64,000 nt of DNA, from positions 17,303-81,302 of the forward strand of contig CALVYA010000002.1 in the NCBI GenBank assembly GCA_944371905.1, in the 5' to 3' direction. This DNA comes from an uncultured Bacilli bacterium. Its GTDB lineage: Bacteria > Bacillota_I > Bacilli_A > RF39 > UBA660. The position numbers were made by a program, and so were the translations under genes. This document shows, piece by piece, positions 1 through 64,000 of this stretch (positions are counted from its first letter, which is position 1; each line of letters begins with the position of its first letter). The notes under the pieces are model-generated. The model was not told the origin of the DNA and made no database searches. It worked only from the letters and a program-made list of their open reading frames with translations.

Positions 1-1
1 T

Positions 2-280
2 TTAAAAGATACTGCACTAGCTAATTTATACGAGAAAGAACATTTTCATGTCTTGACTCGGGAAGAATACGTTGATATCGTTTGCTCACAATTAGAAGTA
101 TTAAGAGAAGATATTGTCATTCATAGAATTACAGGAGACCCTAATCCTGAAGATCTAATTGAACCTCAATGGTTAATAAAAAAATTTGGAGTATTAAATG
201 AAATCGATAAAGAAATGGCAAAAAGAGATACTCATCAGGGAAGAAAGTTTCATATTTTAAATAAAATAATTGAAATGTAA
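2..280 (+). CDS. radical SAM protein, TIGR01212/YtqA-like, C-terminal part (5' end outside window)
   Basis: The frame is open from the window edge. The peptide ...EDIVIHRITGDPNPEDLIEPQWL... resembles the C-terminus of this family (recollection). Confidence 0.55.
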   Translation, partial: LKDTALANLYEKEHFHVLTREEYVDIVCSQLEVLREDIVIHRITGDPNPEDLIEPQWLIKKFGVLNEIDKEMAKRDTHQGRKFHILNKIIEM

Positions 281-712
281 AGTAAATAGAGATTCTATAT
301 AAAGAAGATGAATTTTATTTCAGTCTATGATATATTTATAGTATAATTTGAAATTTATTAAGTTTACAAAAAATCAATATGATAGATTCCAATAAAATAG
401 CACAAATAGGTTATAAGCAAGAACTTTACGATAAAATCAATCCTTTTAAAGGAGAGCAAAGAATTAAAGCCTAAGAGTTGCAATTGAAAGAAAATATGAA
501 AATAGAATAATTACTAATTAGCAAGAAGTAATGTCTAAAATTCATTATATGTTAATAAAAAATTTTTGAATTTGCAAATTAAACAGGTCAAATAGTAATT
601 ATTTAATTATGATGAGAAAGGAAATAAAAAGTTACCTATAAATGTAATGGAAGAAATGCAATTATCGTGGACATGTGAGGAATAAGGTGAAACTTTATAA
701 TTAGGGATTAAA

Positions 713-1465
713 ATGAATAATAATGAATATTTTGATAACATTAAAAATAATATTTTAAATAGCTATCAATCGAAAACAGAAAAGTTGAAAGAATTAAAAA
801 AACGATTATTAGAGTCACAAAAAAGCAATGATACTAGAAAAATAGAGTTTTATAGTAAACAAACTGAGTCTATTTTAAGTAGTATCAATAATATTAAAAG
901 CCAATTATCATGTATGAGACCAAATAATAATGACGATCTCAATGAAAGACATGATATTATGGTTAATTTTCCTAAATTGGTTAATGAAACAATACCAGAT
1001 GATGTTCCAATGGTTTTCCACGGAAATAATAATATAGAAATAGTAAAACAAATTATTTCTTCTGGCGGATTATATACCCCCGAAGAACGTGGAGTAGATT
1101 TTAAATCCTTTGCAACTCAAATTGATGTTACATATAAAAGTAATATACGTGTTAGTTGCGAGTTTGCCGATAGTAGCACAATTTCTTTTATGCCATATGG
1201 CGCTATTTTTGCCTTTTATCCAAAAGAACACGAATATGAAAAGGTTTTAAAAACTGGTGAAAATTCTGAAGTATTTGGGGGTGTTGAAAGCATTGATTTT
1301 AAAGATGATCGATTTGTTGGAATTATTACTACAAATGAAAATCTAGAAACTTTAAAGCTATGTTTTGATGCTAATCAACTTGATTCAAATAAAGTCTTTA
1401 CTCATAAACAATTTATTAATTTTTGTAAAGAAAAATGGATTTGTGACACAAAGATAACTAAATAG
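713..1465 (+). CDS. hypothetical protein (250 aa)
   Basis: Long ORF with normal codon usage. No motif recognised. Confidence 0.5.
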   Translation: MNNNEYFDNIKNNILNSYQSKTEKLKELKKRLLESQKSNDTRKIEFYSKQTESILSSINNIKSQLSCMRPNNNDDLNERHDIMVNFPKLVNETIPDDVPMVFHGNNNIEIVKQIISSGGLYTPEERGVDFKSFATQIDVTYKSNIRVSCEFADSSTISFMPYGAIFAFYPKEHEYEKVLKTGENSEVFGGVESIDFKDDRFVGIITTNENLETLKLCFDANQLDSNKVFTHKQFINFCKEKWICDTKITK

Positions 1466-1527
1466 TACGAAAGATGATAACTTATAATAAGTTTTGTCTT
1501 TTTTTAATTTCTCTGTAATTAAAAAGA

Positions 1528-1546
1528 ATCCACAATTATTGTGGAT
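1528..1546. terminator. bidirectional hairpin terminator between convergent genes
   Basis: atccacaat/attgtggat stem flanked by an A-run (1521-1525) and T-rich sequence. It sits between the 713..1465 (+) and 1550..2302 (-) stops. Confidence 0.6.
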
Positions 1547-1549
1547 ATT

Positions 1550-2302
1550 TTATTTCCTTTTCTTTTTTTGAATATGATAAGTTATTTTTGCTAACATCTT
1601 TGTGGAAAAAAATCTTTGAAAAAAATTAGCAAGTTTCATTTTAACCCCGGGAATAATAATTAATTTCTTTTTTAATAAATTATCTATCGCATATCTTGCT
1701 ACATCTTTACTATTTAATGGTTTTACACTAAAACTAACTCCAGCTACTTTATTAAAATTAGTAGCTACAGGGCCAGGGCACAAGCAAGAGATTACAACAT
1801 GAGAATGGGATCTTCTTAATTCTTCATAAATAGAAGTAGTAAGTCTTAATACATACGCTTTAGTACTATAATAAGTTGCCATTAATGGTCCTGGGACAAA
1901 AGCCGCTAATGATGCAACATTTAGAATATAACCAAAGTCTCTTTTTTTCATATCACGTAAAAACATTTTCGTCAATATATGTACTGCTTTAATATTCAAA
2001 TCTAACATTTCTATTTCTTTAGTTAAATCAGTCTCATCAAATTGACCAAAATCACCAAATCCAGCATTATTAATTAAAATATCAATATTTTCATTCTTAC
2101 ATAAAACATAGACTTCTTTTACTTTACTTTCACTAGATAAATCAGCCACAATTATTTTAGGCTCTTTTTTTAACTTGCTTTGCATCTGTTGTAATTTAAT
2201 TTTATCACGTGATACTAATATCAATTCGTAACCTAAGCTATCTAGGTATAAAGCTATTTGATAACCTATGCCACTAGAAGCTCCCGTAATTAAAGCTTTC
2301 AT
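1550..2302 (-). CDS. SDR-family oxidoreductase
   Basis: N-terminal TGASSGIG Rossmann motif, NNAG, and a YxxxK catalytic motif (YSTKAY). Confidence 0.85.
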   Translation of the reverse strand: MKALITGASSGIGYQIALYLDSLGYELILVSRDKIKLQQMQSKLKKEPKIIVADLSSESKVKEVYVLCKNENIDILINNAGFGDFGQFDETDLTKEIEMLDLNIKAVHILTKMFLRDMKKRDFGYILNVASLAAFVPGPLMATYYSTKAYVLRLTTSIYEELRRSHSHVVISCLCPGPVATNFNKVAGVSFSVKPLNSKDVARYAIDNLLKKKLIIIPGVKMKLANFFQRFFSTKMLAKITYHIQKKKRK

Positions 2303-2337
2303 AATACCATCTCCAAGCTCATTATAACATAGAAAAA

Positions 2338-2354
2338 AGGTCTTTACTAGACCT
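2338..2354 (-). terminator. rho-independent terminator after the 483-aa gene
   Basis: aggtc/gacct stem followed by a T-run on the minus strand (plus-strand A-run at 2333-2338). Confidence 0.5.
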
Positions 2355-2361
2355 CTAATAA

Positions 2362-3813
2362 CTATAATGTCCCTTCACTAGGTAGCAGATCATTATCTAA
2401 TAAATTACCATCATTAGGAGTAGGAGTTTCTGGAGTTAGCGTTTCTAACTTACCAAATAACTCAACTATATAATTAGAAAAAATATTGATTTTTTCTGCT
2501 ACAAAACTATTAACAATGTCCATTTCTTCTTCACTTACTTCTTTTGCATCCGTAGCACTTTCTGTATCGATTGTTGGTAAATCTTCATTTAAATAAATAG
2601 TGTTCATAGACACAATTCCGTTTTCTTGTGATGTATCGTAAAAACTAAATTCCATCTTATATTCCTTATCTTTAGTTACTCTAGTTAGTTTATAATTTAT
2701 AACTGCTATCTCTTCTTCATCTAACGATGCAGTTAAATCTAAAGATAACTCGCTATCAGATAAAATTAAAGTTCCAGCAACAGTAGTAATTTGTTCTTCA
2801 TTATTTAGTATTAATGTAATATCTATATTACTATCAGTAGTATATATACCCTCATAAGATAATCTATCAATATCATTTTCCAATATTTTAAATGCTATTA
2901 CTTTATTACTACTACTATTAGTATAAGAATCATATGAAATAGTATAAGTATTAGAAGCTTCACTATCAATTTCATAATTTTCTATAAGAGATAGTTCTAT
3001 TCTTCTAACATTATTGAAACCTTCAAGATAAAAGGCTATATTTAAAATCTCAGTTGTATCACTAGCATCTAATTTTTCTTCCAATGAAGCTTTGATCTCT
3101 TCAATATATTCTTTTGTTATTTCACTATCTAATTTTTGCAAAGCCTTAATAGCACTAGTATCATTACCAATTAAATCTAAATATTTAATAATAATTTGAA
3201 AGAATTTTTTTTCAGATATGCTCAATGATATTTTAGTAGTTTTCACTTCCTTAGATCCTAAATTTAAAGTTTCACTACTTTTATTAAGTTCATTATCTTT
3301 TAAATCATCTAATATACTATCTCTAAATAGATTAACTAGTAATTTAAATTCTTTCTTTTCAAGATTTTCAGTCTTAAAACTAGGTATGCTACTAGTTCCA
3401 TCTGTATCTGAAATAGCTAAATCAGTATAATAAAATGTTTCCATAGCTTCCTTTATTTTATAATACATTCTATCATCATCTAGAAAAGCTTCTAACCCAA
3501 TAAAATCTTCTTCTGCTACTTTACTATCTAAATTAAAATAAATATCGTTATTACTAATATGATAATCTCCACTAACAGATATAAAAGATTCACCTAGTAG
3601 GTTCATTTTAGTATTGGTTGTTATTTTATACTTATCACTATTCAACATTTCATTTAATAAAGTTTCATTAGATACTTCTGTAATAGTCGAAAACACTTTT
3701 TTCATTGCCGTTTCAAAAATGTATTTTTTAGAATTCATTAAATAAACACCACTACCAATCATAGCTAGTGCTACTACAAATAATAAAATACTGATTACTT
3801 TTTTACCATTCAT
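2362..3813 (-). CDS. hypothetical membrane-anchored or secreted protein (483 aa)
   Basis: N-terminal hydrophobic helix (VISILLFVVALAMIGSGVYL), a long acidic Asn/Ser-rich ectodomain and a Pro/Thr tail. No recognised domain. Confidence 0.6.
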   Translation of the reverse strand: MNGKKVISILLFVVALAMIGSGVYLMNSKKYIFETAMKKVFSTITEVSNETLLNEMLNSDKYKITTNTKMNLLGESFISVSGDYHISNNDIYFNLDSKVAEEDFIGLEAFLDDDRMYYKIKEAMETFYYTDLAISDTDGTSSIPSFKTENLEKKEFKLLVNLFRDSILDDLKDNELNKSSETLNLGSKEVKTTKISLSISEKKFFQIIIKYLDLIGNDTSAIKALQKLDSEITKEYIEEIKASLEEKLDASDTTEILNIAFYLEGFNNVRRIELSLIENYEIDSEASNTYTISYDSYTNSSSNKVIAFKILENDIDRLSYEGIYTTDSNIDITLILNNEEQITTVAGTLILSDSELSLDLTASLDEEEIAVINYKLTRVTKDKEYKMEFSFYDTSQENGIVSMNTIYLNEDLPTIDTESATDAKEVSEEEMDIVNSFVAEKINIFSNYIVELFGKLETLTPETPTPNDGNLLDNDLLPSEGTL

Positions 3814-3886
3814 TCTCTACACCTCTTTATTCTAAATCGATTATACTAGAATTTTGTCGAATAGTCTATATTTTTTCAAAAAAAAG

Positions 3887-3902
3887 AGACTATTACTAGT
3901 CT
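3887..3902 (-). terminator. terminator of the alpha operon (overlaps the rplQ stop)
   Basis: agacta/tagtct stem followed by T8 on the minus strand (plus-strand A-run at 3878-3885). Confidence 0.6.
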
Positions 3903-4240
3903 ACTAATTCTAATCTAACGATTAACGCATCGTCGCCTCTACGCTCATCTAATTTTAAAATTCTTGTATATCCACCATTTCTATTTGCATACTTTGGTGC
4001 AAGTTCATCAAATACTTTCTTAACAGCAGCAGTATCATTGTGAAGGAAAGCTAATGCTTTTCTTCTTGCAACTAAGCCACCATCTTTACCGTAAGTAATC
4101 ATTTTATCAACAAACTTACGAGTCTCTTTTGCTCTTGTCTCAGTTGTTTCTATACTACCATTCATGATAACATCTTTAGTAAGATTAGCAAGCATGCTTC
4201 TTCTATGTTTGTTATCAACTCCTAATTTTCTATATGCCAC
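3896..4240 (-). CDS. rplQ: 50S ribosomal protein L17
   Basis: 114 aa starting MAYRKLG..HRRSMLANL. It is the last gene after rpoA, as in the conserved alpha operon. Confidence 0.95.
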   Translation of the reverse strand: MAYRKLGVDNKHRRSMLANLTKDVIMNGSIETTETRAKETRKFVDKMITYGKDGGLVARRKALAFLHNDTAAVKKVFDELAPKYANRNGGYTRILKLDERRGDDALIVRLELVD

Positions 4241-4255
4241 TTTGACTCCTCCTTA

Positions 4256-5206
4256 CTAATCGTCTTCACGTAAAACTAATCCTAGTTCTTTTACTTTATC
4301 TAACACTTCTTTTAATGATTTCTTACCTAAATTACGTATTTTCATCATATCATTTTCTGATCTATTAACTAAATCTTGTAATGTATGAATTCCTGCTCTT
4401 TTTAAGCAATTATATGCACGTACTGAGAAATCAAGATCTTCTATTGTAGTTTCTAATGCTTTTACTTTTGGATCTTCTGTTTTTTCGATCATCATACCAG
4501 TCATATCAGCAATATTACTTAAGTTAGTAAGAATATTAAAATGTTCAATTAAAATTCTTGCAGCTAATGCTATTGCTTCTTCTGGTTTTGTTGAACCATT
4601 TGTCCATACATTTAAAATTAATTTATCATAGCTTTCGTCTTGCCCCACACGAGCACTTTCTACTTCATATGAAACACGATCAATAGGTGAAAATAATGAA
4701 TCTATTGGGATAACTCCTACTTTCTTAATATCCAATAACTTCTTATTTTCTTCGCTTCTTACGTATCCTCTACCATTAGATACTGTCATTTCTGCTACTA
4801 ATTTACCACCTTTAGCAACATTAGCAATAACTAAATCTGGATTAATTATTTCAATATCAGCATCACGTTCAATGTCACCTGCAGTAACTGGTCCTTCTTT
4901 TGTAACATTAAGTCTAATTATTTTACTATCATTAGAATGATTTTTTATTACAACTTTTTTCAAATTTAAAATAATAGTTGTAACATCTTCAATAACTCCT
5001 TCTAATGTTTGAAATTCATGTAGTGCTCCATCAATTTTAACACTACTAATTGCTGAACCTGGTAAAGATGATAGCATTACACGTCTTAAAGCATTACCTA
5101 AAGTAGTACCAAATCCTCTTTCTAATGGTTCAATTTCAAATTTTCCATAAAAATTACTTTCTACATAATCAGTTATTTTATAATTTGGTTTTTCAAATTC
5201 TATCAT
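4256..5206 (-). CDS. rpoA: DNA-directed RNA polymerase alpha subunit
   Basis: GTTLGNALRRVMLSSLPG N-terminal motif and C-terminal domain LDFSVRAYNCLKRAGI. Confidence 0.97.
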   Translation of the reverse strand: MIEFEKPNYKITDYVESNFYGKFEIEPLERGFGTTLGNALRRVMLSSLPGSAISSVKIDGALHEFQTLEGVIEDVTTIILNLKKVVIKNHSNDSKIIRLNVTKEGPVTAGDIERDADIEIINPDLVIANVAKGGKLVAEMTVSNGRGYVRSEENKKLLDIKKVGVIPIDSLFSPIDRVSYEVESARVGQDESYDKLILNVWTNGSTKPEEAIALAARILIEHFNILTNLSNIADMTGMMIEKTEDPKVKALETTIEDLDFSVRAYNCLKRAGIHTLQDLVNRSENDMMKIRNLGKKSLKEVLDKVKELGLVLREDD

Positions 5207-5228
5207 GAAACTACCTCCTTTATTTTAA

Positions 5229-5612
5229 TTAACCACGTGGACGTTTTGGTGGACGACATCCATTATGTGGTATTGGTGTCACATCATTAATTGCAGTAAC
5301 TTCTAATCCTGCTGTTTGAAGTGATCTAATAGCTGTTTCACGTCCTGGTCCTAAACCTTTAACATAAACCTCAACTTTTCTCATTCCAGCATCATATGCA
5401 GCTTTTCCTGCTGCTTCAGCTGCCATACCTGCTGCAAATGGTGTTGATTTTTTACTACCTTTAAAACCGATCGCTCCACTGGAAGCCCAAGAAATAGCAT
5501 TCCCTTCTTGGTCAGTTATTGTAGTTATTGTATTATTAAATGTTGAATGAATGTGTGCTACACCTTCTGGAACATTCTTTTTAACTTTTCTTTTTCTAGT
5601 TTTATAAGCCAT
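5229..5612 (-). CDS. rpsK: 30S ribosomal protein S11
   Basis: [16 protein letters not shown]...[10 protein letters not shown], and conserved gene order. Confidence 0.97.
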
Positions 5613-5642
5613 AAGATTGACCTCCTTTTTAACTATTTTCTA

Positions 5643-6008
5643 TTATTTCTTTTTATTAGCGATTGTCTTACCTTTTCCTTTACGAGTACGAGCGTTGCTT
5701 CTTGTAGATTGTCCTCTTACAGGTAATCCTTTTTTGTGACGAGTTCCTTGATATGAATTAATTTCCATTTTTGTTTTAATGTTCATATTAACTTCACGTC
5801 TTAAATCTCCTTCGACAACATATTTATTAACTTCATCACGAACTTTATTTAATTCATCATTATCCAAATCTTTTACCTTAGTCATAGGATCTACTCCTGC
5901 ATCAGATAAAATCTTTTTAGATAAATTTCTTCCTATACCATAAATATATGTTAATGAAACTTCTACTTGTTTATCATTTGGTATATCTACACCTTTAATA
6001 CGTGCCAT
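5643..6008 (-). CDS. rpsM: 30S ribosomal protein S13
   Basis: [13 protein letters not shown]... The tracked ORF starts 3 codons upstream, but the MARI start is the canonical one. Confidence 0.95.
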
Positions 6009-6026
6009 AGAATACACTTCCTTTCA

Positions 6027-6140
6027 TTATCCTTGTCTTTGTTTGTGTTTTGGATTTTCACAAATAATTCTTATTTTACCTTTACGTTTAATAACTTTAC
6101 ATTTTTCGCAAATTGGTTTTGCTGATGCTTTTACTTTCAT
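6027..6140 (-). CDS. rpmJ: 50S ribosomal protein L36 (37 aa, absent from the ORF track)
   Basis: Hand translation of the minus strand gives [37 protein letters not shown]. It lies between infA and rpsM as expected. Confidence 0.93.
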
Positions 6141-6153
6141 AATATCCCTCCTA

Positions 6154-6369
6154 TTATTTCCTATAGGTTATACGCCCACGTGTTAAATCATAAGGCGATA
6201 GTTCTAGCATTACGGTATCCCCTGGTAAGATGCGAATGTAATTCATTCGGATTTTACCAGAAACGTGAGCTTCCACAATGTGTCCATTTTCCAGTTGAAC
6301 TTTAAATTTTCCTCCTGGTAATACTTCTAGGACATGCCCTTCGATCTCTATTGTATCATCTTTAGCCAT
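6154..6369 (-). CDS. infA: translation initiation factor IF-1
   Basis: [24 protein letters not shown]...GRITYR. Confidence 0.96.
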
Positions 6370-6373
6370 ATCA

Positions 6374-7129
6374 TCACTCTCCCGTTAATATTTTGTATCC
6401 ATCCTTAGTTACTACTACAGTATGTTCAAAATGAGCTGAAGGACTATAGTCATCCGTTTCAATTGTCCACCCATCTTCTAACATATATATATCTGCACTT
6501 CCTAAGTTTAACATTGGTTCAATAGCAATTACCATTCCTTCCTTTAATAAAGGTCCAACTCCCTTTGATCCATAATTAGGAACATCAGGTTCTTCATGCA
6601 ATTTACTACCTACACCATGTCCGACTAATTCTTTAACAACACCTAAATGGTACTGATTAGCATATTTCTCTACTGCATGAGAAATATCGCCGATTCTATT
6701 TCCAGGTTTTACTTGTTTTAAACCTTCATATAGTGCCTTTTCCGTATGTTCTAAAAGATATTTTTTATCATTATCTACTTCTCCTACTGGATAACTCCAA
6801 GCAGAATCCCCATGATATCCTTTATAACAGGCCCCAATATCGATCGATATTATATCACCATTTTTTAATTTTGTCTTCCCAGGAATTCCATGTACTACTT
6901 GATTATTAATACTAGTACAAATGGAACCTGGAAATCCGTTATATCCTTTAAAAGATGGAGTAGCACCTTGACTTAAAATAAATTTTTCTGCTAAAGTATC
7001 TAGTTCTTTTGTAGTGATACCTTCTTTAATATAAGGTTTTAAATATTGATGGGTCAAATAAACAATATGACCAGCAATAGCAAGTAATTCGATCTCACGA
7101 TCACTTTTAATTTTTATCAATACTATCAC
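6374..7129 (-). CDS. map: type I methionine aminopeptidase
   Basis: IKSDREIE start and metal-ligand context (DIGA, HGVG, EPM, FEHT). It overlaps the adk 3' end by 23 nt. Confidence 0.93.
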
Positions 7130-7784
7130 CTAGTTTATTTAATAGTTCCACAACTTGTTTTAAAGTTTCTTTAGATCCAGAACTACTATTTATTCTATAT
7201 AGACACCCTTTATTATTGTAATAATCAATTAATGGTTGTGTCTTTTCAAGATAAGTATTATATCTAGTCTCAAATGACTCTAAATTGTCGTCACTTCTTT
7301 GATATAATTCTCCACCACACTTATCACAAGTATTAGGAGCTTTAGGCGTTAATTCAGGATTATATATATTATATATAGCATCACATCCGTGACATAGTCT
7401 TCTACCAGTTATTCTTTTAATTAACAGTTCTTTTTCTATATCTAGGACAATGACAATACCTAAATCTTTATTTAATTCTTTTAAAAGATTATCATACATT
7501 TGCGCTTGTTTCACTGTTCTAGGATATCCATCTAAAATATATCCATTATCACAACTAGGATCCATTAATCTATTTTTTAAAGCACTTACTACTATCTCAT
7601 CCGATACTAACATTCCTTTAGTTTGCATTTCATGAATTTGCTTTCCTAGTTCATCGCCTTTAGTAGCAGCTTCTCTTAATAAATCACCTGTTGAAATATG
7701 TACATAATGATATTTTTCTTTTAAATCATTTGCTAAAGTTCCCTTACCTGCACCTGGTGCAGCGATTAGTATTAAATTTTTCAT
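7107..7784 (-). CDS. adk: adenylate kinase (zinc-lid type)
   Basis: P-loop GAPGAGKGT and a Cys4 lid (CHGC...CDKCGG). Confidence 0.95.
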   Translation of the reverse strand: MKNLILIAAPGAGKGTLANDLKEKYHYVHISTGDLLREAATKGDELGKQIHEMQTKGMLVSDEIVVSALKNRLMDPSCDNGYILDGYPRTVKQAQMYDNLLKELNKDLGIVIVLDIEKELLIKRITGRRLCHGCDAIYNIYNPELTPKAPNTCDKCGGELYQRSDDNLESFETRYNTYLEKTQPLIDYYNNKGCLYRINSSSGSKETLKQVVELLNKLGDSIDKN

Positions 7785-9049
7785 TATCTTCTACTATATC
7801 CCTTCTTATAAGTTCTAGTAACCAAACTACCCTCTAATTGTTTATATGTTTCAAGAGCAACACCAACTACGATTAATAAACTAGTTCCACCAATAGTTAT
7901 AGTAGATGGCAACTTAGTAACATTACTGAATATAATTGGTAACCCTGAAATAATAACAAGAAATAAACCACCAACAATAGTTAACTTCGATAATATATTA
8001 CCTATATATTTCTCAGTATCTTTTCCAGGCCTAATACCAGGAATAAATCCACCGTTGTTTTGCAAATTCTTTGCTAATTCATCTGGTTTTAATTGTAAGA
8101 ACGTATAAAAATAGGCAAAGAAATAAATTAATACTACAAATATTAAGAATCCAACTGGTGTTGTATAATTTAAATATGTATTTACAAAATTAGTAAATCC
8201 ATCGTTCTTTACAAATTGAGCTATCGTTGCAGGTATTGCAAGTAAGCTTGATGCAAAGATTACTGGGATTACTCCAGCTGAATTGATTTTAATTGGCATA
8301 AATGATTGGTTAGCTCCCATTGCACTTGTTGTTTTATTTGCATATTGGATAGCTACCTTACGCTCTGAATTTTCAACAAATATTACTCCAATTACTATTA
8401 AGAAATATACAATGACAAAACCAACAAACGATGCAATACCTAAAGGTAAAGCCAATTCGCTTTCCAAAATCAATTGTTGAAAAGCTGTAACAAACATTGT
8501 TGGTAATGTTGAAATAATACCTGCCATAATAATTAATGATATACCATTACCAATACCCTTTTGAGTTATCTGATCTCCTAACCATAATAGGAATGCTGTA
8601 CCTGCTGTCATAACAGTGGCTACATACATATAGTCTAAAGTAGATTGCCCTTTACCTAAGAAAGCAAAGGCAAATGCAAATCCTTCAATAAAGGCAAAAA
8701 CAATACCCATATATCTAGTAATTTGATTAATTTTTTGACGTCCTACTGGTCCTTGTTTCTTTAACTCACTAAAGTATGGAACGATATCCATTTGTAATAA
8801 TTGAACAATAATTGATGCTGTGATGTAAGGCATTACACCTAAAGCAAAAATTGAAAATTGCTTTAAAGCGCCCCCACCCATAACATTAATTAATTCCAAA
8901 AAACCTAAACTCCCAGTGACATCTGCTGTACCTGGAATTTGAATTCCAGTTCCTACAACAAATATCAATAATGCACCTAATGTAAATAAAATCCTTCTAC
9001 GTAAGTCTTTATTAATAGGTGACATTAATTGTTTCAATGGTTGAAACAT
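7784..9049 (-). CDS. secY: preprotein translocase SecY
   Basis: 421-aa polytopic protein in the conserved position between rplO and adk, with typical SecY helices. Confidence 0.95.
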   Translation of the reverse strand: MFQPLKQLMSPINKDLRRRILFTLGALLIFVVGTGIQIPGTADVTGSLGFLELINVMGGGALKQFSIFALGVMPYITASIIVQLLQMDIVPYFSELKKQGPVGRQKINQITRYMGIVFAFIEGFAFAFAFLGKGQSTLDYMYVATVMTAGTAFLLWLGDQITQKGIGNGISLIIMAGIISTLPTMFVTAFQQLILESELALPLGIASFVGFVIVYFLIVIGVIFVENSERKVAIQYANKTTSAMGANQSFMPIKINSAGVIPVIFASSLLAIPATIAQFVKNDGFTNFVNTYLNYTTPVGFLIFVVLIYFFAYFYTFLQLKPDELAKNLQNNGGFIPGIRPGKDTEKYIGNILSKLTIVGGLFLVIISGLPIIFSNVTKLPSTITIGGTSLLIVVGVALETYKQLEGSLVTRTYKKGYSRR

Positions 9050-9050
9050 A

Positions 9051-9494
9051 TTAGATCACCTCAATTTTACTTCCAGATGCTTCAATTTTTTCTACTGCAC
9101 TATTTGAAAATTTATGAGCTTGAATTGTTAATTTCTTCTCTAAATTTCCATTTCCTAATATTTTTATTCCATCTAACTCTTTATTTGCTAATCCAACTTC
9201 TTTAAGTAATGCTGGAGTAACTAAAGTACCATCTTCAAATCTATTTAAATCTCCTACATTTACTACTGCATATGTAGTTTTAAATTTATAATTTGAAAAT
9301 CCTCTTTTTGGTAAACGTCTATATAAAGGTAATTGTCCACCTTCAAATGTAGCTTTTACTCCGCCACCACTTCTAGAATTTTGACCTTTTTGTCCTTTAC
9401 CACTTGTTTTACCTAAACCTGAACCTGGTCCACGACCTACAATTTTTCTTTTTTTAGTTGCACCAATATTTTTTTCTAATTCATGTAATTTCAT
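9051..9494 (-). CDS. rplO: 50S ribosomal protein L15
   Basis: [24 protein letters not shown]. Confidence 0.95.
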
Positions 9495-10003
9495 TATCCT
9501 AAAATCTCCTCTACTGTTTTTCCTCTTAATTCTGCAGTATGTTCAGGTGTTTTTAATTGTTTTAGTGCATCAATTGTAGCGTTAGCCATATTATTTTTAG
9601 TTCTTGATCCAAGTGATTTAGACGAAATATCGTGAATTCCAGCAAGTTCTAGTACAGCACGAACTGCTCCACCTGCGATAACTCCAGTACCAGCTACTGC
9701 AGGTTTAAGCATTACCTTAGCAGCTCCTCTAGTACCATATACTTCGTGGGCAATTGTTCTATTATCAGTTAGAGGTACTCTTATTAAGTTCTTATTTGCA
9801 GCTTGAATTGCTTTTTTTATTGCATCAGGTACTTCGTTAGCTTTTCCCATACCTAATCCAACTTTACCTTTTCTATCCCCAACAACAACGGTTGCAGAAA
9901 AACGTCTTTGTCTACCACCCTTGTTAACTTTAACAACACTTTTAACTTCGATTACTTGTTCTTCTAAAGTTTTTGCTTTTGGGTCATTATTTTTATTTTG
10001 CAT
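9494..10003 (-). CDS. rpsE: 30S ribosomal protein S5
   Basis: [21 protein letters not shown]... Its stop overlaps the rplO start by 1 nt. Confidence 0.95.
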
Positions 10004-10017
10004 AAATTACCCTCCTT

Positions 10018-10380
10018 TTAGAATTCTAATCCTTTATTACGTGCAGCTTCTGCTAAAGCTTTTACACGTCCATGATAAAGATATCCACCTCTATCAAATA
10101 CTACTTTTTTTATTTTTTGTTTAATCGCACGTTCAGCAATTAACTCTCCAACTTTAGTAGCAGCTTCTATGTTACTTCCGTTTTCTAATTTCAAATCTTT
10201 ATCAAGTGATGATGCAGAAACTAAAGTTACACCAGCTTCATCATCAATAATTTGTGCAAAAATATTTGAATTTGATCTAAACACGTTTAGTCTTGGAACT
10301 GCACTGGTTCCATGAACAGCAGTTCTTACTCTATCATGTCTAGCTTGACGCATAACATTTCTTGATACTTTTCTTATCAT
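10018..10380 (-). CDS. rplR: 50S ribosomal protein L18
   Basis: RHDRVR...PRLNVFRSN...[13 protein letters not shown]. Confidence 0.95.
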
Positions 10381-10405
10381 AAGTAACTTCTCCTTATCTT
10401 ATATT

Positions 10406-10936
10406 TTAAGCAGCTTTCTTTCCTTCTTTACGACGAACATGTTCATCTTTGTAACGGATTCCTTTACCTTTGTAAGGTTCAGGTTGTCTAACTTTTCGGA
10501 TATTAGCTGCATACTCACCTACTTGTACTTTATCAATTCCTTTTACAGTAAGTTCAGTATTACTAGGAACCTCAACTGTGATTCCCTGTGGAATATCCAT
10601 CTCTACTGGATGAGAGTATCCTGCATTAATTACAATTTTATTTCCTTTTAACGCAAAACGATAACCAACACCTAGGATTTCTAGTTGTTTCTCATAACCT
10701 TTGCTAACACCTATAACCATATTATTAATATTAGCATTAATCGTTCCATGCATTGCTTTCAAATCATCACTTGCTCTTAGTACCTCTAAAGTGTTATCTT
10801 CTACTTTTACAGTAATACCATTTACTAATGAAGTAGTAAGTTCTCCCTTAGGTCCTTTAACAGTAACGATTCCATTTTCTTCAGTAACTGTAACTCCATC
10901 AGGAATTACAATTTTTCTATTTCCTATACGACTCAT
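10406..10936 (-). CDS. rplF: 50S ribosomal protein L6
   Basis: [17 protein letters not shown]...GYSHPV... Confidence 0.95.
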
Positions 10937-10960
10937 TTTAGGTCCTCCTTACACTTTAGA

Positions 10961-11362
10961 TTACCAAATATACGCAAGAACTTCGCCACCAAGATTTTCT
11001 TTGCGAGCTTGTTTGTCAGTCATGATACCACGTGATGTAGAAATAACTGCTATTCCTAATCCATTTAATACTTTAGGCACTTCATCACTTTTTACATATA
11101 CTCTTAACCCTGGTTTAGAAATGCGTTTTAATCCAGTAATTACTCTTTCTTTATTTTTTCCATATTTAAGTGTTAAAACAATTGTTCCTTGAACATCTTT
11201 TTTAACAATTTTATAATCTTCTATAAATCCTTCTTCTTTTAAAATTCTTGCAAGTTCTTCTTTTAATTTAGAAGCAGGTACTGAAACTTCAGTATAGCGC
11301 ATTGCGTTTGCATTACGAATGCGTGTTAACATATCTGCAATTGTATCAGTTACTACAGCCAT
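10961..11362 (-). CDS. rpsH: 30S ribosomal protein S8
   Basis: [13 protein letters not shown]...GGEVLAYIW. Confidence 0.95.
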
Positions 11363-11382
11363 AATTATTCCTCCTTCCCAAA

Positions 11383-11568
11383 TTACCAGCTTGACTTTCT
11401 AACACCTGGTATTTGTCCTTTATAAGCTAATTCTCTAAAGCAAATACGGCAGATCCCAAATTTACTCAATACAGCATGAGGTCTTCCACATCTTTTACAA
11501 CGTGTATATTCACGAACTTTGAATTTTTGCTTTTTATTAGCTTTAACAATCATACTTTTCTTTGCCAT
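11383..11568 (-). CDS. rpsN: 30S ribosomal protein S14, type Z (zinc-binding, 61 aa)
   Basis: [10 protein letters not shown]...[22 protein letters not shown]. Confidence 0.95.
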
Positions 11569-11582
11569 TATTTACCCTCCGA

Positions 11583-12122
11583 TTACTTTCTAAATGGAAC
11601 ACCAAGTTCATTTAATAAATCATAAGCTTCTTCGTTTGATTTAGCAGTTGTTACAAATACGATATCCATACCTCTAACTTTTACTACATCATCATATTCA
11701 ATTTCTGAGAAAATCAATTGTTCCTTAATTCCTAATGTATAATTTCCTCTACCGTCAAATGCTTTTGGAGATACTCCTCTAAAATCACGAACACGAGGTA
11801 GTCCAATAGATAATAATTTATCCATAAAATTATACATGTTTTCTCCTCTTAAAGTAACTTTACATCCAATAGATTGACCTTCTCTTAATTTAAATCCTGC
11901 AATTGATTTTTTAGCTTTTGTAATTACAGGTTTTTGTCCTGAAATTAACTCTAATTCCTTCACTGCTGCTTCTAATAATTTAGAATTACTAGTAGCATCT
12001 CCAACACCGATATTAATTACGATTTTTTCTAGTTTAGGAACTTCCATAATAGTCTTATAATTATATTTATTTGTTAAACTTGGAACTATTTCATTTAAAT
12101 ACTTTTCTTTTAGGCGGTTCAT
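11583..12122 (-). CDS. rplE: 50S ribosomal protein L5
   Basis: MNRLKEKY... The canonical start is 6 codons inside the tracked ORF. Confidence 0.93.
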
Positions 12123-12139
12123 ATAATACCCTCCTTCCA

Positions 12140-12448
12140 CTAATCAATCTTCTCGCTAGATTTCTTAGCTATTCTTATTTTTTTATTATTTTTATCAGTT
12201 GTATGCCCGATTCTAGTACCTTTTTTTGTTTTAGGATCTAGTATCATAACATTTGAAGCATGGATTGGTCCTTCAACTTCTAGAATACCACCAGTTTCTT
12301 GTCCATTACCTTTTTTATGTTTCTTAATGATATTACATCCTTCTACAATTACTTTATTTTCATTTCTAAGGGTTTTAATAATTTTTCCTTCTTTACCCTT
12401 ACTAGATCCAGCAATTACTACGACTTTATCTCCTACTTTAAATTTCAT
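12140..12448 (-). CDS. rplX: 50S ribosomal protein L24
   Basis: [23 protein letters not shown] (KOW motif). Confidence 0.95.
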
Positions 12449-12459
12449 AATATCCTCCT

Positions 12460-12828
12460 TTATAGCACTTCTTTAGCTAAAGATACTATTTTCATAAAAT
12501 CTTTGTCACGAAGTTCTCGTGCCACTGGTCCAAAGATACGAGTTCCTACTGGACTCTTGTCATCCTTAATGATAACACATGCATTGTCATCGAATTTAAT
12601 ATATGATCCATCTTCTCTTCTTACACCTTGTTTGCTTCTTACGATAACAGCTTTTACTACTTTTCCTTTTGGTACAGTTCCATTAGGTGTGGCTTTTTTA
12701 ATTGTACCAACAACTATGTCACCGATATTACCAGTTTTTACTTTGCTTCCACCTAGGACTCTGATTACTAATAGTTCTCTTGCTCCTGAGTTGTCAGCAA
12801 CTTTTAAACGACTTTCTTGTTGAAGCAT
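12460..12828 (-). CDS. rplN: 50S ribosomal protein L14
   Basis: [18 protein letters not shown]... Confidence 0.96.
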
Positions 12829-12850
12829 AATTAATCCTCCTTCACCTAAG

Positions 12851-13108
12851 TTATAAAATAACTGCTTCTTTTACTATTTCTGCTAAATAGAATCTTTTAG
12901 TAGCTGAAATTGGTTTTGTTTCAACTATTCTAACAACGTCTCCTTCTTTAGCTTTATTTGATTCATCATGTACAGCATATTTTTTAGAATATTTAACTCT
13001 TTTACCATACAATGGATGTTTTTTATAAGTTTCTACTAAAACAGTAATTGTTTTATTATTTTTAGCACTTACTACTTTTCCAACTAACTCTTTTCTTACT
13101 TTTTCCAT
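12851..13108 (-). CDS. rpsQ: 30S ribosomal protein S17
   Basis: [17 protein letters not shown]...HPLYGKR. Confidence 0.95.
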
Positions 13109-13118
13109 CTTAACCCTC

Positions 13119-13313
13119 CTATTTACTCATTTCACGTTCACGTAGAACAGTTTTAAGTCTTGCTACTTGATGTCTTAAATCTTTGATTCTTGAAGGTTTT
13201 TCTAAATTACCTGTTGCTTGTTGGAAACGTAAGTTAAATAATTCTTCTTTTGATTCTTTAATTTTAGTGATTATCTCTTCTGTGGTTAAATTTCTAATCT
13301 CATTAACCTTCAT
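13119..13313 (-). CDS. rpmC: 50S ribosomal protein L29
   Basis: 64 aa with EELFNLRFQ, between rplP and rpsQ. Confidence 0.93.
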
Positions 13314-13737
13314 TTATATCACCACCATTTTCTTTCATTACAAACTTTGTTTTAATTGGTAATTTATGTGCAGCTAGTCTTAATGCTTCTCTTGCTGTCG
13401 CTTCGTCAACTCCGGCAATTTCGAACATTATTTTTCCTTCTTTAACTACAGCTACCCATGCTTCTACATTACCTTTTCCTTTTCCTTGACGTGTTCCTAA
13501 TGGTTTCTTAGTTAATGGCATATGTGGAAAAATATTAATCCATACTTTTCCTCCACGTTTCATATAACGAGTCATAGCTACACGAGATGCTTCAATTTGA
13601 TTTGTTGTAATCCATGCTCCTTCCATAGCCATTAGTCCATATTCACCATTGTGTAATTCAGTATTACCTTTAGCTTTGCCTTCGTAAGGTAATCTATGAA
13701 CACGACGATATTTAGTTCTTGCTGGTATTAATGCCAT
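13303..13737 (-). CDS. rplP: 50S ribosomal protein L16
   Basis: [11 protein letters not shown]...[10 protein letters not shown]. Confidence 0.95.
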
Positions 13738-13739
13738 AA

Positions 13740-14393
13740 TTAATTACCTCCCTTAGCCTTTTTATCTTCAAGAATTTCTCCTTTATAGATCCATACTTTA
13801 ACACCGATCTTACCAAAAGTAGTATCAGCTTCACTATGTGCATAATCGATATCTGCTCTTAATGTATGTAGTGGAATAGTCCCTTCAGAATATCCTTCAC
13901 TACGTGCAATATCTGCACCACCTAAACGTCCAGATACTAATGTTTTAATCCCTTTAGCTCCAGCTTTCATAGCGTTTCTAATTGCTCTTTTTTGAGCCAT
14001 TCTAAATGATGCTCTATTTTCGATTTGATTAGCTATAGAAGAAGCAACAAGTGCTGCATCGATATCTGGTTTTTTAACATCTACGATTGATATTTGAATA
14101 TCTTCTCCTACCAATTTAGATATTGCTTTTTTTACTTTTTCTATTTCTTCTCCACCACGACCGATGATAACACCAGGTTTAGCAGTGTGAACAATAACTT
14201 CTGTTCTTTTACCATTTCTTTCAATTTCAACTTTACTAATTGCAGCATCTTTTAAATTCTTAGTCATGTATTTACGAATCTTCAAATCATTTTCTAAATA
14301 CTTAGAAAAATCTTTTCCAGATGCGTACCAATTAGCTTCCCAATCTTTGTTGATACCTATTCTAAGTCCAATTGGACTAACCTTTTGTCCCAT
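13740..14393 (-). CDS. rpsC: 30S ribosomal protein S3
   Basis: [18 protein letters not shown]... Confidence 0.96.
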
Positions 14394-14410
14394 ACTAACC
14401 TCCTATCAGA

Positions 14411-14743
14411 TTATTTGCTAGCCACAGTAATAATAATGTGACTAGTTCTCTTATCGTTATGTCCTATATGACTACGTGAATCAAACATATGTCTTTTCAT
14501 TACAGGACCTGCATCTACTCTTGCTTCTTTTACATATAGAGTATTTACATCTAGTTTTAAATTATTAACTGCGTTTGCAATTGCTGAATCTAAAACTTTC
14601 TTTGTAAGCCTAGCTGGCTTTTTATTCATATTATTTAATATGTTTAATGCAACATTAACATCTTTACCACGAATTAAATCTACAACTAATCTTGTTTTAA
14701 TAGGTGATACTCTAAGAGTTTTTGCGATTGCCTTTGCTTCCAT
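14411..14743 (-). CDS. rplV: 50S ribosomal protein L22
   Basis: MEAKAIAKTLRVSP... The second ATG has the better spacing (8 nt) to the aggagga RBS. Confidence 0.93.
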   Translation of the reverse strand: MEAKAIAKTLRVSPIKTRLVVDLIRGKDVNVALNILNNMNKKPARLTKKVLDSAIANAVNNLKLDVNTLYVKEARVDAGPVMKRHMFDSRSHIGHNDKRTSHIIITVASK

Positions 14744-14762
14744 TTTCATTTCCTCCTAGTCA

Positions 14763-15032
14763 TTATTTCTTTTTATTTTCGCCATGACCACCAAATTTAC
14801 GAGTTAAAGCAAATTCTCCAAGCTTATGTCCAACCATATCTTCAGTTATATATACTGGAATAAATTCTTTCCCGTTATGTACTGCGAATGTGTGTCCAAT
14901 AAAGTCAGGATATATTGTTGAACGGCGTGACCATGTTTTAATTACTTCTTTTTTTCCACTTTTATTTAATTCATCAACCTTTTTTAGTAATCTATCGAAT
15001 ACGTAAGGTCCTTTTTTTAAACTTCTAGCCAT
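14763..15032 (-). CDS. rpsS: 30S ribosomal protein S19
   Basis: [11 protein letters not shown]...[20 protein letters not shown]. Confidence 0.96.
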
Positions 15033-15049
15033 AATTAATTCTATCCTCC

Positions 15050-15880
15050 TTAATTACCATTGCGACGACGCACAATAAGTTTATCAGACGCTTTCTTTTT
15101 ACGAGTTTTGTAACCTAAAGCAGGTTTACCCCAAGGAGTAACTGGTCCTTTACGTCCGATCGGTGCACGACCTTCTCCACCACCATGTGGGTGATCATTA
15201 GGGTTCATAACAGAACCACGTACTGTAGGACGAATTCCCATATGACGGCTACGTCCAGCTTTTCCAAGTTTTACTAATTCATAATCTTCGTTTCCTACTT
15301 CTCCAATAGTTGCATAACAAGTTCCAAGAATTAATCTTTGTTCTCCACTTGATAAACGAACCATTACGTAAGATCCTTCTCTACCAAGAATTTGAGCACT
15401 TGCTCCAGCACTTCTTGCTAATTCTCCACCTTTTCCAGGCTTTAGTTCAATATTATGAATAACAGTACCTACTGGGATGTTAATAATTGGTAAGCTGTGT
15501 CCTAATTTAATATCTACATTCTCACCTGCAATTACTTCCATACCTACTGTTAATCCCTTTGGAGCGATAATATATCTTTTTTCTCCATCTTTATAATTAA
15601 TTAATGCAATATTTGCACTTCTATTTGGATCATATTCAATGGATGCTACTACACCAGGAATATCTCTTTTATCTCTTTTAAAATCAATAATTCTGTATTT
15701 TCTTTTTGCTCCTCCACCTTGATGTCTTACAGTTATTCTTCCTTGATTATTACGACCACCATTTTTCTTTAAAGTAACTACCAAACTTTTTTCAGGAGTG
15801 TTTGTAGTGATCTCGGTATTTATTAAAGTAGACATTCTACGTCTAGCATTCGTAGTTGGTTTAAAATTTCTAATTGCCAT
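15050..15880 (-). CDS. rplB: 50S ribosomal protein L2
   Basis: [10 protein letters not shown]...[14 protein letters not shown]. Confidence 0.97.
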
Positions 15881-15896
15881 ATAAAATTACCCTCCT

Positions 15897-16181
15897 CTAA
15901 TTAAGATCGATAGTTTGACCATCAGCTAATTTAACAATTGCTTTTTTATAACGATTTGTTAAACCAGTATAACGTCCTACTCTTCTTTTCTTTGTTTTAG
16001 CGTTAATTGTAGAAATACTTTCTACTTTAACTTTAAATATTTTTTCAATAGCTTCTTTAATCTCAGTTTTATTTGCTTTAGGATCTACTTTAAATATATA
16101 TTTTCCTTCTGTTTGAGCTAAAGTACTACTCTTTTCAGTAATTACTGGTGCTTTAATAATTTCTAAATATTTTGTATTCAT
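15897..16181 (-). CDS. rplW: 50S ribosomal protein L23
   Basis: 94 aa, [11 protein letters not shown], between rplD and rplB. Confidence 0.93.
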
Positions 16182-16798
16182 TATGCTAGCACCTCCTCAA
16201 TTTCTTTTAATGCTTCTTCTGTAATAATTACTTTTTCGTTTGCAACTAAATCTAATACATTAATTTCGTTAGCTTCTAATAAAGTAACATTAGCTAAATT
16301 TCTAGAAGCTAAAATAATGTTTTCATCTAATTCTTTTACGATTAATAAAGTTTTTACATCACTTACTTTTAATGTTTTAAGAATATTTAACATATCTTTA
16401 GTTTTTGGTGTTGCAAGTTTTAATTCATCAAGAATAATCATATCACTTGCTTTAACAGCCAATGCACTCTTTAATGCTAATCTTCTTTCTTTGCGATTCA
16501 TCTTTTTACTGTAATCTCTTGGAACAGGTCCGAAGGCAACTCCTCCACCTCTCCATTGTACAGCTCTAATTGATCCTTGACGTGCACGTCCTGTACCTTT
16601 TTGACGCCATGGTTTTCTTCCACCACCGCTAACTTCAGAACGAACTTTAGTCTTATGGGTTCCTTGTCTTAATGATGCTCTAGTTAAAATGATGGCATCA
16701 TATAAAACTTTATTGTTTGGTTCAATACCAAATATATTTTCATTTAATTTAATGTCCTTAACTTCTTCACCTTTAATATTTAAAAGTTTTTGTTTCAT
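16181..16798 (-). CDS. rplD: 50S ribosomal protein L4
   Basis: [20 protein letters not shown]. Confidence 0.96.
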
Positions 16799-16854
16799 CT
16801 CTAATTCCTCCTTTCATCACATTTAATTTGTCTGTTTTAATTCCTATGTGATGA

Positions 16855-17601
16855 TTATTCTTCAGTATTTACTTCTTCAGCTTCTGCAACTTCACTAGTA
16901 ACTTCTTCTTCACTAGGAGCTTTTTCTTCTTCGATTACTTCGTAAGAGATTAATTCTTCCATCTCATTTACCTTTTCACCTTTTTTTACTGAAGTCTTAA
17001 TCATAACTAAAGATTTTTTTGGACCTGGAACATTACCTTTAATTAAGATAACGTTATTTTCTAAATCAACTGATACAACTTCCAAATTTTGAATAGTTGT
17101 AGCAACATTTCCCATATGACCTGGTAATTTCTTACCTTTTAATACGTGCATAGGAAGTAATGTTCCCATAGAACCTACTCCTCTATGATATTGTGAACCA
17201 TGTCCCATAGGACCACGGCTTTGATTATGACGTTTAATTACACCTTGGAATCCTTTACCTTTACTGATTCCACTAACGTCAACCATTTCACCCTTTGTAA
17301 AAATATCTGCGCTAATTACTTGCCCTAAAGTGTAATCGTTAACGTTAACTCCTCTAATTTCTTTTAAGAAGCGCTTAGGAGCTGTATTAGCTTTGTTTGT
17401 ATGACCCATCTTTGGTTTGTTACTAGATTTTTCTTTAATAGTAACAGTTCCAAGCTGAATGGCATCATATCCGTCTTTTTCTACTGTTTTGATTTGAGTA
17501 ACAACATTTGGTTCTACTTCAACAACAGTAACTGGAATTAATTTACCGCTTTCAGTAAATACTTGAGTCATTCCAATTTTTCTTCCTAAGATTCCTTTCA
17601 T
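16855..17601 (-). CDS. rplC: 50S ribosomal protein L3 with an acidic C-terminal extension
   Basis: [15 protein letters not shown]...GKGFQG... It ends with about 40 extra Glu-rich residues ([25 protein letters not shown]). Confidence 0.94.
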
Positions 17602-17619
17602 CTTTGTTTCCTCCTACTT

Positions 17620-17925
17620 TTATAATTTAATTTTAATATCAACACCACTAGGTATGTCTAAATGAGTTAATGCATCAATTGTCTCCTTACTAGGATTCTT
17701 GATATCAATTAATCTCTTATGTGTACGCATTTCGAATTGTTCACGACTATCTTTATATTTGTGAACAGCTCTTAAAATAGTTATTTTTTCTATTTCAGTT
17801 GGAAGTGGTACTGGTCCACTGATTTCTCCACCTGTTCTTTTAATTGTTTCAACTATTTTAGTTGTTGCGTTATCAAGCACTCTGTGATCATATGCTCGAA
17901 GTTTAACACGAACTTTGTTTGACAT
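17620..17925 (-). CDS. rpsJ: 30S ribosomal protein S10
   Basis: [13 protein letters not shown]...HKRLIDI. First gene of the cluster. Confidence 0.96.
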
Positions 17926-18048
17926 TTCTATGTCCTCCCTTCGCCTATATCTAGTATAGACTTGCTCCGCATGAATAACCTGATTTTTTATACCAACTTA
18001 ACCTGGCGTATCAGCAACCTCACACATCTAAGCAGCCACACAGTTAAA

Positions 18049-18078
18049 AGTATATCATAGTTATCAAGGATTTGGCAA
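18049..18078 (-). promoter_or_regulatory. putative sigma-A promoter of the S10 operon
   Basis: The minus strand reads TTGCCA-18 nt-TGATATACT (extended -10). This leaves a 5' leader of about 120 nt that is relatively GC-rich (17926-18048). Confidence 0.5.
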
Positions 18079-18307
18079 GGAAAAATTGTATTTTTTTAAC
18101 CATTTTTTTAAAACTCTCATTAAACAAATCGCCATATTCTTATTTTATTATATTTCATACTTATCATTTCCATATTATATACTAGAAAAATCTATACTTT
18201 AATCAAGCCAAACTTCTTATTACAATAATAATATGAATTACTATTGTTTTAAATTTTAAAATAACATTTTACTTTCATTTGATGGATAACATTATATTTT
18301 CAAAAAA

Positions 18308-18335
18308 GTAGACATTAAATATTTTTAGTGTCTAC
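18308..18335 (-). terminator. terminator of 160-aa paralog 1
   Basis: gtagaca/tgtctac stem with a T-run on the minus strand. It isolates the island from the S10 promoter. Confidence 0.6.
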
Positions 18336-18351
18336 TTTTAAAATTAGTCAT

Positions 18352-18834
18352 TTATTCTAAATTATATTTCTTATTATAATATGCTATTCTGTCCTTATCG
18401 TTTAAAAACTCTTCTACAATCTTATCCAAGTCAATTTCTTTTAGTTCTTCTTTATCAAAATAATATTCTATATTATTTTTTTCACATAATTTTTTTGCTC
18501 TCACTATTAATTCATTATCTTCAAAATCGTCCCATTGTTTTTCTAAATTATAATCTATTACAAAATTATGAAGTGCAGAACCATATTCTTTAAAATCATC
18601 CAAATATCGTTGAAATATCTTATCATACTCTTTAGTTTTTATTGTGTCATAAAATTTCTTGCAAATTAATAGATACTGAGCATAATCAATTTTATCTACA
18701 AAAATATAATCTTCTTTATTTGTTATTTCTTTCTCATATTCATACTCATCAATTAATTCAGAGGTATATTTATTAATATATAAATCTGGATCAAGATACA
18801 AATTATAAGCTATTTTATATATATTTATTTTCAT
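18352..18834 (-). CDS. hypothetical protein, 160-aa family (paralog 1), immunity-like
   Basis: Paralog of 19082..19564, with an identical C-terminus (FLNDKDRIAYYNKKYNLE). Small, acidic, no signal peptide. It lies in the toxin-downstream island. Confidence 0.65.
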   Translation of the reverse strand: MKINIYKIAYNLYLDPDLYINKYTSELIDEYEYEKEITNKEDYIFVDKIDYAQYLLICKKFYDTIKTKEYDKIFQRYLDDFKEYGSALHNFVIDYNLEKQWDDFEDNELIVRAKKLCEKNNIEYYFDKEELKEIDLDKIVEEFLNDKDRIAYYNKKYNLE

Positions 18835-19037
18835 TACAATACTCCTTTACTCTTTTTTATAAAATTGAACTTTATATATTAATTTATTAATATTTTTACT
18901 CCAAATCATAATTAGGCACATATTCATTTAATTTATTGAAATTTTCTTGTCATAAGTATACCATAGATTGGTATTATTTTAAATTCTAAGATTATATATT
19001 ACTTACATTTGATGAATAGTATTATATTTTCAAAAAA

Positions 19038-19065
19038 GTAGACATTAAATATTTTTAGTGTCTAC
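19038..19065 (-). terminator. terminator of 160-aa paralog 2
   Basis: Identical copy of the 18308-18335 hairpin. Confidence 0.6.
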
Positions 19066-19081
19066 TTTTAAAATTAGTTAT

Positions 19082-19564
19082 TTATTCTAAATTATATTTC
19101 TTATTATAATATGCTATTCTGTCCTTATCGTTTAAAAACTCCTCTGCAAACTTATCCAAGTCAAAATTATTTTGTTCTTCTTTATTAAAATAATATTCTA
19201 TATTATTTTTTTCACAAAAACTTTTAGCTATTGTCATTAATTCTTTCTCTTTAAACTCTTCCCAGTCATTTTCTAAATCATAATCTATTACAAAATTATG
19301 AAGTGCAGAACCATATTCTTTAAAATCATTCAAATAGTTATTAAATAATTTATCGCATTGTTTATTTCTAATTGTATTATAAAATTTCTTACATATTGAT
19401 ATATATTGTTCATAGTCTACAGTATCTACTAATATATAATCTTCTTTATTTTTTATATTTTTTTCATAATCATATTCATCACAAACTTCTGCAGTATATT
19501 TATTAATATACAATTTTCCACTAGCACATAAACTAGCTACTAATCTACATATGTTTATTTTCAT
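19082..19564 (-). CDS. hypothetical protein, 160-aa family (paralog 2), immunity-like
   Basis: Same length as 18352..18834 and collinear with it, with roughly 60% identity by eye. Confidence 0.65.
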   Translation of the reverse strand: MKINICRLVASLCASGKLYINKYTAEVCDEYDYEKNIKNKEDYILVDTVDYEQYISICKKFYNTIRNKQCDKLFNNYLNDFKEYGSALHNFVIDYDLENDWEEFKEKELMTIAKSFCEKNNIEYYFNKEEQNNFDLDKFAEEFLNDKDRIAYYNKKYNLE

Positions 19565-19650
19565 GGTACCATCCTATCTAAAAGCAAAAGCAGTATTAAA
19601 GCAAAGATAATATTATTTCATTATAATTAATATAACATATAAAATTAAAA

Positions 19651-19680
19651 AGTAGAATAAGCTGTTTTCTTATTACTACT
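19651..19680 (-). terminator. terminator after the DUF5071-like gene
   Basis: agtagaataag/cttattactact stem (1-nt bulge) followed by a T-run on the minus strand. Confidence 0.5.
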
Positions 19681-19700
19681 TTTTATTAGTAACTTAATTT

Positions 19701-20147
19701 TTACATATCTGTGGAAGATGATAATATTCTATATACTTCTTTATCATTAAAATCATCAATATTTAATTTATTTTTTTCCATAAACTCCCTTAACCAATAT
19801 AACCATCCAATATCATTTTCTGTTTTAGCTTTCTTTGTGACAATTTCTAGATTTTCAATCATTATCTCTCTTGGTAAATTCGATAAAAATTCCACTATTT
19901 CATCAGATCCTGGCCAATTCATATCTTGCAACCATATAAACATTTCTGGTAAAATATCTTTTACTTTAGGATATCCTCTTGTTATTAGTATTTTTGCCTC
20001 ATCTTCCCACGACCATTTTCCGCCTTTTAAAACAAATAATTTATTTTCATATCTTTCGTCTTTTGCTAACTCTTGAATATTTTCTTTTCGTCTTTCCATT
20101 GGTAAACCAGGATGTAATAACTCTTTGTATCTATCTTGATTTTCCAT
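19701..20147 (-). CDS. DUF5071-like protein (polymorphic-toxin immunity-type)
   Basis: FIWLQDMNWPGSDEIVEFL resembles the conserved (L)QDxNWPG core of DUF5071 (recollection, not searched). Confidence 0.55.
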   Translation of the reverse strand: MENQDRYKELLHPGLPMERRKENIQELAKDERYENKLFVLKGGKWSWEDEAKILITRGYPKVKDILPEMFIWLQDMNWPGSDEIVEFLSNLPREIMIENLEIVTKKAKTENDIGWLYWLREFMEKNKLNIDDFNDKEVYRILSSSTDM

Positions 20148-20322
20148 ATTTTTTATTTACCTACCTCTCTCATTAAAAAATTATATTATTATATCAATTC
20201 TACATAATTATTCTTTGATCATTGATTCTATTTTTTTCTTACACTTTATTATTCAATACCTAAAGTAATATTAATATCAATATAAATCAATTTATAATAT
20301 TTTCCTTTCTAATAAATAATGT

Positions 20323-21030
20323 TTAAGATTTATAGTCATATTCATATTCTATAATTTTTAATGTACATATGTTAGGATCGTATAACATAGCTGTGATATG
20401 ATATGTTCCACTTTCTTTTGGTACTATATTATGTTCTTGTAATTCATCAATGTATACTGAATAATAGCAATTATCCTGATTGTCATAACATCCCAAAAAA
20501 ACAGGTACAAAAACCTTTAATTTAGAACTTAATTTATTTTGAGAAAACCAACAATTATTTTCTTTTATGCTTGAATAAAATTTGGTTGCTTCTTTTTCGT
20601 TAGTAAACCAAAAAGTACTAAATACATATTCTTCATTTTCTTCCCCACTTCTATTAAATTTTCCATAACTAGGAAGCTCTACTTTTATTAGTTCGCTATA
20701 TACATTGATTTCATTGTAATTAAATTCATTACCACTTTTGTACATAATAGATATCTCCAATAGCAAAATGACAATTACTATATATCCTATTTTTATATTG
20801 TTTGCACGTTTTATTCCTTTTTTCTTATATACTGTTCCTAAAATAATTGATAAAACTGGAATGAATAGAAATACGAGTGGCATCCAAAAAACAGTATGAA
20901 AAAATTCTGCTGGAACATTTTTAACATACATATAAATCCAAACAAAAAATATACATACAATTGGACAAGAAATAGAAAGAAAAGACAATAATTCTAGAAC
21001 TATTTTTCTTTTATTTGTACTATTATTCAT
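20323..21030 (-). CDS. membrane protein, P-family paralog 1 (3-4 TM plus a conserved C-terminal domain)
   Basis: Shares ...FTNEKEA.KFY..IK.N..W......S.L....P......CYYS.YI.E......P...G.YH...M.YD.....L.I.E..Y.Y.. with 21849..22580 and with the C-terminal half of 22778..24070. Confidence 0.7.
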   Translation of the reverse strand: MNNSTNKRKIVLELLSFLSISCPIVCIFFVWIYMYVKNVPAEFFHTVFWMPLVFLFIPVLSIILGTVYKKKGIKRANNIKIGYIVIVILLLEISIMYKSGNEFNYNEINVYSELIKVELPSYGKFNRSGEENEEYVFSTFWFTNEKEATKFYSSIKENNCWFSQNKLSSKLKVFVPVFLGCYDNQDNCYYSVYIDELQEHNIVPKESGTYHITAMLYDPNICTLKIIEYEYDYKS

Positions 21031-21033
21031 AAA

Positions 21034-21825
21034 TCACTTCTCCAAATCTATATTTAATTTTTTTAGTTGATTAATATAGTATATACATTCTTTGTTTTGG
21101 AAGACATAGGAAGCATACTTTTTCATATTCTCATCATCATTGAGTTTATAATAAACATTAGTTAAATAAAAACTATAGATTACTTTATTTAATTTAGTAG
21201 TTGTTGTATTCAATAATTCTAAATAAAATTTTTCTGTTTCTTTTAAATTGTTTTTTGTAGGTTTTTTTAATTTTTCTAAAAAAATTAATTGTGTATATTT
21301 TAATGTAACAACTTCTCTTATTTTTTTATTAAATTTTGATGTTTCTAACATTTTTTTGGCGTTATTTAATAATTCATTATATTTATCAATATTATCCAAT
21401 TCCCAATAAGCTCTTGCTAAATCAAGTAAGAATTCTATTTGATAAAACCTAGGTAATATATTCAATGGTATTTGATTAAAAAGACTTAAAACTTTATTAA
21501 ATTCGCCTAAACATAAATAACCTGATGATAAATTAAGTCTTATAAAAGAATCTACTTTTAAGTTTTTATTTGTCAATAATTTTTGTTCATATATTGAAAT
21601 AAATTCTTTTATTTTAAGTTCATCACAAAATAAATTACTTATTTTAAGTGTTCTTTTAGTAGCTATATTATTTAATACTATAGTAATTAAAATTGCATAA
21701 ATAATTAATATAATCCAAAAAATTGCGTTAAAATTAAAAACTAATGAAAGTATAAATAAAATAACAATACCAATACTTAAGATTACATAATATAAATATT
21801 CTAAGTCCTTATATAAACCTATCAT
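21034..21825 (-). CDS. membrane-anchored helical-repeat (TPR-like) protein
   Basis: Two N-terminal TM helices followed by about 190 aa of helical-repeat-like sequence. It is 3 nt upstream of P-family paralog 1. Confidence 0.55.
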   Translation of the reverse strand: MIGLYKDLEYLYYVILSIGIVILFILSLVFNFNAIFWIILIIYAILITIVLNNIATKRTLKISNLFCDELKIKEFISIYEQKLLTNKNLKVDSFIRLNLSSGYLCLGEFNKVLSLFNQIPLNILPRFYQIEFLLDLARAYWELDNIDKYNELLNNAKKMLETSKFNKKIREVVTLKYTQLIFLEKLKKPTKNNLKETEKFYLELLNTTTTKLNKVIYSFYLTNVYYKLNDDENMKKYASYVFQNKECIYYINQLKKLNIDLEK

Positions 21826-21848
21826 TATTACACCTCTTCTTTATTTTA

Positions 21849-22580
21849 TTATTCTATATAAGCATACATAAATTTTTGAATAGTTAAAGTGGAAGTATCT
21901 AAATCATACATCATAACATTAATATGATAATTTCCTGCCTCTTCAGGGCTAATATTATAATTACCAGTTTCTTTAAAATATATTGAATAATAGCATTGGT
22001 CATTAAATACACTACATTTTAAATTAACGGGTATAATAGTAGATAAATATGAATTCAAATCTTTTTTTGTTAGCCAAATTTGATTATTTTTTATACTATT
22101 CAAAAATTTTTGAGAATCTTCTTTATTTGTAAAAACTATATAATTAGTTACAATTTTAGATGAATCATTTACTACTCTGTAAAATTTACTATTTTTTGGA
22201 ATTTTTTCTTGTATTATTGATTCATAATCTAATATTTCATTATAATTAATTTGGAATGAAGTGATAAATATTAAAGACCCTATTAACAAAAATATACAAC
22301 TTGCAACGATACCAGTTACTATACTATAACCACATTCTATTTCTTTTTGTATATATATCATTCCCAAAATTATAGATAACAATGGAATAGGCAATAAAAG
22401 AAGAAAAATCCAAGAGTATTCAATAATAAAAGGGAAAGCAAACTTTTTTATTTCTAATAAAAACACAATACTTATAATTCCAACGAAAGTCAAAACAAGT
22501 GATAAGATACTTAATATTTTTAAAAATCTCTTAATTATTAATTTATTCATATTATTACAGCTTTTTTTATTCATATACAC
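21849..22580 (-). CDS. membrane protein, P-family paralog 2
   Basis: See 20323..21030. Several in-frame ATGs make the start ambiguous. Confidence 0.7.
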   Translation of the reverse strand: MYMNKKSCNNMNKLIIKRFLKILSILSLVLTFVGIISIVFLLEIKKFAFPFIIEYSWIFLLLLPIPLLSIILGMIYIQKEIECGYSIVTGIVASCIFLLIGSLIFITSFQINYNEILDYESIIQEKIPKNSKFYRVVNDSSKIVTNYIVFTNKEDSQKFLNSIKNNQIWLTKKDLNSYLSTIIPVNLKCSVFNDQCYYSIYFKETGNYNISPEEAGNYHINVMMYDLDTSTLTIQKFMYAYIE

Positions 22581-22590
22581 AGCACCTACA

Positions 22591-22700
22591 GTTTATAAAA
22601 AACAGTATTAACCCAAAAGGTAATACTGCTTCCTTATAAATACTATAACATATAGTAACATAAAATTAAATGTATATCACACTAATTGATTAATAAACAT
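22591..22700. repeat. copy of an RDD-gene 3' end/terminator segment (partner at 25836-25912)
   Basis: gtttataaaaaacagtattaacccaaaaggtaatactgcttccttataaatactataaca... aligns at about 75% with gtttataaagagaatcttaaaccctaaaggtaataccgcttccttatacacattataaca... Confidence 0.6.
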
Positions 22701-22777
22701 TATAAATAAATTTTAGTAAATTTATATATTATAATACAAAAAGTTTGATATAATATATACGTTCGGGAGGTATAGTA

Positions 22778-24070
22778 ATGTTTGAAGTAGAAAAATACCA
22801 AAAAAATTATAATAAAAAAATTGAAATTAAAATAACGTTTGAAGAATACAAAAAAATTAGAGAATATTTTCCATATTATTTCCAAAAACTGTTGATTGTT
22901 ATATCAGCAATTATAATAGTACTTTCTCTCGCGACATTAGTTTCACCTGATCGATTATCTATTGGTGCACTTATTTTAATGGATGTATCTTTTATAATAT
23001 CAACATTTATGATTTTGAAAATAATTGATATTTTTCTTAGAAAACATAGTTATAAAAAACTTACAACTAAATCATTAGATAATATAAATTATACTCTTTA
23101 TTTTTATGATGACTATTTTATAAAAGCCACTGAAAGCATAATACAAAAAATAAAATATAGTTCTATTTGGAAAATTAAAGAAACTAATAGCAACATTTAC
23201 TTATTGATAGATAAAAACAATATTATTCCAATTCAAAAAACTAATTCTAATAACGAAACAATAGAATATATAAAAAATACAATAATAACTAAAAACACTA
23301 ATAAAAAAAGCAAAAAATTTAGATCTACCAAGAATAATTTGGTAAAAGATAACATCCATAATCCAAAAATTGAAAATTTTTTAACCTTATTATTTGTATT
23401 TTCCATTGCCTCAATTTGGATTGGTTTATACCTTTTGGCAATAATAATTGAATTTTTCCATATACCACTACCATTAGCATTTAAATATGGATGGATAGTT
23501 TTAATTGTTTTGCCTATTCCAATATTATCTATTGTTTTAGGAATAATATATAAAAGAAAAAATATAAAATGTACTAAAAATATAGTTGCCGGGTGTATAG
23601 TAAGTATAGTATTATTCTTCATTAGTGCTTTCTCTTTGCTTTTTAATTTTTATTTTAAAACTGATTATGACAATGTACATAGTTATCAAAAAATAATAAA
23701 TGTTAATATTCCTAACAAGGGTATTTTTTACAAAATCAAATGGGATTCAAGTTATTTATTAGAGCATACATCTAATTACATAAGATTCACCAATAAACAA
23801 GACGCTAAAGATTTTTATAATAACATTAAAAATAATGAGATATGGTCTCTAAAAAATAACATTAGTTCTAATCTAAACATTTTAATTCCTACTTCTTTGT
23901 TATGCCAAGCAGAAGATGATCAATGTTACTATTCTATATATATAGATGAAACAACTGATTATAATTCTCTACCAACTAATGATGGTAAATATCATATCAA
24001 AACCATGATGTATGATCCAATTACACGTACTTTAACCATAGAAGAATTTTTATATGAATATCAAAATTAA
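22778..24070 (+). CDS. fusion protein: YcxB-like N-terminal half plus P-family C-terminal half (paralog 3)
   Basis: Residues 1-190 have two TM helices and a YcxB-like pattern (recollection). Residues from about 200 to 430 are collinear with the two P-family proteins. It is the only plus-strand gene in the island. Confidence 0.7.
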   Translation: MFEVEKYQKNYNKKIEIKITFEEYKKIREYFPYYFQKLLIVISAIIIVLSLATLVSPDRLSIGALILMDVSFIISTFMILKIIDIFLRKHSYKKLTTKSLDNINYTLYFYDDYFIKATESIIQKIKYSSIWKIKETNSNIYLLIDKNNIIPIQKTNSNNETIEYIKNTIITKNTNKKSKKFRSTKNNLVKDNIHNPKIENFLTLLFVFSIASIWIGLYLLAIIIEFFHIPLPLAFKYGWIVLIVLPIPILSIVLGIIYKRKNIKCTKNIVAGCIVSIVLFFISAFSLLFNFYFKTDYDNVHSYQKIINVNIPNKGIFYKIKWDSSYLLEHTSNYIRFTNKQDAKDFYNNIKNNEIWSLKNNISSNLNILIPTSLLCQAEDDQCYYSIYIDETTDYNSLPTNDGKYHIKTMMYDPITRTLTIEEFLYEYQN

Positions 24071-24111
24071 ACTAAAAAACAAAAATTTTATCTGAAGTAA
24101 AATTTCAATTT

Positions 24112-24148
24112 ATAACCCCAAAACACTCACAATATGTTTTGGGGTTAT
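24112..24148 (+). terminator. terminator of 22778..24070
   Basis: 13-bp stem ataaccccaaaac/gttttggggttat followed by atatttt. Confidence 0.65.
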
Positions 24149-24226
24149 ATTTTCCAATGAGGTATTAATAAAGGTTAAAAAAGCCCAATTTTATGTTATA
24201 AAATTAAGTTTTTAATTTTAATAATT

Positions 24227-24481
24227 TTAAAGGTTTTGATGAAGTTCTTCTATTATTTTATCTTGATTATATTTTTCTGTATTAAAAGATAGCATAATAA
24301 TTTTTTCACTTAACCAAAAGTCTACTGTAAAATCAATAGTTCCGTCTTCTAAAAATTTACTATAGTCATTATTATTCAGTTTATATAACACTCGGTCTAA
24401 ATCGATATTACCCCTTGTCTCAATAAAATATAAATCAGGTTGAAACAATAATTTTTTTGACAAAGCGTTTTGGTAATTCAA
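24227..24481 (-). pseudogene. 84-codon remnant, probably the 3' part of a decayed immunity-like gene
   Basis: It starts only at a TTG directly after an in-frame stop. Coding-like sequence continues upstream (24482-24700) in other frames, interrupted by stops. Confidence 0.4.
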
Positions 24482-24930
24482 TTACAGTGTCTAAATATAA
24501 ATTGTTTTTTTAATCATTCTTGTAGTATATTTTATCTTATTTTTAATAAATTCTTGAAATATTTCGTTATCTTTTTTTATTCCATCTATTATTACTATGA
24601 CATTTTGAAAATTAAATTGATTTAATATTTTAATTATTTTTGTATAATCAATTTCTATTTTATCAATGCTTATAAAAGATGTTTTTCATTTATTTGATAA
24701 GAGTTTTTTATTTTCATTTTAAACCTTCATATATTCCTGAACTAGCCATTCCAAATGGTATACCCTTAAAAACAAAAGTACATGCATGCAATAATGAGCT
24801 TGAACCTATATTCACTCTAACATTTTATCCTTTTCTAAATAATATTTCAATTTTTTTGGTTCCATCATATTCTGCAAGAATTTGGAATCTTCCATCTCCA
24901 AAATGTTTTTATTTTAATCTCACTTTACAT

Positions 24931-24992
24931 TTAAGATTTATAGTCATATTCATATTCTATAATTTTTAATGTGCATATATCAGGATCGTATG
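24931..24992 (-). pseudogene. truncated copy of the last ~20 codons of P-family paralog 1
   Basis: 24931-24992 is about 90% identical to 20323-20384. It translates to ..YDPDICTLKIIEYEYDYKS*, compared with ..YDPNICTLKIIEYEYDYKS* in paralog 1. Confidence 0.85.
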
Positions 24993-25066
24993 GCGCTATG
25001 ATAATCTTTTATACATCTATTAATTATGTATTCATTAATATTAATATAACACATACCAAAACAAAA

Positions 25067-25093
25067 AGTAGAGTAAAATATTTTATCCCTACT
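25067..25093. terminator. hairpin terminator downstream of the DUF5412-like gene
   Basis: agtag/ctact-based stem flanked by an A-run and a T-run. Confidence 0.45.
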
Positions 25094-25117
25094 TTTTTGT
25101 ATTATTTTATTAAATTT

Positions 25118-25486
25118 TCAATCTTTGCAGGATTTGCAAAATTGATTCTTCTTAATGTTCAATTTTTTATCATTAATTTCAACGATATCGCTATTAATCC
25201 ATTTCATATTTGCTTCTGATTCTCTATATTGCCAATATATGTTTTTCACTTTTTGCGTTTCATTATTGACCAATTCTACTCTTAAAGTATAAGCACATGT
25301 TGCACCACAATCAATTAAATATGCCTTCAAGGTATATTCACCATTTGGAGAATCCACACTTGATAAATAATCCCCCTTTGGTAAATCAGACATATCAAAT
25401 TTAATTCTATACACCAAATAAAATAGTACTAATATAAATAAAATTCCCAAAACTAATTTTTGATATTTTTTAATGTTCACTACCAT
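25118..25486 (-). CDS. DUF5412-like small membrane-anchored protein (orphan immunity candidate)
   Basis: An N-terminal TM helix followed by ...SPNGEYTLKAYL.DCGAT..YTLRVELV......KNIYWQY....A.M.WINSD.V.IN... (family assignment from memory). Its start overlaps the toxin fragment by 17 nt. Confidence 0.55.
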   Translation of the reverse strand: MVVNIKKYQKLVLGILFILVLFYLVYRIKFDMSDLPKGDYLSSVDSPNGEYTLKAYLIDCGATCAYTLRVELVNNETQKVKNIYWQYRESEANMKWINSDIVEINDKKLNIKKNQFCKSCKD

Positions 25487-25800
25487 ATTTTATTGCCTCT
25501 AATCTTACAAAATAGCTATCTCGTGAATCGTCACATGCATATGGGGTCAAATATTTATCTACAGTTTCCAACCCATGAGTCCATAATTGATAAAGTCCTC
25601 CCGCTAAAACTAAAGCGCTTGTTGGATATCCAGCAGCTCTACCAATATATCCAAAATGGAAATTACCAAAAGCTTCTCCAGTCATTACTAATCAGTTATA
25701 AGAATATAGTCCTTGCTATTTCAGAGCTTTTGTTGTTATATTCTCCATCATTAGTCACTTGTTGAATAAAATTACACACATCCGGTAATTCTGTTACATC
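25470..25800 (-). pseudogene. orphan polymorphic-toxin C-terminal domain (Ntox44-like), N-terminally truncated and frame-disrupted
   Basis: The 71-aa ORF contains ...EAFGNFHFGYIGRAAGYP...LAGGLYQ...CDDSRDSYFV..A. A further ~38 coding-like codons (..VKDVTELPDVCNFIQQVTNDGEYNNKSSEIARTIFL*) lie upstream in another frame. There is no RHS core or start context. Confidence 0.55.
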
Positions 25801-25897
25801 TTTGACACTTTATTTATTCATATAAATAACCTTTTGTTTATAAAGAGAATCTTAAACCCTAAAGGTAATACCGCTTCCTTATACACATTATAACACA

Positions 25898-26235
25898 TTA
25901 TTTCACACTGGTATGCATTATTATATCGCCTAAACTTTTATTGTTTATTAAAATCATAAAAATATAAAATGGAATAAGTAATGACGTATAAATTACTCTT
26001 TTAAATGATTTCTTTTTATCTGTTAACCTATTACCAGTTTCATCATATATTTTCAATTTGACAATTTTTTCCCAATACTTTCATAGCCAAAGATAATATC
26101 TTTTACAGCAAATAAACCACACACTAAAATAAATCCAAAAAGTGATAATGCAAATTGAAGTAAGTACCAACAAGGATAAAATATTATATAATAATCAATT
26201 ACCATAGCAATTAATCTTTTTACTTTTATAATCAT
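25898..26235 (-). pseudogene. RDD-family membrane protein gene with a -1 frame break at a homopolymer
   Basis: The 60-aa ORF ends at ...ESIGKKLSN*. The next frame continues KLKIYDETGNRLTDKKKSFKRVIYTSLLIPFYIFMILINNKSLGDIIMHTSVK*. An A7 run instead of A6 (plus-strand T-run at 26065-26070) would fuse them. Confidence 0.6.
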
Positions 26236-26325
26236 AATATAGCTACCATTTTCTAAATGTAATCAAATTATATCGAATGTTATTCTTTAGTTAGTGTATT
26301 ATAAATATAAATTCATTACTGAAAA

Positions 26326-27204
26326 TTATTTCGTTTCGTCTTTTAAAATCCCTTTTTCTTCTGCAATTTTAAATTCTCTTACAAATTTTTCATCTATTTG
26401 ATCAATATCACTCCATCCAATCATTAATCCATTTGCAATTCTTTCAGGTGGATTTTTATATTTTGGATCTTTCATTATTACTTTAGTTTTAAATCTTTTC
26501 GCTTCTCGTTCCGTAATTGATAATATACTCATAACATTCTCTACACGAGTATACCATTTCCCTGCTTTTCCATAGGATCTTGTTGTTTTTAAAAATTTCA
26601 ATTCTTTTATTATACTTAAATCAGGTTCTGCGTTACCCACCCAGTTATAATATGCAATTACATTCTGTTCATTGGAATATTCCCTTGGCAAACTCCCAAT
26701 ATTTGTTTTCGTGACACACAAAACTCTAAACAATACATATTTATTATACCATTTACTATCCTTAACTTTCTCATTGGTTAATTGATATAATACTACGTCT
26801 CCTTTCTCCCATTGAGCTTTGATTAATTTTCTTTTCGATATTTTTTTCTCTGGAGGTTGTGGGGAATTGAGTTTTTCCATTAATTTATTTAATACTTCTT
26901 TTCTTTTTTCGTATTGTTTTTCGTCCTCTTTCCATCTTTCTAAATCTATTTCTTCTTTTATAAGTTTTATTGCTATATCTTTTACTTCGGGTAATAATCT
27001 TCCATATCTCCACTGTGTATCTGCTAACGCAAACCATGATACTGGTCCATCTTCCTCATCATAAAAATAATCTTCATTTCCCTCTATCAATTCTTCTGTC
27101 GCTTCTATATTAGTTTGACCCATTATTTTTAACCTGTTTATATATTCTTCTCTTATATCACACGCTACATCGTCTTGATATAATCCTACTCCCCATGCTC
27201 CCAT
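26326..27204 (-). CDS. cognate immunity candidate, DUF4259-like N-terminus
   Basis: It begins MGAWGVGLYQDDVACD, which matches the DUF4259 signature GxWGxGxxxxDxAxD (recollection). A strong RBS (aaaaggag) lies 14 nt after the RHS stop. Confidence 0.6.
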   Translation of the reverse strand: MGAWGVGLYQDDVACDIREEYINRLKIMGQTNIEATEELIEGNEDYFYDEEDGPVSWFALADTQWRYGRLLPEVKDIAIKLIKEEIDLERWKEDEKQYEKRKEVLNKLMEKLNSPQPPEKKISKRKLIKAQWEKGDVVLYQLTNEKVKDSKWYNKYVLFRVLCVTKTNIGSLPREYSNEQNVIAYYNWVGNAEPDLSIIKELKFLKTTRSYGKAGKWYTRVENVMSILSITEREAKRFKTKVIMKDPKYKNPPERIANGLMIGWSDIDQIDEKFVREFKIAEEKGILKDETK

Positions 27205-27218
27205 TATTCCATCTCCTT

Positions 27219-30200
27219 TTATCTACACGGCACTACATGTTCAGATGACCATATAACGGCACTATCCCAATACAAATCACGTTTTTTATTTCTAGGTGAA
27301 ACTCCGTTTATTTGATTATTTATAGGATTATTTGTATCCTTATTTAAAGTTCTACAACTTTCGATTATCATTTGTTCTAAACCTCTGGCTGTATCTTTTG
27401 AAACATTCATAGCTATTTCGTCTAATTCTAAATGTCTTCGATATGGATTCTGTCGATGTCTATATTTAGTTGCTGGTAAATCAGTAGTTCTTCCCACATA
27501 TTCGATTTTTTGTGTTAACGGATCATATAAAGTATAAACATTATGATTATTAACATCATTATTGCTTTTCTTTTTAGTATTTTTAACGGCCTTTTTTACA
27601 TTCTTGTATGCATTAATTGAACCTTCTACAGCTCCAACCCCTACCAATAATAATGCCGCGCCTACAGCTCCAACCGCTATTGCTCCTGCTATCATACCTA
27701 AAGATGCTGCAACCCCTGTTAATGCTAATGCAACGTCACCACTATAGTCACTAAAAACAATTGGATTATTACTAACATATATATATAAGTTGTAACCAAA
27801 TATATCTTGATTCGCTCCTAATAATCCATCTGCATTAATAAATCTTCTCCACTCTGGATTATAATATCTACTATTTAAGTAATATAACTCTGTTTCTGTA
27901 TCGTAATAATATCCTCTATATCTAAATGGATTTATAATTCCTATGTGGTTAGTATCACTTATTGCGTTTCCTATAGCATCTTTTGTACTTAATAATTTAC
28001 CCCAACTATCATATTCATAACTTACTATTTGTTCATAATTATCATTTAATATTCCTATGATATCTCCTTGTAAGTTTTTAATATAATAATAAATATTATT
28101 ATTGTATTTTAATCCTACTAATTCATCAGTATCATATAAATAATATATGTAATTATTACCCTTTTTTTCATAAATAATTCTATTGTTATTTAAGAAATAT
28201 TCTGTTTCTATTCCATTAATAATTTTGTTGGTTCTAATACCATTAACATCATATTTGTAAGTGATATTTAAATTTTTAGAAGTATCTGTATAAGAATTTA
28301 AACTTCTACCATTTATCCAACTCATTGAAATATTATTTCCAATAGTTAGTGGGTTACCTATATTATCATAAGTAATGCTTGTGCCATTATAACTTGTTAA
28401 TTGATCTTCCCAATTACTGTTCCCATATTGGTACGTATCCGTCTTTATTATAGCGTTTGTAGTTAAGTTTCTAGTAACTTTAGTCCCCAAATTACCAGAA
28501 TTATCATATGTATAAGTTATTTTCTCATCTTTTTCATAATCTTCTTCTTCAATTAGCTCATTATGAACATCATAGCTATATTTTTTAATTAATTCATCAT
28601 TGTAATATACTTCTGTTATATTGTTTAACTTATCATATTTATAACTATATTTATTAGAACCATTCTTAATTTCTTCTATCAAATCATATGTCCTATTACC
28701 ATTACTAATATATTTATAAGTTGTTTGATATTCTTCTCCTAAAGTTTTACTTATTAATCTTCCTAAACTATCATGTTGATAATTTATTTCTTTATTATCT
28801 AAAGTTACTTTTGTTAATAAATCCTCACTATTAAATGTATTTTCTACTGTATTACTGATATTATCTAATCTATATTGCTTCTTAATAATGTTGTCATTTA
28901 TATCGTATTCATAGTTAGTTCTAAAATTATCATACCTATATTCATGAAGCCTTTCTCCAATATCATATGTATATTTTATCTTATGATTATTTGATAGAAT
29001 TTTAGCTAAATTACCATTATTATCATATTTATAATGATAGGTATCGTCCATCTTTTGAATTGTTTTTATTCGTTCAAAATCATCATAATCAAATGATATT
29101 TCATGGTTATTACCATAAGTTGTTTTAGCTAAATTACCATTATTATCTTCATAATCATTAGTGGATAAAGTAATGTTATTACCAATCATTACTTTTTTAG
29201 TATTTAAAAAGTCATCATAAGCAAAATTATATTCTTTCGTGCCTTGAGTAATTTTACTTAATAAATTTTTATCATTATAACTATAAGAAACACTTTTATT
29301 TGAAGTAGTAACTGACGTAATTTGTTTTTGATCATTATATTGATAATTAGTAGTTACTCCATTGGCATTCGTCATTGAAGTAGTTAAACCAGTTACAGAA
29401 TTGGTTTGATATGTGGTTGTATTAAAATTACTATCTGTTACACTAGTAACAAATCTTCCGTCCTCAGTGTAAGTAGCTGTATTTTCTATGAATTCTTCAT
29501 CAGTGGTTTCAAAATAAAATTCATAAGCAGGATCGCTATATCCTGGAAATTCAGTTGCTTCTAGAGTATTACCATTTACTTTTAAGTATTTAATATCGTT
29601 ATCTACTTTAATAGAGTAACTGCCGTTTTCATTTTTTTCTAAATTGAACAAATTGTTTTGATCACTATATATTAGAAAAACTTGATTATCTAAACAAGAT
29701 AAGGAATAATTTGGTAGAGTTGAATAAATAATTTTGAATTTATCTTCTAACTTTTCTAATGTCCAAATGGTATTACTACAAGCATCTGATTCTACCACCA
29801 GAGCTCTACTTCTTGCTTTTATATATTTATTGGTTCCTTTGCTTCTAATTCTATAGGTACCATTTCCTAATTCATTAACTGATTTTTTAGACATTCTAGT
29901 TAAAACTGGATTACCAAAAGAATCATATTGTATTTGATTGGATATGCCATAGGATGATATAGTGCTTAATACTCGATCCGTCTTAATGTTATCATACTCA
30001 AATTTAAAATTCTTTCCTTTAGGGTTTGTAGCATTAATTAATTGATTATTATTATCATAACCAAACATATTGCTATTATCTTTAAAAGAATCTTTCACAT
30101 TCGTTATATTACCACTTTCATCATAAATATAATTGCTATTAGCTAAATCCTTATAAAAAGTTAAGTTAGTAATATAAAAGTTATTAGCTTCTCTTCCTTG

Positions 30201-33200
30201 ATTAAACATTAATTTAATAGATTCATAGTCTTGTTCTGCCGTATATCTAAAAGTAAAATATTGCCAAATATTTGGATTTGGATTAAATTCTTCACTTGGT
30301 AAAATACAATAATCCGCTTCACTTCCTACTGGTTTAAAATATATCATTACTGAATTCCCAACAATATTTCCATCACTTTTAAAACCTTCGTTTTTATACC
30401 AAAATGAAATGTTATAAATGTCTCCTTGTTTTCCTTTTATTGGGAATGTTTTACTAAATCTTGTTCCATATAAAGGATTCATTTTCACTTTTAAAGCTTG
30501 ATTTTGATTATTATTGATATTTACTACTTCAAAGAAATTGGAAGCATTAGGGCTACTTTCGCCATCATATCCCCACGATTCAAAATTCCAATCAGATAGG
30601 CCCTGTGAAAAATCAGAGTTTTCAATAACGTTATAGCAATTTGCTACTTCTCCTTCCTCTAGTTGAATATTATCCATATATAAAGTAGTAGCATCTGATA
30701 AATTAAGTTTGATCTTTAAATTACTTGTTGCGTTTTCGTCATAATAAATAGTTACATCTTCTCTAATAAAATCCTCCGAAGATTCTATTGTTTGATCACT
30801 AGTTACTGTATTGTTATTTGAATCTACATAACTTAAAGATAAAGTAATTGGTTGATCTGATTTAAAATATCCGCTAAAAGTATAATATTTCCCTTTAGCA
30901 AGAGTAATCTCTTGTTCTACTTCTTGATTAGTAGCAATGCTTTCTAGTTTTAAACTTCTGTTACCAGAATATACTTGTTCCGTTGAAAAACTTTTAGTAA
31001 TGCCTTCACTTATGGTAAAATTATCATTATCTTGTTCAAAACTAGTATTTGATAAATAATTTTTTACGTACCTTGTGGGAATACTATTAGACAACAATTT
31101 GTTTTTGTTATAATTGGCTTCTCCATATTCTTGAGTTATAGAGTAGGCACTACTAATATCTTCACTTGATTTTAAATTATTGCTAGATAATAAATTCCCT
31201 TGATTGTTAAAAATTAAAGTACTAACTTTTCCTTTATGATCCGTAATACTAGTAGTATTACATCCATATTCTAAAGAAAAATAATTTCCTAGTTTATTAT
31301 TCAATCCATACTGAGTGACTTTTTTCATTTTATATGGTGATTCGCTATAATATTCATAATTAATTTTTATCCCTGTTACATCAGTAATACTCGATATTAA
31401 ATGATTGTTATTATAAGTAAAATTAGTAGTACCATTTATACTTTTTATGGAGGTTAGTATTCCATTAGTATATGTTAATTCAACACTAATGTCAGGACTA
31501 GTTACCGTAATTTTATTAGTGTCATAAGTAAAGTTAATCTCTTTTTCATTAGCATCTATTACTTTAGTAATTCTATTATTTGAATCTAATTGAATGGTAT
31601 TAATGTTTCCACTAACATCTTTCATTTCAATTAAACGATATACCTCTCCTGTTTTTGTAAAAGTCTTTTTGTTGCCAACTTTGTCGGTCATGATATAATC
31701 ATTATCATTTTTTTCAAGAGTTAAATTTAACCCATCCTCATCATGATATTTAACTAAGTCATCTCCCTCTTCTTTATTGAAATAATGACTAGTTCCATCT
31801 TCATCTACATATTCTATATAATCTACGTTATCAATAGATACTTCTTCTAAAGTTTGATCCAAGTTAAGTTTATATCCTCTACCATAGATAGTAGTATTGT
31901 TTAATACAGCATCATTAGTATTATAAATTAACTTCACACTAGTTGGTAATTTTCCTCCTATTGTAGATCCTAAATGAAAGACTGCTGTCATATTACCATT
32001 GTAAGTATTTATATAAGTATTACCATCCGTAAAACTTTGAGTATTATAATTTAAATAGTTTTCTAATCCATTTTGATTACGATAGACTAGTTGAAATAAA
32101 GGCATTGGATTATAATCCCCTGGGGTATTATTATTTTTAGAATAAAAAGCCGGATAATCATCATCGATATATACTTCCTTAGCAGATTTTAAAAGTAATC
32201 CATAGTTTTTAGTATCTTTATACCATCGTTTTACTAAATTAGTAATATCACCATCATATAATCCATGTGTAGGATATACAACAAAATTTAAGTTATCATC
32301 TAAATCTATATCGCTTCTACTTCCATAATAAATGCTTTCCACTCTACTATCATATTTATTATTCATCTGAGCCCAAGTAGCACTAGTTTCATTCCAATCT
32401 TGTGTTACCCGATGCATAGTAACTAATTTATTACCTGTTTTATTCCCACTATAACTAGCATATCCAGTTAAAGTTAAATAGGCTCCAATAATTTCACTCC
32501 CAGTTCCTATTTCTGGTAAATCAAATTTTATTAAAGTTCTATTAACTCTATTTGTACCATTTACTTTTTCTACACCCGCTTTTAAAATAGGAGCGCTATT
32601 ACGATCAATACCTGTATCTCCTGGAAAAATATAAGTATCTTGTAGGCTACTACTTTGATTAGTATTAGTAATCGTTGGATCAATATAAACTGGATATTTT
32701 GTATCTTTAGCACTTAACCATTCTTTATCTAATAGTAGTTCTAGTTCATACGCCTTGTCCAAATGCCTAAGCACATAAGAAACCTTTTGATTCACAATTC
32801 CCTTACTATCTTCCATGTAAGGTTTATCTATAGTAAAAACAGTTTGATGATTATCTATAGCTAAAATAGTTCCATTTTCTTCTTTTAAAGTTAAATTAGT
32901 ATATATAACAAAAGTTAATTTTTCTATTGGATTATTTTTCAAAATAATTGTCTCTTTTATTTTTGTTGGTAAAGTTTTATAATCTATATCTATGTTATTC
33001 AATATATTATTATAATAAACATCTTCTACAAATTTATTTAATTTGATTTTTTTATTAAATTTAACATTGTTAGATTCTTTTAATTTCATATCAAGATAAT
33101 TATTATCTTTTACAATTTTAATTAAAGAATCTTTACTGCATTCTTTAAAAAACACTTTATAATCATTACTCTTATTCACATAACAATCTTTTTCTTTTAT

Positions 33201-33344
33201 TAAGGTATTATCTATTTCCTCATATCTACCATTTTTTTGGTAATGAATATCTGTATCATATATTTTTGCTATTATAGTGCCATCTTCACGTAGATAGTGC
33301 TTTTCCCTTGGTCTTCTTTTATGAATTAATTCTATTTCTTTCAT
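27219..33344 (-). CDS. RHS/YD-repeat polymorphic toxin (2041 aa) with a GIY-YIG-like C-terminal nuclease
   Basis: Numerous YD-type repeats (Y.YD..GNL...). Core end is ..PFRYRGYYYDTETELYYLNSRYYNPEWRRFINADG...NNPIVFSDYSGD. Other parts: a DNRLRE-like N-terminal domain (aa ~230-340), two CBM-like modules (aa ~760-1065), a beta-trefoil-like insert (aa ~1160-1265) and a 171-aa C-terminal tail containing VYTLYD..KIEYVGRT. Confidence 0.9.
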   Translation of the reverse strand: MKEIELIHKRRPREKHYLREDGTIIAKIYDTDIHYQKNGRYEEIDNTLIKEKDCYVNKSNDYKVFFKECSKDSLIKIVKDNNYLDMKLKESNNVKFNKKIKLNKFVEDVYYNNILNNIDIDYKTLPTKIKETIILKNNPIEKLTFVIYTNLTLKEENGTILAIDNHQTVFTIDKPYMEDSKGIVNQKVSYVLRHLDKAYELELLLDKEWLSAKDTKYPVYIDPTITNTNQSSSLQDTYIFPGDTGIDRNSAPILKAGVEKVNGTNRVNRTLIKFDLPEIGTGSEIIGAYLTLTGYASYSGNKTGNKLVTMHRVTQDWNETSATWAQMNNKYDSRVESIYYGSRSDIDLDDNLNFVVYPTHGLYDGDITNLVKRWYKDTKNYGLLLKSAKEVYIDDDYPAFYSKNNNTPGDYNPMPLFQLVYRNQNGLENYLNYNTQSFTDGNTYINTYNGNMTAVFHLGSTIGGKLPTSVKLIYNTNDAVLNNTTIYGRGYKLNLDQTLEEVSIDNVDYIEYVDEDGTSHYFNKEEGDDLVKYHDEDGLNLTLEKNDNDYIMTDKVGNKKTFTKTGEVYRLIEMKDVSGNINTIQLDSNNRITKVIDANEKEINFTYDTNKITVTSPDISVELTYTNGILTSIKSINGTTNFTYNNNHLISSITDVTGIKINYEYYSESPYKMKKVTQYGLNNKLGNYFSLEYGCNTTSITDHKGKVSTLIFNNQGNLLSSNNLKSSEDISSAYSITQEYGEANYNKNKLLSNSIPTRYVKNYLSNTSFEQDNDNFTISEGITKSFSTEQVYSGNRSLKLESIATNQEVEQEITLAKGKYYTFSGYFKSDQPITLSLSYVDSNNNTVTSDQTIESSEDFIREDVTIYYDENATSNLKIKLNLSDATTLYMDNIQLEEGEVANCYNVIENSDFSQGLSDWNFESWGYDGESSPNASNFFEVVNINNNQNQALKVKMNPLYGTRFSKTFPIKGKQGDIYNISFWYKNEGFKSDGNIVGNSVMIYFKPVGSEADYCILPSEEFNPNPNIWQYFTFRYTAEQDYESIKLMFNQGREANNFYITNLTFYKDLANSNYIYDESGNITNVKDSFKDNSNMFGYDNNNQLINATNPKGKNFKFEYDNIKTDRVLSTISSYGISNQIQYDSFGNPVLTRMSKKSVNELGNGTYRIRSKGTNKYIKARSRALVVESDACSNTIWTLEKLEDKFKIIYSTLPNYSLSCLDNQVFLIYSDQNNLFNLEKNENGSYSIKVDNDIKYLKVNGNTLEATEFPGYSDPAYEFYFETTDEEFIENTATYTEDGRFVTSVTDSNFNTTTYQTNSVTGLTTSMTNANGVTTNYQYNDQKQITSVTTSNKSVSYSYNDKNLLSKITQGTKEYNFAYDDFLNTKKVMIGNNITLSTNDYEDNNGNLAKTTYGNNHEISFDYDDFERIKTIQKMDDTYHYKYDNNGNLAKILSNNHKIKYTYDIGERLHEYRYDNFRTNYEYDINDNIIKKQYRLDNISNTVENTFNSEDLLTKVTLDNKEINYQHDSLGRLISKTLGEEYQTTYKYISNGNRTYDLIEEIKNGSNKYSYKYDKLNNITEVYYNDELIKKYSYDVHNELIEEEDYEKDEKITYTYDNSGNLGTKVTRNLTTNAIIKTDTYQYGNSNWEDQLTSYNGTSITYDNIGNPLTIGNNISMSWINGRSLNSYTDTSKNLNITYKYDVNGIRTNKIINGIETEYFLNNNRIIYEKKGNNYIYYLYDTDELVGLKYNNNIYYYIKNLQGDIIGILNDNYEQIVSYEYDSWGKLLSTKDAIGNAISDTNHIGIINPFRYRGYYYDTETELYYLNSRYYNPEWRRFINADGLLGANQDIFGYNLYIYVSNNPIVFSDYSGDVALALTGVAASLGMIAGAIAVGAVGAALLLVGVGAVEGSINAYKNVKKAVKNTKKKSNNDVNNHNVYTLYDPLTQKIEYVGRTTDLPATKYRHRQNPYRRHLELDEIAMNVSKDTARGLEQMIIESCRTLNKDTNNPINNQINGVSPRNKKRDLYWDSAVIWSSEHVVPCR

Positions 33345-33360
33345 TTTACCACTTCCTTAT

Positions 33361-33906
33361 TTACTGAATACGTTTCCAAATATAAACAGCTAAATATGGC
33401 GGCATATTATTATGAGGTTGATTACCTCCGGTATTGGTTGTGTAATGTACTCCTGTATTTTTATCTGCATTGTAAGTCCAATATACTCCAGTTGCTCTTC
33501 CTGCTTCCCACTGTGCTTGAAATCTATGATTATGACTAGGCATTTGTGCAACCGTTAAGGTTACTTCCTTTTCTCCACCAGTACTTCCTAATGGATAATC
33601 AGTACTTGCTGCATACAAAAATACATCTTCTATTCTTTCCCAAGCACCTCCAAAAATAGTAGTTGGATTAGTATCATTTACACTCATATAAATAGAGCCT
33701 ATAGGATATAGATAATTAAGCATTGCTTGCGTTGGTAAAATACCTTCTTCTGTTGTAAGGGTCTTTACTGTTAAATTACCATCACTATCTAATTCAAATT
33801 TATTATTAGTAGAAGTAATACAAGTAGCTTTTAAATTATTAATTTCTAAATTGGTTTGTTCTCCTTCTTTACTGAAAGAATCAATAATATAATTATGTTC
33901 GTTCAT
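33361..33906 (-). CDS. phage tail-fibre/baseplate C-terminal (tail-collar-like) domain protein
   Basis: LYPIGSIYMSVNDTNP..IFGG.WERI...TGGEKEVTLTVAQMPSHNH...GGNQPHNNMPPYLAVYIWKR is the classic tail-collar pattern. Its stop is 16 nt before the RHS start. Confidence 0.7.
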   Translation of the reverse strand: MNEHNYIIDSFSKEGEQTNLEINNLKATCITSTNNKFELDSDGNLTVKTLTTEEGILPTQAMLNYLYPIGSIYMSVNDTNPTTIFGGAWERIEDVFLYAASTDYPLGSTGGEKEVTLTVAQMPSHNHRFQAQWEAGRATGVYWTYNADKNTGVHYTTNTGGNQPHNNMPPYLAVYIWKRIQ

Positions 33907-34039
33907 TTTTTTCCCTCTTTCTTTTTTTGTTTGTTTTATATTTTATAATTATTCTTCTATTCATCCCCTTTCACTACAATATATTTAGTCAAGAAAAAAA
34001 GAATCATAATATTTGCCACTCATGAAAACGCACAAAAAA

Positions 34040-34068
34040 AGAACTAAAGCTTGTTATACCTTAGTTCT
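34040..34068 (-). terminator. terminator after the S41 peptidase gene
   Basis: agaactaa/ttagttct stem followed by T7 on the minus strand. Confidence 0.6.
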
Positions 34069-34090
34069 TAACTTATTTTTTATTTAATTT

Positions 34091-35347
34091 TTATTTACTT
34101 TTTTCTAATAAAACACTAATTGCTTTTTGTAATTGATCATCATTTTCTAGCGTTGGATCATTATAATATTTTTCACTTAATTCTACTTCTATCGTAGGAG
34201 ATATTCCTTCTCCTTCTATACTTTTACCGGATGGAGTTAACCATTCTTGAATCGTATATTTAATAGTAGAACCACTACTTAAAGTTTTTGTTTTTTGAAC
34301 AGTTCCTTTACCATATGTTTGTAATCCAACTAACTCACTTCCTATATTTTCATTTAACGATGCTGCTAATATTTCTGATGCTGATGCACTAGAGCCATTA
34401 ATTAAAACAGCAGTTGGCAATGTTATGGGTTTATTTTTACTAGCTAATTGTTTTTCTTCTGTATTTTTATCTTTGACAATAAAAACAATATCTTTTTTAT
34501 TTAAAAACATCTCTGCAATAGACTTTACTGTTGTTAAATATCCTCCATTATTATTACGAACATCTAATATTAAATAACTTACTCCCTGTTCCTGTAAATT
34601 ATTTACTACTTCTTCAAACTGTTCACTAGAATTCTTGGCAAAAATATCTATTTTAATATATCCTATTTTTTGATTATCCTTTTCAATGATTTCTCCAGTA
34701 ACTGAAGTAATATCTACAATTCCTCTTGTAAACTCAATGGTTAAATTTTCTTCACCACGCTTTACAGATAAATTCACTTTAGTCCCTACATTACCACCTT
34801 TAATAGTCTCTGTTACTTGATCTAAAGTCATTTCTTTTACTTCTTCTTTTTCTACTTGATAAATAATATCATCTTTTTTTAGTCCACTTTTATCCGCTGG
34901 AGTATTTTTATATACATTTCGAACTAAAATAGTCCCCTCTTCCATCTTGGAAATTTCTGCCCCTAATCCTATATATTCTCCTTCTAATTTTTCATTAAAT
35001 TCTTCTGAAGCATCGGAATCTAAATAACTAGAATATGGATCATTTAAATAATCGATCATTCCCTTTATACCAGACTCTAACAATTCATCATTATCTATTT
35101 CTCCATAATAATCATCCACTACATCATCATAAGTAGAAATTAATTCTTTTAAATCTTTATTGTTTATTCTTACTCCACCATTATCCCTAAAATAGGTAAC
35201 TGCACTTCCTATTAACGAACCAAACAAAGCAGTGATGACCATAATAACAATAACTTCTATAGTATTAAACGTATTTTTTACAGGTTTTATTTCTTTTGCA
35301 TTCTCTTTTATCTCTTCTGCTTTCAAATCTTTCTTTTTATTCTTCAT
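34091..35347 (-). CDS. S41-family C-terminal processing peptidase (PDZ-containing)
   Basis: An N-terminal TM helix, a PDZ-like GLKKDDIIYQV segment and the catalytic region LINGSSASASEILA. Confidence 0.88.
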   Translation of the reverse strand: MKNKKKDLKAEEIKENAKEIKPVKNTFNTIEVIVIMVITALFGSLIGSAVTYFRDNGGVRINNKDLKELISTYDDVVDDYYGEIDNDELLESGIKGMIDYLNDPYSSYLDSDASEEFNEKLEGEYIGLGAEISKMEEGTILVRNVYKNTPADKSGLKKDDIIYQVEKEEVKEMTLDQVTETIKGGNVGTKVNLSVKRGEENLTIEFTRGIVDITSVTGEIIEKDNQKIGYIKIDIFAKNSSEQFEEVVNNLQEQGVSYLILDVRNNNGGYLTTVKSIAEMFLNKKDIVFIVKDKNTEEKQLASKNKPITLPTAVLINGSSASASEILAASLNENIGSELVGLQTYGKGTVQKTKTLSSGSTIKYTIQEWLTPSGKSIEGEGISPTIEVELSEKYYNDPTLENDDQLQKAISVLLEKSK

Positions 35348-35445
35348 ACTATCACCTCAATGCCAACAATACTACATTATAATATTATCACATATGAATT
35401 AAAAATAGAATTAAATTTTAAAAAAAGATATCCTTTTAAGAATAT

Positions 35446-36009
35446 CTATTCTGAATCAGTTTTAGTTAATTCTTTAATATAATTTTTAATATTATCTTTT
35501 CCTTCAATATACTTAGTTACTTTTTTATTATTTATTCTTATTAACGTAGCGCCATTAATTTTTAAATTAGATAACGATGTAGGATTTTTATTTGAAGATT
35601 CTCCTTCTTTTACCATATATTTTTTGCTAAAGTTAGTAGATAAATCTACTTTATACATAGGAATTGCATTCTCTTTAGCTTTATAAGTTTCTACAAGCAT
35701 AGAATATAAATTACTATACAATTCGTCCGTAAAATCATAATACATAATCATATATTCGCTATCGTCTTTTTCAAAAGTTTCTCCCATTAATATTTCTTCC
35801 TTTTGAATTTCTACTTCTTGTTCATCATCATTATTTTTATTACTAAATTCTCCATTAATAAAAGCTGTTACAAAATATATAATAGCAAAACAAGCAATAA
35901 CAATTACCCCTATTTTAATCATTTTCATAACGTCTTCATTATAATGAGCTGGCGTTTTACCTATTACTTTTTTATTCTTTTTTGCTTTTTTTGTTTTTTT
36001 CTTCTCCAT
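35446..36009 (-). CDS. hypothetical membrane-anchored protein (187 aa)
   Basis: Lys-rich N-terminus, one TM helix and a soluble domain. No motif recognised. Confidence 0.55.
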   Translation of the reverse strand: MEKKKTKKAKKNKKVIGKTPAHYNEDVMKMIKIGVIVIACFAIIYFVTAFINGEFSNKNNDDEQEVEIQKEEILMGETFEKDDSEYMIMYYDFTDELYSNLYSMLVETYKAKENAIPMYKVDLSTNFSKKYMVKEGESSNKNPTSLSNLKINGATLIRINNKKVTKYIEGKDNIKNYIKELTKTDSE

Positions 36010-36068
36010 TTCCCATCACCCAGTTAAAATTATATCATTACATAACAAAAAAATAAACACTAAAGTGT

Positions 36069-37103
36069 TTATTTCATCGTAGGTATAGCACTAATAGAGT
36101 TAGCTATTTCAATTAATTCAATCTGACTCATAGCATCTGACACAATATAATACTCTATTCCATTGCTTACCCAGGTAATAGAATTAGAAGATAATGCTCC
36201 TACAGTATCTGCTAATAAGAATGGTTCTCCATAGGTTGGTATAACTGAGAATTCATCTTCTATGCTAACCGTTTCTTCTACTAATAAAAATGGTTTTTCT
36301 CCATCAAAAGTTAAAATTATTCTTTCACCATCCGTTTTCGCTACTTTTTCTTTATCTACTAAAGAGGTTCCGGTTGGAATATATAATGGATAAATAATAT
36401 CATCTATTACATTTGATTCTTCGGTAGTATCATTACTTTCTTCATTATTAGATCCATCATTCTGATCTTCTATATCAATTTGTTCAATAATACTATCTAA
36501 ATCAAAGAAATTATCGTCAAAGTTAGCTTTTAAATCAATATTACTAAATTGCATAATCATTTGTGGTATATCATTACTATCTAATACTTCTACTGTTTTA
36601 AAATCCAAATCTTTATCCAATGTTATTTTTTGCTTTATTAAATTAGTATTATTAGGATAAGTAACCTTAGTAGTAATTACATAACCATCTTTTGTCTCTT
36701 CAAATACTTTTTCTTTATCATTTTGAATATCTTTCAATAATGATTCTAATAAATATACCTGTGAATTATTATTTGGCCAATCGCTTTGAAATTTAAAACT
36801 TTTATTTAACGATGGTGTTACTACATAAACTCCTTCCTCATTTTTTAAAATAATTTGTTCATGATCATTAGATGTATTTGTTAAACTAACACGATATTTA
36901 CTTGGCTCTTCAAACGATACTACAACATCGTAATTATAAGTATCATCATTATTAGTTATTTGAAGTGCTCCTTCCAGTTGATAAGTTGTAGCCGAACCAA
37001 TTTTTTTATCGAGATCTTTAATGATATCATCCGCATCTTTCTTTCCACATCCTGTTACAAATAACATCATTATTATTGTACCCAATATAATTATTTTTTT
37101 CAT
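36069..37103 (-). CDS. putative lipoprotein (344 aa)
   Basis: Signal peptide with lipobox LFVTGC. It may be LolA-like or DUF4367-like, but that is not verifiable here. Confidence 0.6.
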   Translation of the reverse strand: MKKIIILGTIIMMLFVTGCGKKDADDIIKDLDKKIGSATTYQLEGALQITNNDDTYNYDVVVSFEEPSKYRVSLTNTSNDHEQIILKNEEGVYVVTPSLNKSFKFQSDWPNNNSQVYLLESLLKDIQNDKEKVFEETKDGYVITTKVTYPNNTNLIKQKITLDKDLDFKTVEVLDSNDIPQMIMQFSNIDLKANFDDNFFDLDSIIEQIDIEDQNDGSNNEESNDTTEESNVIDDIIYPLYIPTGTSLVDKEKVAKTDGERIILTFDGEKPFLLVEETVSIEDEFSVIPTYGEPFLLADTVGALSSNSITWVSNGIEYYIVSDAMSQIELIEIANSISAIPTMK

Positions 37104-37222
37104 TTATTCACCCCATATTTTTTATTTTCATTTAATTATATGGTACAGTTTATTGATTATTCGTGAATAATTTTAAAATAATTGTTTATCATAATAGTGA
37201 GTTCACAAAAAGGAGGAGAAAT

Positions 37223-37426
37223 ATGCAAACATTACAAAGAGTAGCACTAGTATTAACGATTATAGGTGCGTTAAACTGGGGATTAGTAGGTCTATTTGAA
37301 TTTGATTTAGTAGCATCATTATTTGGTGGAACAGATCAAGTTATATCTAGAGTTATCTATTCACTAATTGGTTTAGCTGGAATCATTAATATTGGTTTAT
37401 TATTTAGTGATATGGATGATAAATAA
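37223..37426 (+). CDS. DUF378 family membrane protein
   Basis: MQTLQRVALVLTIIGALNWGLVGLFEFDLVASLFGG. The start was chosen at the ATG 6 nt after aggagga, so the tracked ORF start at 37163 is rejected. Confidence 0.8.
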   Translation: MQTLQRVALVLTIIGALNWGLVGLFEFDLVASLFGGTDQVISRVIYSLIGLAGIINIGLLFSDMDDK

Positions 37427-37432
37427 AAATAG

Positions 37433-37455
37433 ACACTGATTTTGGTTATCAGTGT
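37433..37455. terminator. bidirectional terminator
   Basis: acactgat/atcagtgt stem followed by T7. It lies between convergent genes. Confidence 0.65.
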
Positions 37456-37459
37456 TTTT

Positions 37460-37840
37460 TTATGGTTCATAATTCCATAATCCTAATTTCCCTTTTATGG
37501 GAATCGGTTTATCATATTTTTTTATTTGTTCTAATTTCCAAGCATAAGTTTCATTGTGATTACTTTTCCCATACACTACTTCATTTCTATCTATTAATTT
37601 TTTATTAAAATCCTCATTCACTAAAATACAGTCAGTAAGTATAGCTTCCCCTATAATTGATCCTGGTGTATATTCTAAGTTATAACAAGAAAAACGATTC
37701 AACATATCTTTTTCAATTGTCATACCAGCATGAATTAAAATTTTTCCTCGATATTTAGTTTTCCAACTTCTAAATTCATATTCTTTATATCCTTCTATAA
37801 TAAGAGTTGCCCACGGTTCCTTAATAGTTAATACTTTCAT
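37460..37840 (-). CDS. ASCH domain protein
   Basis: MKVLTIKEPWATLIIEGYKEYEFRSW...ILIHAG pattern. Confidence 0.75.
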   Translation of the reverse strand: MKVLTIKEPWATLIIEGYKEYEFRSWKTKYRGKILIHAGMTIEKDMLNRFSCYNLEYTPGSIIGEAILTDCILVNEDFNKKLIDRNEVVYGKSNHNETYAWKLEQIKKYDKPIPIKGKLGLWNYEP

Positions 37841-37920
37841 ATAATCTCCTTACACTATTATTATAACCGATCTACAAGATGATTCAACTATTCTTTATGT
37901 GTAAATTTTGCCAATTAAAA

Positions 37921-37939
37921 AGCTACGAAGACGTAGCTT
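37921..37939. terminator. hairpin terminator after the cotD-like gene
   Basis: agctacg/cgtagct stem flanked by A5 and T7. Confidence 0.65.
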
Positions 37940-37942
37940 TTT

Positions 37943-38290
37943 TTATCTAAATTGACAGCAAGATCCACATTGGATATTAGATACTGTATTTTCTTCACAA
38001 CAACTGTGAGTTGGTCTATAAGTATGTCTAAATACATGATGATTAATTATTTTTGTTCTACGAGGACATACATGAGGCACTTCATGCATAATTGTTCTAT
38101 GAACAACACGTTCTTGTAATGGTTCTACAATTGGAGATTGTACTGATCCCATCATAGGGGCACTACCTTGTTGTGCCATCATCATATTTCCTCCGCTCAT
38201 ATTAACATCGATATCCATAGTGATATCATTTTCACCTACAAAATTTTGATTAAATTCATTTTGTCTATCACGACAACATCCACCAAACAT
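37943..38290 (-). CDS. CotD-like spore coat protein
   Basis: His/Cys-rich C-terminal half (..VVHRTIMHEVPHVCPRRTKIINHHVFRHTYRP..CC..) typical of the CotD family (recollection). Confidence 0.6.
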   Translation of the reverse strand: MFGGCCRDRQNEFNQNFVGENDITMDIDVNMSGGNMMMAQQGSAPMMGSVQSPIVEPLQERVVHRTIMHEVPHVCPRRTKIINHHVFRHTYRPTHSCCEENTVSNIQCGSCCQFR

Positions 38291-38485
38291 TTATTTTCCT
38301 CCTATCTAGTCTTATGATATTCACAGATAGATATTAGGTATATTAAAATGGCCTACTAAATTAGTTATTTTCTTTAGAATGAACTAAAAGATTCTTATAA
38401 TACTTTTTTCCTAAACAATAACCTTTTCTTATTATTTTTTGTTTTTTATTCATTGTAATCACCTAATATTAGGTTATCCATTAAT

Positions 38486-40525
<2,040 letters not shown>

Positions 40526-40538
40526 CTAAAATTAGTAC

Positions 40539-41453
40539 TTATTTCCACAATTCTTGTGGATATTCTCCACTGTCTATCATATTTTTAATAGCAGTTACTA
40601 CACTTTCTTTATCTTCTTTATAAGTAACTCCATACCATTTAGCAGTAGTAGGAACTACTTTTACTTTCATGCCCTCTTCTTTTATTTTAGCAAATACTGA
40701 TTCCGGTAATAAATATTCGCATTTATCTATATTATCTTTGTTATTCTCTAAAAACTTAGCAAAATTATTTTTTAAATAATCTAATATATCAGGAGTGAAT
40801 GCAAAGAAATTCATAGAAACGCAAGAATCTGGGTCTACTACAAAGGAATTACTTCCATCTAAAGGAGATGCTTTAATCTTTCCATCTTCTTTTTCTACTT
40901 TACTTTCAATAATTGCTTTCAAATAATCTCCTTCTAGTTCACAGACTCCTCTTTTTACAGAGCCATTTTCAGTTAAAGTATTAGCCACTTTATAACCAAT
41001 AATAGCATATTCTTTTAAATTCATTCTTTCTCTATATTCCAAAAATTGATACGCTTTAATAAAAGCATCTCTTCCATAAAAATCATCAGAATTAATCACT
41101 ATAAAATCTTCGTTAACTATTCCACAACAAGACATAATAGCATGAGACGTCCCCCAAGGCTTTACTCTTCCTTCTGGAATATGAAATCCAGCTGGTACAT
41201 CTTCTATTCTTTGAAACACATAATCCACTTTAATTTGATTAGCAATTCTATTTCCTACAGTCTCTTTAAAAATATCAAAATTTTCTTCTTTAATAATAAA
41301 TACAACTCTATTAAAACCAGCTTTGATGGCATCATATATGGAATAATCAATAATGAATTCCCCATTAGGTCCTACTGGTTCAATTTGTTTTAATCCTCCA
41401 AATCGGCTTCCCATTCCGGCAGCCATAATTACTAAAGTTCTGTTTTTATTCAT
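40539..41453 (-). CDS. sugar-phosphate nucleotidyltransferase family protein
   Basis: N-terminal MAAGMGSRFGG.KQ signature. Confidence 0.75.
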   Translation of the reverse strand: MNKNRTLVIMAAGMGSRFGGLKQIEPVGPNGEFIIDYSIYDAIKAGFNRVVFIIKEENFDIFKETVGNRIANQIKVDYVFQRIEDVPAGFHIPEGRVKPWGTSHAIMSCCGIVNEDFIVINSDDFYGRDAFIKAYQFLEYRERMNLKEYAIIGYKVANTLTENGSVKRGVCELEGDYLKAIIESKVEKEDGKIKASPLDGSNSFVVDPDSCVSMNFFAFTPDILDYLKNNFAKFLENNKDNIDKCEYLLPESVFAKIKEEGMKVKVVPTTAKWYGVTYKEDKESVVTAIKNMIDSGEYPQELWK

Positions 41454-41463
41454 AAAATCCTCC

Positions 41464-43557
41464 TTATATTTTCTTTATACTTTTATGATTTTTCATTAAC
41501 TTTTTAATTCCATAAGGGTGCTTAAAAGCAATACTGATTAATGTATTCGTAACTTCTACTACTTTTCCTTGACCAAAGACTTCGTGATATACAAAGTCCC
41601 CTACTTTATAATCAACATCTTCTTGATAGAAATATTCTTCTTTATTCACTTTAGGAAGATTTTCTGGATCATCTTTAAACTCTTTATTAAGTAAATCTTC
41701 ATTGATTTCTCCTATAAATCTACTTGGTGGATTACTAGATTCTTTTCCGTAGATCGTTCTAGTCCTAGCATTTACTAAGTATAATTTCTTCTTTGCTCTA
41801 GTAAGTGCAACATAACACAATCTTCTTTCTTCTTCTAATTCTAAATTATCCATAAGTGAATTTATATGTGGAAAAATTCCTTCTTCTAGTCCAATGATAA
41901 ATACATAATCAAACTCTAATCCCTTAACAGAGTGAACAGTCATTAAACTAATTCTATTTCTGTCATCTTTGTATTCATTAACATCACTAACTAAACTAAT
42001 TTCTAACAAGAAATCCTCTAAAGAAATAACTCCTTCTCGTTCTTCAAACGACTTAGTAATAGATTTAAATTCTTCTAAGTTCTCAATCCTAATATCGGCT
42101 TCTAAAGTTTTTTCATCTTCATATTCTTTTCTTATTCCTGTTACATCTAAAATTTTATCAACTAACTCCGTTAAAGTCAAATCAACACTAAGTTTTTTTA
42201 AATCATTGATTAAATTTTTAAACTCCAATTCTTTTCCACTATCAATAGCATCAAATAAGCTTACGTTCATACTATCTGCTTTTAAAGTTAAATTATCAAT
42301 AGTTTTTAATCCAATTCCTCTTTTTGGAGTGTTAATTACTCGAAGCAAACTTACGTTATCATCTGTATTATGAATCAATCTTAAATAAGCAATCAAGTCT
42401 TTAATTTCTTTTCTACTATAGAAATAAAAACTTCCAACTACTCGATATGGAATATTATCTTTTAATAATTCTTCTTCCATATTTCTAGATTGAGCATTCG
42501 TCCTATATAAAACAGCAATATCTTGATAATTAATTCCTTGGTTCAAAAGTTTTTTAATTTCTCTTACCACATAAAACGCTTCATCTCGTTCATTAAAGGC
42601 TCTAAAGTAGGATATTTTATCTCCTTCCCCTTTATTTGACCATAAATTCTTGTCTTTACGTTCACGATTATTTTTTATTACCTCATTAGCGGCATCTAAT
42701 ATATTTGTAGTTGATCGATAATTTTGTTCTAACTTAATAATTTTAGCGTTTTGATAATCCTTTTCAAAATTTAAAATATTACGATAATTAGCTCCTCTAA
42801 AGCTATATATAGATTGATCATTATCACCAACACAGCAAATGTTTTTATATTTTGCGCTAATCATTTTAGTTAATATATATTGGGCCTCGTTTGTATCCTG
42901 GTACTCATCAATTAATATATATTGAAATCTCTCTTGATATTTTTGCAAAATACTAGGCGATTCTCTAAATAATTTAATTGGTAAAATTAAAAGATCATCA
43001 AAATCAATAGAATTATTTTTAAATAAAGTCTCTTGATATTTGCGATATACTTTTAATACTACTTCTTCAAATTCACTAATAGCATATTTTTGATATTCAT
43101 CAGGAGATATTAATTCATTTTTGCATCCACTTATTTTATTTCTTATTGCATTCGGATTATATTGTTTAGGATCTAAATCTAAATTTCTAAGAATTTTTTT
43201 AATCACAGTTAACGTATCATCACTATCCATAATTACAAAATTAGATTTATACCCTAAAACATTACAATTTTCTCTTAATATTTTTAAACCAAAAGAATGA
43301 AAGGTGGATACTTGTACTTTTTTTGAGACCTCACCTATCATATGATATAATCGCTCACTCATCTCTTTTGCTGCTTTATTAGTAAAAGTTATTGCTAAAA
43401 CATTATATGGACTTATACCTATATCTTCGATTAAATACGCTATTTTAGTAGTTAATACTCTAGTCTTACCACTACCTGCTCCAGCTAATATTAAAATAGG
43501 TCCATCTGTTTGTAAAACCGCTTCTTGCTGTTCTTTATTTAAATCATCTATTTTCAT
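41464..43557 (-). CDS. pcrA: ATP-dependent DNA helicase PcrA (UvrD family)
   Basis: LNKEQQEAV, AGAGSGKT, DEYQDTN and the other UvrD motifs. It is adjacent to ligA, as in other Bacillota. Confidence 0.93.
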   Translation of the reverse strand: MKIDDLNKEQQEAVLQTDGPILILAGAGSGKTRVLTTKIAYLIEDIGISPYNVLAITFTNKAAKEMSERLYHMIGEVSKKVQVSTFHSFGLKILRENCNVLGYKSNFVIMDSDDTLTVIKKILRNLDLDPKQYNPNAIRNKISGCKNELISPDEYQKYAISEFEEVVLKVYRKYQETLFKNNSIDFDDLLILPIKLFRESPSILQKYQERFQYILIDEYQDTNEAQYILTKMISAKYKNICCVGDNDQSIYSFRGANYRNILNFEKDYQNAKIIKLEQNYRSTTNILDAANEVIKNNRERKDKNLWSNKGEGDKISYFRAFNERDEAFYVVREIKKLLNQGINYQDIAVLYRTNAQSRNMEEELLKDNIPYRVVGSFYFYSRKEIKDLIAYLRLIHNTDDNVSLLRVINTPKRGIGLKTIDNLTLKADSMNVSLFDAIDSGKELEFKNLINDLKKLSVDLTLTELVDKILDVTGIRKEYEDEKTLEADIRIENLEEFKSITKSFEEREGVISLEDFLLEISLVSDVNEYKDDRNRISLMTVHSVKGLEFDYVFIIGLEEGIFPHINSLMDNLELEEERRLCYVALTRAKKKLYLVNARTRTIYGKESSNPPSRFIGEINEDLLNKEFKDDPENLPKVNKEEYFYQEDVDYKVGDFVYHEVFGQGKVVEVTNTLISIAFKHPYGIKKLMKNHKSIKKI

Positions 43558-43620
43558 GTTTATTCCTACTTTCTATTATCCATTATACCTTATTTCAGTA
43601 ATAAAAAAAAGAAATTATTA

Positions 43621-43968
43621 CTATAGTGATAATAACTTCTTAACTTCTTTTTTTATTTCCTCATCTTTTAAATAAAAATAATTCCCATTAGTTAATATGT
43701 ATTGATCAAATTCTTTTTCTGGTATTAAATCTTTGATATCCTGCAAATTTATTTCTAATATTACCTCCTTCATTTTAAAATAATCTACTCCTCTACTAGT
43801 TCTTAAAGCTTCTTCGTAATTATTATCTTTGCTAGGAAAATCTAATAGTATCATTCTTTTATTAGATAATATAGTAGATATTTCTACTATTTCTTCATCT
43901 TTTTTTAATAAAGAATTATCTGAAATTAGGATTATTTCTTCACCATCTATTATTTTAAAATTATACAT
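43621..43968 (-). CDS. hypothetical protein (115 aa)
   Basis: ORF with RBS. No motif recognised. Confidence 0.5.
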   Translation of the reverse strand: MYNFKIIDGEEIILISDNSLLKKDEEIVEISTILSNKRMILLDFPSKDNNYEEALRTSRGVDYFKMKEVILEINLQDIKDLIPEKEFDQYILTNGNYFYLKDEEIKKEVKKLLSL

Positions 43969-44063
43969 AGTTATATCACCTTTCCAATTATATTCTCTAA
44001 TTCTTTACTCACATTATTATTGTAATCACGTATAATACATTGTAATTATTAAAGGAGGATTTT

Positions 44064-44284
44064 ATGAGAAGAAAAATAATTACTATTGCAGCAATTTTAA
44101 TTATTTTTGTTTTAGCTTCTGCCGTATTATTCAATGCTTTCAAAAAAGAAGAAGAAAATGGACTAACCAAAGTAAAAGTAGCAGAAGTTACTCACAGTAT
44201 TTTCTATGCCCCACAATATGCTGCTATTGCTTTAGGATACTTTGAAGATTATGGAATCGATATCGAGTTAACTTTAGTACCAGG
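44064..44284 (+). pseudogene. ABC substrate-binding protein gene, segment A (codons 1-74)
   Basis: Signal-anchor followed by KVKVAEVTHSIFYAPQYAAIALGYFEDYGIDIELTLVPG (NMT1/THI5-type, COG0715-like). The reading frame runs into element 1 and stops after 5 foreign codons. Confidence 0.85.
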
Positions 44285-44288
44285 TGCT

Positions 44289-44307
44289 ACTAATCTAAAA
44301 AGATAGC
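44289..44307. repeat. left terminal inverted repeat of element 1
   Basis: actaatctaaaaagatagc is the reverse complement (18/19) of 47381-47399. Confidence 0.9.
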
Positions 44308-44308
44308 A

Positions 44309-45709
44309 TCATAATTTAGAAAAATTATAAATAATTTTGATTTGCTTATTTCTACTAATTGTAATTTTATTAATTAAAGAGAATAATAATTCTCTCGTTA
44401 TATAAATATTATCATAAACATTGTTGGTTGACAATTGATTCAGCTTTTTTAACTCTTGTTGTAATTCTTCTCGTTTTAATAAATAAGTTTCTACGTCAAT
44501 AATTTCATTAAGCCTATCTTCATATAAATACTTTAATTTTTTTTCTATTTTTTGTATATCTTGATTATTATTAATATTTCTTTGCTTTAATAATTGGTTA
44601 TTGATTATGAAAGATAAAAAGTTATTGATTCTATTCAAAACAAATTCTTCTAATTTTTGATAATTTATATAATGAGAAGTACAATTACTAGAATTATTTC
44701 GATAGGTATTGCAAGTCATAATATATTGTTTTCTTTTATTGGAATAACTAACCCCTAATAGACTACCACATTCCAAACAATAAACTAAACCTTCTAATAA
44801 TAACTTATTTCGAATAATATGATGTCCTTTTTTTCTTTTTCTAGATTGAATAATTTCAAATAATTCCTCACTAATGATTTTTTCTTGGGTATTATTTATT
44901 ACTACCCATTCTTGCTGATTCCTTTTTATTCTTGTTTTATTTTTATAACTAACATTTGTCCATACATTACTAACTAGGCATCCCGTGTATTCCTTATTAT
45001 TTAAAATATTATATATACTAGAAGCAGTCCATTTTTGATTGGTGGGAGATAAAATATTTTGATTATTTAATTTAATCGCAATCTCTTTATTACTTTTGCC
45101 ATGAAAAGATAAGGAAAAAATTTGTTTAACAATATTAGCTTTATCTTGATCAATAATTAATTTATTTTTATTATTAGGATCTTTTACATAGCCATATGGT
45201 GCTCTACTTCCCAAAAATAATCCTTGTTCTTTCTTAGTTTTCAAAATTGATTTTATTTTTTTAGAAGTATCTTTAGAAACCATATCATTAAACAACGCTT
45301 TAAAGGGTGCTATATCATTATTACCAGTATCATAATAAGTATCAATTCCATCTAAAATTGAAACATATCTAATTTTATTGGTCGGGAAATAATTTTCCAC
45401 ATAATACCCTGTTTTAATATAATCTCTTCCTAACCTAGATAGATCTTTAGTTATAACCATATTTATTTTATTATTTTTTATATCATGTAATAATTGATTA
45501 AAAGCAGGTCTATTAAAATTAGTTCCTGAATAACCATCATCTACATACTCTTTTATCGAACTTAAATTGTGCTCTTTTAGATATCGATAAATCAATTTCC
45601 TTTGATTTTTTATACTCTCACTTTCTTTATTTTTTTCTTTAAATAAATCCTCCTTAGATAACCTAATATAAACTCCTACTTTAAAATTACAATTATTCAT
45701 CATAATCAC
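44309..45709 (-). CDS. large serine recombinase 1
   Basis: N-terminal resolvase domain (VGVYIRLSKED...DDGYSGTNFNRPAF...ITKDLSRLGRD), a recombinase domain and a Cys-rich zinc-ribbon region plus coiled coil. The tracked start is a GTG and two ATGs follow within 4 codons. Confidence 0.9.
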   Translation of the reverse strand: MIMMNNCNFKVGVYIRLSKEDLFKEKNKESESIKNQRKLIYRYLKEHNLSSIKEYVDDGYSGTNFNRPAFNQLLHDIKNNKINMVITKDLSRLGRDYIKTGYYVENYFPTNKIRYVSILDGIDTYYDTGNNDIAPFKALFNDMVSKDTSKKIKSILKTKKEQGLFLGSRAPYGYVKDPNNKNKLIIDQDKANIVKQIFSLSFHGKSNKEIAIKLNNQNILSPTNQKWTASSIYNILNNKEYTGCLVSNVWTNVSYKNKTRIKRNQQEWVVINNTQEKIISEELFEIIQSRKRKKGHHIIRNKLLLEGLVYCLECGSLLGVSYSNKRKQYIMTCNTYRNNSSNCTSHYINYQKLEEFVLNRINNFLSFIINNQLLKQRNINNNQDIQKIEKKLKYLYEDRLNEIIDVETYLLKREELQQELKKLNQLSTNNVYDNIYITRELLFSLINKITISRNKQIKIIYNFSKL

Positions 45710-45785
45710 ATTCTTGCCAATAAGTTTTTAAAATCTCTATAATATCCATATTTCCATATTCTTCAATGATTATATAATCTTTCAT
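45693..45785 (-). CDS. 30-aa acidic mini-ORF upstream of recombinase 1 (candidate accessory or directionality factor)
   Basis: Hand translation: MKDYIIIEEYGNMDIIEILKTYWQECDYDE*. It overlaps the recombinase start. The same arrangement occurs in elements 2 and 3. Confidence 0.4.
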   Translation of the reverse strand: MKDYIIIEEYGNMDIIEILKTYWQECDYDE

Positions 45786-45817
45786 ATTATCAACTCAATA
45801 AAAAATATGCAAAAAAA

Positions 45818-45842
45818 ATATTATTAGAATTTCTAATAATAT
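45818..45842 (-). terminator. terminator between the cargo operon and the recombinase operon of element 1
   Basis: atattattagaa/ttctaataatat palindrome followed by T8 on the minus strand. Confidence 0.55.
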
Positions 45843-46720
45843 TAAGCTTCGTTTTTATTAAATTTATTTCGGAGCATAAAATAATAGATAATCTGAATAG
45901 TACCTATTAATAAAACCACTAAACCATAATTAACAAAAGTACCAAAAATATTTTCTTTTACCAACTGAATCGTTGCTGTTGAATATTCTTCTTCTAAAAT
46001 TAATTTCATAGCAACATTCCCTAATCCGCCAAGAGAGGCAAATACTCCACCAGCTAAAACTGTTGTTACTCCTGTCCAAATAGCAAAACGATAAATTGAC
46101 CATCTAACAATAGCTATGATAGCAATAACTATGATAATCATTACGAATAATACTATTTTAGAACTATCTCCAAGTAAAACGCGAATCACATTCATATCTT
46201 CTTCGTTTATTTCATTCTTCATCTCATCATATGTCGGGAACATATTAGATATTTCGGAAGAATTTTCTTCCACTTCTACTAAGATATTATCATGTTGTTC
46301 TTCCGTTAAAGTGATGCCTAATTCTTGAGCAGTTCGATCTAAAACTTCATCAACTGTTTGTACTATTTTATCAGCTGTAATAATTATTCCTTCTTGTCCA
46401 CTTGATAAATAATGAGCAACATCTCCATAATACTCACTAATTAATGCTTTAAATTCATTAGAATTAATAATTCCATCCACTATTTGGCGATCTATATTAT
46501 TATTATCAGCAATAGTATATAATCTATCCAAACTATCACTATCATTAGTGGTTAAAATTTCTTTCATATCCATATCATTAACAATTGTTGATACATTATC
46601 TTTGCTAATTAATTTAGGACCAATTAATAATCCAATATACATACATATCATTATAAATAATACAAAGCATAAAAATAAACTAACGATTTTTGATATTACA
46701 TCTAACCCTTTATTTTTCAT
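45842..46720 (-). CDS. hypothetical membrane protein (292 aa)
   Basis: One N-terminal TM helix, a soluble acidic domain and 3-4 C-terminal TM helices. It overlaps the upstream acyltransferase gene by 11 nt. Confidence 0.6.
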   Translation of the reverse strand: MKNKGLDVISKIVSLFLCFVLFIMICMYIGLLIGPKLISKDNVSTIVNDMDMKEILTTNDSDSLDRLYTIADNNNIDRQIVDGIINSNEFKALISEYYGDVAHYLSSGQEGIIITADKIVQTVDEVLDRTAQELGITLTEEQHDNILVEVEENSSEISNMFPTYDEMKNEINEEDMNVIRVLLGDSSKIVLFVMIIIVIAIIAIVRWSIYRFAIWTGVTTVLAGGVFASLGGLGNVAMKLILEEEYSTATIQLVKENIFGTFVNYGLVVLLIGTIQIIYYFMLRNKFNKNEA

Positions 46721-47324
46721 TTTGATTCTCCTTTTCTTTTCTATTATTAATAATTAATGTTTTGACCTTATCCATTAATTCATTATTAGCTTCTTCCAAA
46801 GAATTTGTTTTTATTTTATACGGTTTCCCAAAACAAATAGTAATTTGATTTTTCCTAAAAATTTTATATTTACCAGTAATAGAAAATGGCACTATAGTAC
46901 TATTGGTTTTTGAAGCCATAGATACTGCACCAAACTTAAATGGCATAATAACATCCTTCGTTCTATTGAATGTGCCTTCAGGAAAAATACCAATTAATTT
47001 TTGATCTTTTAATACTTTAATAGCTTTTTTCAAGGCTTCATGATCCTTTTGTCTCCTATTAACAGGAATGCAAGCCATGGCTTTAAAAAAAGGGGTTCCC
47101 AGACCTTTAAACAGTTCATCTTTTGCTAAAAAATGAATTGTTCTTTTTGTAGTACAAAACAATAAAGGAATATCCAAAATATTAGTATGATTTCCACAGA
47201 TTACAACAGAACCTTTTTTAGGAATATTTTCATTACCTATGATAGTAGGACGATACACAACTCTAAATAATCCATTGACAATTGGTCTTAAAATTCTATA
47301 TAGTATAGCATCTTTTTTTTCCAC
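46710..47324 (-). CDS. 1-acyl-sn-glycerol-3-phosphate acyltransferase family (PlsC-like)
   Basis: HX4D motif (NHTNILD) and FPEGT motif. Confidence 0.8.
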   Translation of the reverse strand: MEKKDAILYRILRPIVNGLFRVVYRPTIIGNENIPKKGSVVICGNHTNILDIPLLFCTTKRTIHFLAKDELFKGLGTPFFKAMACIPVNRRQKDHEALKKAIKVLKDQKLIGIFPEGTFNRTKDVIMPFKFGAVSMASKTNSTIVPFSITGKYKIFRKNQITICFGKPYKIKTNSLEEANNELMDKVKTLIINNRKEKENQNEK

Positions 47325-47380
47325 ATCTACACCTCTATTAATGATTACATTTATATTATAACACGTTATATTAATTATTT

Positions 47381-47399
47381 GCTATCTTTTTAAATTAGT
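47381..47399. repeat. right terminal inverted repeat of element 1
   Basis: gctatctttttaaattagt. See 44289-44307. Confidence 0.9.
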
Positions 47400-47405
47400 A
47401 GCAGG

Positions 47406-47627
47406 TGCTGATAAAGTAGCAGCAGCAATATTATCAGGTGATATGGATATTGCTTTCTGTGGTAGTGAAGCAACAATATATGTTTACAATGGTGGAGAAA
47501 AAGACTATTTAAAAACTTTTGCCCAATTAACACAAAAAGATGGAAGTTTTCTAGTTTCTAGAGAAAAAATTGACAATTTTACTTTAGATGATCTACGTGG
47601 TAAATATGTAATTGGAGGTCGTGCTGC
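47406..47627 (+). pseudogene. ABC substrate-binding protein gene, segment B (74 codons)
   Basis: ..ADKVAAAILSGDMDIAFCGSEATIYVYNGGEKDYLKTFAQLTQKDGSFLVSREKIDNFTLDDLRGKYVIGGRA. It is in frame with segment A once element 1 is removed. Confidence 0.85.
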
Positions 47628-47661
47628 CCTTCGGTTTTTATATGATAATTTTTTTAAGCAC

Positions 47662-49254
47662 TTAATCGGTGCTTAGCTCATTTATTAATAAATTAGGGTC
47701 TTTAATTTTATAATTTATTGTTATTTCTTTATTTTGTGTAATCATTATACTATCTATAATACAAGCAATTAAGTTTTTACTTGGTTTTCTTAATCTTAAA
47801 AATTCTTTAACTATACTTGTATAATCATTATTAGGCTTCATTTTGTTTTCTATTATCTCAAGTTGTGTTTCTAATTCTTTTAATTTTAATTGATTACTTA
47901 ATATATCGTTTATTATTTGATTATTAAAGTCTTTGTATTCTTCAAGTGTAATTACCTCATCTATTTTATCAAAGTAGATTTTATTTTTTCTTTTATTAAG
48001 TTTTTCTATTTCTAGATTACAAGAATTAATTTCTCCTTTTATTTTTTCTTTAACTTTGTTTCTTTTAGAAGCGTTTTTTAGTAGATTTTCAAAGTTAGTA
48101 CTATCCACATACTTCTTACACATTTCTCTTATTTCCCTTAATACTTCTTTTTCCAATTTTTGATAATTCATGGTATGAGGAGTACATACCTTAAACTTAC
48201 TATGCTTTTGATAATATGTACACCCTGTATATGCTCTATCTTCTGTTCTTTTTGATATTGAAATAGAGTGTCCGCATTCACTACAATATAAAAAGCCTCT
48301 TAACAAATAATTTGTTGAGTTATTTTGCTGATGTTTGTTCTTTTTATAGACTTGTTGTACTATATCAAACATTTCTTTATCTATTATAGGCTCATGTGTA
48401 TTTTCTATAACAATCCAACTAGATTTAGGAGTTCTTATTTCTTTTTTTATCTTATAATTAATAGTTTTTCTTCTTCCTTGACATAGATTTCCTATATATG
48501 TAGGATTACATAACATTTCATCTATTGTTCTTGAACACCACAAACCATAAGAAGAAGATTTAACACCACGATTTAAATTAGCATATACACTAGGTATTGG
48601 AATACCCTCTTTAGATAAAGTATCTGCTATCACTTTACAACTCATACCATCATAAGCCATTTTAAATATTCTTCTAACTATTGGCGCTACTTCTTCATCT
48701 ATAACTAATTTATATCTATCATTTTCATCTAGTTTATAACCATATACTGCTTTCCAACCAAGAAACTTGCCTTCTTCTTTTTTACTTCTTAAACTTCTTC
48801 GTACTTTTTTTGAAGTGTCTTTTGCATATTGGTCATTAAAAACTGCTTTAAATGGTGCTATATCATTACTGACACTATCTAGGTATGTATCTATATCATC
48901 TAATATGGCAATATATCTTACATTATGTTGTGGAAAGTATTTTTCCATATATTCCCCAGCTTTGATGTAATCTCTACCAAGTCTAGAATAGTCTTTTGTG
49001 ATAACACAATTTATTTTTCCACTTTCTATATCTCTTATCATTCTATTAAAAGAAGGTCTATCGAATGTAGTTCCACTTACACCATCATCTACATATTCAT
49101 CATATATTTTAAAGTTTTCTTTTTGCTTGTTAATGTAATCTAGTATTATATTTCTTTGATTCGAGATACTTTCACTCTCTATTTTATTTTTATCTTCATC
49201 TTCTCTTGATAAACGAATATAAGAACCAACATTATATATTTTATCTTGTTCCAT
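47662..49254 (-). CDS. large serine recombinase 2 (paralog of recombinase 1)
   Basis: VGSYIRLSREDEDK...DDGVSGTTFDRPSF...ITKDYSRLGRDYIKAG. The start was chosen at MEQDK after a ggagg RBS. It is collinear with recombinase 1. Confidence 0.9.
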   Translation of the reverse strand: MEQDKIYNVGSYIRLSREDEDKNKIESESISNQRNIILDYINKQKENFKIYDEYVDDGVSGTTFDRPSFNRMIRDIESGKINCVITKDYSRLGRDYIKAGEYMEKYFPQHNVRYIAILDDIDTYLDSVSNDIAPFKAVFNDQYAKDTSKKVRRSLRSKKEEGKFLGWKAVYGYKLDENDRYKLVIDEEVAPIVRRIFKMAYDGMSCKVIADTLSKEGIPIPSVYANLNRGVKSSSYGLWCSRTIDEMLCNPTYIGNLCQGRRKTINYKIKKEIRTPKSSWIVIENTHEPIIDKEMFDIVQQVYKKNKHQQNNSTNYLLRGFLYCSECGHSISISKRTEDRAYTGCTYYQKHSKFKVCTPHTMNYQKLEKEVLREIREMCKKYVDSTNFENLLKNASKRNKVKEKIKGEINSCNLEIEKLNKRKNKIYFDKIDEVITLEEYKDFNNQIINDILSNQLKLKELETQLEIIENKMKPNNDYTSIVKEFLRLRKPSKNLIACIIDSIMITQNKEITINYKIKDPNLLINELSTD

Positions 49255-49324
49255 TTTACCTCCAATCCAAAGTAAAATATATATGTTTATTAACACATAT
49301 ATTATACCATTTTTATCCTTATTT

Positions 49325-49441
49325 TTAAAGGCTTTGTGATATTTCTAACTCATAAAATTCGTAGTAATATTCGAGTAAAAATTTTTCTATTATTTCTTGT
49401 AAATCTTTACCATCTTTATTAAAAGTACTTGTTATTTTCAT
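49325..49441 (-). CDS. 38-aa mini-ORF upstream of recombinase 2
   Basis: Hand translation: MKITSTFNKDGKDLQEIIEKFLLEYYYEFYELEISQSL*. It is co-directional and acidic. The EIIEKFLLEY stretch loosely resembles DIIEILKTYW of mini-ORF 1. Confidence 0.4.
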   Translation of the reverse strand: MKITSTFNKDGKDLQEIIEKFLLEYYYEFYELEISQSL

Positions 49442-49737
49442 AAATTCACCTATTTAAACTTATGCCGACATAAATTGTTTTATTAAATCCTTTCTTTGCT
49501 TAAGCAACTTTAGAATACCAATAATCAAAAAATCTTTCTTTTACAAAAAACAAAATAAAGTGTTATATTTTTACAAAATTAAAACCTTTATTTTATAAGG
49601 GCTAAAGGTACTTTTACAACCGATTTTTCGAGTAGAAAGTCAGTTTTTAGACATATTTTAATATTAAAAAAACTTTGTTAAGATGAAATCACAAGAGCAA
49701 GGAACCAACTCTTGAAAATATGAAAGGAGAATAAAAG

Positions 49738-49965
49738 ATGGTAGTAGATGATTATAAAATTAAGTTAGAAATCATAAAACTTTCTATTATGAAACACACA
49801 GGAAGAGAAATCAGCGAAGAACTATTGAATAAGTTTTGTAAATATTTAACTATGGAATATGAAAATAATTCATCTAAAAATAGTATTGATAATCGTATCA
49901 ATAGTATTTGTAGAACTATTACTATAAAATACGATAAATATATGAGAATTATCAATGCTAACTAA
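49738..49965 (+). CDS. hypothetical protein (75 aa)
   Basis: Good RBS (gaaaggag). No motif recognised. Confidence 0.5.
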   Translation: MVVDDYKIKLEIIKLSIMKHTGREISEELLNKFCKYLTMEYENNSSKNSIDNRINSICRTITIKYDKYMRIINAN

Positions 49966-50056
49966 TTTAAGTTTATTTAAACCCAAATAAACTTAATTAA
50001 ACTTATAAATAAGTCATTTAGGATAAATGCTTATTGCTTTGTATTATATTTCCTTA

Positions 50057-50082
50057 AAAGTGATAAAAAATATCACTTTTTT
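50057..50082 (+). terminator. rho-independent terminator
   Basis: aaaagtgata/tatcactttt stem followed by a T-run. Confidence 0.6.
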
Positions 50083-50145
50083 CGTTTTAGGGGCAGACAA
50101 GAGGTTCCAACAAACTATATAATACATAGCCAAGGAGATGAAATT

Positions 50146-51300
50146 ATGGGAAAAAAACATAGAACTTTAAATGATACTATCTTTAGAAATAGTAAATATA
50201 TAGAGGTGGTAAATAAACAAGTCGGTTGTGATGACTTTAAAAAAGAGTGCCAAAATCCTAATTCTCAATATAAGGGTCAATATGATTTTATGTTGGAAAC
50301 TTTTAAAACTCTTATTTCACTTTATAATTGTTTTTATAGTGATAGCAACTTATCATTTCTTGAAAAAGTAGAAAATGCTATAAATATTATGGAAGAATAC
50401 ATTTATAAAGATTACGAAGTTGATAAGAAAAAATATAGTGTTAGATTTATTCAAAGTGTGAGTGATAAATATAGCACATATCTATATAGAAAAATAAGTA
50501 ATGATGAAACAGGTTGGTATGTTATATTAGATGATATAGATTCTAAAGAAATAAATACCTCTCCCATAGCTAAAAATGTTATAAAAGAAATTGAAGAAGA
50601 AATGACAAAACTTGAAAATATAGGCTTTGATGATATGGTCAAAGGCTCTATTGCTTATAAAAAAAATAAAGATAGTGATTACAAAATCTATATAAGTAAG
50701 TTTGACAGTTTAAATACAAAGCAAGAACAATTTATAGAGGAATTTAGTACTAAATACAACGAAAGCCATATAACTCCCTTAAATGATAATGAACTGACTA
50801 ATATAGCCTTAATTTATAACCTTGTAGCAAAAGTTAATAATGGCATAGTAAAAGTTCTTTCAAACAAACCAAATAAAAACTATAACTTAAATGAAAGGTC
50901 AACCCCTAGCAACTATTACAAGGCTTATCTTGATAGTTTAAATATTAGTATTGATGATAGTTTCTTTACACTTAATGCTAATGCTTTTATGATGAATGTA
51001 ATTATCACTTATTCTAATTCTTGCGGAGCAAAAGGCTTATCTCTAAATGATATGATAAATAATTTTGATATGTATTACTTTCTTGATAAAATAGAAAATT
51101 CCGTAGTCAAAAAAAATCTTTCAGTTAGTGATGAAAGAATACAAAAAATAATTTTAGACTTGAAACAAATTTATAACATTATTACAACAAAAAATAATGG
51201 ACTTGATGAATTATTTAATAATTTTAAAAGAGCCAATGAAATAATACTAAATATTATGAGCCGAGATAATAACTTAAATTATTATATAAGAGTTAGTTAG
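50146..51300 (+). CDS. hypothetical protein (384 aa), unknown-function cargo
   Basis: RBS aaggag. No Walker, nuclease, HEPN or other motif is visible. It is translationally close (8 nt) to the next gene. Confidence 0.6.
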   Translation: MGKKHRTLNDTIFRNSKYIEVVNKQVGCDDFKKECQNPNSQYKGQYDFMLETFKTLISLYNCFYSDSNLSFLEKVENAINIMEEYIYKDYEVDKKKYSVRFIQSVSDKYSTYLYRKISNDETGWYVILDDIDSKEINTSPIAKNVIKEIEEEMTKLENIGFDDMVKGSIAYKKNKDSDYKIYISKFDSLNTKQEQFIEEFSTKYNESHITPLNDNELTNIALIYNLVAKVNNGIVKVLSNKPNKNYNLNERSTPSNYYKAYLDSLNISIDDSFFTLNANAFMMNVIITYSNSCGAKGLSLNDMINNFDMYYFLDKIENSVVKKNLSVSDERIQKIILDLKQIYNIITTKNNGLDELFNNFKRANEIILNIMSRDNNLNYYIRVS

Positions 51301-51308
51301 GAGAAAAA

Positions 51309-52073
51309 ATGAATAAATTTAATGTTATGAAAATATTAGAAAAACAACAAAAAGAAAAAGAATTATTACATAAAGATTTAGAAAAAGAAGAATATTTGAA
51401 AAAAGTTTATAGTTTCATAGATGATTATGTTAAGCCACTACTTGAGAAAACAACTAATAATATAACCTATGGCTTTACTGACGATTTTGATACATTTATC
51501 TTATCAAAGAAAGTTGAAGATTTGCTTATTTATACGATAAAAATATTAGACTTAATTGGGAATAATATGTTCAAAGATATAGAGGAACCCCAACTTTTGC
51601 AAAATGCTTTGCTTAATGAAGAAATAGGTTTTTTAAACAAAGATAAAAAAATAAAGAAACAAGTAGCAACAAAATTATGTGGTTATATAACAAAAAGATT
51701 ATCTTATGAAGATAACTTGAATAATTATGTTGATGAATATATAAAACCTATGTTTATTAAGTTAGGCAAAGAAAATAAAATTGTTTTCGATTTAAACTCT
51801 AAAGATGAGAATAAATTGCTTATCTCTAATAACACAATAGAGTTATCAAAATTAGGTGTTTGTGAGAATACTATTATAAGTTTAGTTTTTCCTTTTACAA
51901 AAAATAATTATGATGAGAACACATTAAGGCATTTAGACTTTCTTTTTAATAATGATACAGAAATAAAACAAGAGTTTGCCGATTATTTAGTTAATACTTT
52001 TGTAGAAAGATATAACGAGATAGATTTTATCAATGTAAAAAAATTTAACCTTATAAACATATTAAAAGAGTGA
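51309..52073 (+). CDS. hypothetical protein (254 aa), unknown-function cargo
   Basis: RBS aggag. No motif recognised. It forms an operon with 50146..51300. Confidence 0.6.
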   Translation: MNKFNVMKILEKQQKEKELLHKDLEKEEYLKKVYSFIDDYVKPLLEKTTNNITYGFTDDFDTFILSKKVEDLLIYTIKILDLIGNNMFKDIEEPQLLQNALLNEEIGFLNKDKKIKKQVATKLCGYITKRLSYEDNLNNYVDEYIKPMFIKLGKENKIVFDLNSKDENKLLISNNTIELSKLGVCENTIISLVFPFTKNNYDENTLRHLDFLFNNDTEIKQEFADYLVNTFVERYNEIDFINVKKFNLINILKE

Positions 52074-52100
52074 TAAAAGATTTTATTCTTTATCACTCTT
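52066..52100. terminator. bidirectional terminator shared by convergent genes
   Basis: 12-bp stem aagagtgataaa/tttatcactctt overlapping both stop codons. Confidence 0.65.
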
Positions 52101-52340
52101 ATTTTTTGTATTTTCTTTAAATAATTCGGCTATATCTATATCAAGTACAAGAGCTAACCTCCAAAGTGTTCCAAGTGAAAATGTTTGATGATTTTTACTT
52201 TCTATATTAGATATAAATTGTGTTGAATACCTCATTTTATTGGCTAATTGTTCTTGTGTAAGTCCTTTTAGTTGTCTTTGCTTTTTTATGTTCTTTGATA
52301 CTACTTCATATATATAGTTTTCATCATCTCTTTTAAACAA
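52083..52340 (-). CDS. XRE-family HTH transcriptional regulator
   Basis: LKGLTQEQLANKMRYSTQFISNIE... Confidence 0.85.
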   Translation of the reverse strand: MFKRDDENYIYEVVSKNIKKQRQLKGLTQEQLANKMRYSTQFISNIESKNHQTFSLGTLWRLALVLDIDIAELFKENTKNKSDKE

Positions 52341-52415
52341 TTATACCACCACCTAACACTATTAATATTTTCTCAAAAATAGCACTGAATATACTTACTC
52401 TATTCGCGTAAGTTG

Positions 52416-52424
52416 TGGTATAAT
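52416..52424 (+). promoter_or_regulatory. extended -10 promoter element, divergent from the XRE gene
   Basis: TGGTATAAT, with a weak -35 (ttactc) about 17 nt upstream. It points into a 470-nt ORF-free AT-rich tract. Confidence 0.45.
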
Positions 52425-52891
52425 AGTTTATAAGAAAGGAGTTTATAATTCTTAAAAGAAAAGAAGTTTGATGTGTTTATATGGAATAATATTATTAAAG
52501 GTTTATGACCGTGAAAATAATTATTAAAGTGAAATAGTATAAAATAATTATGAGTAAGAAGATATAAGTTATAATACTCGACATTCAACTATTGATTTCA
52601 CTTACAATATGGATATAGAAAATAATTAAGTTGATTTTTACTTAATAATGATACTTACAAATTAAAATATGATAAAAAAATAAATGTTTAATTGATGAAA
52701 AATAAAATATTATATGTAATTATTTATAGATAAACTATGATAGCTTTGATAAAATTAATTAATATTGTGTTATAATTAATATGTAATGCATTTTTTTATT
52801 TTATTTTTATATAGCAATAAGTTAATTTGATTAAAAGTATGCTTGTACAGGTATTTTTAATATAGATGTATAGAAGTGAAAGGAGGTTTTT

Positions 52892-53245
52892 ATGGAAACA
52901 AAATTTTGTGAAAATTGTGGTAATAAAGTTGCTATCGATGCAGTGATATGTCCAAAATGTGGCAGACAACTTGAAGAACTTAAAACAGAAGAAAATAAAT
53001 CAAATGCTTCGCAAGTAATTATTAACAATTCAAACATTGTTGATGGAGGATATAAAAAAAAACAATGTGATAAATGGATAACTTTATTATTATGTATATT
53101 TTTAGGAATATTTGGTGGTCATAAATTTTATGAAGGTAAAATTGGATTAGGTATTTTATATATTTTTACTTTTGGACTTTTTGGAATAGGTATATTAGTA
53201 GATTTTATAGTAATTTTATTTAGACCTAATCTTTATTATGTATAA
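52892..53245 (+). CDS. zinc-ribbon plus TM2-domain membrane protein
   Basis: FCENCGN..CPKCG followed by ...LLLCIFLGIFGGHKFYEGKIGLGILYIFT.. (TM2 domain pattern). Confidence 0.75.
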   Translation: METKFCENCGNKVAIDAVICPKCGRQLEELKTEENKSNASQVIINNSNIVDGGYKKKQCDKWITLLLCIFLGIFGGHKFYEGKIGLGILYIFTFGLFGIGILVDFIVILFRPNLYYV

Positions 53246-53259
53246 TAGGAGGAAATAAG

Positions 53260-54111
53260 ATGGAAGAAAAAAAGTTTTGTAAATTTTGTGGTGAGAAGAT
53301 TGATAAAGATAGTATTGTATGTCCAAAATGTGGCAGACAACTAAAACTTGTAAAAAATGAAATTAATGAAAAAAAGATAAATAATACACAAGAAAATGAA
53401 ATAAAATTTTATCAGCAACAGTGGTTTATGTGGATTATGTTAGTGTTTTTTGCACCAGTTGGAATATTTCTTATGTGGAAATTCAATGATAAAATGAAGA
53501 AAAATATTAAAATAATACTAACAGTAATATTTTCTATTTTCTTTATAATAGTAATATCAAGTAGTAGTTCTAATGATGTTAATGAGAACGGAACAAAATA
53601 TGAAACTAATAAAAAAATAACTGTTGAAATAGTAGATTTCAGTAATATGACAACTGCCGAAGTTGATAATTGGTGCAGTGAAAAAAAAGTTAATTGCAAA
53701 AGAGTTGAAGAATATAATGACACTATTGAAAAAGGTAAATTTGTAAGTCAAAGTATTGAAAGTTCAAAAACAATTTATGAAGGAGAACAAATAACAATAG
53801 TTTATTCGCTTGGAAAGGAACCAACAGTTAGCCAAAAAAATGCAGTAAAAAAAGCTGAATCATATTTAGATTATTCTGCTTTTTCAAGAAATGGTCTAAT
53901 TAAACAATTAGAATTTGAAGGTTTCTCAAATGCTGATGCAACATATGCTGTTGATAATATAATTGTTGATTGGAATGAACAAGCAGTGAAAAAAGCTAAA
54001 TCATATCTAGATTATTCTGCTTTTTCAAGAAATGGTTTAATTAAACAATTAGAGTTTGAAGGTTTTACTTACGAACAAGCAGTATATGGCGTTGAACAAA
54101 ACGGATTATAA
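53260..54111 (+). CDS. zinc-ribbon/TM/PASTA-like protein with two Ltp-type repeats (superinfection-exclusion-like)
   Basis: FCKFCGE..CPKCG, one TM helix, a PASTA-like segment (ITVEIVDFSNMTTAEVDNWC...GEQITIVYSLG), then two copies of AVKKA.SYLDYSAFSRNGLIKQLEFEGF. Confidence 0.7.
   Translation: MEEKKFCKFCGEKIDKDSIVCPKCGRQLKLVKNEINEKKINNTQENEIKFYQQQWFMWIMLVFFAPVGIFLMWKFNDKMKKNIKIILTVIFSIFFIIVISSSSSNDVNENGTKYETNKKITVEIVDFSNMTTAEVDNWCSEKKVNCKRVEEYNDTIEKGKFVSQSIESSKTIYEGEQITIVYSLGKEPTVSQKNAVKKAESYLDYSAFSRNGLIKQLEFEGFSNADATYAVDNIIVDWNEQAVKKAKSYLDYSAFSRNGLIKQLEFEGFTYEQAVYGVEQNGL
53842..54066 (+). repeat. intragenic direct repeat (two 84-bp copies, period 141 bp)
   Basis: 53842-53925 and 53983-54066 differ at only about 6 positions. 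They encode the two Ltp-type repeats. Confidence 0.85.
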
Positions 54112-54182
54112 AATAAAAGAGTATATAATCAATTATATGCTTTGTTTTAATCTATTTACACAAAACTACACAAAATTAGAGA

Positions 54183-54237
54183 AAAGTCTTTGATAACCTA
54201 CTATATATATGAGGAGGTGTTACTATCAAAGACTTTT
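54183..54237 (+). terminator. 14-bp-stem hairpin plus T-run; terminator and/or translational control of the next ORF
   Basis: aaaagtctttgata (54183-96) pairs with tatcaaagactttt (54224-37). The 27-nt loop holds the gaggagg RBS. TTTTTT follows. Confidence 0.5.
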
Positions 54238-54395
54238 TTACTTTAAAAGATGCTTGTAAGATTATAAATATATCTTATAAAACACTTTATAGTTGGGTTA
54301 AAAATAATGAAGTATCTTACACTAAAATTGGTAATAGATATTATATGACACAAGAGCAAATCAATGCTCTTGTTTTTGTTTATAACAAATCATAG
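54225..54395 (+). CDS. excisionase-type (HTH_17/MerR-like) DNA-binding protein, apparent non-canonical ATC start
   Basis: Hand translation: IKDFFTLKDACKIINISYKTLYSWVKNNEVSYTKIGNRYYMTQEQINALVFVYNKS*. A GGAGG lies 7 nt upstream. There is no ATG, GTG or TTG in frame after the preceding stop. Confidence 0.5.
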   Translation: MKDFFTLKDACKIINISYKTLYSWVKNNEVSYTKIGNRYYMTQEQINALVFVYNKS

Positions 54396-54476
54396 TTTTG
54401 TATTGCTTAAAAACTTAACACAAGCCACGATATAATATTAAAATCAAATTGTAAAAATTAAATAAGGAGGAAAAAA

Positions 54477-55274
54477 ATGTATAGCATATATCAAAATAGA
54501 TATGCCAATAAATTACACTTAAATATTATAAAAGTTAAATATTCAAAGGAACATACCTTACTTGAAAGAGATTTTAGCATTAAATTAAGTGATGATTACA
54601 ACGATTTAGCAAACGACTTAATAACATACAAATTATATCTTTATTTAGGTAGTTTACTAAGTCAAAATGCTTTAAGAAATGAAATACTAACACTTGATAC
54701 AAAAGCCTTTCTAAATGCCTTAAAAACAACTAAAAAGGCTTATATTATATCATCGCTTGAATATTTAAAAGCCATAAGGTTTAAATACTACTATTTTAAA
54801 GGTAAGAAGAACAACAAAGGCTATATCAAAGAAATAAGAAATTGTAGTATTATTGATGATTATTCTTCTTCAAAAGGTAGTATAACAATTAGATTTAATA
54901 AAGATTATTTAACCTTACTTGGTTATAGTAGATTAACCTTACAACTACCTAACGAGCTATTTACTATGAATATAACAAAATATCATCATAGTTTATTTAT
55001 GGGAGTTCGTATCTTATTACATAGACAAGTGAATTTTAATAAGAAACAAAGAAATGTTATATCAGTAAAAGAAATAACAAAATATTGTCCTTTACTCCCT
55101 TGTTATGATGATTTAAACGAAAGTAAGCAAGTATCAAGAAATATATTAGAGCCATTTAAAAAAAATATGGACTTTATGTGGGAAATACTTAATTTTACTT
55201 GGAAGTATGAAAATGAGCTAACTACATATAACTCATTTATAAATAATAAAATAATCTTTGAGTGTAGAAATTAG
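54477..55274 (+). CDS. putative replication initiator (Rep-like, winged-helix)
   Basis: The call rests on its position directly upstream of a DnaB-C-like ATPase and an AT-rich palindromic region, plus general resemblance to RepB/Rep_3-type proteins. It is weak. Confidence 0.35.
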   Translation: MYSIYQNRYANKLHLNIIKVKYSKEHTLLERDFSIKLSDDYNDLANDLITYKLYLYLGSLLSQNALRNEILTLDTKAFLNALKTTKKAYIISSLEYLKAIRFKYYYFKGKKNNKGYIKEIRNCSIIDDYSSSKGSITIRFNKDYLTLLGYSRLTLQLPNELFTMNITKYHHSLFMGVRILLHRQVNFNKKQRNVISVKEITKYCPLLPCYDDLNESKQVSRNILEPFKKNMDFMWEILNFTWKYENELTTYNSFINNKIIFECRN

Positions 55275-55390
55275 AGCAAAGTTTAGCAGATTTTGAGTTT
55301 TGATATGTAGATGACATTTGTTAGAAACACTTATAAATCAATACTTTTTGAGATGTTTATTTCCTTAAATATAATAAGTATATTATATAT

Positions 55391-55417
55391 AGCACTCACT
55401 CTTTAAAGAGTGGTGCT
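55391..55417. promoter_or_regulatory. 27-nt palindrome followed by a (TA)n tract: candidate origin or terminator
   Basis: agcactcactcttt/aaagagtggtgct, then tatatatatata. It lies in the 265-bp gap between the Rep-like and helicase-like genes. Confidence 0.35.
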
Positions 55418-55540
55418 TATATATATATAACTTAATTTTTACAATAAAAAAAAACTATAAAACTCATATAGAGTATATTATATTCTACTTATAATAGTAA
55501 GAACAATATATGTATATAAAAATTTTAGAAGGAGAAAAAA

Positions 55541-56368
55541 ATGCTGACTATAGATGAATATAAAAACTATATAACTAATGAAAACAATGTAAGAAAAATA
55601 CCAACTAACTTTAGCAAATTAGATAATATATATGGTGGAGGTTTATCAAAAGGACTAACCATTATTGGTGCTAACACTGGCTTAGGCAAAACAACTTTTG
55701 TCTTACAACTTGCTGATAATGTAGCACAACAACCTAACACAAAAGTTTTATTCTTTTCTATGGAATTAACTAAATATGAGTTGGTGTCAAAGTCTTTAAG
55801 CCGATTATCTTATTTAGATAACAACTTAACTAATCATACACCTAATGATTTTATAAGTAATGGTGTTGATGATTTGGATACTTATTATAGTCATTATGAG
55901 CCAATGGGAAATAATGTTTATATAGTTGATAATATTAGAAGTATTATGAAAATATCTAAAACTATTTACGACTTTTGTAATGAGTTTGAAAATGACAAAG
56001 TTGTTGTTATTATTGATTACATACAATTTATAAATTGTAATGGAAGCAACGATAAGCAAAATGTTGATATAATCACACGAGAACTTAAAGCACTTGCCAA
56101 TAATTACAATATACCTATTGTGGCAATTAGTAGTTTAAGTCGTGAGGGTGCTAAAAGAAATGATATATCATCATTTAAGGAAAGTGGTTCAATAGAATAT
56201 ACCGCTGATTATTTAATTATTATGTATCAAAAGCAAAATAATAGAGAGTTGGCTTTTACTGATGATACTGATACTATAACAGTTCAGTTTCTAAAAAATA
56301 GATTTGGAGTAAAAGGACAATTTGATTTAAAGTATATTGGAAATTATGCAACATTTAAGGAACTTTAA
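55541..56368 (+). CDS. DnaB-helicase C-terminal-domain-like (RecA-fold) ATPase
   Basis: Walker A GANTGLGKTT, Walker B VVVIIDYIQ, ...ISSLSREG... Confidence 0.75.
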   Translation: MLTIDEYKNYITNENNVRKIPTNFSKLDNIYGGGLSKGLTIIGANTGLGKTTFVLQLADNVAQQPNTKVLFFSMELTKYELVSKSLSRLSYLDNNLTNHTPNDFISNGVDDLDTYYSHYEPMGNNVYIVDNIRSIMKISKTIYDFCNEFENDKVVVIIDYIQFINCNGSNDKQNVDIITRELKALANNYNIPIVAISSLSREGAKRNDISSFKESGSIEYTADYLIIMYQKQNNRELAFTDDTDTITVQFLKNRFGVKGQFDLKYIGNYATFKEL

Positions 56369-56385
56369 CGAGTTCCTTTTATTTT
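56357..56385 (+). terminator. terminator overlapping the ATPase stop
   Basis: aaggaact/agttcctt stem followed by ttatttt. Confidence 0.5.
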
Positions 56386-56491
56386 GGGAAAATATTTTAG
56401 TCGTTTAATTTTAGGGCAACCCATTGATATAAAAAAAGTAGTAGAAAAAGTTATTTAACTTAGCCCCTACTACAAGGAGGAATAAAAAATT

Positions 56492-56677
56492 ATGAAACAA
56501 AGATTTTTAACACTTGTAGAGGTATGTGATAGCCTACATACTTCTATTGGGTATATAAAGAAACTAATTGATGAGGGAAAAATTAAGGCTATTAAATCAT
56601 CAAAAAATTACTTAATTAGTGAGTTTGAATATTTAAAACTAATTGAGTTTATGGAGGTACAGCATAATGAAAAATAA
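56492..56677 (+). CDS. excisionase-family HTH protein
   Basis: FLTLVEVCDSLHTSIGYIKKLIDEGKIKAIK. Confidence 0.6.
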   Translation: MKQRFLTLVEVCDSLHTSIGYIKKLIDEGKIKAIKSSKNYLISEFEYLKLIEFMEVQHNEK

Positions 56678-56975
56678 TAAAATAAGTATAGATTTAGATA
56701 TTGAGGACTTATTAGGTATTAAGGAAACAAGCAAAGATAGTTTAGAATATGATTTAGAGTTTATAATCAATAATGGTTATGATGAATATATCAAGCAACA
56801 AGAAGAACACAACAAAAAGAAACAAGAATTTATAGAACTATTTAAAGAGTGTTATGATGAGTTATGCATTTTTATGGAAAAAGACCCTAAACAAAGAGTT
56901 GCTATATCTTGCTTTACTTGTATCAAAGGTATGGACTTATCTAAACAATATGGTAAGCCAAAAAAAGATAAGTAG
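56667..56975 (+). CDS. hypothetical protein (102 aa)
   Basis: The start was chosen at MKNNKISIDL after a ggagg RBS. No motif recognised. Confidence 0.5.
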   Translation: MKNNKISIDLDIEDLLGIKETSKDSLEYDLEFIINNGYDEYIKQQEEHNKKKQEFIELFKECYDELCIFMEKDPKQRVAISCFTCIKGMDLSKQYGKPKKDK

Positions 56976-57005
56976 TTAAATGATAACTTGCTTATCTTTC
57001 TTTTT

Positions 57006-57254
57006 TTATTGTTTCATTATTTCATTATAGAGTATTATTTGTTTCTTATTGTTCTTTTGAAACTCCCTTCTAAAATCTTTTTGTAATTTTTCAAAATGAT
57101 TATATAAAAGTCCTCTTTCTTTATCAGTAAACTTACTATCTTCTTTTAGGCTTTCTTCTAACATTTGATGAACTACTAGCATTTCTATCATTGTATTATT
57201 CATTTTTTCAGTTAAGTTAAATCTTAACTCATTTATATTTGTACACTTTTTCAT
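57006..57254 (-). CDS. hypothetical coiled-coil protein (82 aa)
   Basis: The internal ATG (MKKCTNINELRF) has an agagg RBS. The longer tracked ORF runs into the element end and is unlikely. Confidence 0.45.
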   Translation of the reverse strand: MKKCTNINELRFNLTEKMNNTMIEMLVVHQMLEESLKEDSKFTDKERGLLYNHFEKLQKDFRREFQKNNKKQIILYNEIMKQ

Positions 57255-57411
57255 TTTATACCTCTTTCTTATAATTAGATTTGTTAATAAACACATAATT
57301 TTACCCTTATTGTACCTTGATTTTTTATATTTGTTATCACTATTAACCCAAAGGGGGGGTCGGTGTATCGGTAGTAACATTTTTTTAGTTATCACTTTTG
57401 ATGAGAAAAGC

Positions 57412-57558
57412 CGGAATGCCCGAAATGACCTTTGAATGGGCCTTAAGAGAAGCAGGCATTGATCCCAAAAATGATTTAACTATTGATACTAGTATTGAAT
57501 TTGCTTCTATGGGAGGAGCATTTATTAGTGGTATTGGAGATTTTGTTACTTTATTTGA
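57412..57558 (+). pseudogene. ABC substrate-binding protein gene, segment C (49 codons)
   Basis: ..GMPEMTFEWALREAGIDPKNDLTIDTSIEFASMGGAFISGIGDFVTLFE. It is in frame with segment B after removal of element 2. Confidence 0.85.
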
Positions 57559-57625
57559 ACAAAGTGTTACAAAAAATAATATTCATAAAAAAAGATTTAA
57601 CCATACGATTAAATCGAATTTTTGT

Positions 57626-58546
57626 TTATCCCATAATTTCTCCACCATTATTATGAATAATTTGACCCGTCATATAACTAGAATCATCAGAAGCTAAAAA
57701 CACAAAAGTTGGTGCTAATTCATATGGCATTGCTCCTCTTGCCATCGCTGCATTGGCCCCTAAAGATGGAATTTTTTCCTTTACCCAACAAGCAGGTTGT
57801 AACGGTGTCCAAAAAAATCCCGGTGCGATAGCATTAACTCTTATTCCTTTTAATGCTAAATTTCTAGCTAAAGCTCTAGTAAAGCCAACTATAGCCCCTT
57901 TAGTAGTAACATAATCTATTAATTGTGGATCACCATAAAAAGTGGTCACAGACGTTAAATTTATAATTGAAGATCCTTTTTTCAAATAAGGTAATGCCTC
58001 TCTAGTTAAGTAAAACATTCCATAAATATTGACTTTCATAGTCCAATCAAATTGTTCATCTGTAATATCTTCTAATTTATCTTGCTGATACTGTACTCCT
58101 GCATTATTCACTAAAATATCTATTTTTCCAAATTTATCTAATGTTTTCTTTACGATTTCTTTTGCAAATCTTTTATCAGCAATATTCCCAGATAATAATA
58201 AACATTCCCCTCCTAGAGCTTCTATATATTCTTGTGTTTCCTTAGCATCTATGTGTTCATTATAATATGGAATCACTACTTTAGCTCCTTCTTTGATAAA
58301 AGCTACTGCACAAGCTCTACCTAGTCCACTATCCCCTCCTGTGATAATTGCTACTTTATCTTTTAATTTTCCACTTCCCTTATAATTAGGATTATCAAAA
58401 ATAGGTCTAGGATGCATTAAATATTCCATTCCTGGTTGCTGAGTTTGAGATTGTTCTGGTGCCATAATTAAATATTTTGTGCTTTCTATTCCTAAAGGAT
58501 CATAATAATTATAGAACTTATTTCCGAAATGATAATCGTAATTCAT
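57626..58546 (-). CDS. SDR oxidoreductase of the YhdF/YdaD (general-stress-protein-39-like) type
   Basis: A long N-terminal leader (..QPGMEYLMHPRPIF..YKGSGKLKDKVAIITGGDSGLGRA), NNAG, and an active-site Y/K motif (Y..TKGA). Confidence 0.8.
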   Translation of the reverse strand: MNYDYHFGNKFYNYYDPLGIESTKYLIMAPEQSQTQQPGMEYLMHPRPIFDNPNYKGSGKLKDKVAIITGGDSGLGRACAVAFIKEGAKVVIPYYNEHIDAKETQEYIEALGGECLLLSGNIADKRFAKEIVKKTLDKFGKIDILVNNAGVQYQQDKLEDITDEQFDWTMKVNIYGMFYLTREALPYLKKGSSIINLTSVTTFYGDPQLIDYVTTKGAIVGFTRALARNLALKGIRVNAIAPGFFWTPLQPACWVKEKIPSLGANAAMARGAMPYELAPTFVFLASDDSSYMTGQIIHNNGGEIMG

Positions 58547-58595
58547 ATATATACCTCCTATGTACTATATGCAATTAAACAAACAATGATATTAT

Positions 58596-60185
58596 TTAGC
58601 TATAAAAATAATACTTAACAGAAAAATGAACATTACCATTTCTTTGATTAAAGAGATAATTCTTTTGTAAAAATAATGTTAACTGATTTCTGGAAGAATT
58701 TTTTGAGAATGATAAATAAATCGTTAACTGAATATTTTTTTTATCATGATTTTGCTTGGCAACTACAATTTTTTCTAATAAGTTTTGAATAATGTAATCT
58801 CTTACTTTTTCTTGATTTAATTTAGTAAAGATGATGTCTTTTAAATTACTTTCTATTTCATATTTATTAGAATAACTCAAAGAAGTTTGTGTTTGACTTA
58901 TCTTAGGATGATATTCTACATCTTTCTTTAATAACAACTTCCTTTTTTGGTCTTTCAAACTTTTCACTTTACATAGTGATTTTTTAAATTTATTATAATT
59001 AGCAAATAAGATATCAAATACTTCTTTAGTATTTATATGCATTTGTAATAGTAAATCATTAAAAATAAAATTTAAATTTTTTTCTTTAATTATAGGAGAA
59101 TCACAACTTTTTTTACCATTTTTCAAATATTCAGAACAAATCCATACAACTTCATTATGATTTAACTTTCTTCTATGAAAAACACAATTATGATAACAGC
59201 AATATATCTTAGCACTATAATTGTATCTTAAATGATATATTGTTTTTTCACTTTTTCTTTTTCTAAAAGCCTGCTTTCTAATTAGTAGTCTTTGATTAGC
59301 GAGTTCCCATATTTTTTCACTAATAATTGGTGGAATTTTTTTGGTATCTTTATAAATAATCCACTTATCTTTTTCAATATTCTTTACTTTTTTAGTCATA
59401 TAATCTACTATTTCTGTTCTATTAGCACAATAGTAACCTTTATACTTTGGATTAGAAATCATTCTAGATAAAGTAGTAACACTCCAATTATTTTGAGTAG
59501 AAGTCCTAATATTTTGATTATTTAAAATCTTAACAATCTGTGATAAGGATCTTTTGTCAACTATATACATTCGATAGATTTCTCTTATGATTTTAGCCTG
59601 TCTTTCTATGATTTTTAAATTACCGGTATCTTTATCTTTTTTATATCCATATAAAAGGTCATTACCTAAAATTTCTCCTCTTCTAATAGCTCTTTTCATT
59701 CCAAATTTCACTCTTTCCGATAAACGTCTTATCTCATCTTGCGCCATAGAAGCCATAATAGTTAATCGTAATTCAGAATCCGGCAATGCTGTATTAATAT
59801 TATCATTAACAAATAGAACTGCTACTCCATCGTTCAAAAGTTCTCTTGTGTATTTGATGCTATCTAAAGTATTTCTTGAAAATCTGGAAATCTCCTTAGT
59901 AACAATTAGATCGAATTTATGACGTTTAGCATCCTCGATCATTTGCATAAAGTTTTCTCTTTTTATATCACTTGTACCACTAATACCATCATCTATATAT
60001 CCATCAATATACGTCCAATTACTATTTTGTTTTATAAATTGCTCAAAATATTCCTGTTGATTTTTTAAAGATTTTTGTTGTTCTAAATGATCAGTAGAAA
60101 CTCTCGAGTAGTAAGTAACTCGCAAATTAATGTTAGTAATAGGAATTCCCATATTTAATTGATTCCTAACATAATATAAGTCCAA
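58596..60185 (-). CDS. large serine recombinase 3 (a different subfamily from 1 and 2)
   Basis: VTYYSRVSTD...DDGISGTS..R..F..M....KFDLIVTKEISRFSRNT, plus a recombinase domain and a Cys-rich region. The start is ambiguous (TTG at 60185 or ATG at 60152). Confidence 0.88.
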   Translation of the reverse strand: MDLYYVRNQLNMGIPITNINLRVTYYSRVSTDHLEQQKSLKNQQEYFEQFIKQNSNWTYIDGYIDDGISGTSDIKRENFMQMIEDAKRHKFDLIVTKEISRFSRNTLDSIKYTRELLNDGVAVLFVNDNINTALPDSELRLTIMASMAQDEIRRLSERVKFGMKRAIRRGEILGNDLLYGYKKDKDTGNLKIIERQAKIIREIYRMYIVDKRSLSQIVKILNNQNIRTSTQNNWSVTTLSRMISNPKYKGYYCANRTEIVDYMTKKVKNIEKDKWIIYKDTKKIPPIISEKIWELANQRLLIRKQAFRKRKSEKTIYHLRYNYSAKIYCCYHNCVFHRRKLNHNEVVWICSEYLKNGKKSCDSPIIKEKNLNFIFNDLLLQMHINTKEVFDILFANYNKFKKSLCKVKSLKDQKRKLLLKKDVEYHPKISQTQTSLSYSNKYEIESNLKDIIFTKLNQEKVRDYIIQNLLEKIVVAKQNHDKKNIQLTIYLSFSKNSSRNQLTLFLQKNYLFNQRNGNVHFSVKYYFYS

Positions 60186-60186
60186 A

Positions 60187-60339
60187 TTAATTACCTTCTT
60201 TGCTATATGTTAATTTATATAATTGTTTTAAAATATTTTCCTCTGTGCTTCTAAATATTTTATATGTAATTAAATCATCATCAAATAATTCTTTATTAAT
60301 AGAAAGAGCTAATTCCAAAATTAATTTATTATAATTCAT
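60187..60339 (-). CDS. 50-aa mini-ORF upstream of recombinase 3
   Basis: Hand translation: MNYNKLILELALSINKELFDDDLITYKIFRSTEENILKQLYKLTYSKEGN*. Its stop abuts the recombinase start. Confidence 0.4.
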   Translation of the reverse strand: MNYNKLILELALSINKELFDDDLITYKIFRSTEENILKQLYKLTYSKEGN

Positions 60340-60403
60340 GTATATCCCTCATTTAAATCTATGATTTAACATACTTTTTATTTCCTATTGTTACATTAAG
60401 TGA

Positions 60404-60806
60404 ACCTACTGCATTAGAAATGGAACAACAAGGATATGGGTATGTTGTGGCATCTATTGGAGAGTTAGGAGGAATTGTGCCTTATACTTCTTACAGTGCT
60501 AGAATTAGTTATATCGAAAATAATAAAGAAGTAATTGATAATTTCACTAAAGCCATTCAAAAAGGTTTAGATTTTGTTCACAAAAATGACAGTGAAACAA
60601 TAGCAGAAACTATTTTGAGTTTTTTCCCTGATACTTCGTTAAATGATATAACTAATGTAGTAGAACGATACAAAGCACAAGATACCTGGCCTAAAACTAC
60701 TAATTTTACTAAAGAATCATTTGATCACTTACAAACTATTATGATAGCTAATGGTGCTATTGAAGAACCGGTTGATTATAATTCATTAATTTATACAAAG
60801 GATTAA
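60404..60806 (+). pseudogene. ABC substrate-binding protein gene, segment D (133 codons plus stop)
   Basis: PTALEMEQQGYGYVVASIGELGGIVPYTSYSARISYIENNKEV... The four segments total 993 nt (330 aa), a normal size for this family. Confidence 0.85.
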
Positions 60807-60807
60807 A

Positions 60808-61563
60808 ATGGAAAAATCCATTTTAAAAATTGAACATCTAAAAAAATTCTATCATGATAAAAACGGAGAAATTGAAGCAATAAAAGATATTGATTTAGAT
60901 ATCTATGATAAAGAATTCCTATCGATTGTAGGTCCTAGTGGATGCGGTAAATCTTCGTTATTATCTATTCTATCAAGTTTAGAAAAAGCTACTAGTGGTA
61001 ATATCAAATTTAAACATAATAATATAAGAATAGGATACATGCTACAAAATGATTCTCTATTTCCTTGGAGGACAATATTAGATAACTGCCTTATTGGATT
61101 AGAAATCACTCATGAATTAAATGATGATAATAAAAACAAGGTCATTCAGTTATTAAATACTTATGGACTAGGAGACTTTATATATAAGTATCCTAATTCA
61201 CTATCCGGTGGAATGAGGCAAAGAGTTGCATTAATTAGAACATTAGCAACTGATCCTGATATTCTCTTATTAGATGAACCATTCTCAGCTTTAGATTACC
61301 AAACTAGATTAGCCTTGTCTGATGATGTATACCAAATAATAAAAAACGAAGGTAAAACCGTTATTATGGTTACTCACGACTTGGCGGAAGCAATAAGTCT
61401 ATCAGATCGAATCGTTGTGTTAACTAAAAGACCTGCTGAAATAAAAAATATCTATACTATTCATTTATCTAACAAATCTACTCCTATTAATAATCGAAAA
61501 GCAAAAGAGTTTAGCACATACTATGATATGATTTGGAGGGATTTAGATGTCCACATTCAGTGA
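60808..61563 (+). CDS. ABC transporter ATP-binding protein (NitT/TauT-type)
   Basis: Walker A GPSGCGKSS, signature LSGGMRQR, Walker B LLLDEPFSALD. It starts 1 nt after the segment D stop. Confidence 0.92.
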   Translation: MEKSILKIEHLKKFYHDKNGEIEAIKDIDLDIYDKEFLSIVGPSGCGKSSLLSILSSLEKATSGNIKFKHNNIRIGYMLQNDSLFPWRTILDNCLIGLEITHELNDDNKNKVIQLLNTYGLGDFIYKYPNSLSGGMRQRVALIRTLATDPDILLLDEPFSALDYQTRLALSDDVYQIIKNEGKTVIMVTHDLAEAISLSDRIVVLTKRPAEIKNIYTIHLSNKSTPINNRKAKEFSTYYDMIWRDLDVHIQ

Positions 61564-62338
61564 TGATCATAAGTTTTTTTTAAAGAAAAAAAGAAAAGAA
61601 AAAGTCTTAATCAAATTAACACAAATAAGTATTATTATAATATTTTTGCTTATTTGGGAATTATTAGCCAACTACGAAATAATTAATACTTTTCTGTATT
61701 CCTCACCTTCTAGAGTATTAGATACTTTAATTAATTTATATAATGATAATAATTTATTAGGTCATATCTGGATTACTATTTATGAGACTATTCTAAGTTT
61801 TTCTATAGCATCTATTTTAGGAATCATAATAGCAAGCTTATTGTGGTGGAATCCGTTTATATCTAAAGTTATGGATCCCTATCTAACCGTGATTAATTCT
61901 CTACCTAAAGTGGCCTTAGGTCCATTAATTATTATTTGGGTAGGAGCTAGTACTAATTCCATTATTGTCATGGCTTTAATGATCTCTTTAATCATTAGTA
62001 TTATTAATATATATAATGGATTTACTACTACTAACGAAAGTTTCATTAAATTATTAAAAACATTTAAAGCTAATAAATCTCAAATTTTTATGAAAGTTAT
62101 TTTACCTAGTAACAAACTAACTATTATTAATGCTTTAAAAATAAATATTAGTATGTCTTTGATTGGAGTTATTATGGGGGAACTATTAGTCTCTAAAATG
62201 GGATTAGGATATTTGATTATGTATGGATCACAAGTATTTAATATCAATTTAGTTATTACATCTGTTGTTATTTTAGGAGTAGTTTCATATTTGATGTATT
62301 ATATCATATCTATTATTGAAAAAAAATTAATAAAGTAA
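61547..62338 (+). CDS. ABC transporter permease (NitT/TauT-type)
   Basis: A 6-TM binding-protein-dependent permease pattern. It overlaps the ATPase gene by 17 nt. Confidence 0.88.
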   Translation: MSTFSDDHKFFLKKKRKEKVLIKLTQISIIIIFLLIWELLANYEIINTFLYSSPSRVLDTLINLYNDNNLLGHIWITIYETILSFSIASILGIIIASLLWWNPFISKVMDPYLTVINSLPKVALGPLIIIWVGASTNSIIVMALMISLIISIINIYNGFTTTNESFIKLLKTFKANKSQIFMKVILPSNKLTIINALKINISMSLIGVIMGELLVSKMGLGYLIMYGSQVFNINLVITSVVILGVVSYLMYYIISIIEKKLIK

Positions 62339-62340
62339 AT

Positions 62341-62366
62341 AAAAGTAGAACTTCAATTCTACTTTT
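62341..62366. terminator. bidirectional terminator
   Basis: aaaagtagaa/ttctactttt 10-bp stem between convergent genes. Confidence 0.65.
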
Positions 62367-62375
62367 ATTATATAT

Positions 62376-62882
62376 TCAATTCAAAAATTTTACTGTACCA
62401 TTTACTGTTATTTTTCCACCAAGAAGAGAATAATTCTTTAATCTAATTTTCATTCCCATACCTTGTAATAGACAATAATCTCCCGAACTGGTTGCTTTCG
62501 TCGAATCGCAATCAACAGTATAATCAGCATCCGGTCTACACACTTTAATATTTTTGGGTTTAAAGTCAATTACATATTTTCTACCTTTGGATAATCCGGA
62601 TTTTTGCACAACTAATTCTTCTATAGCAGTAGTCATCCCTATATCATAATTATCTCCACCAGAAGTACTATTAATGATAACTCTAACAGTTTCATAATTT
62701 CTACTTCCTGTATAAGCTTTAGTCAATGACATTGTAAGTGGATTAGCGCTTAAACTGAAATTAAAGTTAGTAACTATTTCATAATCTGAAGCAGCATAAC
62801 TAGTAGGGATAATAAATATTATTACAAGTATAGTAAATATTATCCTACTAAAAATTTTTTTATTCATCATTTCTCCTTTCAT
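62376..62882 (-). CDS. secreted hypothetical protein (168 aa)
   Basis: Signal peptide ending ..PTSYA/AS. No motif recognised. Confidence 0.55.
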   Translation of the reverse strand: MKGEMMNKKIFSRIIFTILVIIFIIPTSYAASDYEIVTNFNFSLSANPLTMSLTKAYTGSRNYETVRVIINSTSGGDNYDIGMTTAIEELVVQKSGLSKGRKYVIDFKPKNIKVCRPDADYTVDCDSTKATSSGDYCLLQGMGMKIRLKNYSLLGGKITVNGTVKFLN

Positions 62883-62949
62883 AAATTAAAATATTAATTT
62901 ACTGCTATATAATAAAATTTCTCAACTGGCCAGTATTAAAATATTATTA

Positions 62950-64000
62950 TTAATTTTTTATATCTTTTTTTATATATATTATATTTGTTAAAAAATAAGA
63001 AACAATGATAAATATAAGGGAAATTATTACTCCAAATTCTATAGTAACAATATTTGTTAAATTACTATTTAAATAATACTCCGTTTTATTTAATATATCT
63101 CCATAACTTAAGTATGGAATAGGAGTATAAATCAAAAACGATAATTTATATATAGAAATTAAATACCATGCGACAAATGACACTAAGGATAACACAACGG
63201 TAATACCAGACGTTAAAGCTATATTTAAAGTAATTGCCGATAAAAAGAACATAATTGATAAGATAGCTACCATCGGTATAATATGAACACATATGTTCAT
63301 TAATAACCATATAATATAATTTACTTCAATTACTTGACGACCATTATATATTAATTTAGGAATAAGAATATCATTAATACCAAATTCCATAATGGAAATA
63401 ATTGTAAGAATCAAATATCCTATCAAATACCAAATTATTGTATAGATAATTAAATATAAAAATTTACTTAATAATATTTTCCATCTTTTATTAGGAGTAG
63501 TTAATAACAAATTTATTGTCCCTTGATTGTGTTCGCTTGCTACTATACCACTATGCATAATCGCTACCATTACAATTACAATAATTCCTAAGTAAAATCC
63601 GTTATTTAATATTGTTTTTCCGGATATAACAGCTTCTTCATTACCAACAGATGTAATTCCACTTAAATCTGGTTTTATATTATTTTCAAGAGCATAGATG
63701 AGTATTTTTACTTCTTCTTCTGCCAGTTCTTTCTCTTTATTAAAAATTTTTAAATACTCTTCGTAATTTTTAGTTGGGACATTAAAATAAGAAATGAAAG
63801 GATTGAACGACTCTTTATCTACTGCTTCTTTCTTATAATTTGAATACGCCGTTCTTAACCTTTTTATAGCTATTACTCTCCAATCATTTTCATCTTTTAT
63901 TTTATTGTTAATAATATATTGATTAATTTTTTGTTCATCCTCTTGATATTCATCATTAATATATTCCATATATCGATAATATTCATTACTTTCATATACA
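62950..64000 (-). CDS. ABC-2-type transporter permease-like membrane protein (start uncertain)
   Basis: A soluble N-terminal region followed by about 6 TM helices with an ..LLTTPNKRWKILLSKFLY.. pattern. The tracked start is at 63969, but the frame stays open to the window edge. Confidence 0.55.
   Translation of the reverse strand, partial: VYESNEYYRYMEYINDEYQEDEQKINQYIINNKIKDENDWRVIAIKRLRTAYSNYKKEAVDKESFNPFISYFNVPTKNYEEYLKIFNKEKELAEEEVKILIYALENNIKPDLSGITSVGNEEAVISGKTILNNGFYLGIIVIVMVAIMHSGIVASEHNQGTINLLLTTPNKRWKILLSKFLYLIIYTIIWYLIGYLILTIISIMEFGINDILIPKLIYNGRQVIEVNYIIWLLMNICVHIIPMVAILSIMFFLSAITLNIALTSGITVVLSLVSFVAWYLISIYKLSFLIYTPIPYLSYGDILNKTEYYLNSNLTNIVTIEFGVIISLIFIIVSYFLTNIIYIKKDIKN

Follow-up and report, generated by a model that had tools for sequence, protein, structure and literature searches.

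A giant RHS toxin without an export signal and its phage-fibre-like partner gene in a gut-type Bacilli genome

How does a 2041-residue RHS toxin that carries no recognizable export signal leave the cell that makes it? The question is raised by a locus in a 64,000-nucleotide stretch of DNA (the window) from an uncultured, low-GC, gut-type Bacilli genome, for which a preliminary description had left the delivery route open.

Organization of the locus and architecture of the RHS protein

The locus is a three-gene operon comprising a phage-fibre-like accessory gene, an RHS toxin gene, and a putative immunity gene. Its features and those of its surroundings, with the evidence for each, are as follows:

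34039..34069, minus strand: terminator-like hairpin (12-pair stem, then a T-run), 3′ of the upstream ctpB-like gene
33361..33906, minus strand: 181-aa Gp10_C accessory gene (Pfam Gp10_C, E 2e-23; PHROG tail and tail-fibre families)
27219..33344, minus strand: RHS/YD-shell polymorphic toxin, 2041 aa (ORF, translation, HMM matches, PDB sequence matches)
32661..33344, minus strand: N-terminal beta-sandwich domain, aa 1-228 (AF2 pLDDT 89, phrog_37549, BFVD)
32109..32654, minus strand: DNRLRE/CBM96 carbohydrate-binding domain, aa 231-412 (NF033679, PF24517, Foldseek)
30600..31076, minus strand: CBM_4_9 jelly-roll module 1, aa 757-915, inside the YD shell (PF02018)
30120..30602, minus strand: divergent CBM_4_9-like module 2, aa 915-1075, inside the YD shell (hhalign to module 1)
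29565..29867, minus strand: ricin-type beta-trefoil lectin module, aa 1160-1260, inside the YD shell (PF14200)
27738..28013, minus strand: RHS-associated core, aa 1778-1869, ending in ..NNPIVFSDYSGD (TIGR03696, E 4e-17)
27618..27734, minus strand: Gly/Ala-rich hydrophobic helix, aa 1871-1909, then a linker rich in Lys (hydropathy)
27222..27548, minus strand: predicted GIY-YIG (Tox-URI1-type) nuclease domain, aa ~1933-2041 (family, AF2, residues)
26326..27204, minus strand: putative cognate immunity gene, 292 aa (co-occurrence with the tip, RBS)
25898..26235, minus strand: RDD-family membrane protein gene, split in two ORFs (family HMM matches both halves)
25118..25685, minus strand: orphan module, a 71-aa Ntox44 toxin-tip fragment and a DUF5412 gene

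The giant RHS reading frame is present as first described and is the longest possible reading according to the ORF call and translation: an in-frame TAA lies five codons upstream of the ATG, and the same start methionine is found in database relatives wherever the N terminus is present. The Gp10_C gene is the first gene of the operon, and the terminator-like hairpin would set the ctpB-like gene apart from the Gp10_C-RHS-immunity transcription unit. The split RDD gene, whose intact 125-aa orthologue at the orthologous locus L007 matches PF06271, is probably an eroded orphan immunity gene. Within the orphan module, the Ntox44 fragment (25470..25685) matches PF15607 weakly and the DUF5412 gene (25118..25486) matches PF17428 (E 2e-35).

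The RHS protein matches RHS_repeat in Pfam (E 4e-32) and RHS_core, YD_repeat_2x, and Rhs_assc_core in NCBIfam, and its PDB sequence matches include the T6SS Rhs shells 8h8a and 7q97. It belongs with the WapA-like YD-shell toxins but has no signal peptide and, judging from its sequence, would be an intact “cocoon” toxin with a DNA-cutting tip, a known kind of toxin. A DNRLRE-like domain, two CBM4/9-like modules, a beta-trefoil-like insert, and a canonical RHS core end had been proposed for it earlier, and all were borne out. For the DNRLRE domain, NF033679 covers aa 236-412 (E 2e-23), Pfam CBM96 matches with an E value of 2e-8, and the AF2 model resembles the solved CBM96 structures 8wab and 7vbo (Foldseek TM 0.64-0.68). 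Scanned alone, module 1 matches PF02018 above the gathering score (E 4e-8, 34.2 bits versus 25.9); it is kept in 47 relatives. Module 2 by itself is weak in Pfam (PF02018 E 0.004, below the cutoff; none of 12 homologues match) and BLASTP found nothing between the two modules, but a profile-profile comparison with module 1 gave an hhalign probability of 91% (E 1e-6). The trefoil segment, also scanned alone, exceeds the gathering score of RicinB_lectin_2 (E 7e-6, 27.1 bits versus 25.6), and a homologous segment occurs in 44 of 54 long relatives. The core is presumed to act as the autoproteolytic plug and is the recombination breakpoint.

The nuclease tip and its putative immunity gene

The assignment of a GIY-YIG fold to the 171-aa tail stands, whereas its treatment as one domain does not: the tail divides into a Gly/Ala-rich hydrophobic helix (aa ~1871-1909), a linker rich in Lys, and a GIY-YIG domain of ~105 aa (aa ~1933-2041). 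No other part of the protein is as strongly hydrophobic as this helix, which takes up all five top 19-residue Kyte-Doolittle windows (aa 1882-1906, peak 2.44) and is presumed to be a membrane-interacting pre-toxin segment. A hydrophobic helix occupies the same post-core position in 11 of 35 relatives, and the other listed sequences have mostly Lys-rich helices, in either case within the first ~60 residues after the core.

The tip sequence of the window falls below every Pfam GIY-YIG HMM threshold. Its family comprises 949 cluster representatives, and the GIY-YIG assignment is supported because 14 of 33 tip-family relatives match PF01541, because the AF2 model (pLDDT 95.6) is UvrC-like, and because the window tip has every residue that is invariant in the family (Y, Y, H, E, and N). 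The structure prediction suggested at the outset thus agrees with the proposed fold; the top 10 PDB matches of the model are UvrC GIY-YIG domains (Foldseek probability up to 0.93, TM 0.43-0.58, E of at least 0.13). The key residues are Y1937, Y1949, R1962, H1963, E1990, and N2010. Tox-URI1 domains have the signature Y, YxG, R, [RK]xxE, N (Zhang et al. 2012, PMC3482391), which the window tip shares, along with the RHS C-terminal position and an adjoining immunity gene. Unlike in Tox-URI1, the helix-1 Arg is shifted by three residues in the tip subfamily (40 of 152 sequences), which has T, A, or P at column 36 and R at column 39; Arg36 and Arg39 are mutually exclusive in the family alignment. 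The immunity family also differs, being a 292-aa protein with only a weak DUF4259 match in Pfam, and is apparently not among the listed Imm families.

The 292-aa gene begins, at an RBS-linked start, 14 nt past the RHS stop codon. At loci L021 (two copies) and L029, homologues come immediately after the same tip, another follows an orphan tip at L018, and eroded or orphan copies lie at L007 and L024. The gene covaries with the GIY-YIG tip, as expected of an immunity gene. Compared with its L007 orthologue, the RHS protein is 84-97% identical up to the core end, exactly where identity drops from 97% to 20%; the tip and immunity pair has been exchanged at this boundary. Among 35 relatives, 21 tip clusters were distinguished, each with adjacent immunity-type genes.

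The N terminus and the upstream Gp10_C gene

The preliminary description had seen no signal peptide, LXG, WXG, or PAAR domain, and dedicated searches agree. The first 80 residues contain no hydrophobic stretch (maximum Kyte-Doolittle 19-residue mean of -0.17; 12-residue maximum of 0.48 over the first 70 starting positions), and neither Pfam nor NCBIfam detects these or any other secretion domains in the protein. The N-terminal ~230 aa instead form a conserved beta-sandwich domain that also occurs in phage tail proteins. Residues 1-228 match no Pfam family and hit phrog_37549 (E 6e-12), with a gut siphovirus protein as the best BFVD match (E 2e-28, TM 0.70); together with the CBM96 module, the domain is homologous to gp18 of Bacillus phage PBC1, encoded after the tape-measure gene. 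In distant relatives (Faecalimonas, Clostridium tunisiense, Christensenella, and others), a classical signal peptide precedes the same domain. Since these signal-bearing relatives retain it, the N-domain is not specific to the Gp10_C partner.

The upstream Gp10_C gene, on which the preliminary description is silent, is the most informative clue to delivery. Its 181-aa product lacks a signal peptide and consists of the neck and the Gp10_C head known from phage receptor-binding proteins. By tblastn it matches 725 phage records, for example the antireceptor of Lactobacillus phage Ld3 (46% identity), and in Streptococcus phage Javan65 Gp10_C is the C terminus of a protein encoded after the tape measure, a hypothetical protein, and an endopeptidase. 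The most conserved block of the partner is the N-terminal neck, and its head is 58-68% identical to the tail-fibre head of the adjacent prophage itself. Of 56 signal-less loci, 54 have a Gp10_C homologue directly upstream of the RHS gene, 0-510 nt away, and none of the eight signal-bearing distant relatives scored has one; these counts are not independent, because the link between signal-peptide loss and the partner probably goes back to a single ancestral event in one clade.

Lysis genes (PF05105, PF01551, PF01183, and phrog_443) were scored in flanks of up to 10 kb. Phage holin and/or endolysin genes were found at 23 of 57 signal-less loci (~40%), with none at the other 34 and none at the eight signal-bearing loci scored. 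At several loci, including IMG/VR viral contigs, the Gp10_C-RHS pair lies just after a prophage lysis cassette; at L039, L043, L048, L049, and on two IMG/VR contigs, it comes after a full siphophage tail module and a lysis cassette. An RHS protein without a signal peptide is also encoded by the complete phage PV036447. That such pairs lie near lysis cassettes could mean no more than that they travel on mobile elements.

Release and delivery

The window itself was said to lack dedicated secretion genes, leaving delivery open, and this is correct: the precomputed Pfam annotation of nearly all of the window and the inspected flanks lists no genes for a T7SS, a T6SS, a holin, or an endolysin, and the ~82 kb inspected of the 97.7-kb contig are likewise free of holin, endolysin, and prophage structural genes. 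Because this region holds no lysis or secretion genes, the delivery route at this locus is one that we infer.

A dedicated exporter elsewhere in the genome could serve the toxin, for instance a T7SSb variant recognizing a non-LXG N terminus, as proposed for Listeria LrhA, with the Gp10_C protein (and, in some loci, a helical ORF of 116-135 aa) as export adaptor or chaperone. The analysis covered part of one contig of the genome, T7SS toxins as a rule have small accessory genes upstream, a small coiled-coil ORF separates the Gp10_C and RHS genes in 19 loci, and signal-less Rhs proteins have been reported near an EssC variant (PMC10327511; discussed in PMC12704120). Yet the RHS protein lacks an LXG, a WXG, or any other helical targeting domain and begins with an all-beta domain in the AF2 model; the partner, with its beta-rich homologues, is the head of a phage receptor-binding protein rather than a WXG100-like helical hairpin; EssC and WXG100 are absent from the recurrent neighbour families of 72 related loci and from the Pfam annotation of the window; and a folded ~230-kDa shell would be an improbable T7SS substrate. 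We consider such an exporter unlikely. The phage homologies of the N-domain and CBM96 module, the pairs that follow complete tail modules and lysis cassettes, and the RHS protein of PV036447 would also fit a phage or tailocin particle that carries both proteins as structural passengers, the N-domain mounting on the baseplate and the particle delivering the toxin. This is quite unlikely in our assessment: where a prophage is present, the pair sits after the lysis cassette, in a cargo position outside the tail module; tail genes are missing from the window and from most related loci; Sec-exported chromosomal relatives have the same N-domain; and structure matches revealed no Dit, Tal, or baseplate-attachment fold.

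It is very improbable that the toxin is not deployed outside the cell at all, whether it acts in the cytoplasm (e.g., in abortive infection, the fibre-like protein sensing or mimicking phage parts) or is a decaying relic of a Sec-exported WapA. The missing export signal and the eroded neighbours (the split RDD gene and the orphan Ntox44 fragment) are compatible with this, but the 6.1-kb ORF is intact, conserved up to the core end, and cleanly swapped at its tip, about 40 relatives of ~2000 aa are likewise intact, four lectin-type modules would serve no purpose inside the cell, the diversity of tips with adjacent immunity-type genes is typical of interbacterial competition, and no PADLOC defence family matches.

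We consider it moderately likely that the toxin relies on phage-derived release and targeting, that is, release by lysis followed by aiming through the fibre-like partner. The toxin would fold in the cytoplasm, its nuclease enclosed in the shell and neutralized by the immunity protein, and would exit when a subpopulation lyses through a phage-type holin/endolysin (T10SS-like) or prophage induction; in the window genome this function would be supplied in trans. The free particle may then bind cell-wall glycans of a competitor through its lectin modules and the trimeric fibre-head partner. The product of core autoproteolysis would be freed, the hydrophobic helix would engage the target membrane and carry the nuclease inside, and the nuclease would cut the DNA of the target cell.

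WapA-type toxins (B. subtilis WapA; S. suis WapA, PMC12704120) share the single-chain YD shell with RHS-associated core, the polymorphic C-terminal toxin, the downstream immunity gene, and orphan modules, and in S. suis WapA, too, a DNRLRE domain comes after an N-terminal domain of unknown type. WapA proteins, however, carry wall-binding domains (LysM or CWB) and a Sec-type signal peptide; neither occurs in the window protein and ~56 relatives, which have the Gp10_C partner gene and shell lectin inserts instead. The Yersinia entomophaga Tc toxin, which includes an RHS cocoon and is released via a T10SS (PMC10847048), and clostridial TcdA/B, released via the TcdE holin (PMC3369941), are precedents for lysis-dependent release of very large toxins without signal peptides. 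As in these systems, phage holin (PF05105, the Pfam family of TcdE) and endolysin genes adjoin the toxin in many relatives of the window protein. Here, by contrast, the window has no lysis gene, a TcA-like translocator is absent, those systems have nothing equivalent to the Gp10_C partner, and the targets are likely other bacteria, given the immunity gene and nuclease tip, rather than animal cells. APSE-3 phages of Hamiltonella carry a small signal-less hypothetical gene followed by an RHS-repeat toxin, a variable cargo cassette beside the phage holin/lysozyme region (PMC7313666); the likeness seen is in the layout, and the RHS protein of APSE differs in having a signal peptide, in presumably acting on insect parasitoids, and in belonging to a phage of a gammaproteobacterium. 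MuF polymorphic toxins of temperate phages (PMC5576092) likewise lack a signal peptide and combine toxin and immunity modules on Bacillota prophages with an N-terminal domain of phage-structural type, whereas the window protein lacks a MuF domain, has an RHS shell, and carries an N-domain resembling tail rather than head proteins. The nearly constant pairing with Gp10_C and the missing export signal suggest that cell lysis frees this toxin and that co-opted phage components direct it to rival bacteria.

The RHS protein, its lectin modules and its N-terminus

The window is AT-rich, with a GC content of about 21 to 33%, and 27219..33344 (-) forms a single unbroken open reading frame (ORF) of 2041 codons. 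Its ATG follows a Shine-Dalgarno-like AAGGAAGTGG, and an in-frame TAA five codons ahead rules out an earlier start. At least nine metagenomic contigs encode an identical RHS protein, the longest of them a 97.7-kb ENA scaffold that contains the window, which shows that the ORF is genuine and was not created by misassembly. The giant RHS protein recognized in the preliminary description is borne out by this ORF and by whole-protein scans, which matched the YD/RHS repeat models RHS_repeat (PF05593; E = 4e-32), TIGR01643, and, partially, NF041261, as well as RHS_core and YD_repeat_2x. Its best PDB sequence matches are solved T6SS Rhs shells. The canonical RHS core end was likewise recovered (Rhs_assc_core, TIGR03696; aa 1778 to 1869, E = 4e-17), along with the core-end motif ..NNPIVFSDYSGD; a core aspartyl protease would be expected to release the tip by autoproteolysis. 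By these domain matches, the toxin is assigned to the RHS polymorphic-toxin family. An Rfam scan of the window returned no RNA element, and a promoter scan was uninformative in such AT-rich DNA (82 sites versus 73 expected).

The modules proposed in the preliminary description were all recovered. The DNRLRE-like domain corresponds to DNRLRE_dom at aa 236 to 412 (E = 2e-23); an AlphaFold2 model of aa 1 to 440 is all-beta (pLDDT 89), and the part corresponding to its second half aligns structurally with 8wab and 7vbo, two solved CBM96 modules (TM 0.64 to 0.68). In segment scans, the first of the two CBM4/9-like modules (aa ~757 to 915) matched CBM_4_9 above the Pfam cutoff (E = 4e-8), the second (aa ~915 to 1075) gave a weak match (E = 0.004), and the beta-trefoil-like segment (aa ~1160 to 1260) matched RicinB_lectin_2 above the cutoff (E = 7e-6). 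Pfam did not recognize the second CBM module in any of 12 homologues, and BLASTP found no match between the two modules. Only a profile-profile comparison connects them, with hhalign joining profiles of 44 to 47 relatives each at a probability of 91% (E = 1e-6). The CBM modules are kept in 44 to 47 relatives and the trefoil in 44 of 54, and this clade-wide conservation indicates that the inserts are a stable part of the shell.

The absence of a recognizable export signal was upheld, as the first 80 residues are hydrophilic (maximum Kyte-Doolittle mean over 19 residues [KD19], -0.17) and the upstream in-frame stop excludes an earlier start. In this respect the protein differs from WapA, which is defined by a Sec signal peptide; it also lacks the cell-wall-binding repeats and LysM domains of WapA in Pfam and NCBIfam scans and carries CBM96, CBM4_9, and ricin modules instead. 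The same scans found neither an LXG/WXG nor a PAAR domain, in agreement with the preliminary description, and Pfam, NCBIfam, and PADLOC detected no secretion or defence domain in the RHS protein. Its N-terminal 230 residues form a conserved family whose database members share the start methionine wherever the N-terminus is present. This N-domain matches PHROG 37549 (E = 6e-12), i.e., gp18 of Bacillus phage PBC1, encoded just after the tape measure gene, and its best structural match is a 1379-aa gut siphovirus protein (E = 2e-28, TM 0.70). A Dit, other baseplate, or secretion fold was considered for the N-domain and not retained, Foldseek yielding only CBM96-type sandwiches and uncharacterised phage proteins. 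Two database proteins (P0016 and P0023) combine the N-domain with sigma-70 regions 2 to 4; where the two parts meet, the alignment looks more like that of a chimeric or wrongly called gene than of a true fusion.

The GIY-YIG tip and the exchange of toxin tips

Immediately after ..NNPIVFSDYSGD, the protein has its sole strongly hydrophobic stretch (aa 1882 to 1906, KD19 2.44), followed by a Lys-rich linker and the ~105 residues of the tip. Among full-length relatives, the first ~60 aa after the core, marked by the motif ..NNP[IV]..D..G, contain a hydrophobic helix in 11 of 35, across toxin types; in the other listed relatives, the segment is mostly a strongly cationic, Lys-rich amphipathic helix, e.g., SLKSIKKAIKKGLKKIVNSAKKIINSVKKIV. 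These patterns suggest that the post-core segment could be a shared membrane-active pre-toxin element.

When the tip alone was searched directly against Pfam, PHROG, and PDB sequences, nothing significant was found (no Pfam match at E <= 1, and only phrog_16880, "endonuclease," at E = 0.02), and the assignment was therefore made through the tip family. An exhaustive profile search collected 949 cluster representatives of this family; in the matches listed, the domain is C-terminal or nearly so, and several are proteins of ~2000 aa. Among full-length members, 23 of 33 match RHS_repeat and 14 of 33 match the GIY-YIG model PF01541 (best E = 9e-6). Compared with the PDB, the family profile retrieved SLX1 and BH0048 only (E = 0.16 to 0.44). 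A structure prediction of the last part of the protein, as had been suggested earlier, was computed from 82 sequences and folds with high confidence (pLDDT 95.6) in the order beta-beta-alpha-beta-alpha-alpha, an alpha/beta GIY-YIG fold. Its top 10 Foldseek matches in the PDB are all UvrC GIY-YIG domains (probability 0.66 to 0.93, TM 0.43 to 0.58, E >= 0.13), followed by the GIY-YIG enzymes PD-T4-3 and Slx1.

The GIY/YIG hairpin motifs read VY(1937)TLY ... EY(1949)VGRT in the window tip. In the family alignment, Y14, Y26, G28, and R29 are conserved in 148 to 151 of 152 members, and the equivalents of H1963, E1990, and N2010 in 150 to 151; overall, the equivalents of Y1937, Y1949, G1951, R1952, H1963, E1990, and N2010 are 97 to 99% conserved among the 152. 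The tip shares the signature "Y, YxG, R, [RK]xxE, N" that Zhang et al. described for the Tox-URI1 toxins of RHS proteins (PMC3482391). The family matches, the predicted fold, and the conserved residues thus agree with the GIY-YIG-like tail first proposed, and they support membership of the Tox-URI1/GIY-YIG class with a competent-looking site.

One further feature concerns the arginine of helix 1, which is never present at both of two alignment columns: when it is at column 36, column 39 holds A, Q, or E, and when it is at column 39, column 36 holds T, A, or P. The pairs at columns 36 and 39 among the 152 members include (R,A) in 83, (T,R) in 36, (A,R) in 3, and (P,R) in 1, and the window tip is of the second type (T1959 and R1962; aa 1959 to 1963, window ~27454..27468). 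This mutual exclusion argues for a catalytic constraint on the site in both subfamilies. The alternation, a detail new to us, looks like a migrated catalytic residue, and the tip would offer a clean natural example of a predicted catalytic arginine shifted by one helical turn.

A 292-aa ORF (26326..27204, -) begins 14 nt past the RHS stop and is preceded by AAGGAG. Homologues lie directly 3′ of the same tip in two other related loci (L021, with two copies, and L029) and 3′ of an orphan tip fragment in a third (L018), a position that marks the 292-aa gene as the putative cognate immunity gene. An identification of its product as DUF4259 was not adopted, only one of six homologues matching (E = 0.001), and the product was left unassigned. 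The orthologous locus of a sister metagenome-assembled genome (MAG) (L007:3823-11545, CALVKH010000034) has the same ctpB-Gp10_C-RHS synteny, and its upstream ctpB is 87% identical to that of the window. The two RHS proteins are 84 to 97% identical up to aa ~1860, the core end, and ~20% identical beyond. In L007, a different small gene stands behind the RHS gene, and a copy of the 292-aa gene with an internal deletion survives downstream; the pair is a clean case of C-terminal displacement. Among 35 full-length relatives, 21 unrelated tip clusters occur.

Further features lie downstream of the operon in the window.

Features downstream of the RHS operon (coordinates, strand, description)
20323..21030, -, YcxB-like membrane paralogue
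21849..22580, -, YcxB-like membrane paralogue
22778..24070, +, YcxB-like membrane paralogue
25118..25685, -, orphan toxin-tip fragment of 71 aa with a weak Ntox44 match, overlapping the start of a DUF5412 gene
25898..26235, -, RDD-family membrane protein gene in two ORFs; compared with the intact 125-aa L007 orthologue, it carries a frameshift and has lost a short stretch

The split RDD gene is probably an eroded orphan immunity gene, because members of its family sit downstream of RHS genes in several loci. No RHS-core remnant was found upstream of the orphan Ntox44 fragment. The YcxB-like trio shares a very low-GC island (18000..24100, 21 to 22% GC) with a DUF5071 gene and a pair of 160-aa paralogues. 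In five other loci, too, RHS genes are followed by members of the YcxB-like family, an arrangement suggestive of a poly-immunity island. Together with the L007 comparison and the 21 tip clusters, the split RDD gene, the orphan Ntox44 and DUF5412 pair, and the YcxB-like trio fit the classical picture of C-terminal displacement that leaves an immunity "graveyard" behind. All of this, toxin, tip family, and tip swapping alike, is textbook polymorphic-toxin biology and already known.

The Gp10_C partner, lysis genes, and prophage setting

The RHS and 292-aa genes form a tight unit with a 181-aa partner gene (33361..33906, -), whose product matches Gp10_C (Pfam E = 2e-23); a hairpin with a T-run separates this unit from the upstream ctpB-like gene. 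With one genome scanned per species, 72 related loci were obtained, most of them from MAGs labelled uncultured Bacilli, "Tenericutes," Mycoplasma sp. CAG:776, or Acholeplasma sp. CAG:878. In eight distant relatives that were scored (Faecalimonas, Erysipelotrichaceae, Clostridium, Acholeplasmataceae, Vulcanibacillus, and other Clostridia/Bacillota MAGs), the same N-domain stands behind a textbook signal peptide, with visible n-, h-, and c-regions and a 12-residue Kyte-Doolittle mean of at least 2.2. A Christensenella relative outside these eight also shows a signal peptide, and in the remaining 57 loci the RHS protein begins at the N-domain. The RHS gene is preceded, at a distance of 0 to 510 nt and on the same strand, by a gene for a Gp10_C-ending protein in 54 of the 56 signal-less loci and in none of the eight scored signal-bearing ones; loss of the signal peptide and linkage to the partner gene may represent a single evolutionary event.

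Gp10_C itself is a true receptor-binding head of siphophages. By tblastn, it was detected in 725 phage records, the Ld3 "antireceptor" among them; in Javan65, a Streptococcus phage, the genes for the tape measure, a hypothetical protein, and an endopeptidase are followed by one whose product ends in this domain. When 33 short partners are compared, conservation peaks in the N-terminal neck (FT..G..NLE.NNL...CITS..N.F.LDS.GNL.V). Where a phage fibre is encoded next to the partner (loci L039, L043, L048, and L049 and two IMG/VR contigs), the short partner head is 58 to 68% identical to the fibre head. Such conservation would be expected of a conserved docking end joined to a variable receptor-binding end.

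Holin or hydrolase genes, counted as TcdE-family holin (PF05105), phrog_443 holin, M23 peptidase, and GH25 muramidase, occur within flanks of up to 10 kb in 23 of the 57 signal-less loci and in none of the eight scored signal-bearing ones. The prophage setting is clear in the same four loci and two IMG/VR viral contigs, where the order is major tail protein, (unassigned ORFs), phrog_1194 protein, tail protein, 650-aa Gp10_C-ending tail fibre, small membrane proteins, M23 peptidase, short Gp10_C protein, and RHS. There, the Gp10_C-RHS pair occupies a cargo position behind the lysis cassette; IMG/VR UViG_3300006217_000345 exemplifies this lysogen type. In 19 loci (L025, L027, L028, L030, L032 to L038, L044, L046, L051, L052, L054, L056, and others), an ORF of 116 to 135 aa encoding a coiled-coil protein, with no Pfam or PHROG match, lies between the Gp10_C and RHS genes; these loci usually have a 155- to 162-aa Sigma70_r4_2 protein gene upstream of Gp10_C, and the two may be a dedicated late-type regulator pair. 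A complete gut phage genome, that of Anaeroplasmataceae phage NatCom_34063 (PV036447), encodes a 1836-aa signal-less RHS protein annotated as "hypothetical" (L087:7297-13473), which has a different N-terminus, no Gp10_C partner, and a Gly/Ala-rich hydrophobic tip followed by a multi-TM protein gene.

In line with the preliminary description, no T7SS or T6SS gene was seen in the window: precomputed Pfam annotation of nearly all of it and of ~18 kb of contig flanks contains no holin, endolysin, tail, T7SS, or T6SS gene. The annotated genes include housekeeping genes (pcrA, ligA, the S10/spc/alpha ribosomal operons, and secY) and an integrated element. Profile models built from the relatives for the holin, endolysin, sigma-r4, and coiled-coil families also found none in the window. 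Three recombinase genes lie 11 to 27 kb from the RHS operon.

Large serine recombinase genes in the window (coordinates, strand, description)
44309..45709, -, large serine recombinase
47662..49296, -, large serine recombinase
58596..60185, -, large serine recombinase

The region 44309..60185 also holds HTH, DnaB_C-like, Ltp-lipoprotein, and TM2 genes and looks like one or more integrated mobile elements. A look-up of the gene at 62950..63969 gave no record.

Routes of delivery

Recent papers name the delivery and targeting of signal-less RHS/teneurin-like toxins of Gram-positive bacteria as an unsolved problem (PMC13018210, PMC12704120). For the present clade, spread over more than 50 species-level genomes of uncultured gut Bacilli, we tentatively propose that Sec export was replaced by a phage-derived delivery kit, combining a docking fibre head with release by lysis, a reading that we hold to be possible rather than probable. 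A receptor-binding head, derived by duplication from the tail fibre of a siphophage, would attach to the RHS cocoon and determine which cells are targeted, and a phage lysis cassette or prophage induction would free the RHS-partner complex. The lysis-and-targeting mechanism itself we consider somewhat more likely than not. By analogy with YenTc and the type 10 secretion system (PMC10847048), TcdE (PMC3369941), and the phage-borne RHS cassette of APSE-3 (PMC7313666), a fraction of the producers would lyse and thereby release the toxin. The lectin modules and the Gp10_C partner would then steer targeting, the core would undergo autoproteolysis, the post-core helix would engage the membrane, and the tip would cleave DNA inside the target cell. 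Under the kit reading, prophages would carry the module as cargo in some lineages, and virions might even transport it. Such a free RHS particle directed by a phage fibre would amount to a "tail-less tailocin."

Less probably, the toxin could leave the cell through a dedicated exporter encoded elsewhere in the genome. Unlike T7SS toxins, the protein lacks LXG/WXG and has an all-beta N-terminus, and no WXG100 or EssC gene is present in the window annotation; unlike T6SS Rhs effectors, it has no PAAR domain. It further differs from Tc toxin BC subunits, having no SpvB or TcdB_toxin_midN domain and no TcA-like gene nearby, and from MuF phage-head toxins, having no Phage_Mu_F domain. Linked holin or peptidoglycan hydrolase genes, as in type 10 secretion, are absent from the window and the inspected contig and present in the 23 signal-less loci described. 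Mounting of the toxin on a virion or tailocin is another unlikely alternative; the phage matches of the N-domain speak for it, and the cargo position behind the lysis cassette and the tail-free annotation of the window and its flanks speak against it. Finally, and least probably, the protein might not be deployed outside the cell at all; a role in anti-phage defence was rejected, none of the three operon proteins matching PADLOC.

A signal-less RHS clade with an adjacent phage receptor-binding-head gene and frequent holin/endolysin or prophage linkage was not found in the searchable literature. The large, uncultured clade of gut bacteria around this locus gives three testable handles on the delivery question: the adjoining receptor-binding-head gene, the frequent linkage to a TcdE-family holin and an M23 or GH25 endolysin, and a loss of the signal peptide that is tied to the partner. 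If the partner sets the target range, the phage-derived kit would constitute a modular, retargetable protein antibiotic and would add to the cases in which bacteria have turned phage parts, here without the tail, against one another.

What the first reader, a model, noticed from the sequence alone, without database searches (positions are those of the whole stretch)
44064..60806. One ABC substrate-binding-protein gene is split into four in-frame pieces by three different serine-recombinase elements
The plus strand carries four collinear, non-overlapping segments of one NMT1/THI5-type SBP: 44064-44284, 47406-47627, 57412-57558 and 60404-60806. They sum to exactly 993 nt (330 codons plus stop). 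Deleting the three intervening blocks (3121, 9784 and 2845 bp) at short direct cores (caggtgct, gcc, tgaac) restores one continuous frame: ..LTLVPGADKVAAAIL.., ..VIGGRAAGMPEMTF.., ..VTLFEPTALEMEQQ... Each block encodes its own large serine recombinase. The transporter ATPase and permease genes follow intact but now lie about 16 kb from the operon promoter. Three independent site-specific elements in one 1-kb gene is far beyond chance. It resembles developmentally excised intervening elements: skin-type elements in sporulation genes of Bacilli and Clostridia, and interruption elements in cyanobacterial nif genes. This window also has a CotD-like coat gene, so the host probably sporulates. I do not know of a transporter gene carrying a triple interruption of this kind.
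Basis: partly seen in the sequence, partly recalled or inferred. Interest (0 to 1): 0.92.

Follow-up and report, generated by a model that had tools for sequence, protein, structure and literature searches.

The report
Transporter gene split by three recombinase elements
One transporter gene of an uncultured gut bacterium is cut into four pieces by three separate mobile DNA elements yet still evolves as a working gene, and the same operon is interrupted in about a third of related species, which points to programmed cut-out-and-rejoin of the kind known from spore-forming bacteria.

Summary
Four plus-strand segments join into a 993-nt ORF. Its 330-aa product aligns end to end, without gaps, with uninterrupted 330-aa homologues. 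Each of the three inserts (3121, 9784 and 2845 bp) carries its own large serine recombinase (LSR).

It is not an assembly artefact: many independent assemblies show the same arrangement.

The pattern extends beyond this window. In 80 related species the same SBP-ATPase-permease operon is interrupted in 22, and probably 30, at recurring sites inside invariant motifs. LSRs cluster by site.

The split genes are not decaying. dN/dS is 0.07 for both flanks of element A, which is fixed in two sister species.

The operon promoter, conserved in 74 species, fits the published sigma-K consensus (AC-N16-CATATAAT) and lacks sigma-A hallmarks. B. subtilis ytlA-C-D and a C. difficile ytlC homologue, the same kind of importer, are sigma-K dependent.

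Best reading: these are skin/SPbeta/gin-type gene-intervening elements removed by precise excision, probably in the sporulating mother cell. Excision itself, its timing and the host's ability to sporulate were not shown.

The parts
44011..44037 (+). Operon promoter, sigma-K type: AC - 16 nt - CGTATAATA, ending 27 nt before the start codon
   Evidence: The motif is conserved in 74 related species: C of AC in 59/74, the -10 TATA.TA in 70-74/74, no TTG at -35 and no TGn. It matches the published sigma-K consensus. It is distinct from neighbouring sigma-A-type promoters. A sigma-70 scan also scores it 10/12.
44064..44284 (+). SBP gene fragment 1 (codons 1-74, signal/anchor region)
   Evidence: dN/dS is 0.067 against the sister species, which also carries A.
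44285..47405 (.). Element A (3121 bp). attP is a 23/24 palindrome around a central GG. The element is fixed in this species and the sister species and is present at the identical nucleotide position in L010 and L023.
44309..45709 (-). LSR-A (464-466 aa)
   Evidence: Pfam Resolvase, Recombinase and Zn_ribbon_recom. The N-terminal domain is closest to TnpX, 2mhc, at 4e-24. dN/dS is 0.19 against the sister species.
45693..45785 (-). Conserved 30-aa ORF overlapping the LSR-A start (MKDYIIIEEYGNMDIIEILKTYWQECDYDE). Candidate directionality factor or regulator.
   Evidence: It is conserved in L108 and L010. dN/dS is 0.16 (only 30 codons). Its function is inferred only.
45842..46720 (-). Element A cargo: fast-evolving 292-aa protein of unknown family
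   Evidence: No Pfam, NCBIfam or PHROG hit. It is syntenic in L005, L010, L023 and L108.
46710..47324 (-). Element A cargo: PlsC-like acyltransferase behind an extended -10 sigma-A-type promoter (TGTTATAAT) next to attR
   Evidence: dN/dS is 0.06-0.09.
47406..47627 (+). SBP gene fragment 2 (codons 74-148)
47628..57411 (.). Element B (9784 bp): integrative element without phage structural genes, polymorphic between strains
   Evidence: It is precisely absent in L091, L095, L099, L100 and L102.
47662..49296 (-). LSR-B (530-544 aa), 40% identical to LSR-A, behind a TGGTATAAT extended -10
49325..49441 (-). 38-aa ORF upstream of LSR-B, with an NKDGK...EII motif shared with the small ORF of the L029 element
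52083..52340 (-). Element B HTH repressor-like gene
52892..54111 (+). Element B TM2/zinc-ribbon protein and Ltp-type surface lipoprotein
55541..56368 (+). Element B DnaB-like helicase (replication module)
57412..57558 (+). SBP gene fragment 3 (codons 148-197)
57559..60403 (.). Element C (2845 bp): present in every sampled contig of this species, absent from the sister species
   Evidence: Two contigs end at its right junction (L085 at -1, L089 at +27).
57626..58546 (-). Element C cargo: short-chain dehydrogenase (PRK06701-type SDR)
58596..60185 (-). LSR-C (529 aa), 26% identical to LSR-A and LSR-B
   Evidence: The closest PDB entry is 3g13, a conjugative-transposon recombinase, at 5e-39. The exact protein occurs on 17 contigs.
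60187..60339 (-). 50-aa ORF immediately upstream of LSR-C; candidate cofactor
   Evidence: No family hit.
60404..60806 (+). SBP gene fragment 4 (codons 197-330 plus stop)
60808..61563 (+). ABC ATPase (NitT/TauT type, ytlC-like), intact
   Evidence: dN/dS is 0.024. The orthologue is split at codon ~138, ~160 or ~191 in other species.
61547..62338 (+). ABC permease (ytlD-like), intact
   Evidence: dN/dS is 0.072. The orthologue is broken at codon ~207 in other species.

Best explanation
Three unrelated or distantly related integrative elements, each with its own large serine recombinase and att sites, have inserted one after another into the substrate-binding-protein gene of a ytlA-ytlC-ytlD-like ABC importer operon. 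The host is an uncultured, low-GC gut Bacilli lineage. Element A is old: it is fixed here and in the sister species, and it occupies the same site in two further species. Element C came later and is in every sampled genome of this species. Element B is the newest and is present in only some strains. Each recombinase targets DNA that encodes an invariant peptide block. The gene is not dead. Each element is removed by precise recombination between its attL and attR, which rebuilds the 330-codon frame. The operon is then read from its sigma-K-type promoter. The most likely setting is the terminally differentiating mother cell during sporulation, as for skin/sigK, SPbeta/spsM and gin/gerE. In that setting the germ-line (spore) copy keeps all three elements. 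Shown here: the anatomy, the att sites, natural empty sites for B and C, recurrence across species, purifying selection on the interrupted gene, and the promoter class. Inferred: that excision happens, that it is needed for function, and that it is tied to sporulation.
For: 1. Exact in-frame reconstruction, with end-to-end alignment to uninterrupted homologues.
2. LSR hallmarks. All three proteins have the three LSR domains. The attP of A is a 23/24 palindrome around GG, and attB resembles attP near the core. The B-less strains are joined precisely at the GCC core and carry the predicted junction verbatim.
3. Selection. The window and the sister species both carry A, and every one of 11 sister-species protein variants starts after site A. 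No uninterrupted allele of 90% identity or more exists among 5.8 billion protein clusters. Yet the C-terminal part has dN/dS 0.071 at dS 0.43, and the orphan N-terminal 73 codons have 0.067 at dS 0.445. This equals the intact ATPase (0.024), permease (0.072) and PcrA (~0.06). The copies of A have diverged about as much as the hosts (dS 0.8-1.06), which fits co-inheritance.
4. The same operon is interrupted in 22 of 80 related species, plus 8 contigs that end exactly at the recurrent sites. Six split ATPase genes rebuild to intact 249-251-aa proteins with LSGGMRQR and VTHD restored. LSRs cluster by site. 13 of 14 LSR genes in these loci lie inside the operon, which makes up about 16% of the DNA. 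By my calculation the binomial P is about 5e-10.
5. Promoter. AC-N16-[C/A][A/G]TATAATA is conserved in 74 species. It equals the published sigma-K consensus '-10 CATATAAT, -35 AC' (PMC3789822). 0/55 SBP promoters have TTG or TGn, against 71/152 neighbouring promoters. AC at -35 occurs in 44/55 against 12/152.
6. ytlA, ytlC and ytlD are sigma-K-regulon core sporulation genes (PMC3416734). C. difficile CD1927 'ytlC' is sigma-K dependent.
7. RF39 is predicted to be capable of sporulation (PMC10868615).
8. Precedent: LSR elements in mother-cell genes, including small non-phage ones.
Against: No excised form was seen. No attP junction and no A-empty site of this species appears in any locus fetched, in viral contigs or in JGI metagenome contigs.

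No sigma-E/K-type promoter was found in front of the LSR genes or small ORFs. LSR-B and the acyltransferase have sigma-A extended -10 promoters.

No recognisable RDF is present, only small conserved ORFs of unknown function.

Sporulation of this organism is not established. The CotD hit (E = 0.0044) and the GerS hit (below cut-off) are weak. No sporulation gene lies in the flanks. The assignment of this lineage to RF39 rests on my own knowledge of GTDB names, not on a test.

Orthology to B. subtilis YtlA/C/D was not tested. Only family, gene order and promoter type agree.

The window's own -10 reads CGTATAATA (G at position 2), and a sigma-70 scan also scores the site 10/12.

Some relatives look degraded. 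L023 has a C-terminally truncated LSR-A. In L047, L059 and L060 a truncated ATPase is followed by housekeeping genes. L108 has a frameshift in the SBP gene.

Independent insertion of diverged A variants into both sister species cannot be excluded. That would weaken the dN/dS argument.
Confidence: 0.55

Rival explanations
1. Reversible or stochastic switch in growing cells, not tied to sporulation. The elements excise and re-integrate at low frequency, or in response to a signal such as nutrient limitation. The transporter then behaves as a phase-variable or 'active lysogeny'-type function, and selection acts on the revertant subpopulation.
For: This reading uses the same anatomy and the same purifying selection. 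LSR-A and LSR-B are closest to TnpX. From my own knowledge, TnpX catalyses both excision and insertion without a separate RDF. The LSR genes appear to have sigma-A-like promoters. No mother-cell promoter was found inside the elements. B is polymorphic between strains, and contig ends at the C junction hint at mixed populations.
Against: The operon promoter belongs to a class distinct from sigma-A promoters and fits sigma-K. The homologous transporter is sigma-K dependent in two model spore formers. In dividing cells an excised non-replicating circle is easily lost, yet A and C are fixed in all sampled genomes.
Confidence: 0.25
2. Plain insertional inactivation at a hot-spot target gene. LSR elements converge on this operon as they do on comM because its conserved motifs give reliable attB sites and its loss is tolerated in the gut. 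The transporter is simply off, and the fragments look intact only because the insertions are recent.
For: Distantly related LSRs are known to converge on the same target genes (PMC10083194). The sites lie in the most conserved motif-coding DNA. Once A had broken the gene, further hits (C, B) would be cost-free. Some lineages show decay: L047/L059/L060, the L023 LSR, and the L108 frameshift.
Against: dN/dS is about 0.07 on both flanks of A over dS of about 0.44, in two species where A is fixed. All six two-sided ATPase splits and their downstream permeases are intact. The promoter is conserved in interrupted lineages. LSR-A itself is under purifying selection (0.19). 30 of 80 species carrying a dead but undecayed operon is unlikely.
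Confidence: 0.15
3. Assembly or binning artefact: chimeric joins of mobile elements with fragments of paralogous SBP genes.
For: The window comes from a metagenome assembly. Some contigs end at junctions.
Against: The same junctions appear at 99.5-100% identity in more than 20 contigs from different assemblers and sample series. The fragments are collinear, non-overlapping and sum to one orthologue. Site A is reproduced in three other species.
Confidence: 0.01

Closest known systems
Sporulation gene-intervening elements of Bacilli and Clostridia: skin in sigK; SPbeta in spsM; gin in gerE; vfbin in spoVFB; vrin in spoVR; yin in yabG (PMC4191935, PMC5025042, PMC5595907, PMC5499854, PMC10747680)
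   Same: An element with its own large serine recombinase sits inside the coding sequence of a gene read from a mother-cell (sigma-K-type) promoter. Short cores flank the element and precise excision restores the frame. Elements range from prophage-like to small non-phage ones. They persist for long periods while the interrupted gene stays intact.
   Different: The target is an ABC importer operon (ytlACD-like), which I did not find reported as a target. There are three elements in one 1-kb gene, and at least seven recurrent sites in one 2.5-kb operon across about a third of the species of a clade. The hosts are uncultured, reduced-genome gut Bacilli. No sporulation-controlled RDF or recombinase promoter could be recognised. 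Excision was not demonstrated.
Interruption elements in heterocyst genes of cyanobacteria (nifD, fdxN, hupL; surveys in PMC4874684; Calothrix NIES-4101 nifBHDK in 13 parts, PMC11249958)
   Same: Several elements can interrupt one gene or operon. Some minimal elements carry little more than the recombinase, as does the 1.9-kb L004 insert. Recombinases cluster by insertion site. Excision occurs in a terminally differentiated cell.
   Different: The phylum and the differentiation programme differ. The cyanobacterial elements use both tyrosine and serine recombinases. Here all recombinases found are large serine recombinases.
Tn4451/Tn4453-type LSR elements (TnpX) and other small integrative mobilisable elements of Clostridia
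   Same: These are small cargo-carrying elements moved by an LSR. The catalytic domains of LSR-A and LSR-B are closest to TnpX among solved structures.
   Different: Elements A and C have no mobilisation gene. They use a single conserved target site rather than relaxed GA-centred targets. No DUF4368 domain is present.
LSR target-gene hot spots such as comM (Durrant et al. 2022, PMC10083194)
   Same: Many divergent LSRs converge on one conserved host gene.
   Different: Here different LSR lineages use different sites within one operon, several can co-reside, and the interrupted gene remains under purifying selection.

Membership tests
Large serine recombinase (LSR) integrases | N-terminal resolvase catalytic domain, then a Recombinase domain, then a zinc-ribbon domain | tested here: met
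   Pfam PF00239, PF07508 and PF13408 match all three proteins. A YIRLS(K/R)ED serine motif is visible in LSR-A and LSR-B.
Large serine recombinase (LSR) integrases | Short att sites with imperfect inverted repeats around a central crossover dinucleotide, and only a few bases of identity between attP and attB | tested here: met
   attP of A is a 23/24 palindrome around GG. B and C are weaker at 13/24 and 15/24. The cores are 8, 3 and 5 nt.
Sporulation gene-intervening elements (skin/SPbeta/gin type) | The element interrupts the coding sequence of a mother-cell-expressed sporulation gene | tested here: inconclusive
   The promoter fits the sigma-K consensus and differs from sigma-A promoters. 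ytlA/C/D and CD1927 are sigma-K dependent. Orthology and expression were not tested.
Sporulation gene-intervening elements (skin/SPbeta/gin type) | The element encodes the recombinase that excises it | tested here: met
   There is one LSR per element, placed next to an element end. Activity was not tested.
Sporulation gene-intervening elements (skin/SPbeta/gin type) | Precise excision restores an intact functional gene | tested here: inconclusive
   In silico restoration is exact. A natural precise empty site exists for B. dN/dS of 0.07 implies function. No excision product was observed for A or C in this species.
Sporulation gene-intervening elements (skin/SPbeta/gin type) | Excision is specific to sporulation and to the mother cell | not testable with these tools
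   This needs stage-resolved DNA or reads from the organism.
Sporulation gene-intervening elements (skin/SPbeta/gin type) | A recombination directionality factor under developmental control | tested here: inconclusive
   Conserved small ORFs of 30, 38 and 50 aa precede each LSR. No sigma-E/K-like promoter lies before them, and they match no known family.
Sporulation gene-intervening elements (skin/SPbeta/gin type) | The host forms endospores | tested here: inconclusive
   RF39 is predicted to sporulate. The window holds only weak CotD-like and GerS-like hits and a CtpB-type protease.
B. subtilis YtlA-YtlC-YtlD importer (orthology) | NMT1-type SBP, NitT/TauT-type ATPase and permease in that gene order, under sigma-K control | tested here: inconclusive
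   Family and gene order agree, and the promoter is sigma-K-like. No B. subtilis sequence was available for a reciprocal comparison.
Prophage / active lysogeny switch | The element is a (defective) prophage with phage structural or lysis genes | tested here: not met
   PHROGs and Pfam find only an HTH repressor, a DnaB-like helicase, and Ltp and TM2 proteins in B. Nothing phage-like is in A or C. There are no relatives in viral contigs.
Tn4451/TnpX-type transposons | TnpX-like LSR plus a mobilisation gene, with multiple GA-centred targets | tested here: not met
   The catalytic domain resembles TnpX. No mob gene is present. A single conserved site is used in four genomes.

The most novel reading that the evidence does not exclude
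A whole radiation of orthogonal serine-recombinase elements has colonised one late-sporulation transporter operon of an uncultured gut lineage. They use at least seven fixed sites, with up to three elements per gene. All are maintained by programmed excision in the mother cell, so rebuilding one gene needs three independent recombinase/att (and possibly mini-RDF) systems firing in the same cell. This would be the densest set of developmental DNA rearrangements known in Firmicutes. It would also be the first genomic sign that these never-cultured, reduced-genome bacteria run a sigma-K sporulation programme.
Probability: 0.35. Interest if true: 0.85.

Novelty: new variant of a known kind. Interest (0 to 1): 0.72.

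Why it matters
If the elements are excised on cue, several things follow.

1. Developmental gene rearrangement, so far documented in cultured Bacillus and Clostridium species, would extend to an uncultured, reduced-genome gut lineage. That would give a DNA-level marker of sporulation there: attB and attP junction reads.

2. It would show that one operon can act as a shared 'safe harbour' for a diversifying family of mobile elements, with site partitioning between recombinase lineages.

3. It would provide a natural set of mutually orthogonal LSR/attP/attB triplets, with candidate very small cofactors, that work side by side within 1 kb. That is attractive for genome engineering.

4. It would focus attention on the unknown function of the YtlACD-type importer in spore formation.

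Even if excision proves not to be developmental, the hot-spot pattern matters. About a third of species carry an interruption at recurring sites, and the genes stay intact. This needs to be known when annotating these MAGs, where the operon is currently called as fragments.

Tried and rejected
- Rfam scan of the whole window, looking for example for a THI riboswitch upstream of an NMT1/THI5-type gene: no hit.
- Exact look-ups of LSR-A and LSR-B using the GTG-start ORFs: not on record because gene callers chose other start codons. Solved by using neighbouring ORFs.
- Viral contigs: no attP of B and no relative of LSR-B.
- The single metagenome scan, with a degenerate pattern covering attL, attR, attB and attP of A: 11 chance matches in unrelated DNA, none from this lineage.
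- The sigma-K -10 motif alone is not enriched in the window. The relaxed full motif occurs at the chance rate: 27 observed against 27.8 expected. Only 3 matches lie in promoter position: the SBP gene, the CotD-like gene and the DnaB-like gene.
- Strict-motif scan of 1.33 Mb of related loci, to find other candidate sigma-K genes: all 26 promoter-positioned matches are the SBP gene itself. This gave no independent regulon evidence.
- Scan for sigma-E/K-like promoters before small ORFs inside the elements: none.
- Search for sporulation genes beyond the window edges on the same contig: none.
- Literature check of the RF39 assignment of the CAG-710-type genomes: not found.
- Thiamine-precursor or sulfonate transporter identity of the SBP: only weak subfamily-level hits (SsuA_fam at 54 bits against a cut-off of 163). 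The substrate is left unknown.
- PDB: only distant SBP relatives.

Full report
OBSERVATION

Joined, they give a 993-nt ORF encoding 330 aa without stops. The product matches Pfam NMT1 (1.2e-19) and NMT1_2. It aligns over its full length to many uninterrupted proteins of exactly 330 aa, the best at 87% identity, with no gap at any of the three joins.

The joins fall after the second base of codons 74, 148 and 197. Each lies inside an invariant peptide block: PGADKV, GGRxxGMPEMTFEW and GDFVTLFEP.

The three inserts each encode a complete large serine recombinase (LSR) on the minus strand, with Resolvase, Recombinase and Zn_ribbon_recom domains.
- A: 3121 bp.
- B: 9784 bp.
- C: 2845 bp.

LSR-A and LSR-B are 40% identical. 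LSR-C is 26% identical to both. The rest of the window has no other LSR. The ATPase and permease genes that follow are intact.

ELEMENT ANATOMY

Joining the right and left ends of A gives an attP that is a 23/24 palindrome around a central GG. The attB half-sites resemble it near the core. B and C have the weaker symmetry usual for LSR sites.

Element A carries:
- LSR-A.
- A conserved 30-aa ORF overlapping the LSR start.
- A fast-evolving 292-aa protein without family hits.
- A PlsC-like acyltransferase behind an extended -10 promoter.

Element C carries a 50-aa ORF, LSR-C and an SDR oxidoreductase.

Element B carries LSR-B (behind TGGTATAAT), a 38-aa ORF, an HTH repressor, TM2 and Ltp surface proteins and a DnaB-like helicase. 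It has no phage structural genes.

Among solved structures, the catalytic domains of LSR-A and LSR-B are closest to TnpX. LSR-C is closest to a conjugative-transposon recombinase. SPbeta SprA is only a weak match to LSR-C.

NOT AN ARTEFACT, AND POLYMORPHIC

A 97.7-kb ENA scaffold is 100% identical to the window. More than 20 further contigs from other samples and assemblers reproduce the junctions.

Strains 99.2-99.7% identical to the window carry A and C but lack B. Most are joined precisely at the GCC core.

A sister species (94% SBP identity; L005, L108) carries only A, and sites B and C are empty there. All 11 protein variants of that species in the collection begin just after site A. No uninterrupted allele of 90% identity or more exists in the 5.8-billion-cluster protein collection.

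The inferred history is therefore:
- A is oldest. It is fixed in both species and sits at the identical nucleotide position in two further species, L010 and L023.
- C is fixed in this species.
- B is recent.

Two contigs end at the right junction of C, as expected if C-empty molecules coexist in those samples. This is only a hint.

THE WIDER PATTERN

I compared the operon with 80 species-representative genomes of the same uncultured Bacilli clade. Their record titles read 'Bacilli', 'Tenericutes', 'Mollicutes', Clostridium sp. CAG:710, Mycoplasma sp. CAG:877 and similar. The tally:
- 43 have an intact operon.
- 22 have a definite interruption.
- 8 more have contigs that stop exactly at a recurrent site.

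The recurrent sites are SBP codon 74; ATPase codons ~138 (LSGGMRQR|V), ~160 (Walker B) and ~191 (VTHD|L); and permease codon ~207. Adding the window's SBP codons 148 and 197 gives seven.

Inserts range from 1.9 kb (an LSR gene only, L004) to more than 7 kb. One carries a type-IV coupling protein. All six ATPase splits that have both halves in view rebuild to intact 249-251-aa proteins.

LSRs cluster by site. LSR-B is related to the site-74 and site-138 groups at 31-47% identity.

Of 14 LSR genes in these loci, 13 lie inside operon interruptions, although the operon is about 16% of the DNA. By my calculation the binomial P is about 5e-10.

Some lineages look degraded:
- L023 has a truncated LSR-A.
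- In L047, L059 and L060 a truncated ATPase is followed by housekeeping genes.
- One sister-species contig has a frameshift in the SBP gene.

IS THE GENE ALIVE?

Between the window and the sister species, both carrying A, dN/dS values are as follows.
- The 256 codons downstream of A: 0.071 at dS 0.43.
- The 73 orphan codons upstream of A: 0.067 at dS 0.445.

These equal the values for the intact ATPase (0.024), permease (0.072) and PcrA (~0.06). Among the more distant A-bearers, the N-terminal piece has dN/dS of 0.13-0.20, the same as against an uninterrupted relative.

The A copies themselves have diverged about as much as the hosts (dS 0.8-1.06). LSR-A is constrained at 0.19.

A gene that had been dead since before the species split would drift towards dN/dS = 1. 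The simplest reading is that the full-length protein is still made, which requires removal of the elements. The caveat is that independent recent insertion of already diverged A variants into both species cannot be excluded.

WHEN WOULD EXCISION HAPPEN?

Upstream of the SBP start, 74 species share a promoter. It has a near-invariant AC, then a 16-nt spacer, then [C/A][A/G]TATAATA. There is no TTG at -35 and no TGn.

The published sigma-K consensus in C. difficile is '-10 CATATAAT, -35 AC'. Sigma-E differs by having ATA at -35.

I compared the SBP promoters with neighbouring genes that have a TATAAT upstream:
- Sigma-A hallmarks: 0/55 SBP promoters against 71/152 neighbours.
- AC at the sigma-K -35 position: 44/55 against 12/152.

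The strict motif occurs in promoter position only before the SBP genes in 1.33 Mb of related loci.

In B. subtilis, ytlA (an SBP), ytlC (ATPase) and ytlD (permease) form an importer of unknown function. They are sigma-K-regulon genes on a core sporulation list. The C. difficile ytlC homologue is sigma-K dependent. The order RF39, to which I believe these genomes belong (my own knowledge, not verified here), is predicted to be capable of sporulation.

This fits the known class of LSR elements that interrupt mother-cell genes and are excised there: skin, SPbeta, gin, vfbin and vrin.

WEAKNESSES

- No excised form was found.
- No sigma-E/K-like promoter or known RDF lies inside the elements.
- The window's own -10 has G at position 2, and a sigma-70 scan scores the site 10/12.
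- Sporulation of this host is not shown. The CotD-like hit is sub-threshold, although that gene carries an AC-N16-AATATCATA motif 23 nt upstream. The GerS-like hit is below its cut-off.
- Orthology to YtlACD was not tested.

RIVALS

- A vegetative, reversible switch fits the TnpX-like recombinases and the sigma-A-like LSR promoters, but not the promoter class of the operon.
- Plain inactivation at an LSR hot spot, as for comM, fits the motif targeting and the few degraded loci. It does not fit the selection data or the intactness across species.
- An assembly artefact is excluded for practical purposes.

NOVELTY

The kind is known: LSR gene-intervening elements. Multiple interruption is also known, in cyanobacterial nif genes (PMC4874684, PMC11249958). 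What is new:
- The target, an ABC importer operon. I found no report of it.
- The host clade.
- Three co-resident elements in a 1-kb gene.
- The clade-wide, site-partitioned colonisation of one operon.
- The small conserved ORFs that precede the recombinase genes.

Noticed in passing
window 38313-38339 (-) and gene 37943-38290 (-): The weak CotD-like gene (Pfam E = 0.0044, below cut-off) has an AC-N16-AATATCATA motif 23 nt before its start. It is one of only three promoter-positioned matches to the relaxed sigma-K pattern in the window. The other two are the SBP gene and the DnaB-like gene of element B.
   Followed up: partly
window 34091-35347 (-) and 36069-37103 (-): There is an S41 protease with a CtpB-type N-terminal domain and a lipoprotein with weak similarity to the germination lipoprotein GerS (4e-11, below cut-off). 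These are possible but unproven sporulation or germination genes near the operon.
   Followed up: partly
window 27219-33344 (-) and 33361-33906 (-): A 2041-aa ORF sits directly next to a protein with a phage baseplate Gp10 C-terminal domain. This could be a large surface or tail-fibre-like protein pair. I did not examine it.
   Followed up: no
window 47325-47405 (-) compared with 44028-44063 (+): The leader of the element A acyltransferase (TATAATATAAATGTAATCATTAATAGAGG) resembles the leader of the SBP gene (TATAATACATTGTAATTATTAAAGGAGG). Its TGTTATAAT promoter lies just inside the attR arm.
   Followed up: no
window 45693-45785 (-), 49325-49441 (-), 60187-60339 (-); L010, L108, L029: Every LSR gene here is preceded by a small ORF of 30, 38 or 50 aa. 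The A-type peptide is conserved in three species (Y-[ILV]3-EEYG-[ND]-x-DI...K-x-Y). The B peptide shares NKDGK...EII with the one before the permease-site LSR of L029. They might be miniature directionality factors or leader peptides.
   Followed up: partly
window 53842-53924 and 53983-54065: An 83-bp internal direct repeat (94% identity) lies inside the Ltp-type lipoprotein gene of element B. It corresponds to the two Ltp domains.
   Followed up: no
window 56237-56270; L083, L097: Some strains have a small indel variant inside the DnaB-like helicase gene of element B, giving a 238-aa product instead of 275 aa. Several contigs break there.
   Followed up: no
L108 (sister species, sample ERZ28614620): This contig carries element A, an apparent frameshift at SBP codon ~235, and a break of the ATPase at codon 160. 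It comes from a sample that also holds the window's species. It could be a decaying allele or an assembly error.
   Followed up: partly
L047, L059, L060: The ATPase stops at about residue 195 (the H-loop site) and is followed by phosphoglucomutase and phosphoglucose isomerase genes, with no permease within 9 kb. This could be a rearrangement or loss at a former insertion site, or a very large 'element'.
   Followed up: partly
L025 6632-7993 (-): The insert at ATPase codon ~138 in this species carries a type-IV secretion coupling protein. Conjugative elements therefore use the same site as the small LSR elements.
   Followed up: no
L102 (Logan ERR12528342) compared with window 41485-47628: This B-less strain is only 96.4% identical across PcrA to element A but 99.6% identical across element C. 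This suggests recombination between strains around the locus.
   Followed up: no
literature: PMC10294663, Table 1: ytlC (K02049) is listed among sporulation genes 'enriched in phages of spore-forming gut hosts'. If prophage calls include split ytlC fragments at their borders, that enrichment could be a footprint of the insertion hot spot described here.
   Followed up: no
window 18352-20147 (-): Three consecutive ORFs of about 150-160 aa lie downstream of the ribosomal protein cluster. One has DUF5071 and the others have no family hit.
   Followed up: no

What the first reader, a model, noticed from the sequence alone, without database searches (positions are those of the whole stretch)
44281..47409. 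Element 1 junctions rebuild a 48-bp near-perfect palindromic attP centred on a GG dinucleotide
The element-side sequences are actaatctaaaaagatagc (44289-44307) and gctatctttttaaattagt (47381-47399), which are 18/19 inverted repeats. Joining the element ends gives gctatctttttaaattagtagca-GG-tgctactaatctaaaaagatagc. The 23-nt arms are 22/23 complementary around a non-palindromic central dinucleotide. That is exactly the architecture expected for a large-serine-recombinase attP with a 2-bp crossover. The inferred attB (tttagtacca-GG-tgctgataaa) is a weaker dyad whose half-sites resemble the attP arms. This is unusually clean evidence that the element is intact and excision-competent rather than a decayed scar.
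Basis: seen in the sequence. Interest (0 to 1): 0.65.

Follow-up and report, generated by a model that had tools for sequence, protein, structure and literature searches.

The report
Serine-recombinase element splitting a transporter gene
A 3.1-kb mobile element carrying its own large serine recombinase sits inside a transporter gene of a gut bacterium, and its two ends join into a textbook, almost perfectly symmetrical recombination site; this is a clean but ordinary example of a known kind of element.

Summary
Joining the two ends of Element 1 (44285-47405) gives a 50-bp site whose arms match at 23 of 24 positions around a GG. GG is the only one of the seven dinucleotides in the shared 8-bp junction core (CAGGTGCT) that gives any symmetry. 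Chance expectation is about 1e-11.

The element encodes an intact large serine recombinase (LSR1, 464 aa), a 30-aa mini-ORF and two cargo genes. Removing it restores the reading frame of an ABC-transporter binding-protein (SBP) gene.

Comparison with relatives supports function:
- The same element sits at the same GG in six lineages (recombinase 66-100% identical).
- Within the close family, 21 of 24 arm positions never vary.
- The most distant relative has different arms, and eight positions changed together on both arms.
- LSR1 has dN/dS of 0.12-0.19.
- The element is more diverged than its flanks.

No empty site or excised circle was found in any assembly, so excision is inferred, not shown.

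This is a new member of a known kind: a site-specific serine-recombinase integrative element whose closest characterised relatives are TnpX and TndX. The more unusual context is that three such elements split this one gene, and the operon is a recurrent landing zone in related species.

The parts
44064..44284 (+). Host SBP gene, part 1 (codons 1-74, up to and including the crossover GG). As it stands the ORF runs on into the element and stops at 44306 (80 aa).
   Evidence: The 80-aa product is on 20 public contigs.
44260..44308 (.). attL: the host-derived B half-site (to 44282), the GG (44283-44284) and the element-derived P' half-site (44285-44308).
44283..44284 (.). Left copy of the inferred 2-bp crossover GG.
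   Evidence: The only dinucleotide of the shared 8 bp that gives a dyad. It lies within the 4-bp GGTG overlap of the L104 lineage.
44285..44308 (-). Left attP arm (read on the - strand: TGCTATCTTTTTAGATTAGTAGCA). It directly abuts the LSR1 stop codon.
44309..45703 (-). LSR1, a large serine recombinase of 464 aa as called in public assemblies (466 aa from the upstream GTG).
   Evidence: Pfam Resolvase, Recombinase and Zn_ribbon_recom. TnpX catalytic domain, E=4e-24, with the RLS serine motif aligned. dN/dS 0.12-0.19.
45693..45785 (-). 30-aa acidic mini-ORF that overlaps the LSR1 start by 11 nt. It is a candidate directionality factor, untested.
   Evidence: Conserved at 63-83% in four lineages. 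No homologue outside the E1 family among the loci held. Absent from the short-recombinase variant.
45809..45843 (-). 12-bp A/U hairpin followed by a U-run, between the cargo genes and the mini-ORF/LSR1 module. It looks like a terminator.
   Evidence: -9.2 kcal/mol, z = -1.7, not significant alone. A hairpin plus T-run of different sequence sits at the same place in L104.
45842..46720 (-). Cargo: a 292-aa protein matching no Pfam or NCBIfam family; it looks like a membrane protein from hydrophobic stretches in its sequence (not tested with any tool).
   Evidence: dN/dS 0.14-0.26.
46710..47324 (-). Cargo: a PlsC-type acyltransferase of 204 aa.
   Evidence: PF01553, E=4e-30. TIGR00530. dN/dS 0.095.
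47355..47363 (-). Extended -10 box (TGTTATAAT) for the cargo operon, just inside the right arm. A -35 would overlap the outer arm motif.
   Evidence: Read directly from the sequence. Not picked up by the consensus scan. Inference only.
47380..47403 (+). Right attP arm, TGCTATCTTTTTAAATTAGTAGCA.
47404..47405 (.). Right copy of the inferred crossover GG.
47380..47429 (.). attR: the P half-site, the GG and the host-derived B' half-site.
47406..47628 (+). Host SBP gene, part 2. It ends at the left junction of Element 2.
47629..57412 (.). Context: Element 2 (9784 bp), with LSR2 at 47662-49254 on the - strand. It is absent, leaving a precise empty site, in same-species contigs L042 and L044.
57413..57560 (+). 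Host SBP gene, part 3.
57561..60405 (.). Context: Element 3 (2845 bp), carrying an SDR gene (57626-58546) and LSR3 (58596-60185). Its joined ends match at 15/24 around GA.
60406..60806 (+). Host SBP gene, part 4. With all three elements removed the gene is a clean 330-aa NMT1-type ORF.
   Evidence: Intact 330-aa homologues at 87% identity.

Best explanation
Element 1 (44285-47405, 3121 bp) is a small, site-specific integrative element driven by a large serine recombinase. It entered the SBP gene by recombination between a 50-bp, nearly palindromic attP and an attB inside the codons for V-P-G-A-D-K.

The proposed mechanism runs as follows. LSR1 dimers bind the two hybrid sites attL and attR. 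Each hybrid site has one 24-bp P half-site and one weaker B half-site. The P half-site has an inner motif ATTAGTAGCA at positions 1-10, a variable T-rich linker, and an outer motif TGCTATC at positions 18-24. The sites are cut with a 2-nt stagger at the central GG, the subunits rotate, and the ends are rejoined. This releases a 3.1-kb circle carrying attP and restores the SBP reading frame. Because GG is not palindromic and reads the same way at both ends, the outcome is deletion, not inversion.

Shown here: the site architecture, the complete recombinase, the in-frame restoration, the conservation and co-variation of the arms, and purifying selection.

Inferred: that excision and integration actually occur today; that the cut is at GG; and whether a directionality factor is needed. 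On the last point, the 30-aa mini-ORF is a candidate, but TndX is reported to be sufficient for both integration and excision (title of ref. 31 in PMC4430133).
For: - Dyad of 23/24 only at GG; chance about 1e-11; the arm motif occurs only at the two ends.
- LSR1 has all three LSR domains and the aligned serine motif.
- Excision restores the ORF, and removing all three elements gives a 330-aa SBP that is 87% identical to intact homologues.
- The same element, with the same gene order, sits at the same GG in the window species (20 contigs) and in lineages whose recombinase is 85%, 76%, 72% and 66% identical.
- Seven arms from five lineages keep 21 of 24 positions invariant; variation is confined to positions 11, 12 and 17.
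- The 66% lineage has different arms with a 20/24 dyad about the same GG. Eight positions changed in concert on both arms, and its junction overlap is only GGTG.
- dN/dS is 0.12-0.19 for LSR1 at dS 0.58-0.96, 0.10-0.26 for the cargo genes, and 0.04-0.085 for the split SBP.
- Identity drops from 88-100% in the flanks to about 78% inside the element, exactly at the junctions. The element therefore has its own history.
- A neighbouring LSR element in the same gene (E2) is present or precisely absent within the species.
- The architecture matches the published model of a 25-bp attP half-site and the general rule of a symmetric attP about a central dinucleotide.
Against: - No empty attB and no attP circle junction was found. 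There is no intact SBP above 87% identity among 5.8 billion clustered proteins.
- The three hypothetical products of an E1-empty allele are absent from 15 billion sequences, while the occupied 80-aa fragment is on 20 contigs.
- Scans of JGI metagenomes and IMG/VR for the att cores gave only chance hits.
- No recognisable directionality factor is present, and the mini-ORF is missing from the short-recombinase variant.
- The element has no replication, mobilisation or phage genes and matches no known plasmid or phage. How it moves between cells is unknown.
- The predicted 5-bp inward shift of the outer motif in attB is visible only as TGCT in one half-site (inconclusive).
Confidence: 0.75

Rival explanations
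1. The element is a fixed, no longer mobile insertion. It integrated once in an ancestor, is inherited vertically, and no longer excises. The palindrome is then only the unerased footprint of a past integration.
For: Every contig of six lineages has the site occupied, and no empty site or circle was found. No directionality factor or transfer function is recognisable.
Against: - At dS of 0.6-1.0, an unused 1.4-kb ORF and two unused 24-bp sites should have decayed. Instead LSR1 has dN/dS 0.12-0.19, the arms are 21/24 invariant, and they changed in concert on both sides in the distant lineage.
- The split SBP gene is still under strong purifying selection (0.04-0.085). That is hard to explain if the gene is never reassembled.
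- The element is more diverged than its flanks, which argues against simple co-inheritance.
Confidence: 0.12
2. The element is a regulated gene switch, not primarily a mobile element. It has been kept in the SBP gene for a long time and excises on cue to reassemble the transporter gene, in the way skin, SPbeta and gin elements do in sporulation genes, or the fdxN element does in heterocysts.
For: - The element is always at the same codon over about 14% PcrA protein divergence and is never seen empty.
- The split gene is under purifying selection.
- The recombinase and att sites are conserved.
- Non-phage intervening elements with a serine recombinase and a small accessory factor are known (PMC5595907).
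Against: - The interrupted gene is a transporter component, not a gene specific to a terminal cell type, and nothing shows that this organism differentiates.
- Three independent elements would all have to leave to restore the gene.
- The greater divergence of the element than of its flanks, and the presence/absence polymorphism of the neighbouring E2, fit ordinary mobility better.
- Insertions also hit the ATPase and permease genes of the same operon in relatives. This looks like a tolerated landing zone.
Confidence: 0.1
3. The element is a DDE-type transposon or insertion sequence, with terminal inverted repeats of about 19 bp and an 8-bp target-site duplication (CAGGTGCT).
For: Taken at face value, the ends show an 8-bp direct repeat next to inverted repeats.
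Against: - There is no transposase. The only recombinase is an LSR.
- The inverted symmetry runs through the 'duplication' (tgct/agca) to a GG centre.
- The host half-sites resemble the element arms.
- The shared core is only 4 bp in the L104 lineage.
- Diverged variants all sit at one and the same position. That is site-specific integration, not transposition.
Confidence: 0.02

Closest known systems
Phage serine integrases and their attP/attB sites (A118/LI integrase, Bxb1, phiC31)
   Same: The domain set is Resolvase + Recombinase + zinc ribbon, and the size (464 aa) is close to that of LI integrase, whose C-terminal construct ends at residue 452. attP is about 50 bp with two roughly 25-bp pseudo-palindromic half-sites around a non-palindromic central dinucleotide. 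attB is weaker and shares the dinucleotide. The conserved inner and outer motifs are separated by a variable linker, as in the RD / linker / ZD contacts described in PMC3783163.
   Different: The element is not a phage: it is 3.1 kb with no phage genes and no match in the phage collection. Its arms are more symmetric (23/24) than I recall for the classical attP sites (from memory, not tested). The 5-bp inward shift of the ZD motif in attB is not clearly visible. Sequence similarity to phiC31 integrase is marginal (E about 5e-4).
TnpX / TndX large resolvases of the clostridial transposons Tn4451/Tn4453 and Tn5397
   Same: These are the closest characterised relatives. The TnpX catalytic domain (2mhc) matches at E=4e-24, with the same insertion between the RLS and NQ motifs. 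TndX is 37% identical over 85% of the protein. These are small or non-phage elements that excise as circles. TndX is reported to be sufficient for integration and excision (title of ref. 31 in PMC4430133).
   Different: TndX targets always have a central GA and, in some hosts, many sites. E1 uses GG and a single site in all contigs. LSR1 lacks DUF4368, the domain typical of the multi-targeting TndX-like clade (Durrant et al. preprint). E1 has no mobilisation gene of the kind I recall Tn4451 carrying (from memory).
Gene-intervening elements excised by serine recombinases (B. subtilis skin and SPbeta, B. cereus gin; fdxN element with XisF)
   Same: These interrupt a coding sequence and restore it precisely on removal. 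They use a serine recombinase whose site has an inverted repeat about a central dinucleotide lying within a short sequence shared with the host gene (9 bp in gin, 8 bp here). The gin element is non-viral and uses a small accessory factor, GirX.
   Different: The host gene here is a transporter binding protein, not a sporulation or heterocyst gene. No developmental programme is known for this organism. E1 is far smaller (4 genes against 31 in gin). Three separate elements interrupt the one gene. The NCBIfam XisF and Ccr models match far below their cut-offs.
Catalogued site-specific LSR elements (Durrant et al., large-scale LSR/att discovery)
   Same: The logic is the same: related LSRs down to 66% identity all integrate into one target gene family, which meets that study's criterion for a site-specific LSR, and LSR1 has the typical three-domain architecture.
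   Different: I could not check whether this LSR and att pair is already in that catalogue. The window's proteins are in NCBI, ENA and Logan without any name.

Membership tests
Large serine recombinase (serine integrase) integration system | A recombinase with an N-terminal resolvase catalytic domain carrying the serine nucleophile, a recombinase domain and a zinc-ribbon domain | tested here: met
   PF00239, PF07508 and PF13408 all score above their cut-offs. YIRLS aligns with YERLS of TnpX. Four cysteines are seen in the ribbon region of the sequence.
Large serine recombinase (serine integrase) integration system | An attP of about 50 bp: two half-sites of about 25 bp in inverted orientation around a non-palindromic central dinucleotide | tested here: met
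   24-nt arms match at 23/24 around GG, and no other centre works. This compares with the 25-bp half-site in PMC3783163.
Large serine recombinase (serine integrase) integration system | An attB that shares the central dinucleotide, with weaker, related half-sites | tested here: met
   Both junctions carry GG. The attB dyad is 8 of the inner 12 positions, and the half-sites match the inner P motif at 8/10 and 7/10.
Large serine recombinase (serine integrase) integration system | The zinc-ribbon (outer) motif lies about 5 bp closer to the centre in attB than in attP | tested here: inconclusive
   The outer motif TGCTATC sits at positions 24-18 in attP. In attB only the right half-site has TGCT at positions 19-16, and the left has nothing comparable (arms, read by eye).
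Large serine recombinase (serine integrase) integration system | attP x attB integration and attL x attR excision actually occur, with empty sites or circles observable | tested here: not met
   No attB or attP was found in any assembly or protein collection searched. This is absence in assemblies only; read-level data and biochemistry cannot be tested with these tools.
Large serine recombinase (serine integrase) integration system | Half-sites co-evolve with the recombinase, because both arms are read by the same protein | tested here: met
   Between the window-type and L104-type elements (recombinase 66% identical), 8 arm positions changed identically on both arms, 11 stayed the same and 5 are asymmetric.
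TnpX/TndX-like multi-targeting (transposon) LSR clade | A DUF4368 domain, present in most members | tested here: not met
   No PF14287 hit in LSR1. Criterion.
TnpX/TndX-like multi-targeting (transposon) LSR clade | A central GA dinucleotide and several or many target sites | tested here: not met
   The centre is GG. There is one target position in more than 30 contigs of six lineages. GA rule.
TnpX/TndX-like multi-targeting (transposon) LSR clade | Close sequence relationship of the catalytic domain | tested here: met
   2mhc (TnpX) is the best PDB match at E=4e-24. TndX is the best annotated plasmid match at 37% identity.
Developmentally excised gene-intervening elements (skin, SPbeta, gin, fdxN element) | The element interrupts an ORF and its precise removal restores it | tested here: met
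   In silico removal restores the frame; all three removals give a 330-aa ORF.
Developmentally excised gene-intervening elements (skin, SPbeta, gin, fdxN element) | The host gene is needed only in a terminally differentiated cell, and excision is developmentally timed | not testable with these tools
   The host gene is an NMT1-type ABC-transporter binding protein. No expression or developmental data are available.
DDE transposon / insertion sequence | A transposase gene, and terminal inverted repeats flanked by a target-site duplication that is not part of the repeat | tested here: not met
   No transposase is present. The inverted symmetry runs through the shared 8 bp. The shared core is 4 bp in another lineage.

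The most novel reading that the evidence does not exclude
The E1 family may be a long-resident genetic lock on a nutrient-transporter gene in a gut Bacilli lineage, not just a passenger. The SBP gene is kept split by up to three independent serine-recombinase elements and is reassembled by excision. The 30-aa mini-ORF would act as an unusually small directionality factor. This would explain why the site is never seen empty, while the split gene, the recombinase and the co-evolving att arms all stay under purifying selection.
Probability: 0.1. Interest if true: 0.7.

Novelty: new member of a known kind. Interest (0 to 1): 0.35.

Why it matters
The finding gives a compact (464-aa) serine recombinase with a fully defined, highly symmetric attP/attB pair and a natural second specificity variant at the same attB. 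That material could be used to study how half-site recognition co-evolves with the protein, and it is a candidate tool for genome engineering. Biologically, it shows that an ABC-transporter operon in uncultured gut Bacilli is a recurrent landing zone for serine-recombinase elements: three in one 1-kb gene here, and others in the ATPase and permease genes of relatives. It leaves open whether such split genes are still used.

Tried and rejected
- Scanned the species-representative genomes for LSR1 relatives. The best were only 41-57% identical, the two closest looked frameshifted, and none carried the arm motif. This was no use for the att sites.
- Scanned JGI metagenomes and IMG/VR with a degenerate core matching attL, attR, attP and attB. 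All 29 hits were chance matches in unrelated DNA.
- Searched for an intact, same-species SBP using the rebuilt 330-aa protein and its first 153 aa. Nothing was above 87% and 83% identity respectively.
- Looked up the three hypothetical products of an E1-empty allele by exact sequence. All were absent.
- Searched plasmids and phages with the whole element. There was no meaningful match, so no vehicle was identified.
- Searched all held loci with an HMM of the mini-ORF. It was found only in the E1 family, so it cannot be linked to any known directionality factor.
- Tested for the 5-bp inward shift of the outer motif in attB. The result was inconclusive.
- The consensus promoter and terminator scan was barely above background in this A+T-rich DNA and is not relied on.
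- The 49-aa 'members' of the LSR1 cluster are unrelated sequences, not junction fragments.
- The transposon reading (terminal repeats plus an 8-bp duplication) was considered and rejected; see the rival explanations.

Full report
**The observation.** The host gene on the + strand starts at 44064 and is broken at ...TTAGTACCA-GG-TGCTACTAATCTAAAAAGATAGCA. It resumes at TGCTATCTTTTTAAATTAGTAGCA-GG-TGCTGATAAAGT... Joining the element ends gives a site whose arms match at 23 of 24 positions counted outward from a central GG.

The two junctions share 8 bp (CAGGTGCT), so the sequence alone allows seven crossover dinucleotides. Only GG gives a dyad: 23/24, against 6-10/24 for the others. The same centre gives the best, weaker dyad for the rebuilt attB. 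The binomial chance of such a match is about 1.5e-11. The best of two million random joins within the window was 20/24. The 24-nt arm motif occurs only twice in 64 kb, at the two ends. The ends are also the longest inverted repeat found in the region. Excision at GG restores the frame ...ELTLVPGA|DKVAAAILSG.

**What the element contains.** All genes are on the - strand.
- A PlsC-type acyltransferase lies at 46710-47324.
- A 292-aa protein matching no known family lies at 45842-46720. Hydrophobic stretches in its sequence suggest a membrane protein (read by eye, not tested).
- A 30-aa acidic mini-ORF (45693-45785) overlaps the recombinase start by 11 nt.
- LSR1 (44309-45703, 464 aa) has its stop codon directly against the left arm.

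LSR1 has the Resolvase, Recombinase and zinc-ribbon domains. Its best solved relative is the TnpX catalytic domain (E=4e-24), with the serine motif aligned. Its best annotated relative on plasmids is TndX, at 37% identity. It lacks DUF4368, the domain typical of the multi-targeting TndX-like clade. There are no phage, replication or mobilisation genes, and the element's DNA matches no known plasmid or phage.

**The surroundings.** The interrupted gene encodes an NMT1-type substrate-binding protein (SBP) of an ABC transporter. The ATPase and permease genes follow at 60808-62338. The gene is split three times:
- Element 1: 3121 bp.
- Element 2: 47629-57412, 9784 bp, carrying LSR2.
- Element 3: 57561-60405, 2845 bp, carrying LSR3 and an SDR gene.

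Removing all three precisely gives a clean 330-aa ORF. That ORF is 87% identical to intact homologues in related metagenome-assembled genomes (MAGs), some of them labelled Bacilli bacterium.

Same-species metagenome contigs, identified by an identical PcrA protein, show Element 2 either present or precisely absent. Serine-recombinase mobility is therefore live in this gene. Element 3's joined ends match at 15/24 around GA. Element 2's symmetry is weak.

**Comparative test of Element 1.** All 20 contigs that carry the identical LSR1 have the element in the same place with identical att sites. Orthologues at 85%, 76% and 72% identity, and a lineage about 88% identical at the DNA level, carry the same genes in the same order at the same position. 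Seven arms from these five lineages read TGCTATC[T/A]TTTT[A/G][A/G/C]ATTAGTAGCA. The inner ten and outer seven bases never vary. This pattern fits the contacts reported for a serine integrase on a 25-bp attP half-site: recombinase domain, then linker, then zinc-ribbon domain (PMC3783163).

A more distant relative gives the strongest evidence. Its recombinase is 66% identical and only 386 aa, it has no mini-ORF, and its host's PcrA is 86% identical to the window's. It sits at the very same GG. There the junction overlap is only GGTG, and the dyad (20/24) is again centred on GG. Its arms differ from the window type at eight positions that changed identically on both arms, while the outer TGNTATC is kept. 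Concerted change of the two half-sites is what is expected if one protein reads both. It is the best evidence here that the symmetry is functional.

**Selection and history.** For LSR1, dN/dS is 0.12-0.19 at dS 0.58-0.96, and for the cargo genes 0.10-0.26. For the split SBP fragments it is 0.04-0.085 at dS of about 0.4. That is as low as for the intact homologue (0.07) and close to PcrA (0.045). Between the window and L067, identity is 88-100% in both flanks and drops to about 78% inside the element, with the step at the junctions. So the element has a history of its own, through repeated integration or replacement of variants at one attB. In the lineages compared, a pseudogenised host gene cannot have sat there for long.

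The nearest lineage with an empty site (L061-L063) has synonymous changes in the left attB half-site, TTAACCCCT-GG-AG in place of TTAGTACCA-GG-TG.

**What is missing.** I found no empty attB in any lineage that carries the element, and no attP circle junction. Excision is therefore inferred, not observed. No known directionality factor is present. The mini-ORF is conserved only in the long-recombinase lineages and has no detectable relatives. TndX is reported to be sufficient for both integration and excision (title of ref. 31 in PMC4430133), so LSR1 may not need a directionality factor. How a 3.1-kb element with no transfer genes moves between hosts is unknown.

**Most likely mechanism.** LSR1 dimers bind attL and attR, cut with a 2-nt stagger at GG, rotate and rejoin. 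This yields attB, which restores the SBP gene, and a circle carrying attP. The reverse reaction integrates the circle. Because GG reads the same way at both ends, and the flanks are otherwise close to mutual reverse complements (I1), the central dinucleotide alone sets the outcome to deletion and not inversion.

The rivals are as follows.
- A fixed, inactive insertion (confidence 0.12). It is contradicted by selection on the recombinase, the arms and the host gene.
- A regulated gene switch of the skin/gin type (0.10). It is not excluded, but there is no developmental context, and the operon looks like a general landing zone.
- A DDE transposon with terminal repeats and an 8-bp duplication (0.02). 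It is rejected because there is no transposase, the symmetry runs through the 'duplication', and all variants occupy one site.

**Comparison with known systems.** In its workings the element is a standard serine-integrase att system (PMC3783163; PMC5595907 states the general rule of a symmetric attP about a central dinucleotide). By sequence it is nearest to TnpX and TndX, but it fails that clade's hallmarks of DUF4368, a GA core and many targets. By the one-target-gene criterion of Durrant et al. it counts as a site-specific LSR. As an interrupter of a coding sequence it resembles the skin, SPbeta and gin elements, but its host gene is a transporter component and it has only four genes.

**Verdict.** This is a new member of a known kind. 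The near-perfect symmetry and the comparative evidence make it an unusually clean example, not a surprising one. Two things are somewhat unusual. One gene is split by three serine-recombinase elements. And the transporter operon is repeatedly hit across related species: the SBP gene is cut at the Element 2 and Element 3 positions in many MAGs, and the ATPase and permease genes are cut in others. Interest is 0.35.

Noticed in passing
window 44064-60806 (E1 44285-47405, E2 47629-57412, E3 57561-60405): One 990-bp SBP gene is split by three separate serine-recombinase elements. Removing all three precisely gives a clean 330-aa ORF that is 87% identical to intact homologues.
   Followed up: yes
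window 47629-57412; L042, L044: Element 2 (9.8 kb, LSR2) is present in some same-species contigs and precisely absent in others (junction ...GGTCGTGCTGCC|GGAATGCCC...). It is therefore polymorphic in the population. Its joined ends have only weak symmetry (12/24 at GC, 10/24 at CC).
   Followed up: partly
L097/L098 (GCA_965311905.1), L100-L102, L061-L063, L103 (GCA_017435255.1): In related Bacilli MAGs the SBP gene is cut at the E2 position (fragments of about 150-157 aa, next to an LSR 48% identical to LSR2) or at the E3 position (fragments of about 200-216 aa). The permease (215 aa) or the ATPase (197 aa) gene of the same operon is cut by yet other LSR elements. The whole operon is a recurrent landing zone.
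   Followed up: partly
L103-L105, recombinase gene at L104:3604-4764: A widespread short form of the E1 recombinase (384-405 aa, 57-71% identical) lacks about 80 C-terminal residues after the zinc ribbon. In the one lineage examined it also lacks the mini-ORF, yet it sits in an otherwise similar element with a symmetric attP of different sequence. Whether it can still control directionality is unknown.
   Followed up: partly
window 45809-45843 (- strand): A 12-bp A/U hairpin followed by a U-run separates the cargo genes from the mini-ORF/LSR1 module. A hairpin plus T-run of different sequence occupies the same place in L104. It looks like an internal terminator, but its folding z-score alone is only -1.7.
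   Followed up: partly
window 47355-47363 (- strand): An extended -10 box (TGTTATAAT) lies just inside the right att arm and faces the cargo genes. A -35 would overlap the outer arm motif, so recombinase binding could interfere with cargo transcription. This is read from the sequence only.
   Followed up: no
window 57561-60405: Element 3 is a second mini-element with the same logic: LSR3 plus one cargo gene, an SDR that hits the enoyl-ACP-reductase Pfam family. Its joined ends match at 15/24 around GA, the dinucleotide reported for TndX targets. The cargo genes of E1 and E3 are both lipid-related enzymes.
   Followed up: partly
window 43621-43968; L042, L044, L047, L049: Between the SBP gene and pcrA, strains with an identical PcrA carry either a 115-aa gene (as in the window) or a different 77-aa gene. 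The 115-aa gene is 97-98% identical between lineages whose PcrA genes are only 90% identical (measured for L065), which suggests recent recombination in the flank.
   Followed up: no
window 27219-33344 (- strand): A 2041-aa ORF with faint RHS-repeat and weak YD-shell Pfam hits (precomputed annotation), next to a Gp10_C-domain protein. It is possibly a polymorphic toxin locus and is unrelated to the finding.
   Followed up: no

What the first reader, a model, noticed from the sequence alone, without database searches (positions are those of the whole stretch)
44285..47405. Elements 1 and 3 are minimal recombinase cassettes whose only cargo is housekeeping-like
Element 1 carries a PlsC-type lysophospholipid acyltransferase (HX4D and FPEGT intact) in an overlapping operon with a polytopic membrane protein. 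Element 3 (57559-60403) carries only a YhdF/YdaD-type stress SDR. Neither has phage, replication, transfer or regulatory genes. An excised circle would therefore be non-replicating and its cargo would be lost. That pattern fits elements excised only in a terminally differentiated cell such as a mother cell, or it could act as a genetic switch coupling loss of the cargo to reconstitution of the transporter gene.
Basis: inference. Interest (0 to 1): 0.6.

Follow-up and report, generated by a model that had tools for sequence, protein, structure and literature searches.

The report
Mini recombinase cassettes splitting a transporter gene
One transporter gene of an uncultured gut bacterium is cut into four pieces by three recombinase-bearing insertions; the two smallest carry only the host's own housekeeping-type genes, and comparison with related species suggests they are still cut out precisely so that the gene can be used.

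Summary
E1 (44285-47405) and E3 (57560-60404) are intact 3.1 kb and 2.8 kb elements. Each has a large serine recombinase (LSR), a small upstream ORF and 1-2 cargo genes: PlsC plus a membrane protein in E1, a YhdF-type SDR in E3. With E2 they split one NMT1-type ABC binding-protein gene; removing all three rebuilds a gapless 330-aa ORF.

The LSR1 lineage sits at codon ~75 of this gene in at least 11 species genomes, and the LSR3 lineage at codon ~197 in at least 30 metagenome contigs. Cargo varies between clades.

The cargo is the clade's own: congeners have plsC-mem and the SDR at ordinary chromosomal sites without a recombinase.

The split gene evolves under the same constraint as intact orthologs (omega 0.06-0.09). 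LSR1 co-diverges with the host, and the attP arms stay symmetric by co-variation. These are therefore not relics, and excision probably still restores a gene that is used.

Terminal (mother-cell) excision is my preferred reading but is unproven. A congener encodes SigK. The gene is not a known sporulation gene, and the E3 lineage also moves horizontally.

Verdict: a new variant of gene-interrupting recombinase elements.

The parts
44064..44284 (+). Piece A of the split NMT1-type ABC substrate-binding protein (SBP) gene, codons 1-74, preceded by a sigma-A-like promoter match
   Evidence: Collinear with intact orthologs.
44285..47405 (-). Element E1 (3121 bp), bounded by the crossover dinucleotide GG (44283-4 and 47404-5). 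Its joined ends form a 23/24 palindrome around GG.
44309..45703 (-). LSR1, a 464-aa large serine recombinase. Its 3' end lies 24 bp from attL.
   Evidence: One search shows the three LSR domains; the N-terminal domain is closest to TnpX (4e-24); omega 0.17-0.19.
45693..45785 (-). 30-aa acidic ORF overlapping the LSR1 start. It is preceded by an AT hairpin with a T-run and a conserved GCATA motif. Candidate directionality or regulatory factor.
   Evidence: The layout is conserved across the E1/E2-type lineages.
45842..46720 (-). 292-aa membrane protein with about four hydrophobic TM-like stretches (read from the translation) and no family match. It is a conserved partner of PlsC and evolves fast.
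   Evidence: About 30% identity among congeners.
46710..47324 (-). PlsC-type acyltransferase (204 aa) with HX4D and FPEGT intact
47406..47628 (+). SBP gene piece B (codons 75-148)
47629..57412 (-). Element E2 (about 9.8 kb). It holds LSR2 (47662-49254), a 38-aa ORF (49325-49441), a repressor-like HTH protein, an Ltp-type superinfection-exclusion protein and a DnaB-like helicase. It has no structural phage genes.
57413..57559 (+). SBP gene piece C (codons 149-197)
57560..60404 (-). Element E3 (2845 bp), flanked by a shared TGAAC
57626..58546 (-). YhdF/YdaD-type short-chain dehydrogenase (306 aa), the cargo of E3
58596..60185 (-). LSR3, a 529-aa large serine recombinase
60187..60339 (-). 50-aa ORF directly upstream of LSR3, conserved at 41-68% identity next to LSR3 relatives
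60405..60809 (+). SBP gene piece D (codons 198-330 plus stop)
60808..62338 (+). ABC ATPase and permease of the same operon

Best explanation
E1 and E3 are intact, recombination-competent miniature integrative elements. Each consists of an LSR, a small upstream ORF, one or two cargo genes and a symmetric attP.

Each belongs to a recombinase lineage with its own fixed attachment site inside one conserved gene. This gene encodes an NMT1-type ABC substrate-binding protein and lies next to pcrA. Across a clade of uncultured low-GC gut Bacilli it serves as a multi-site landing pad: codon ~75 for LSR1, ~146 for LSR2 and ~197 for LSR3.

The cargo was captured from the host. The plsC-membrane-protein pair and the SDR are the clade's own conserved genes.

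Proposed mechanism (inferred). The recombinases cut at the central dinucleotides and precisely rebuild the binding-protein gene. Three separate, non-replicating circles must leave, taking host-type genes with them. This most likely happens in cells that do not pass on their chromosome, namely the sporulation mother cell. The germ line keeps the integrated state and uses the cargo as ordinary genes.

Shown: the anatomy, the in-silico reconstitution, the lineage-specific sites, the native origin of the cargo, purifying selection on the split gene and the LSRs, att co-variation, E1-host co-divergence and horizontal movement of the E3 lineage.

Inferred: that excision happens, and when and where it happens.
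For: - Reconstitution is exact.
- LSR1 relatives at 48-66% identity sit at the same junction (...PG|ADKV, core GG) in 11 species genomes next to pcrA.
- LSR3 relatives with an orf50 homolog sit at codon ~197 in at least 30 contigs.
- The split gene has omega 0.06-0.09 in pairs where both genomes are interrupted: window-L098 (dS 0.45), window-L013 (dS 1.0) and L014-L016. Against the intact L093 it is 0.07.
- LSR dS is about equal to PcrA dS in four pairs: 0.13/0.17, 0.97/1.33, 1.11/1.24 and 1.63/1.63.
- LSR omega is 0.04-0.19.
- The two attP arms match each other better within an element (18.1/24) than between elements (12.9/24). In the window they match 23/24.
- E1 is present in every one of the 21 and 24 contigs read for two sister species, and no intact gene above 87% identity is on record.
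- The cargo is native. plsC-mem lies beside an intact SBP gene without an LSR in L096, and in a mreCD...murC-sigK neighbourhood in L101. The SDR is chromosomal in L194.
- A sporulation sigma factor, SigK, is encoded in congener L101.
- A shared hairpin-GCATA-small-ORF layout precedes the LSR1- and LSR2-type genes, with CATA about 25 nt before orf50. This suggests common regulation.
Against: - No excised circle or empty site was seen for this species.
- The interrupted gene is a transporter gene with a sigma-A-like promoter match, and it is uninterrupted in sister species.
- No sporulation gene lies in the window itself, and the SigK evidence comes from a congener only.
- The GCATA motif lacks a convincing -35 partner for sigma-E or sigma-K (my reading).
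- The E3 lineage and an ATPase-gene element clearly move between species.
- In some relatives LSR1 is shortened to 296-396 aa.
Confidence: 0.4

Rival explanations
1. The elements are purely selfish mini mobile elements. They spread horizontally, using helper phages, conjugative elements or transformation, into a conserved attB. They simply knock out a dispensable transporter. The clean state of the gene pieces reflects rapid turnover by gain and loss, not use of the gene.
For: - LSR3 is 90-95% identical between hosts whose SBP is 62-70% identical.
- An LSR element in the ATPase gene is 97% identical between L013 and L096, whose flanks are 77-80% identical.
- Cargo varies and includes typical mobile-element genes such as RhuM, a sigma70_r4 protein and a weak NikA-like match.
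- Sister species have intact genes.
Against: - E1 co-diverges with its host in four of four pairs.
- E1 is fixed in two sister species, and the split gene there has omega 0.06 over dS 0.45.
- No transfer function is present in E1 or E3.
- The cargo is the host clade's own genes.
Confidence: 0.25
2. The elements form a reversible or bet-hedging switch in growing cells. TnpX-like recombinases both excise and reinsert. A subpopulation transiently or permanently restores the transporter, for example under nutrient limitation. This resembles active lysogeny at comK in Listeria.
For: - The LSR1 N-terminal domain is closest to TnpX. TnpX catalyses both directions without a partner (my knowledge of Tn4451).
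- The SBP gene has a sigma-A-like promoter match.
- The same selection evidence applies as for the best explanation.
Against: - Three independent recombinases must act in the same cell.
- The circles cannot replicate.
- Loss of plsC-type cargo would be costly.
- No empty-site contigs are known.
Confidence: 0.2
3. The elements are dead relics. The recombinases and att sites no longer work, and the transporter gene is a pseudogene in four pieces.
For: - Only integrated forms were seen.
- Some relatives have shortened LSRs. In the L071/L074 pair (296-aa LSR) the SBP N-piece has a relaxed omega of 0.47.
Against: - No frameshift or stop occurs in any piece, and omega is 0.06-0.09.
- LSR omega is 0.04-0.19.
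- attP symmetry is kept by co-variation.
Confidence: 0.04

Closest known systems
Sporulation gene-intervening elements of Bacillus and Clostridium (skin in sigK, SPbeta in spsM, gin in gerE, yin in yabG)
   Same: An LSR-bearing element interrupts a coding sequence and is excised precisely to rebuild it. gin shows that the element need not be a prophage (PMC5595907). In C. difficile a small acidic directionality factor controls timing (PMC5025042). These elements are vertically kept in the germ line.
   Different: The target here is an ABC binding-protein gene, not a known sporulation gene. Three elements sit in one gene. E1 and E3 are 3 kb with 1-2 host-type cargo genes, whereas gin has 31 genes. 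Sporulation of the host is unproven, and excision was not observed.
Interruption elements of heterocyst-forming cyanobacteria (nifD, fdxN/XisF, hupL; Calothrix NIES-4101 multi-excision)
   Same: The elements can be as small as about 1 kb, holding the recombinase alone. Several elements can sit in one gene or operon. Each recombinase lineage is tied to one insertion position. Some interrupted genes have no known developmental role. The same argument applies that an unused gene would decay (PMC4874684, PMC11249958).
   Different: The phylum and the recombinase clades differ: the XisF model scores 86-98 bits against a cut-off of 375. Here the cargo is a captured native housekeeping-type gene, and one lineage is demonstrably mobile between hosts.
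Tn4451/Tn4453 (TnpX) clostridial mobilisable transposons
   Same: Small elements driven by a single LSR, with a non-replicating circular intermediate. The LSR1 N-terminal domain is closest to TnpX among solved structures.
   Different: There is no Mob/oriT module. Target specificity is strict rather than a loose GA target. The cargo is not a resistance gene.
Staphylococcal cassette chromosome (SCC, ccrAB/ccrC)
   Same: LSR-driven cassettes with variable cargo and no transfer genes, inserted at a single conserved chromosomal gene.
   Different: SCC inserts at the 3' end of rlmH without destroying it. The LSRs here score about 100 bits against Ccr models whose cut-offs are 700-900.
Active lysogeny (Listeria comK prophage)
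   Same: An element in a coding sequence whose regulated excision switches the gene on.
   Different: That element is a full prophage that replicates or reintegrates. E1 and E3 have no phage genes.

Membership tests
Large serine recombinase integrative element | Recombinase with resolvase catalytic domain, recombinase domain and zinc-ribbon domain | tested here: met
   for LSR1, LSR2 and LSR3. The LSR3 zinc ribbon is weak, at 21 bits.
Large serine recombinase integrative element | attP is an imperfect inverted repeat around a central dinucleotide, and attL and attR share that core | tested here: met
   E1 has 23/24 symmetric arms around GG. E3 shares a TGAAC core and has weaker arm symmetry.
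Large serine recombinase integrative element | Precise excision restores the target sequence | tested here: met
   Tested in silico only. The rebuilt junctions equal the intact genes of L093 and L098.
Sporulation gene-intervening element (skin/SPbeta/gin type) | Host forms endospores | tested here: inconclusive
   A partial SigK (233 bits) and M23/M50-like genes after mreCD occur in congener L101. Nothing relevant lies in the window. [quoted passage not shown]
Sporulation gene-intervening element (skin/SPbeta/gin type) | Interrupted gene acts in the mother cell | tested here: not met
   The gene is an NMT1-type ABC binding protein with a sigma-A-like promoter match and no known sporulation role.
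Sporulation gene-intervening element (skin/SPbeta/gin type) | Recombinase or directionality factor expressed under sigma-E or sigma-K, with excision during sporulation | not testable with these tools
   The only indication is a conserved GCATA motif before the small ORFs.
Tn4451-type mobilisable transposon | Mob relaxase/oriT module and a loose GA target | tested here: not met
   There is no Mob domain, and the target codon is fixed across species.
SCC element | Ccr-family recombinase, with insertion at rlmH | tested here: not met
   Ccr models score 47-108 bits against cut-offs of 700-900. The target is a different gene.
Prophage or phage satellite | Phage structural, lysis or replication genes | tested here: not met
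   None are present in E1 or E3. E2 has only phage-type accessory and replication genes.

The most novel reading that the evidence does not exclude
In a clade of uncultured gut Bacilli, several independent serine-recombinase cassettes have been domesticated as a multi-lock on one transporter operon. They have absorbed native, possibly essential, genes such as plsC. Unlocking the transporter then becomes an irreversible, chromosome-sacrificing act confined to a terminal cell type. This would extend developmental DNA rearrangement beyond sporulation and nitrogen-fixation genes, and it would show recombinase cassettes relocating core genes around the chromosome.
Probability: 0.25. Interest if true: 0.85.

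Novelty: new variant of a known kind. Interest (0 to 1): 0.68.

Why it matters
Programmed DNA excision that rebuilds genes is known from a handful of sporulation genes and from cyanobacterial nitrogen-fixation genes. Here the same logic appears in a different setting. It affects an ordinary-looking transporter gene of uncultured, reduced-genome gut Bacilli. Up to three locks sit in one gene, the elements are only about 3 kb, and their cargo is the host's own conserved genes.

If excision is confirmed, three things would follow:
- A new developmental or population-level switch would be known in an abundant but unstudied gut lineage.
- Capture of core genes would be shown to stabilise recombinase cassettes and to move such genes between chromosomal sites.
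- A set of naturally orthogonal serine recombinases with defined short att sites in one 1-kb gene would be available, which is useful for genome engineering.

Tried and rejected
- Rfam and tRNA scans of the window found nothing, so no riboswitch explains regulation of the operon.
- PADLOC gave no hits for the E1 or E3 proteins or for orf50; the 30-aa ORF of E1 was not scanned.
- A search for sporulation genes in the window found only a sub-threshold GerS-like lipoprotein and a generic Ctp protease.
- I looked for empty-site or excised-form contigs of the window species. I used the rebuilt protein and exact look-ups of the membrane protein and the ATPase. Only integrated forms turned up. Contig L190, which looked promising, simply breaks inside the right end of E3.
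- I looked for att remnants around plsC-mem in L096, where it lies outside the gene. None were visible by eye.
- I tried to read the conserved GCATA as a sigma-E or sigma-K promoter. The -10-like CATA fits, but no proper -35 lies at the right spacing, so I do not claim it.
- In L071 and L074 the 296-aa LSR ORF crosses attL. I considered that it might be completed across the circle junction. The ORF at the other end is a membrane protein, not an LSR C-terminus, so I rejected this.
- Whether plsC is single-copy could not be settled. Distant genera carry two paralogs, and the rest of this genome is not available.
Full report
**What is there**

The window is low-GC (about 27%) chromosomal DNA. It holds a ribosomal-protein operon, ligA and pcrA. 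It comes from an uncultured bacterium seen in several gut metagenomes. Its relatives are deposited as 'Bacilli bacterium', 'Tenericutes' or 'Mollicutes' MAGs.

Downstream of pcrA lies one gene for an NMT1-type ABC substrate-binding protein (SBP). It is followed by its ATPase and permease. Three insertions cut it into four in-frame pieces.

Removing E1 (44285-47405), E2 (47629-57412) and E3 (57560-60404) yields a 993-nt ORF. Its product aligns without a gap to intact 330-aa orthologs at 87% identity. The three rebuilt junctions match the uninterrupted genes of a sister species (L093) and, for the E2 and E3 sites, of L098.

**Anatomy of E1 and E3**

E1 contains, all on the minus strand:
- a PlsC-type acyltransferase with HX4D and FPEGT intact;
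- an overlapping 292-aa membrane protein with no family match;
- an AT hairpin with a T-run;
- a 30-aa acidic ORF;
- LSR1, 464 aa.

E3 contains a 50-aa ORF, LSR3 (529 aa) and a YhdF/YdaD-type SDR.

No phage, replication, transfer or defence domain was found in either element.

The joined ends of E1 form a 23/24 palindrome around GG. The host site shows the same dyad.

E2 is a different kind of element. It has a repressor-like protein, an Ltp-type superinfection-exclusion protein and a DnaB-like helicase, but no structural genes.

**The same gene is hit, at the same codons, across a whole clade**

A scan of species-representative genomes with LSR1 found relatives at 48-66% identity. In 11 genomes they are inserted at exactly the same junction (...PG|ADKV, core GG) of the orthologous SBP gene beside pcrA. 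These genomes span PcrA identities of 60-86%.

A metagenome scan with LSR3 found relatives at 48-69% identity. Each follows an orf50 homolog and sits at codon ~197 of the same gene, in at least 30 contigs from human, squirrel, sloth and other guts.

Further variants were seen:
- LSR2-type recombinases occupy codon 146 in L015. L017 shows a break at the same codon, but the contig ends before any recombinase.
- An LSR3-like recombinase occupies codon ~98 in L025.
- A fourth lineage splits the neighbouring ATPase gene at codon ~196 in L013 and L096. L075 has an LSR1-like recombinase at the same ATPase codon.

Each recombinase lineage thus has its own site, and the operon acts as a multi-site landing pad.

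**Cargo varies and is often the host's own**

| Lineage | Cargo seen |
|---|---|
| E1-type | plsC plus membrane protein; an alpha/beta-hydrolase with an M23 peptidase; thioredoxin-like proteins; a signal peptidase with DUF5305; or almost nothing |
| E3-type | RhuM, SWIM, GDPD, a sigma70_r4 protein, a permease-like membrane protein (my reading), or the SDR |

The window's cargo is not foreign.

The plsC-membrane-protein pair occurs in congeners in three settings:
- inside the SBP gene with LSR1 (window, L098, L013);
- just outside an intact SBP gene, co-directional with pcrA and without any recombinase (L096);
- in a mreCD...murC-sigK neighbourhood (L101).

The PlsC proteins are 71-84% identical whatever their location, as expected for orthologs in a genus whose PcrA proteins are about 86% identical.

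The SDR has hundreds of same-length homologs at 83-88% identity. It lies downstream of an LSR3-type gene in some genomes and at a plain chromosomal site in others.

**Evidence that the elements are alive and the gene is used**

- Between genomes that both carry E1, the split SBP gene has omega 0.06-0.09: window-L098 (dS 0.45), window-L013 (dS 1.0) and L014-L016. Against the intact L093 gene it is 0.07. No piece has a frameshift or stop.
- LSR genes have omega 0.04-0.19.
- LSR dS tracks PcrA dS in all four pairs tested: 0.13/0.17, 0.97/1.33, 1.11/1.24 and 1.63/1.63. Within window-L098, E1 genes (dS 0.77-0.98) fall in the range of the flanking genes (0.45-1.10).
- The attP arms differ between clades but stay symmetric within each element: 18.1 versus 12.9 matches of 24.
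- E1 is present in all 21 and 24 contigs read for two sister species. No intact gene above 87% identity is on record.

A dead element in a dead gene would not look like this. As was argued for the cyanobacterial elements (PMC4874684), an unused interrupted gene and its recombinase should decay.

**E3 has a different history**

In the LSR3 lineage, recombinases that are 90-95% identical sit in hosts whose SBP genes are only 62-70% identical. The ATPase-gene element is 97% identical between L013 and L096, whose flanks are 77-80% identical.

These lineages therefore move between species, although the small members carry no transfer genes. The means of transfer is unknown.

L098, a sister lineage (PcrA 94.5% identical), has E1 but empty E2 and E3 sites. 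E1 is therefore old, and E2 and E3 are later arrivals.

**How it most likely works**

Each recombinase should cut at its central dinucleotide and release a circle that cannot replicate. All three must leave before the gene is whole. E1 would take with it a plsC that may be important. That pattern is easiest to tolerate in a cell that will not pass on its chromosome.

Points in favour of a sporulation mother cell:
- A congener encodes a sporulation SigK and M23/M50-like genes after mreCD. The related uncultured orders are reported to mix sporulating and non-sporulating species (PMC10868615).
- A shared layout precedes the LSR1- and LSR2-type genes across the family: hairpin, GCATA, then a small acidic ORF. 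A CATA lies at the same distance before orf50. This resembles the small sigma-E-controlled directionality factor of the C. difficile skin element (PMC5025042) and hints at common control.

I give this specific reading about 0.4. I give about 0.7 to the broader claim that the elements still excise and the gene is still used.

**Caveats and rivals**

- No excised form was seen.
- The target is not a known sporulation gene, it has a sigma-A-like promoter match, and it is intact in sister species.
- The GCATA motif has no clear -35 partner.
- Sporulation of this species is unverified.

| Rival | Probability |
|---|---|
| Purely selfish turnover | 0.25 |
| Vegetative reversible switch. The LSR1 N-terminal domain is closest to TnpX, which works in both directions (directionality from my knowledge of Tn4451). 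| 0.2 |
| Dead relics | about 0.04 |

**Comparison with known systems**

The closest analogues are the sporulation gene-intervening elements, including the non-phage gin element (PMC5595907), and the cyanobacterial interruption elements. The latter can be recombinase-only and can occur several to a gene (PMC4874684, PMC11249958).

This case differs from both in several ways:
- the kind of gene interrupted;
- three lineage-specific sites in one 1-kb gene;
- the 3-kb size;
- the native housekeeping-type cargo;
- the host clade.

It does not meet the defining features of Tn4451, SCC or a prophage.

I rate it a new variant of a known kind, with interest 0.68.

Noticed in passing
L013:3147-7055 and L096:1245-6100 (ATPase gene of the same operon); also L075: A fourth LSR lineage splits the neighbouring ABC ATPase gene at codon ~196, with acetyltransferase, APH, DUF4145 and S51 peptidase as cargo. 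Its recombinase segment (about 1.8 kb) is 97% identical between two species whose flanks are 77-80% identical, which indicates recent horizontal transfer. L075 has an LSR1-like recombinase (41% identity) at the same ATPase codon.
   Followed up: partly
window 45786-45840, 49442-49470 and 60340-60370 (minus strand); L013-L074 upstream of the LSR genes: A conserved layout lies upstream of the recombinase genes: an AT-only hairpin with a T-run, then GCATA about 25 nt before a 30-50-aa acidic ORF that abuts or overlaps the recombinase start. It could be a shared promoter or operator, and the ORF a directionality factor. No convincing sigma-E or sigma-K -35 element was found.
   Followed up: partly
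L071:2682-3572 and L074:9989-10882: In one clade the LSR1-type gene is only 296-297 aa, with no zinc ribbon or coiled coil. Its ORF runs across attL into the host gene. It still has omega 0.13 over dS 1.1, and the attP arms remain symmetric. The SBP N-piece there is more relaxed (omega 0.47).
   Followed up: partly
window 45842-46720; L013:9072-9950; L096:8596-9399; L101:7597-8445: The membrane protein paired with PlsC is only about 30% identical among congeners whose PcrA is about 86% identical (omega 0.27-0.55). It keeps an NWSIY(K/R)FAIW(S/T)G motif and its TM layout. It is a fast-evolving, probably surface-exposed partner of a lipid enzyme, with no known family.
   Followed up: partly
L101:8618-12555: In the congener where plsC-mem is chromosomal, the next genes are a 565-aa protein followed by a diversity-generating retroelement (bAvd-like protein plus reverse transcriptase).
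   Followed up: no
window 47629-57412 (E2): E2 resembles a stripped prophage or satellite. It has a repressor-like HTH protein, a TM2 protein, an Ltp-type superinfection-exclusion lipoprotein and a DnaB-like helicase, but no structural or lysis genes. An LSR2-type relative (51% identity) sits at the same SBP codon 146 in L015.
   Followed up: partly
L025:5738-8161: An LSR3-like recombinase (47% identity, 403 aa) with a DUF5684/zinc-ribbon membrane protein is inserted at a different codon (~98) of the same SBP gene. An E1-type element sits at codon ~75 in the same genome.
   Followed up: no
window 43621-43968 (minus strand): A 115-aa ORF with no family match lies between pcrA and the SBP gene. 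It is present in the window, L098 (98% identity) and L096 (56%), but absent in L013 and L093. In L096 it directly follows plsC-mem, so plsC-mem-orf115-pcrA may once have been one operon.
   Followed up: partly
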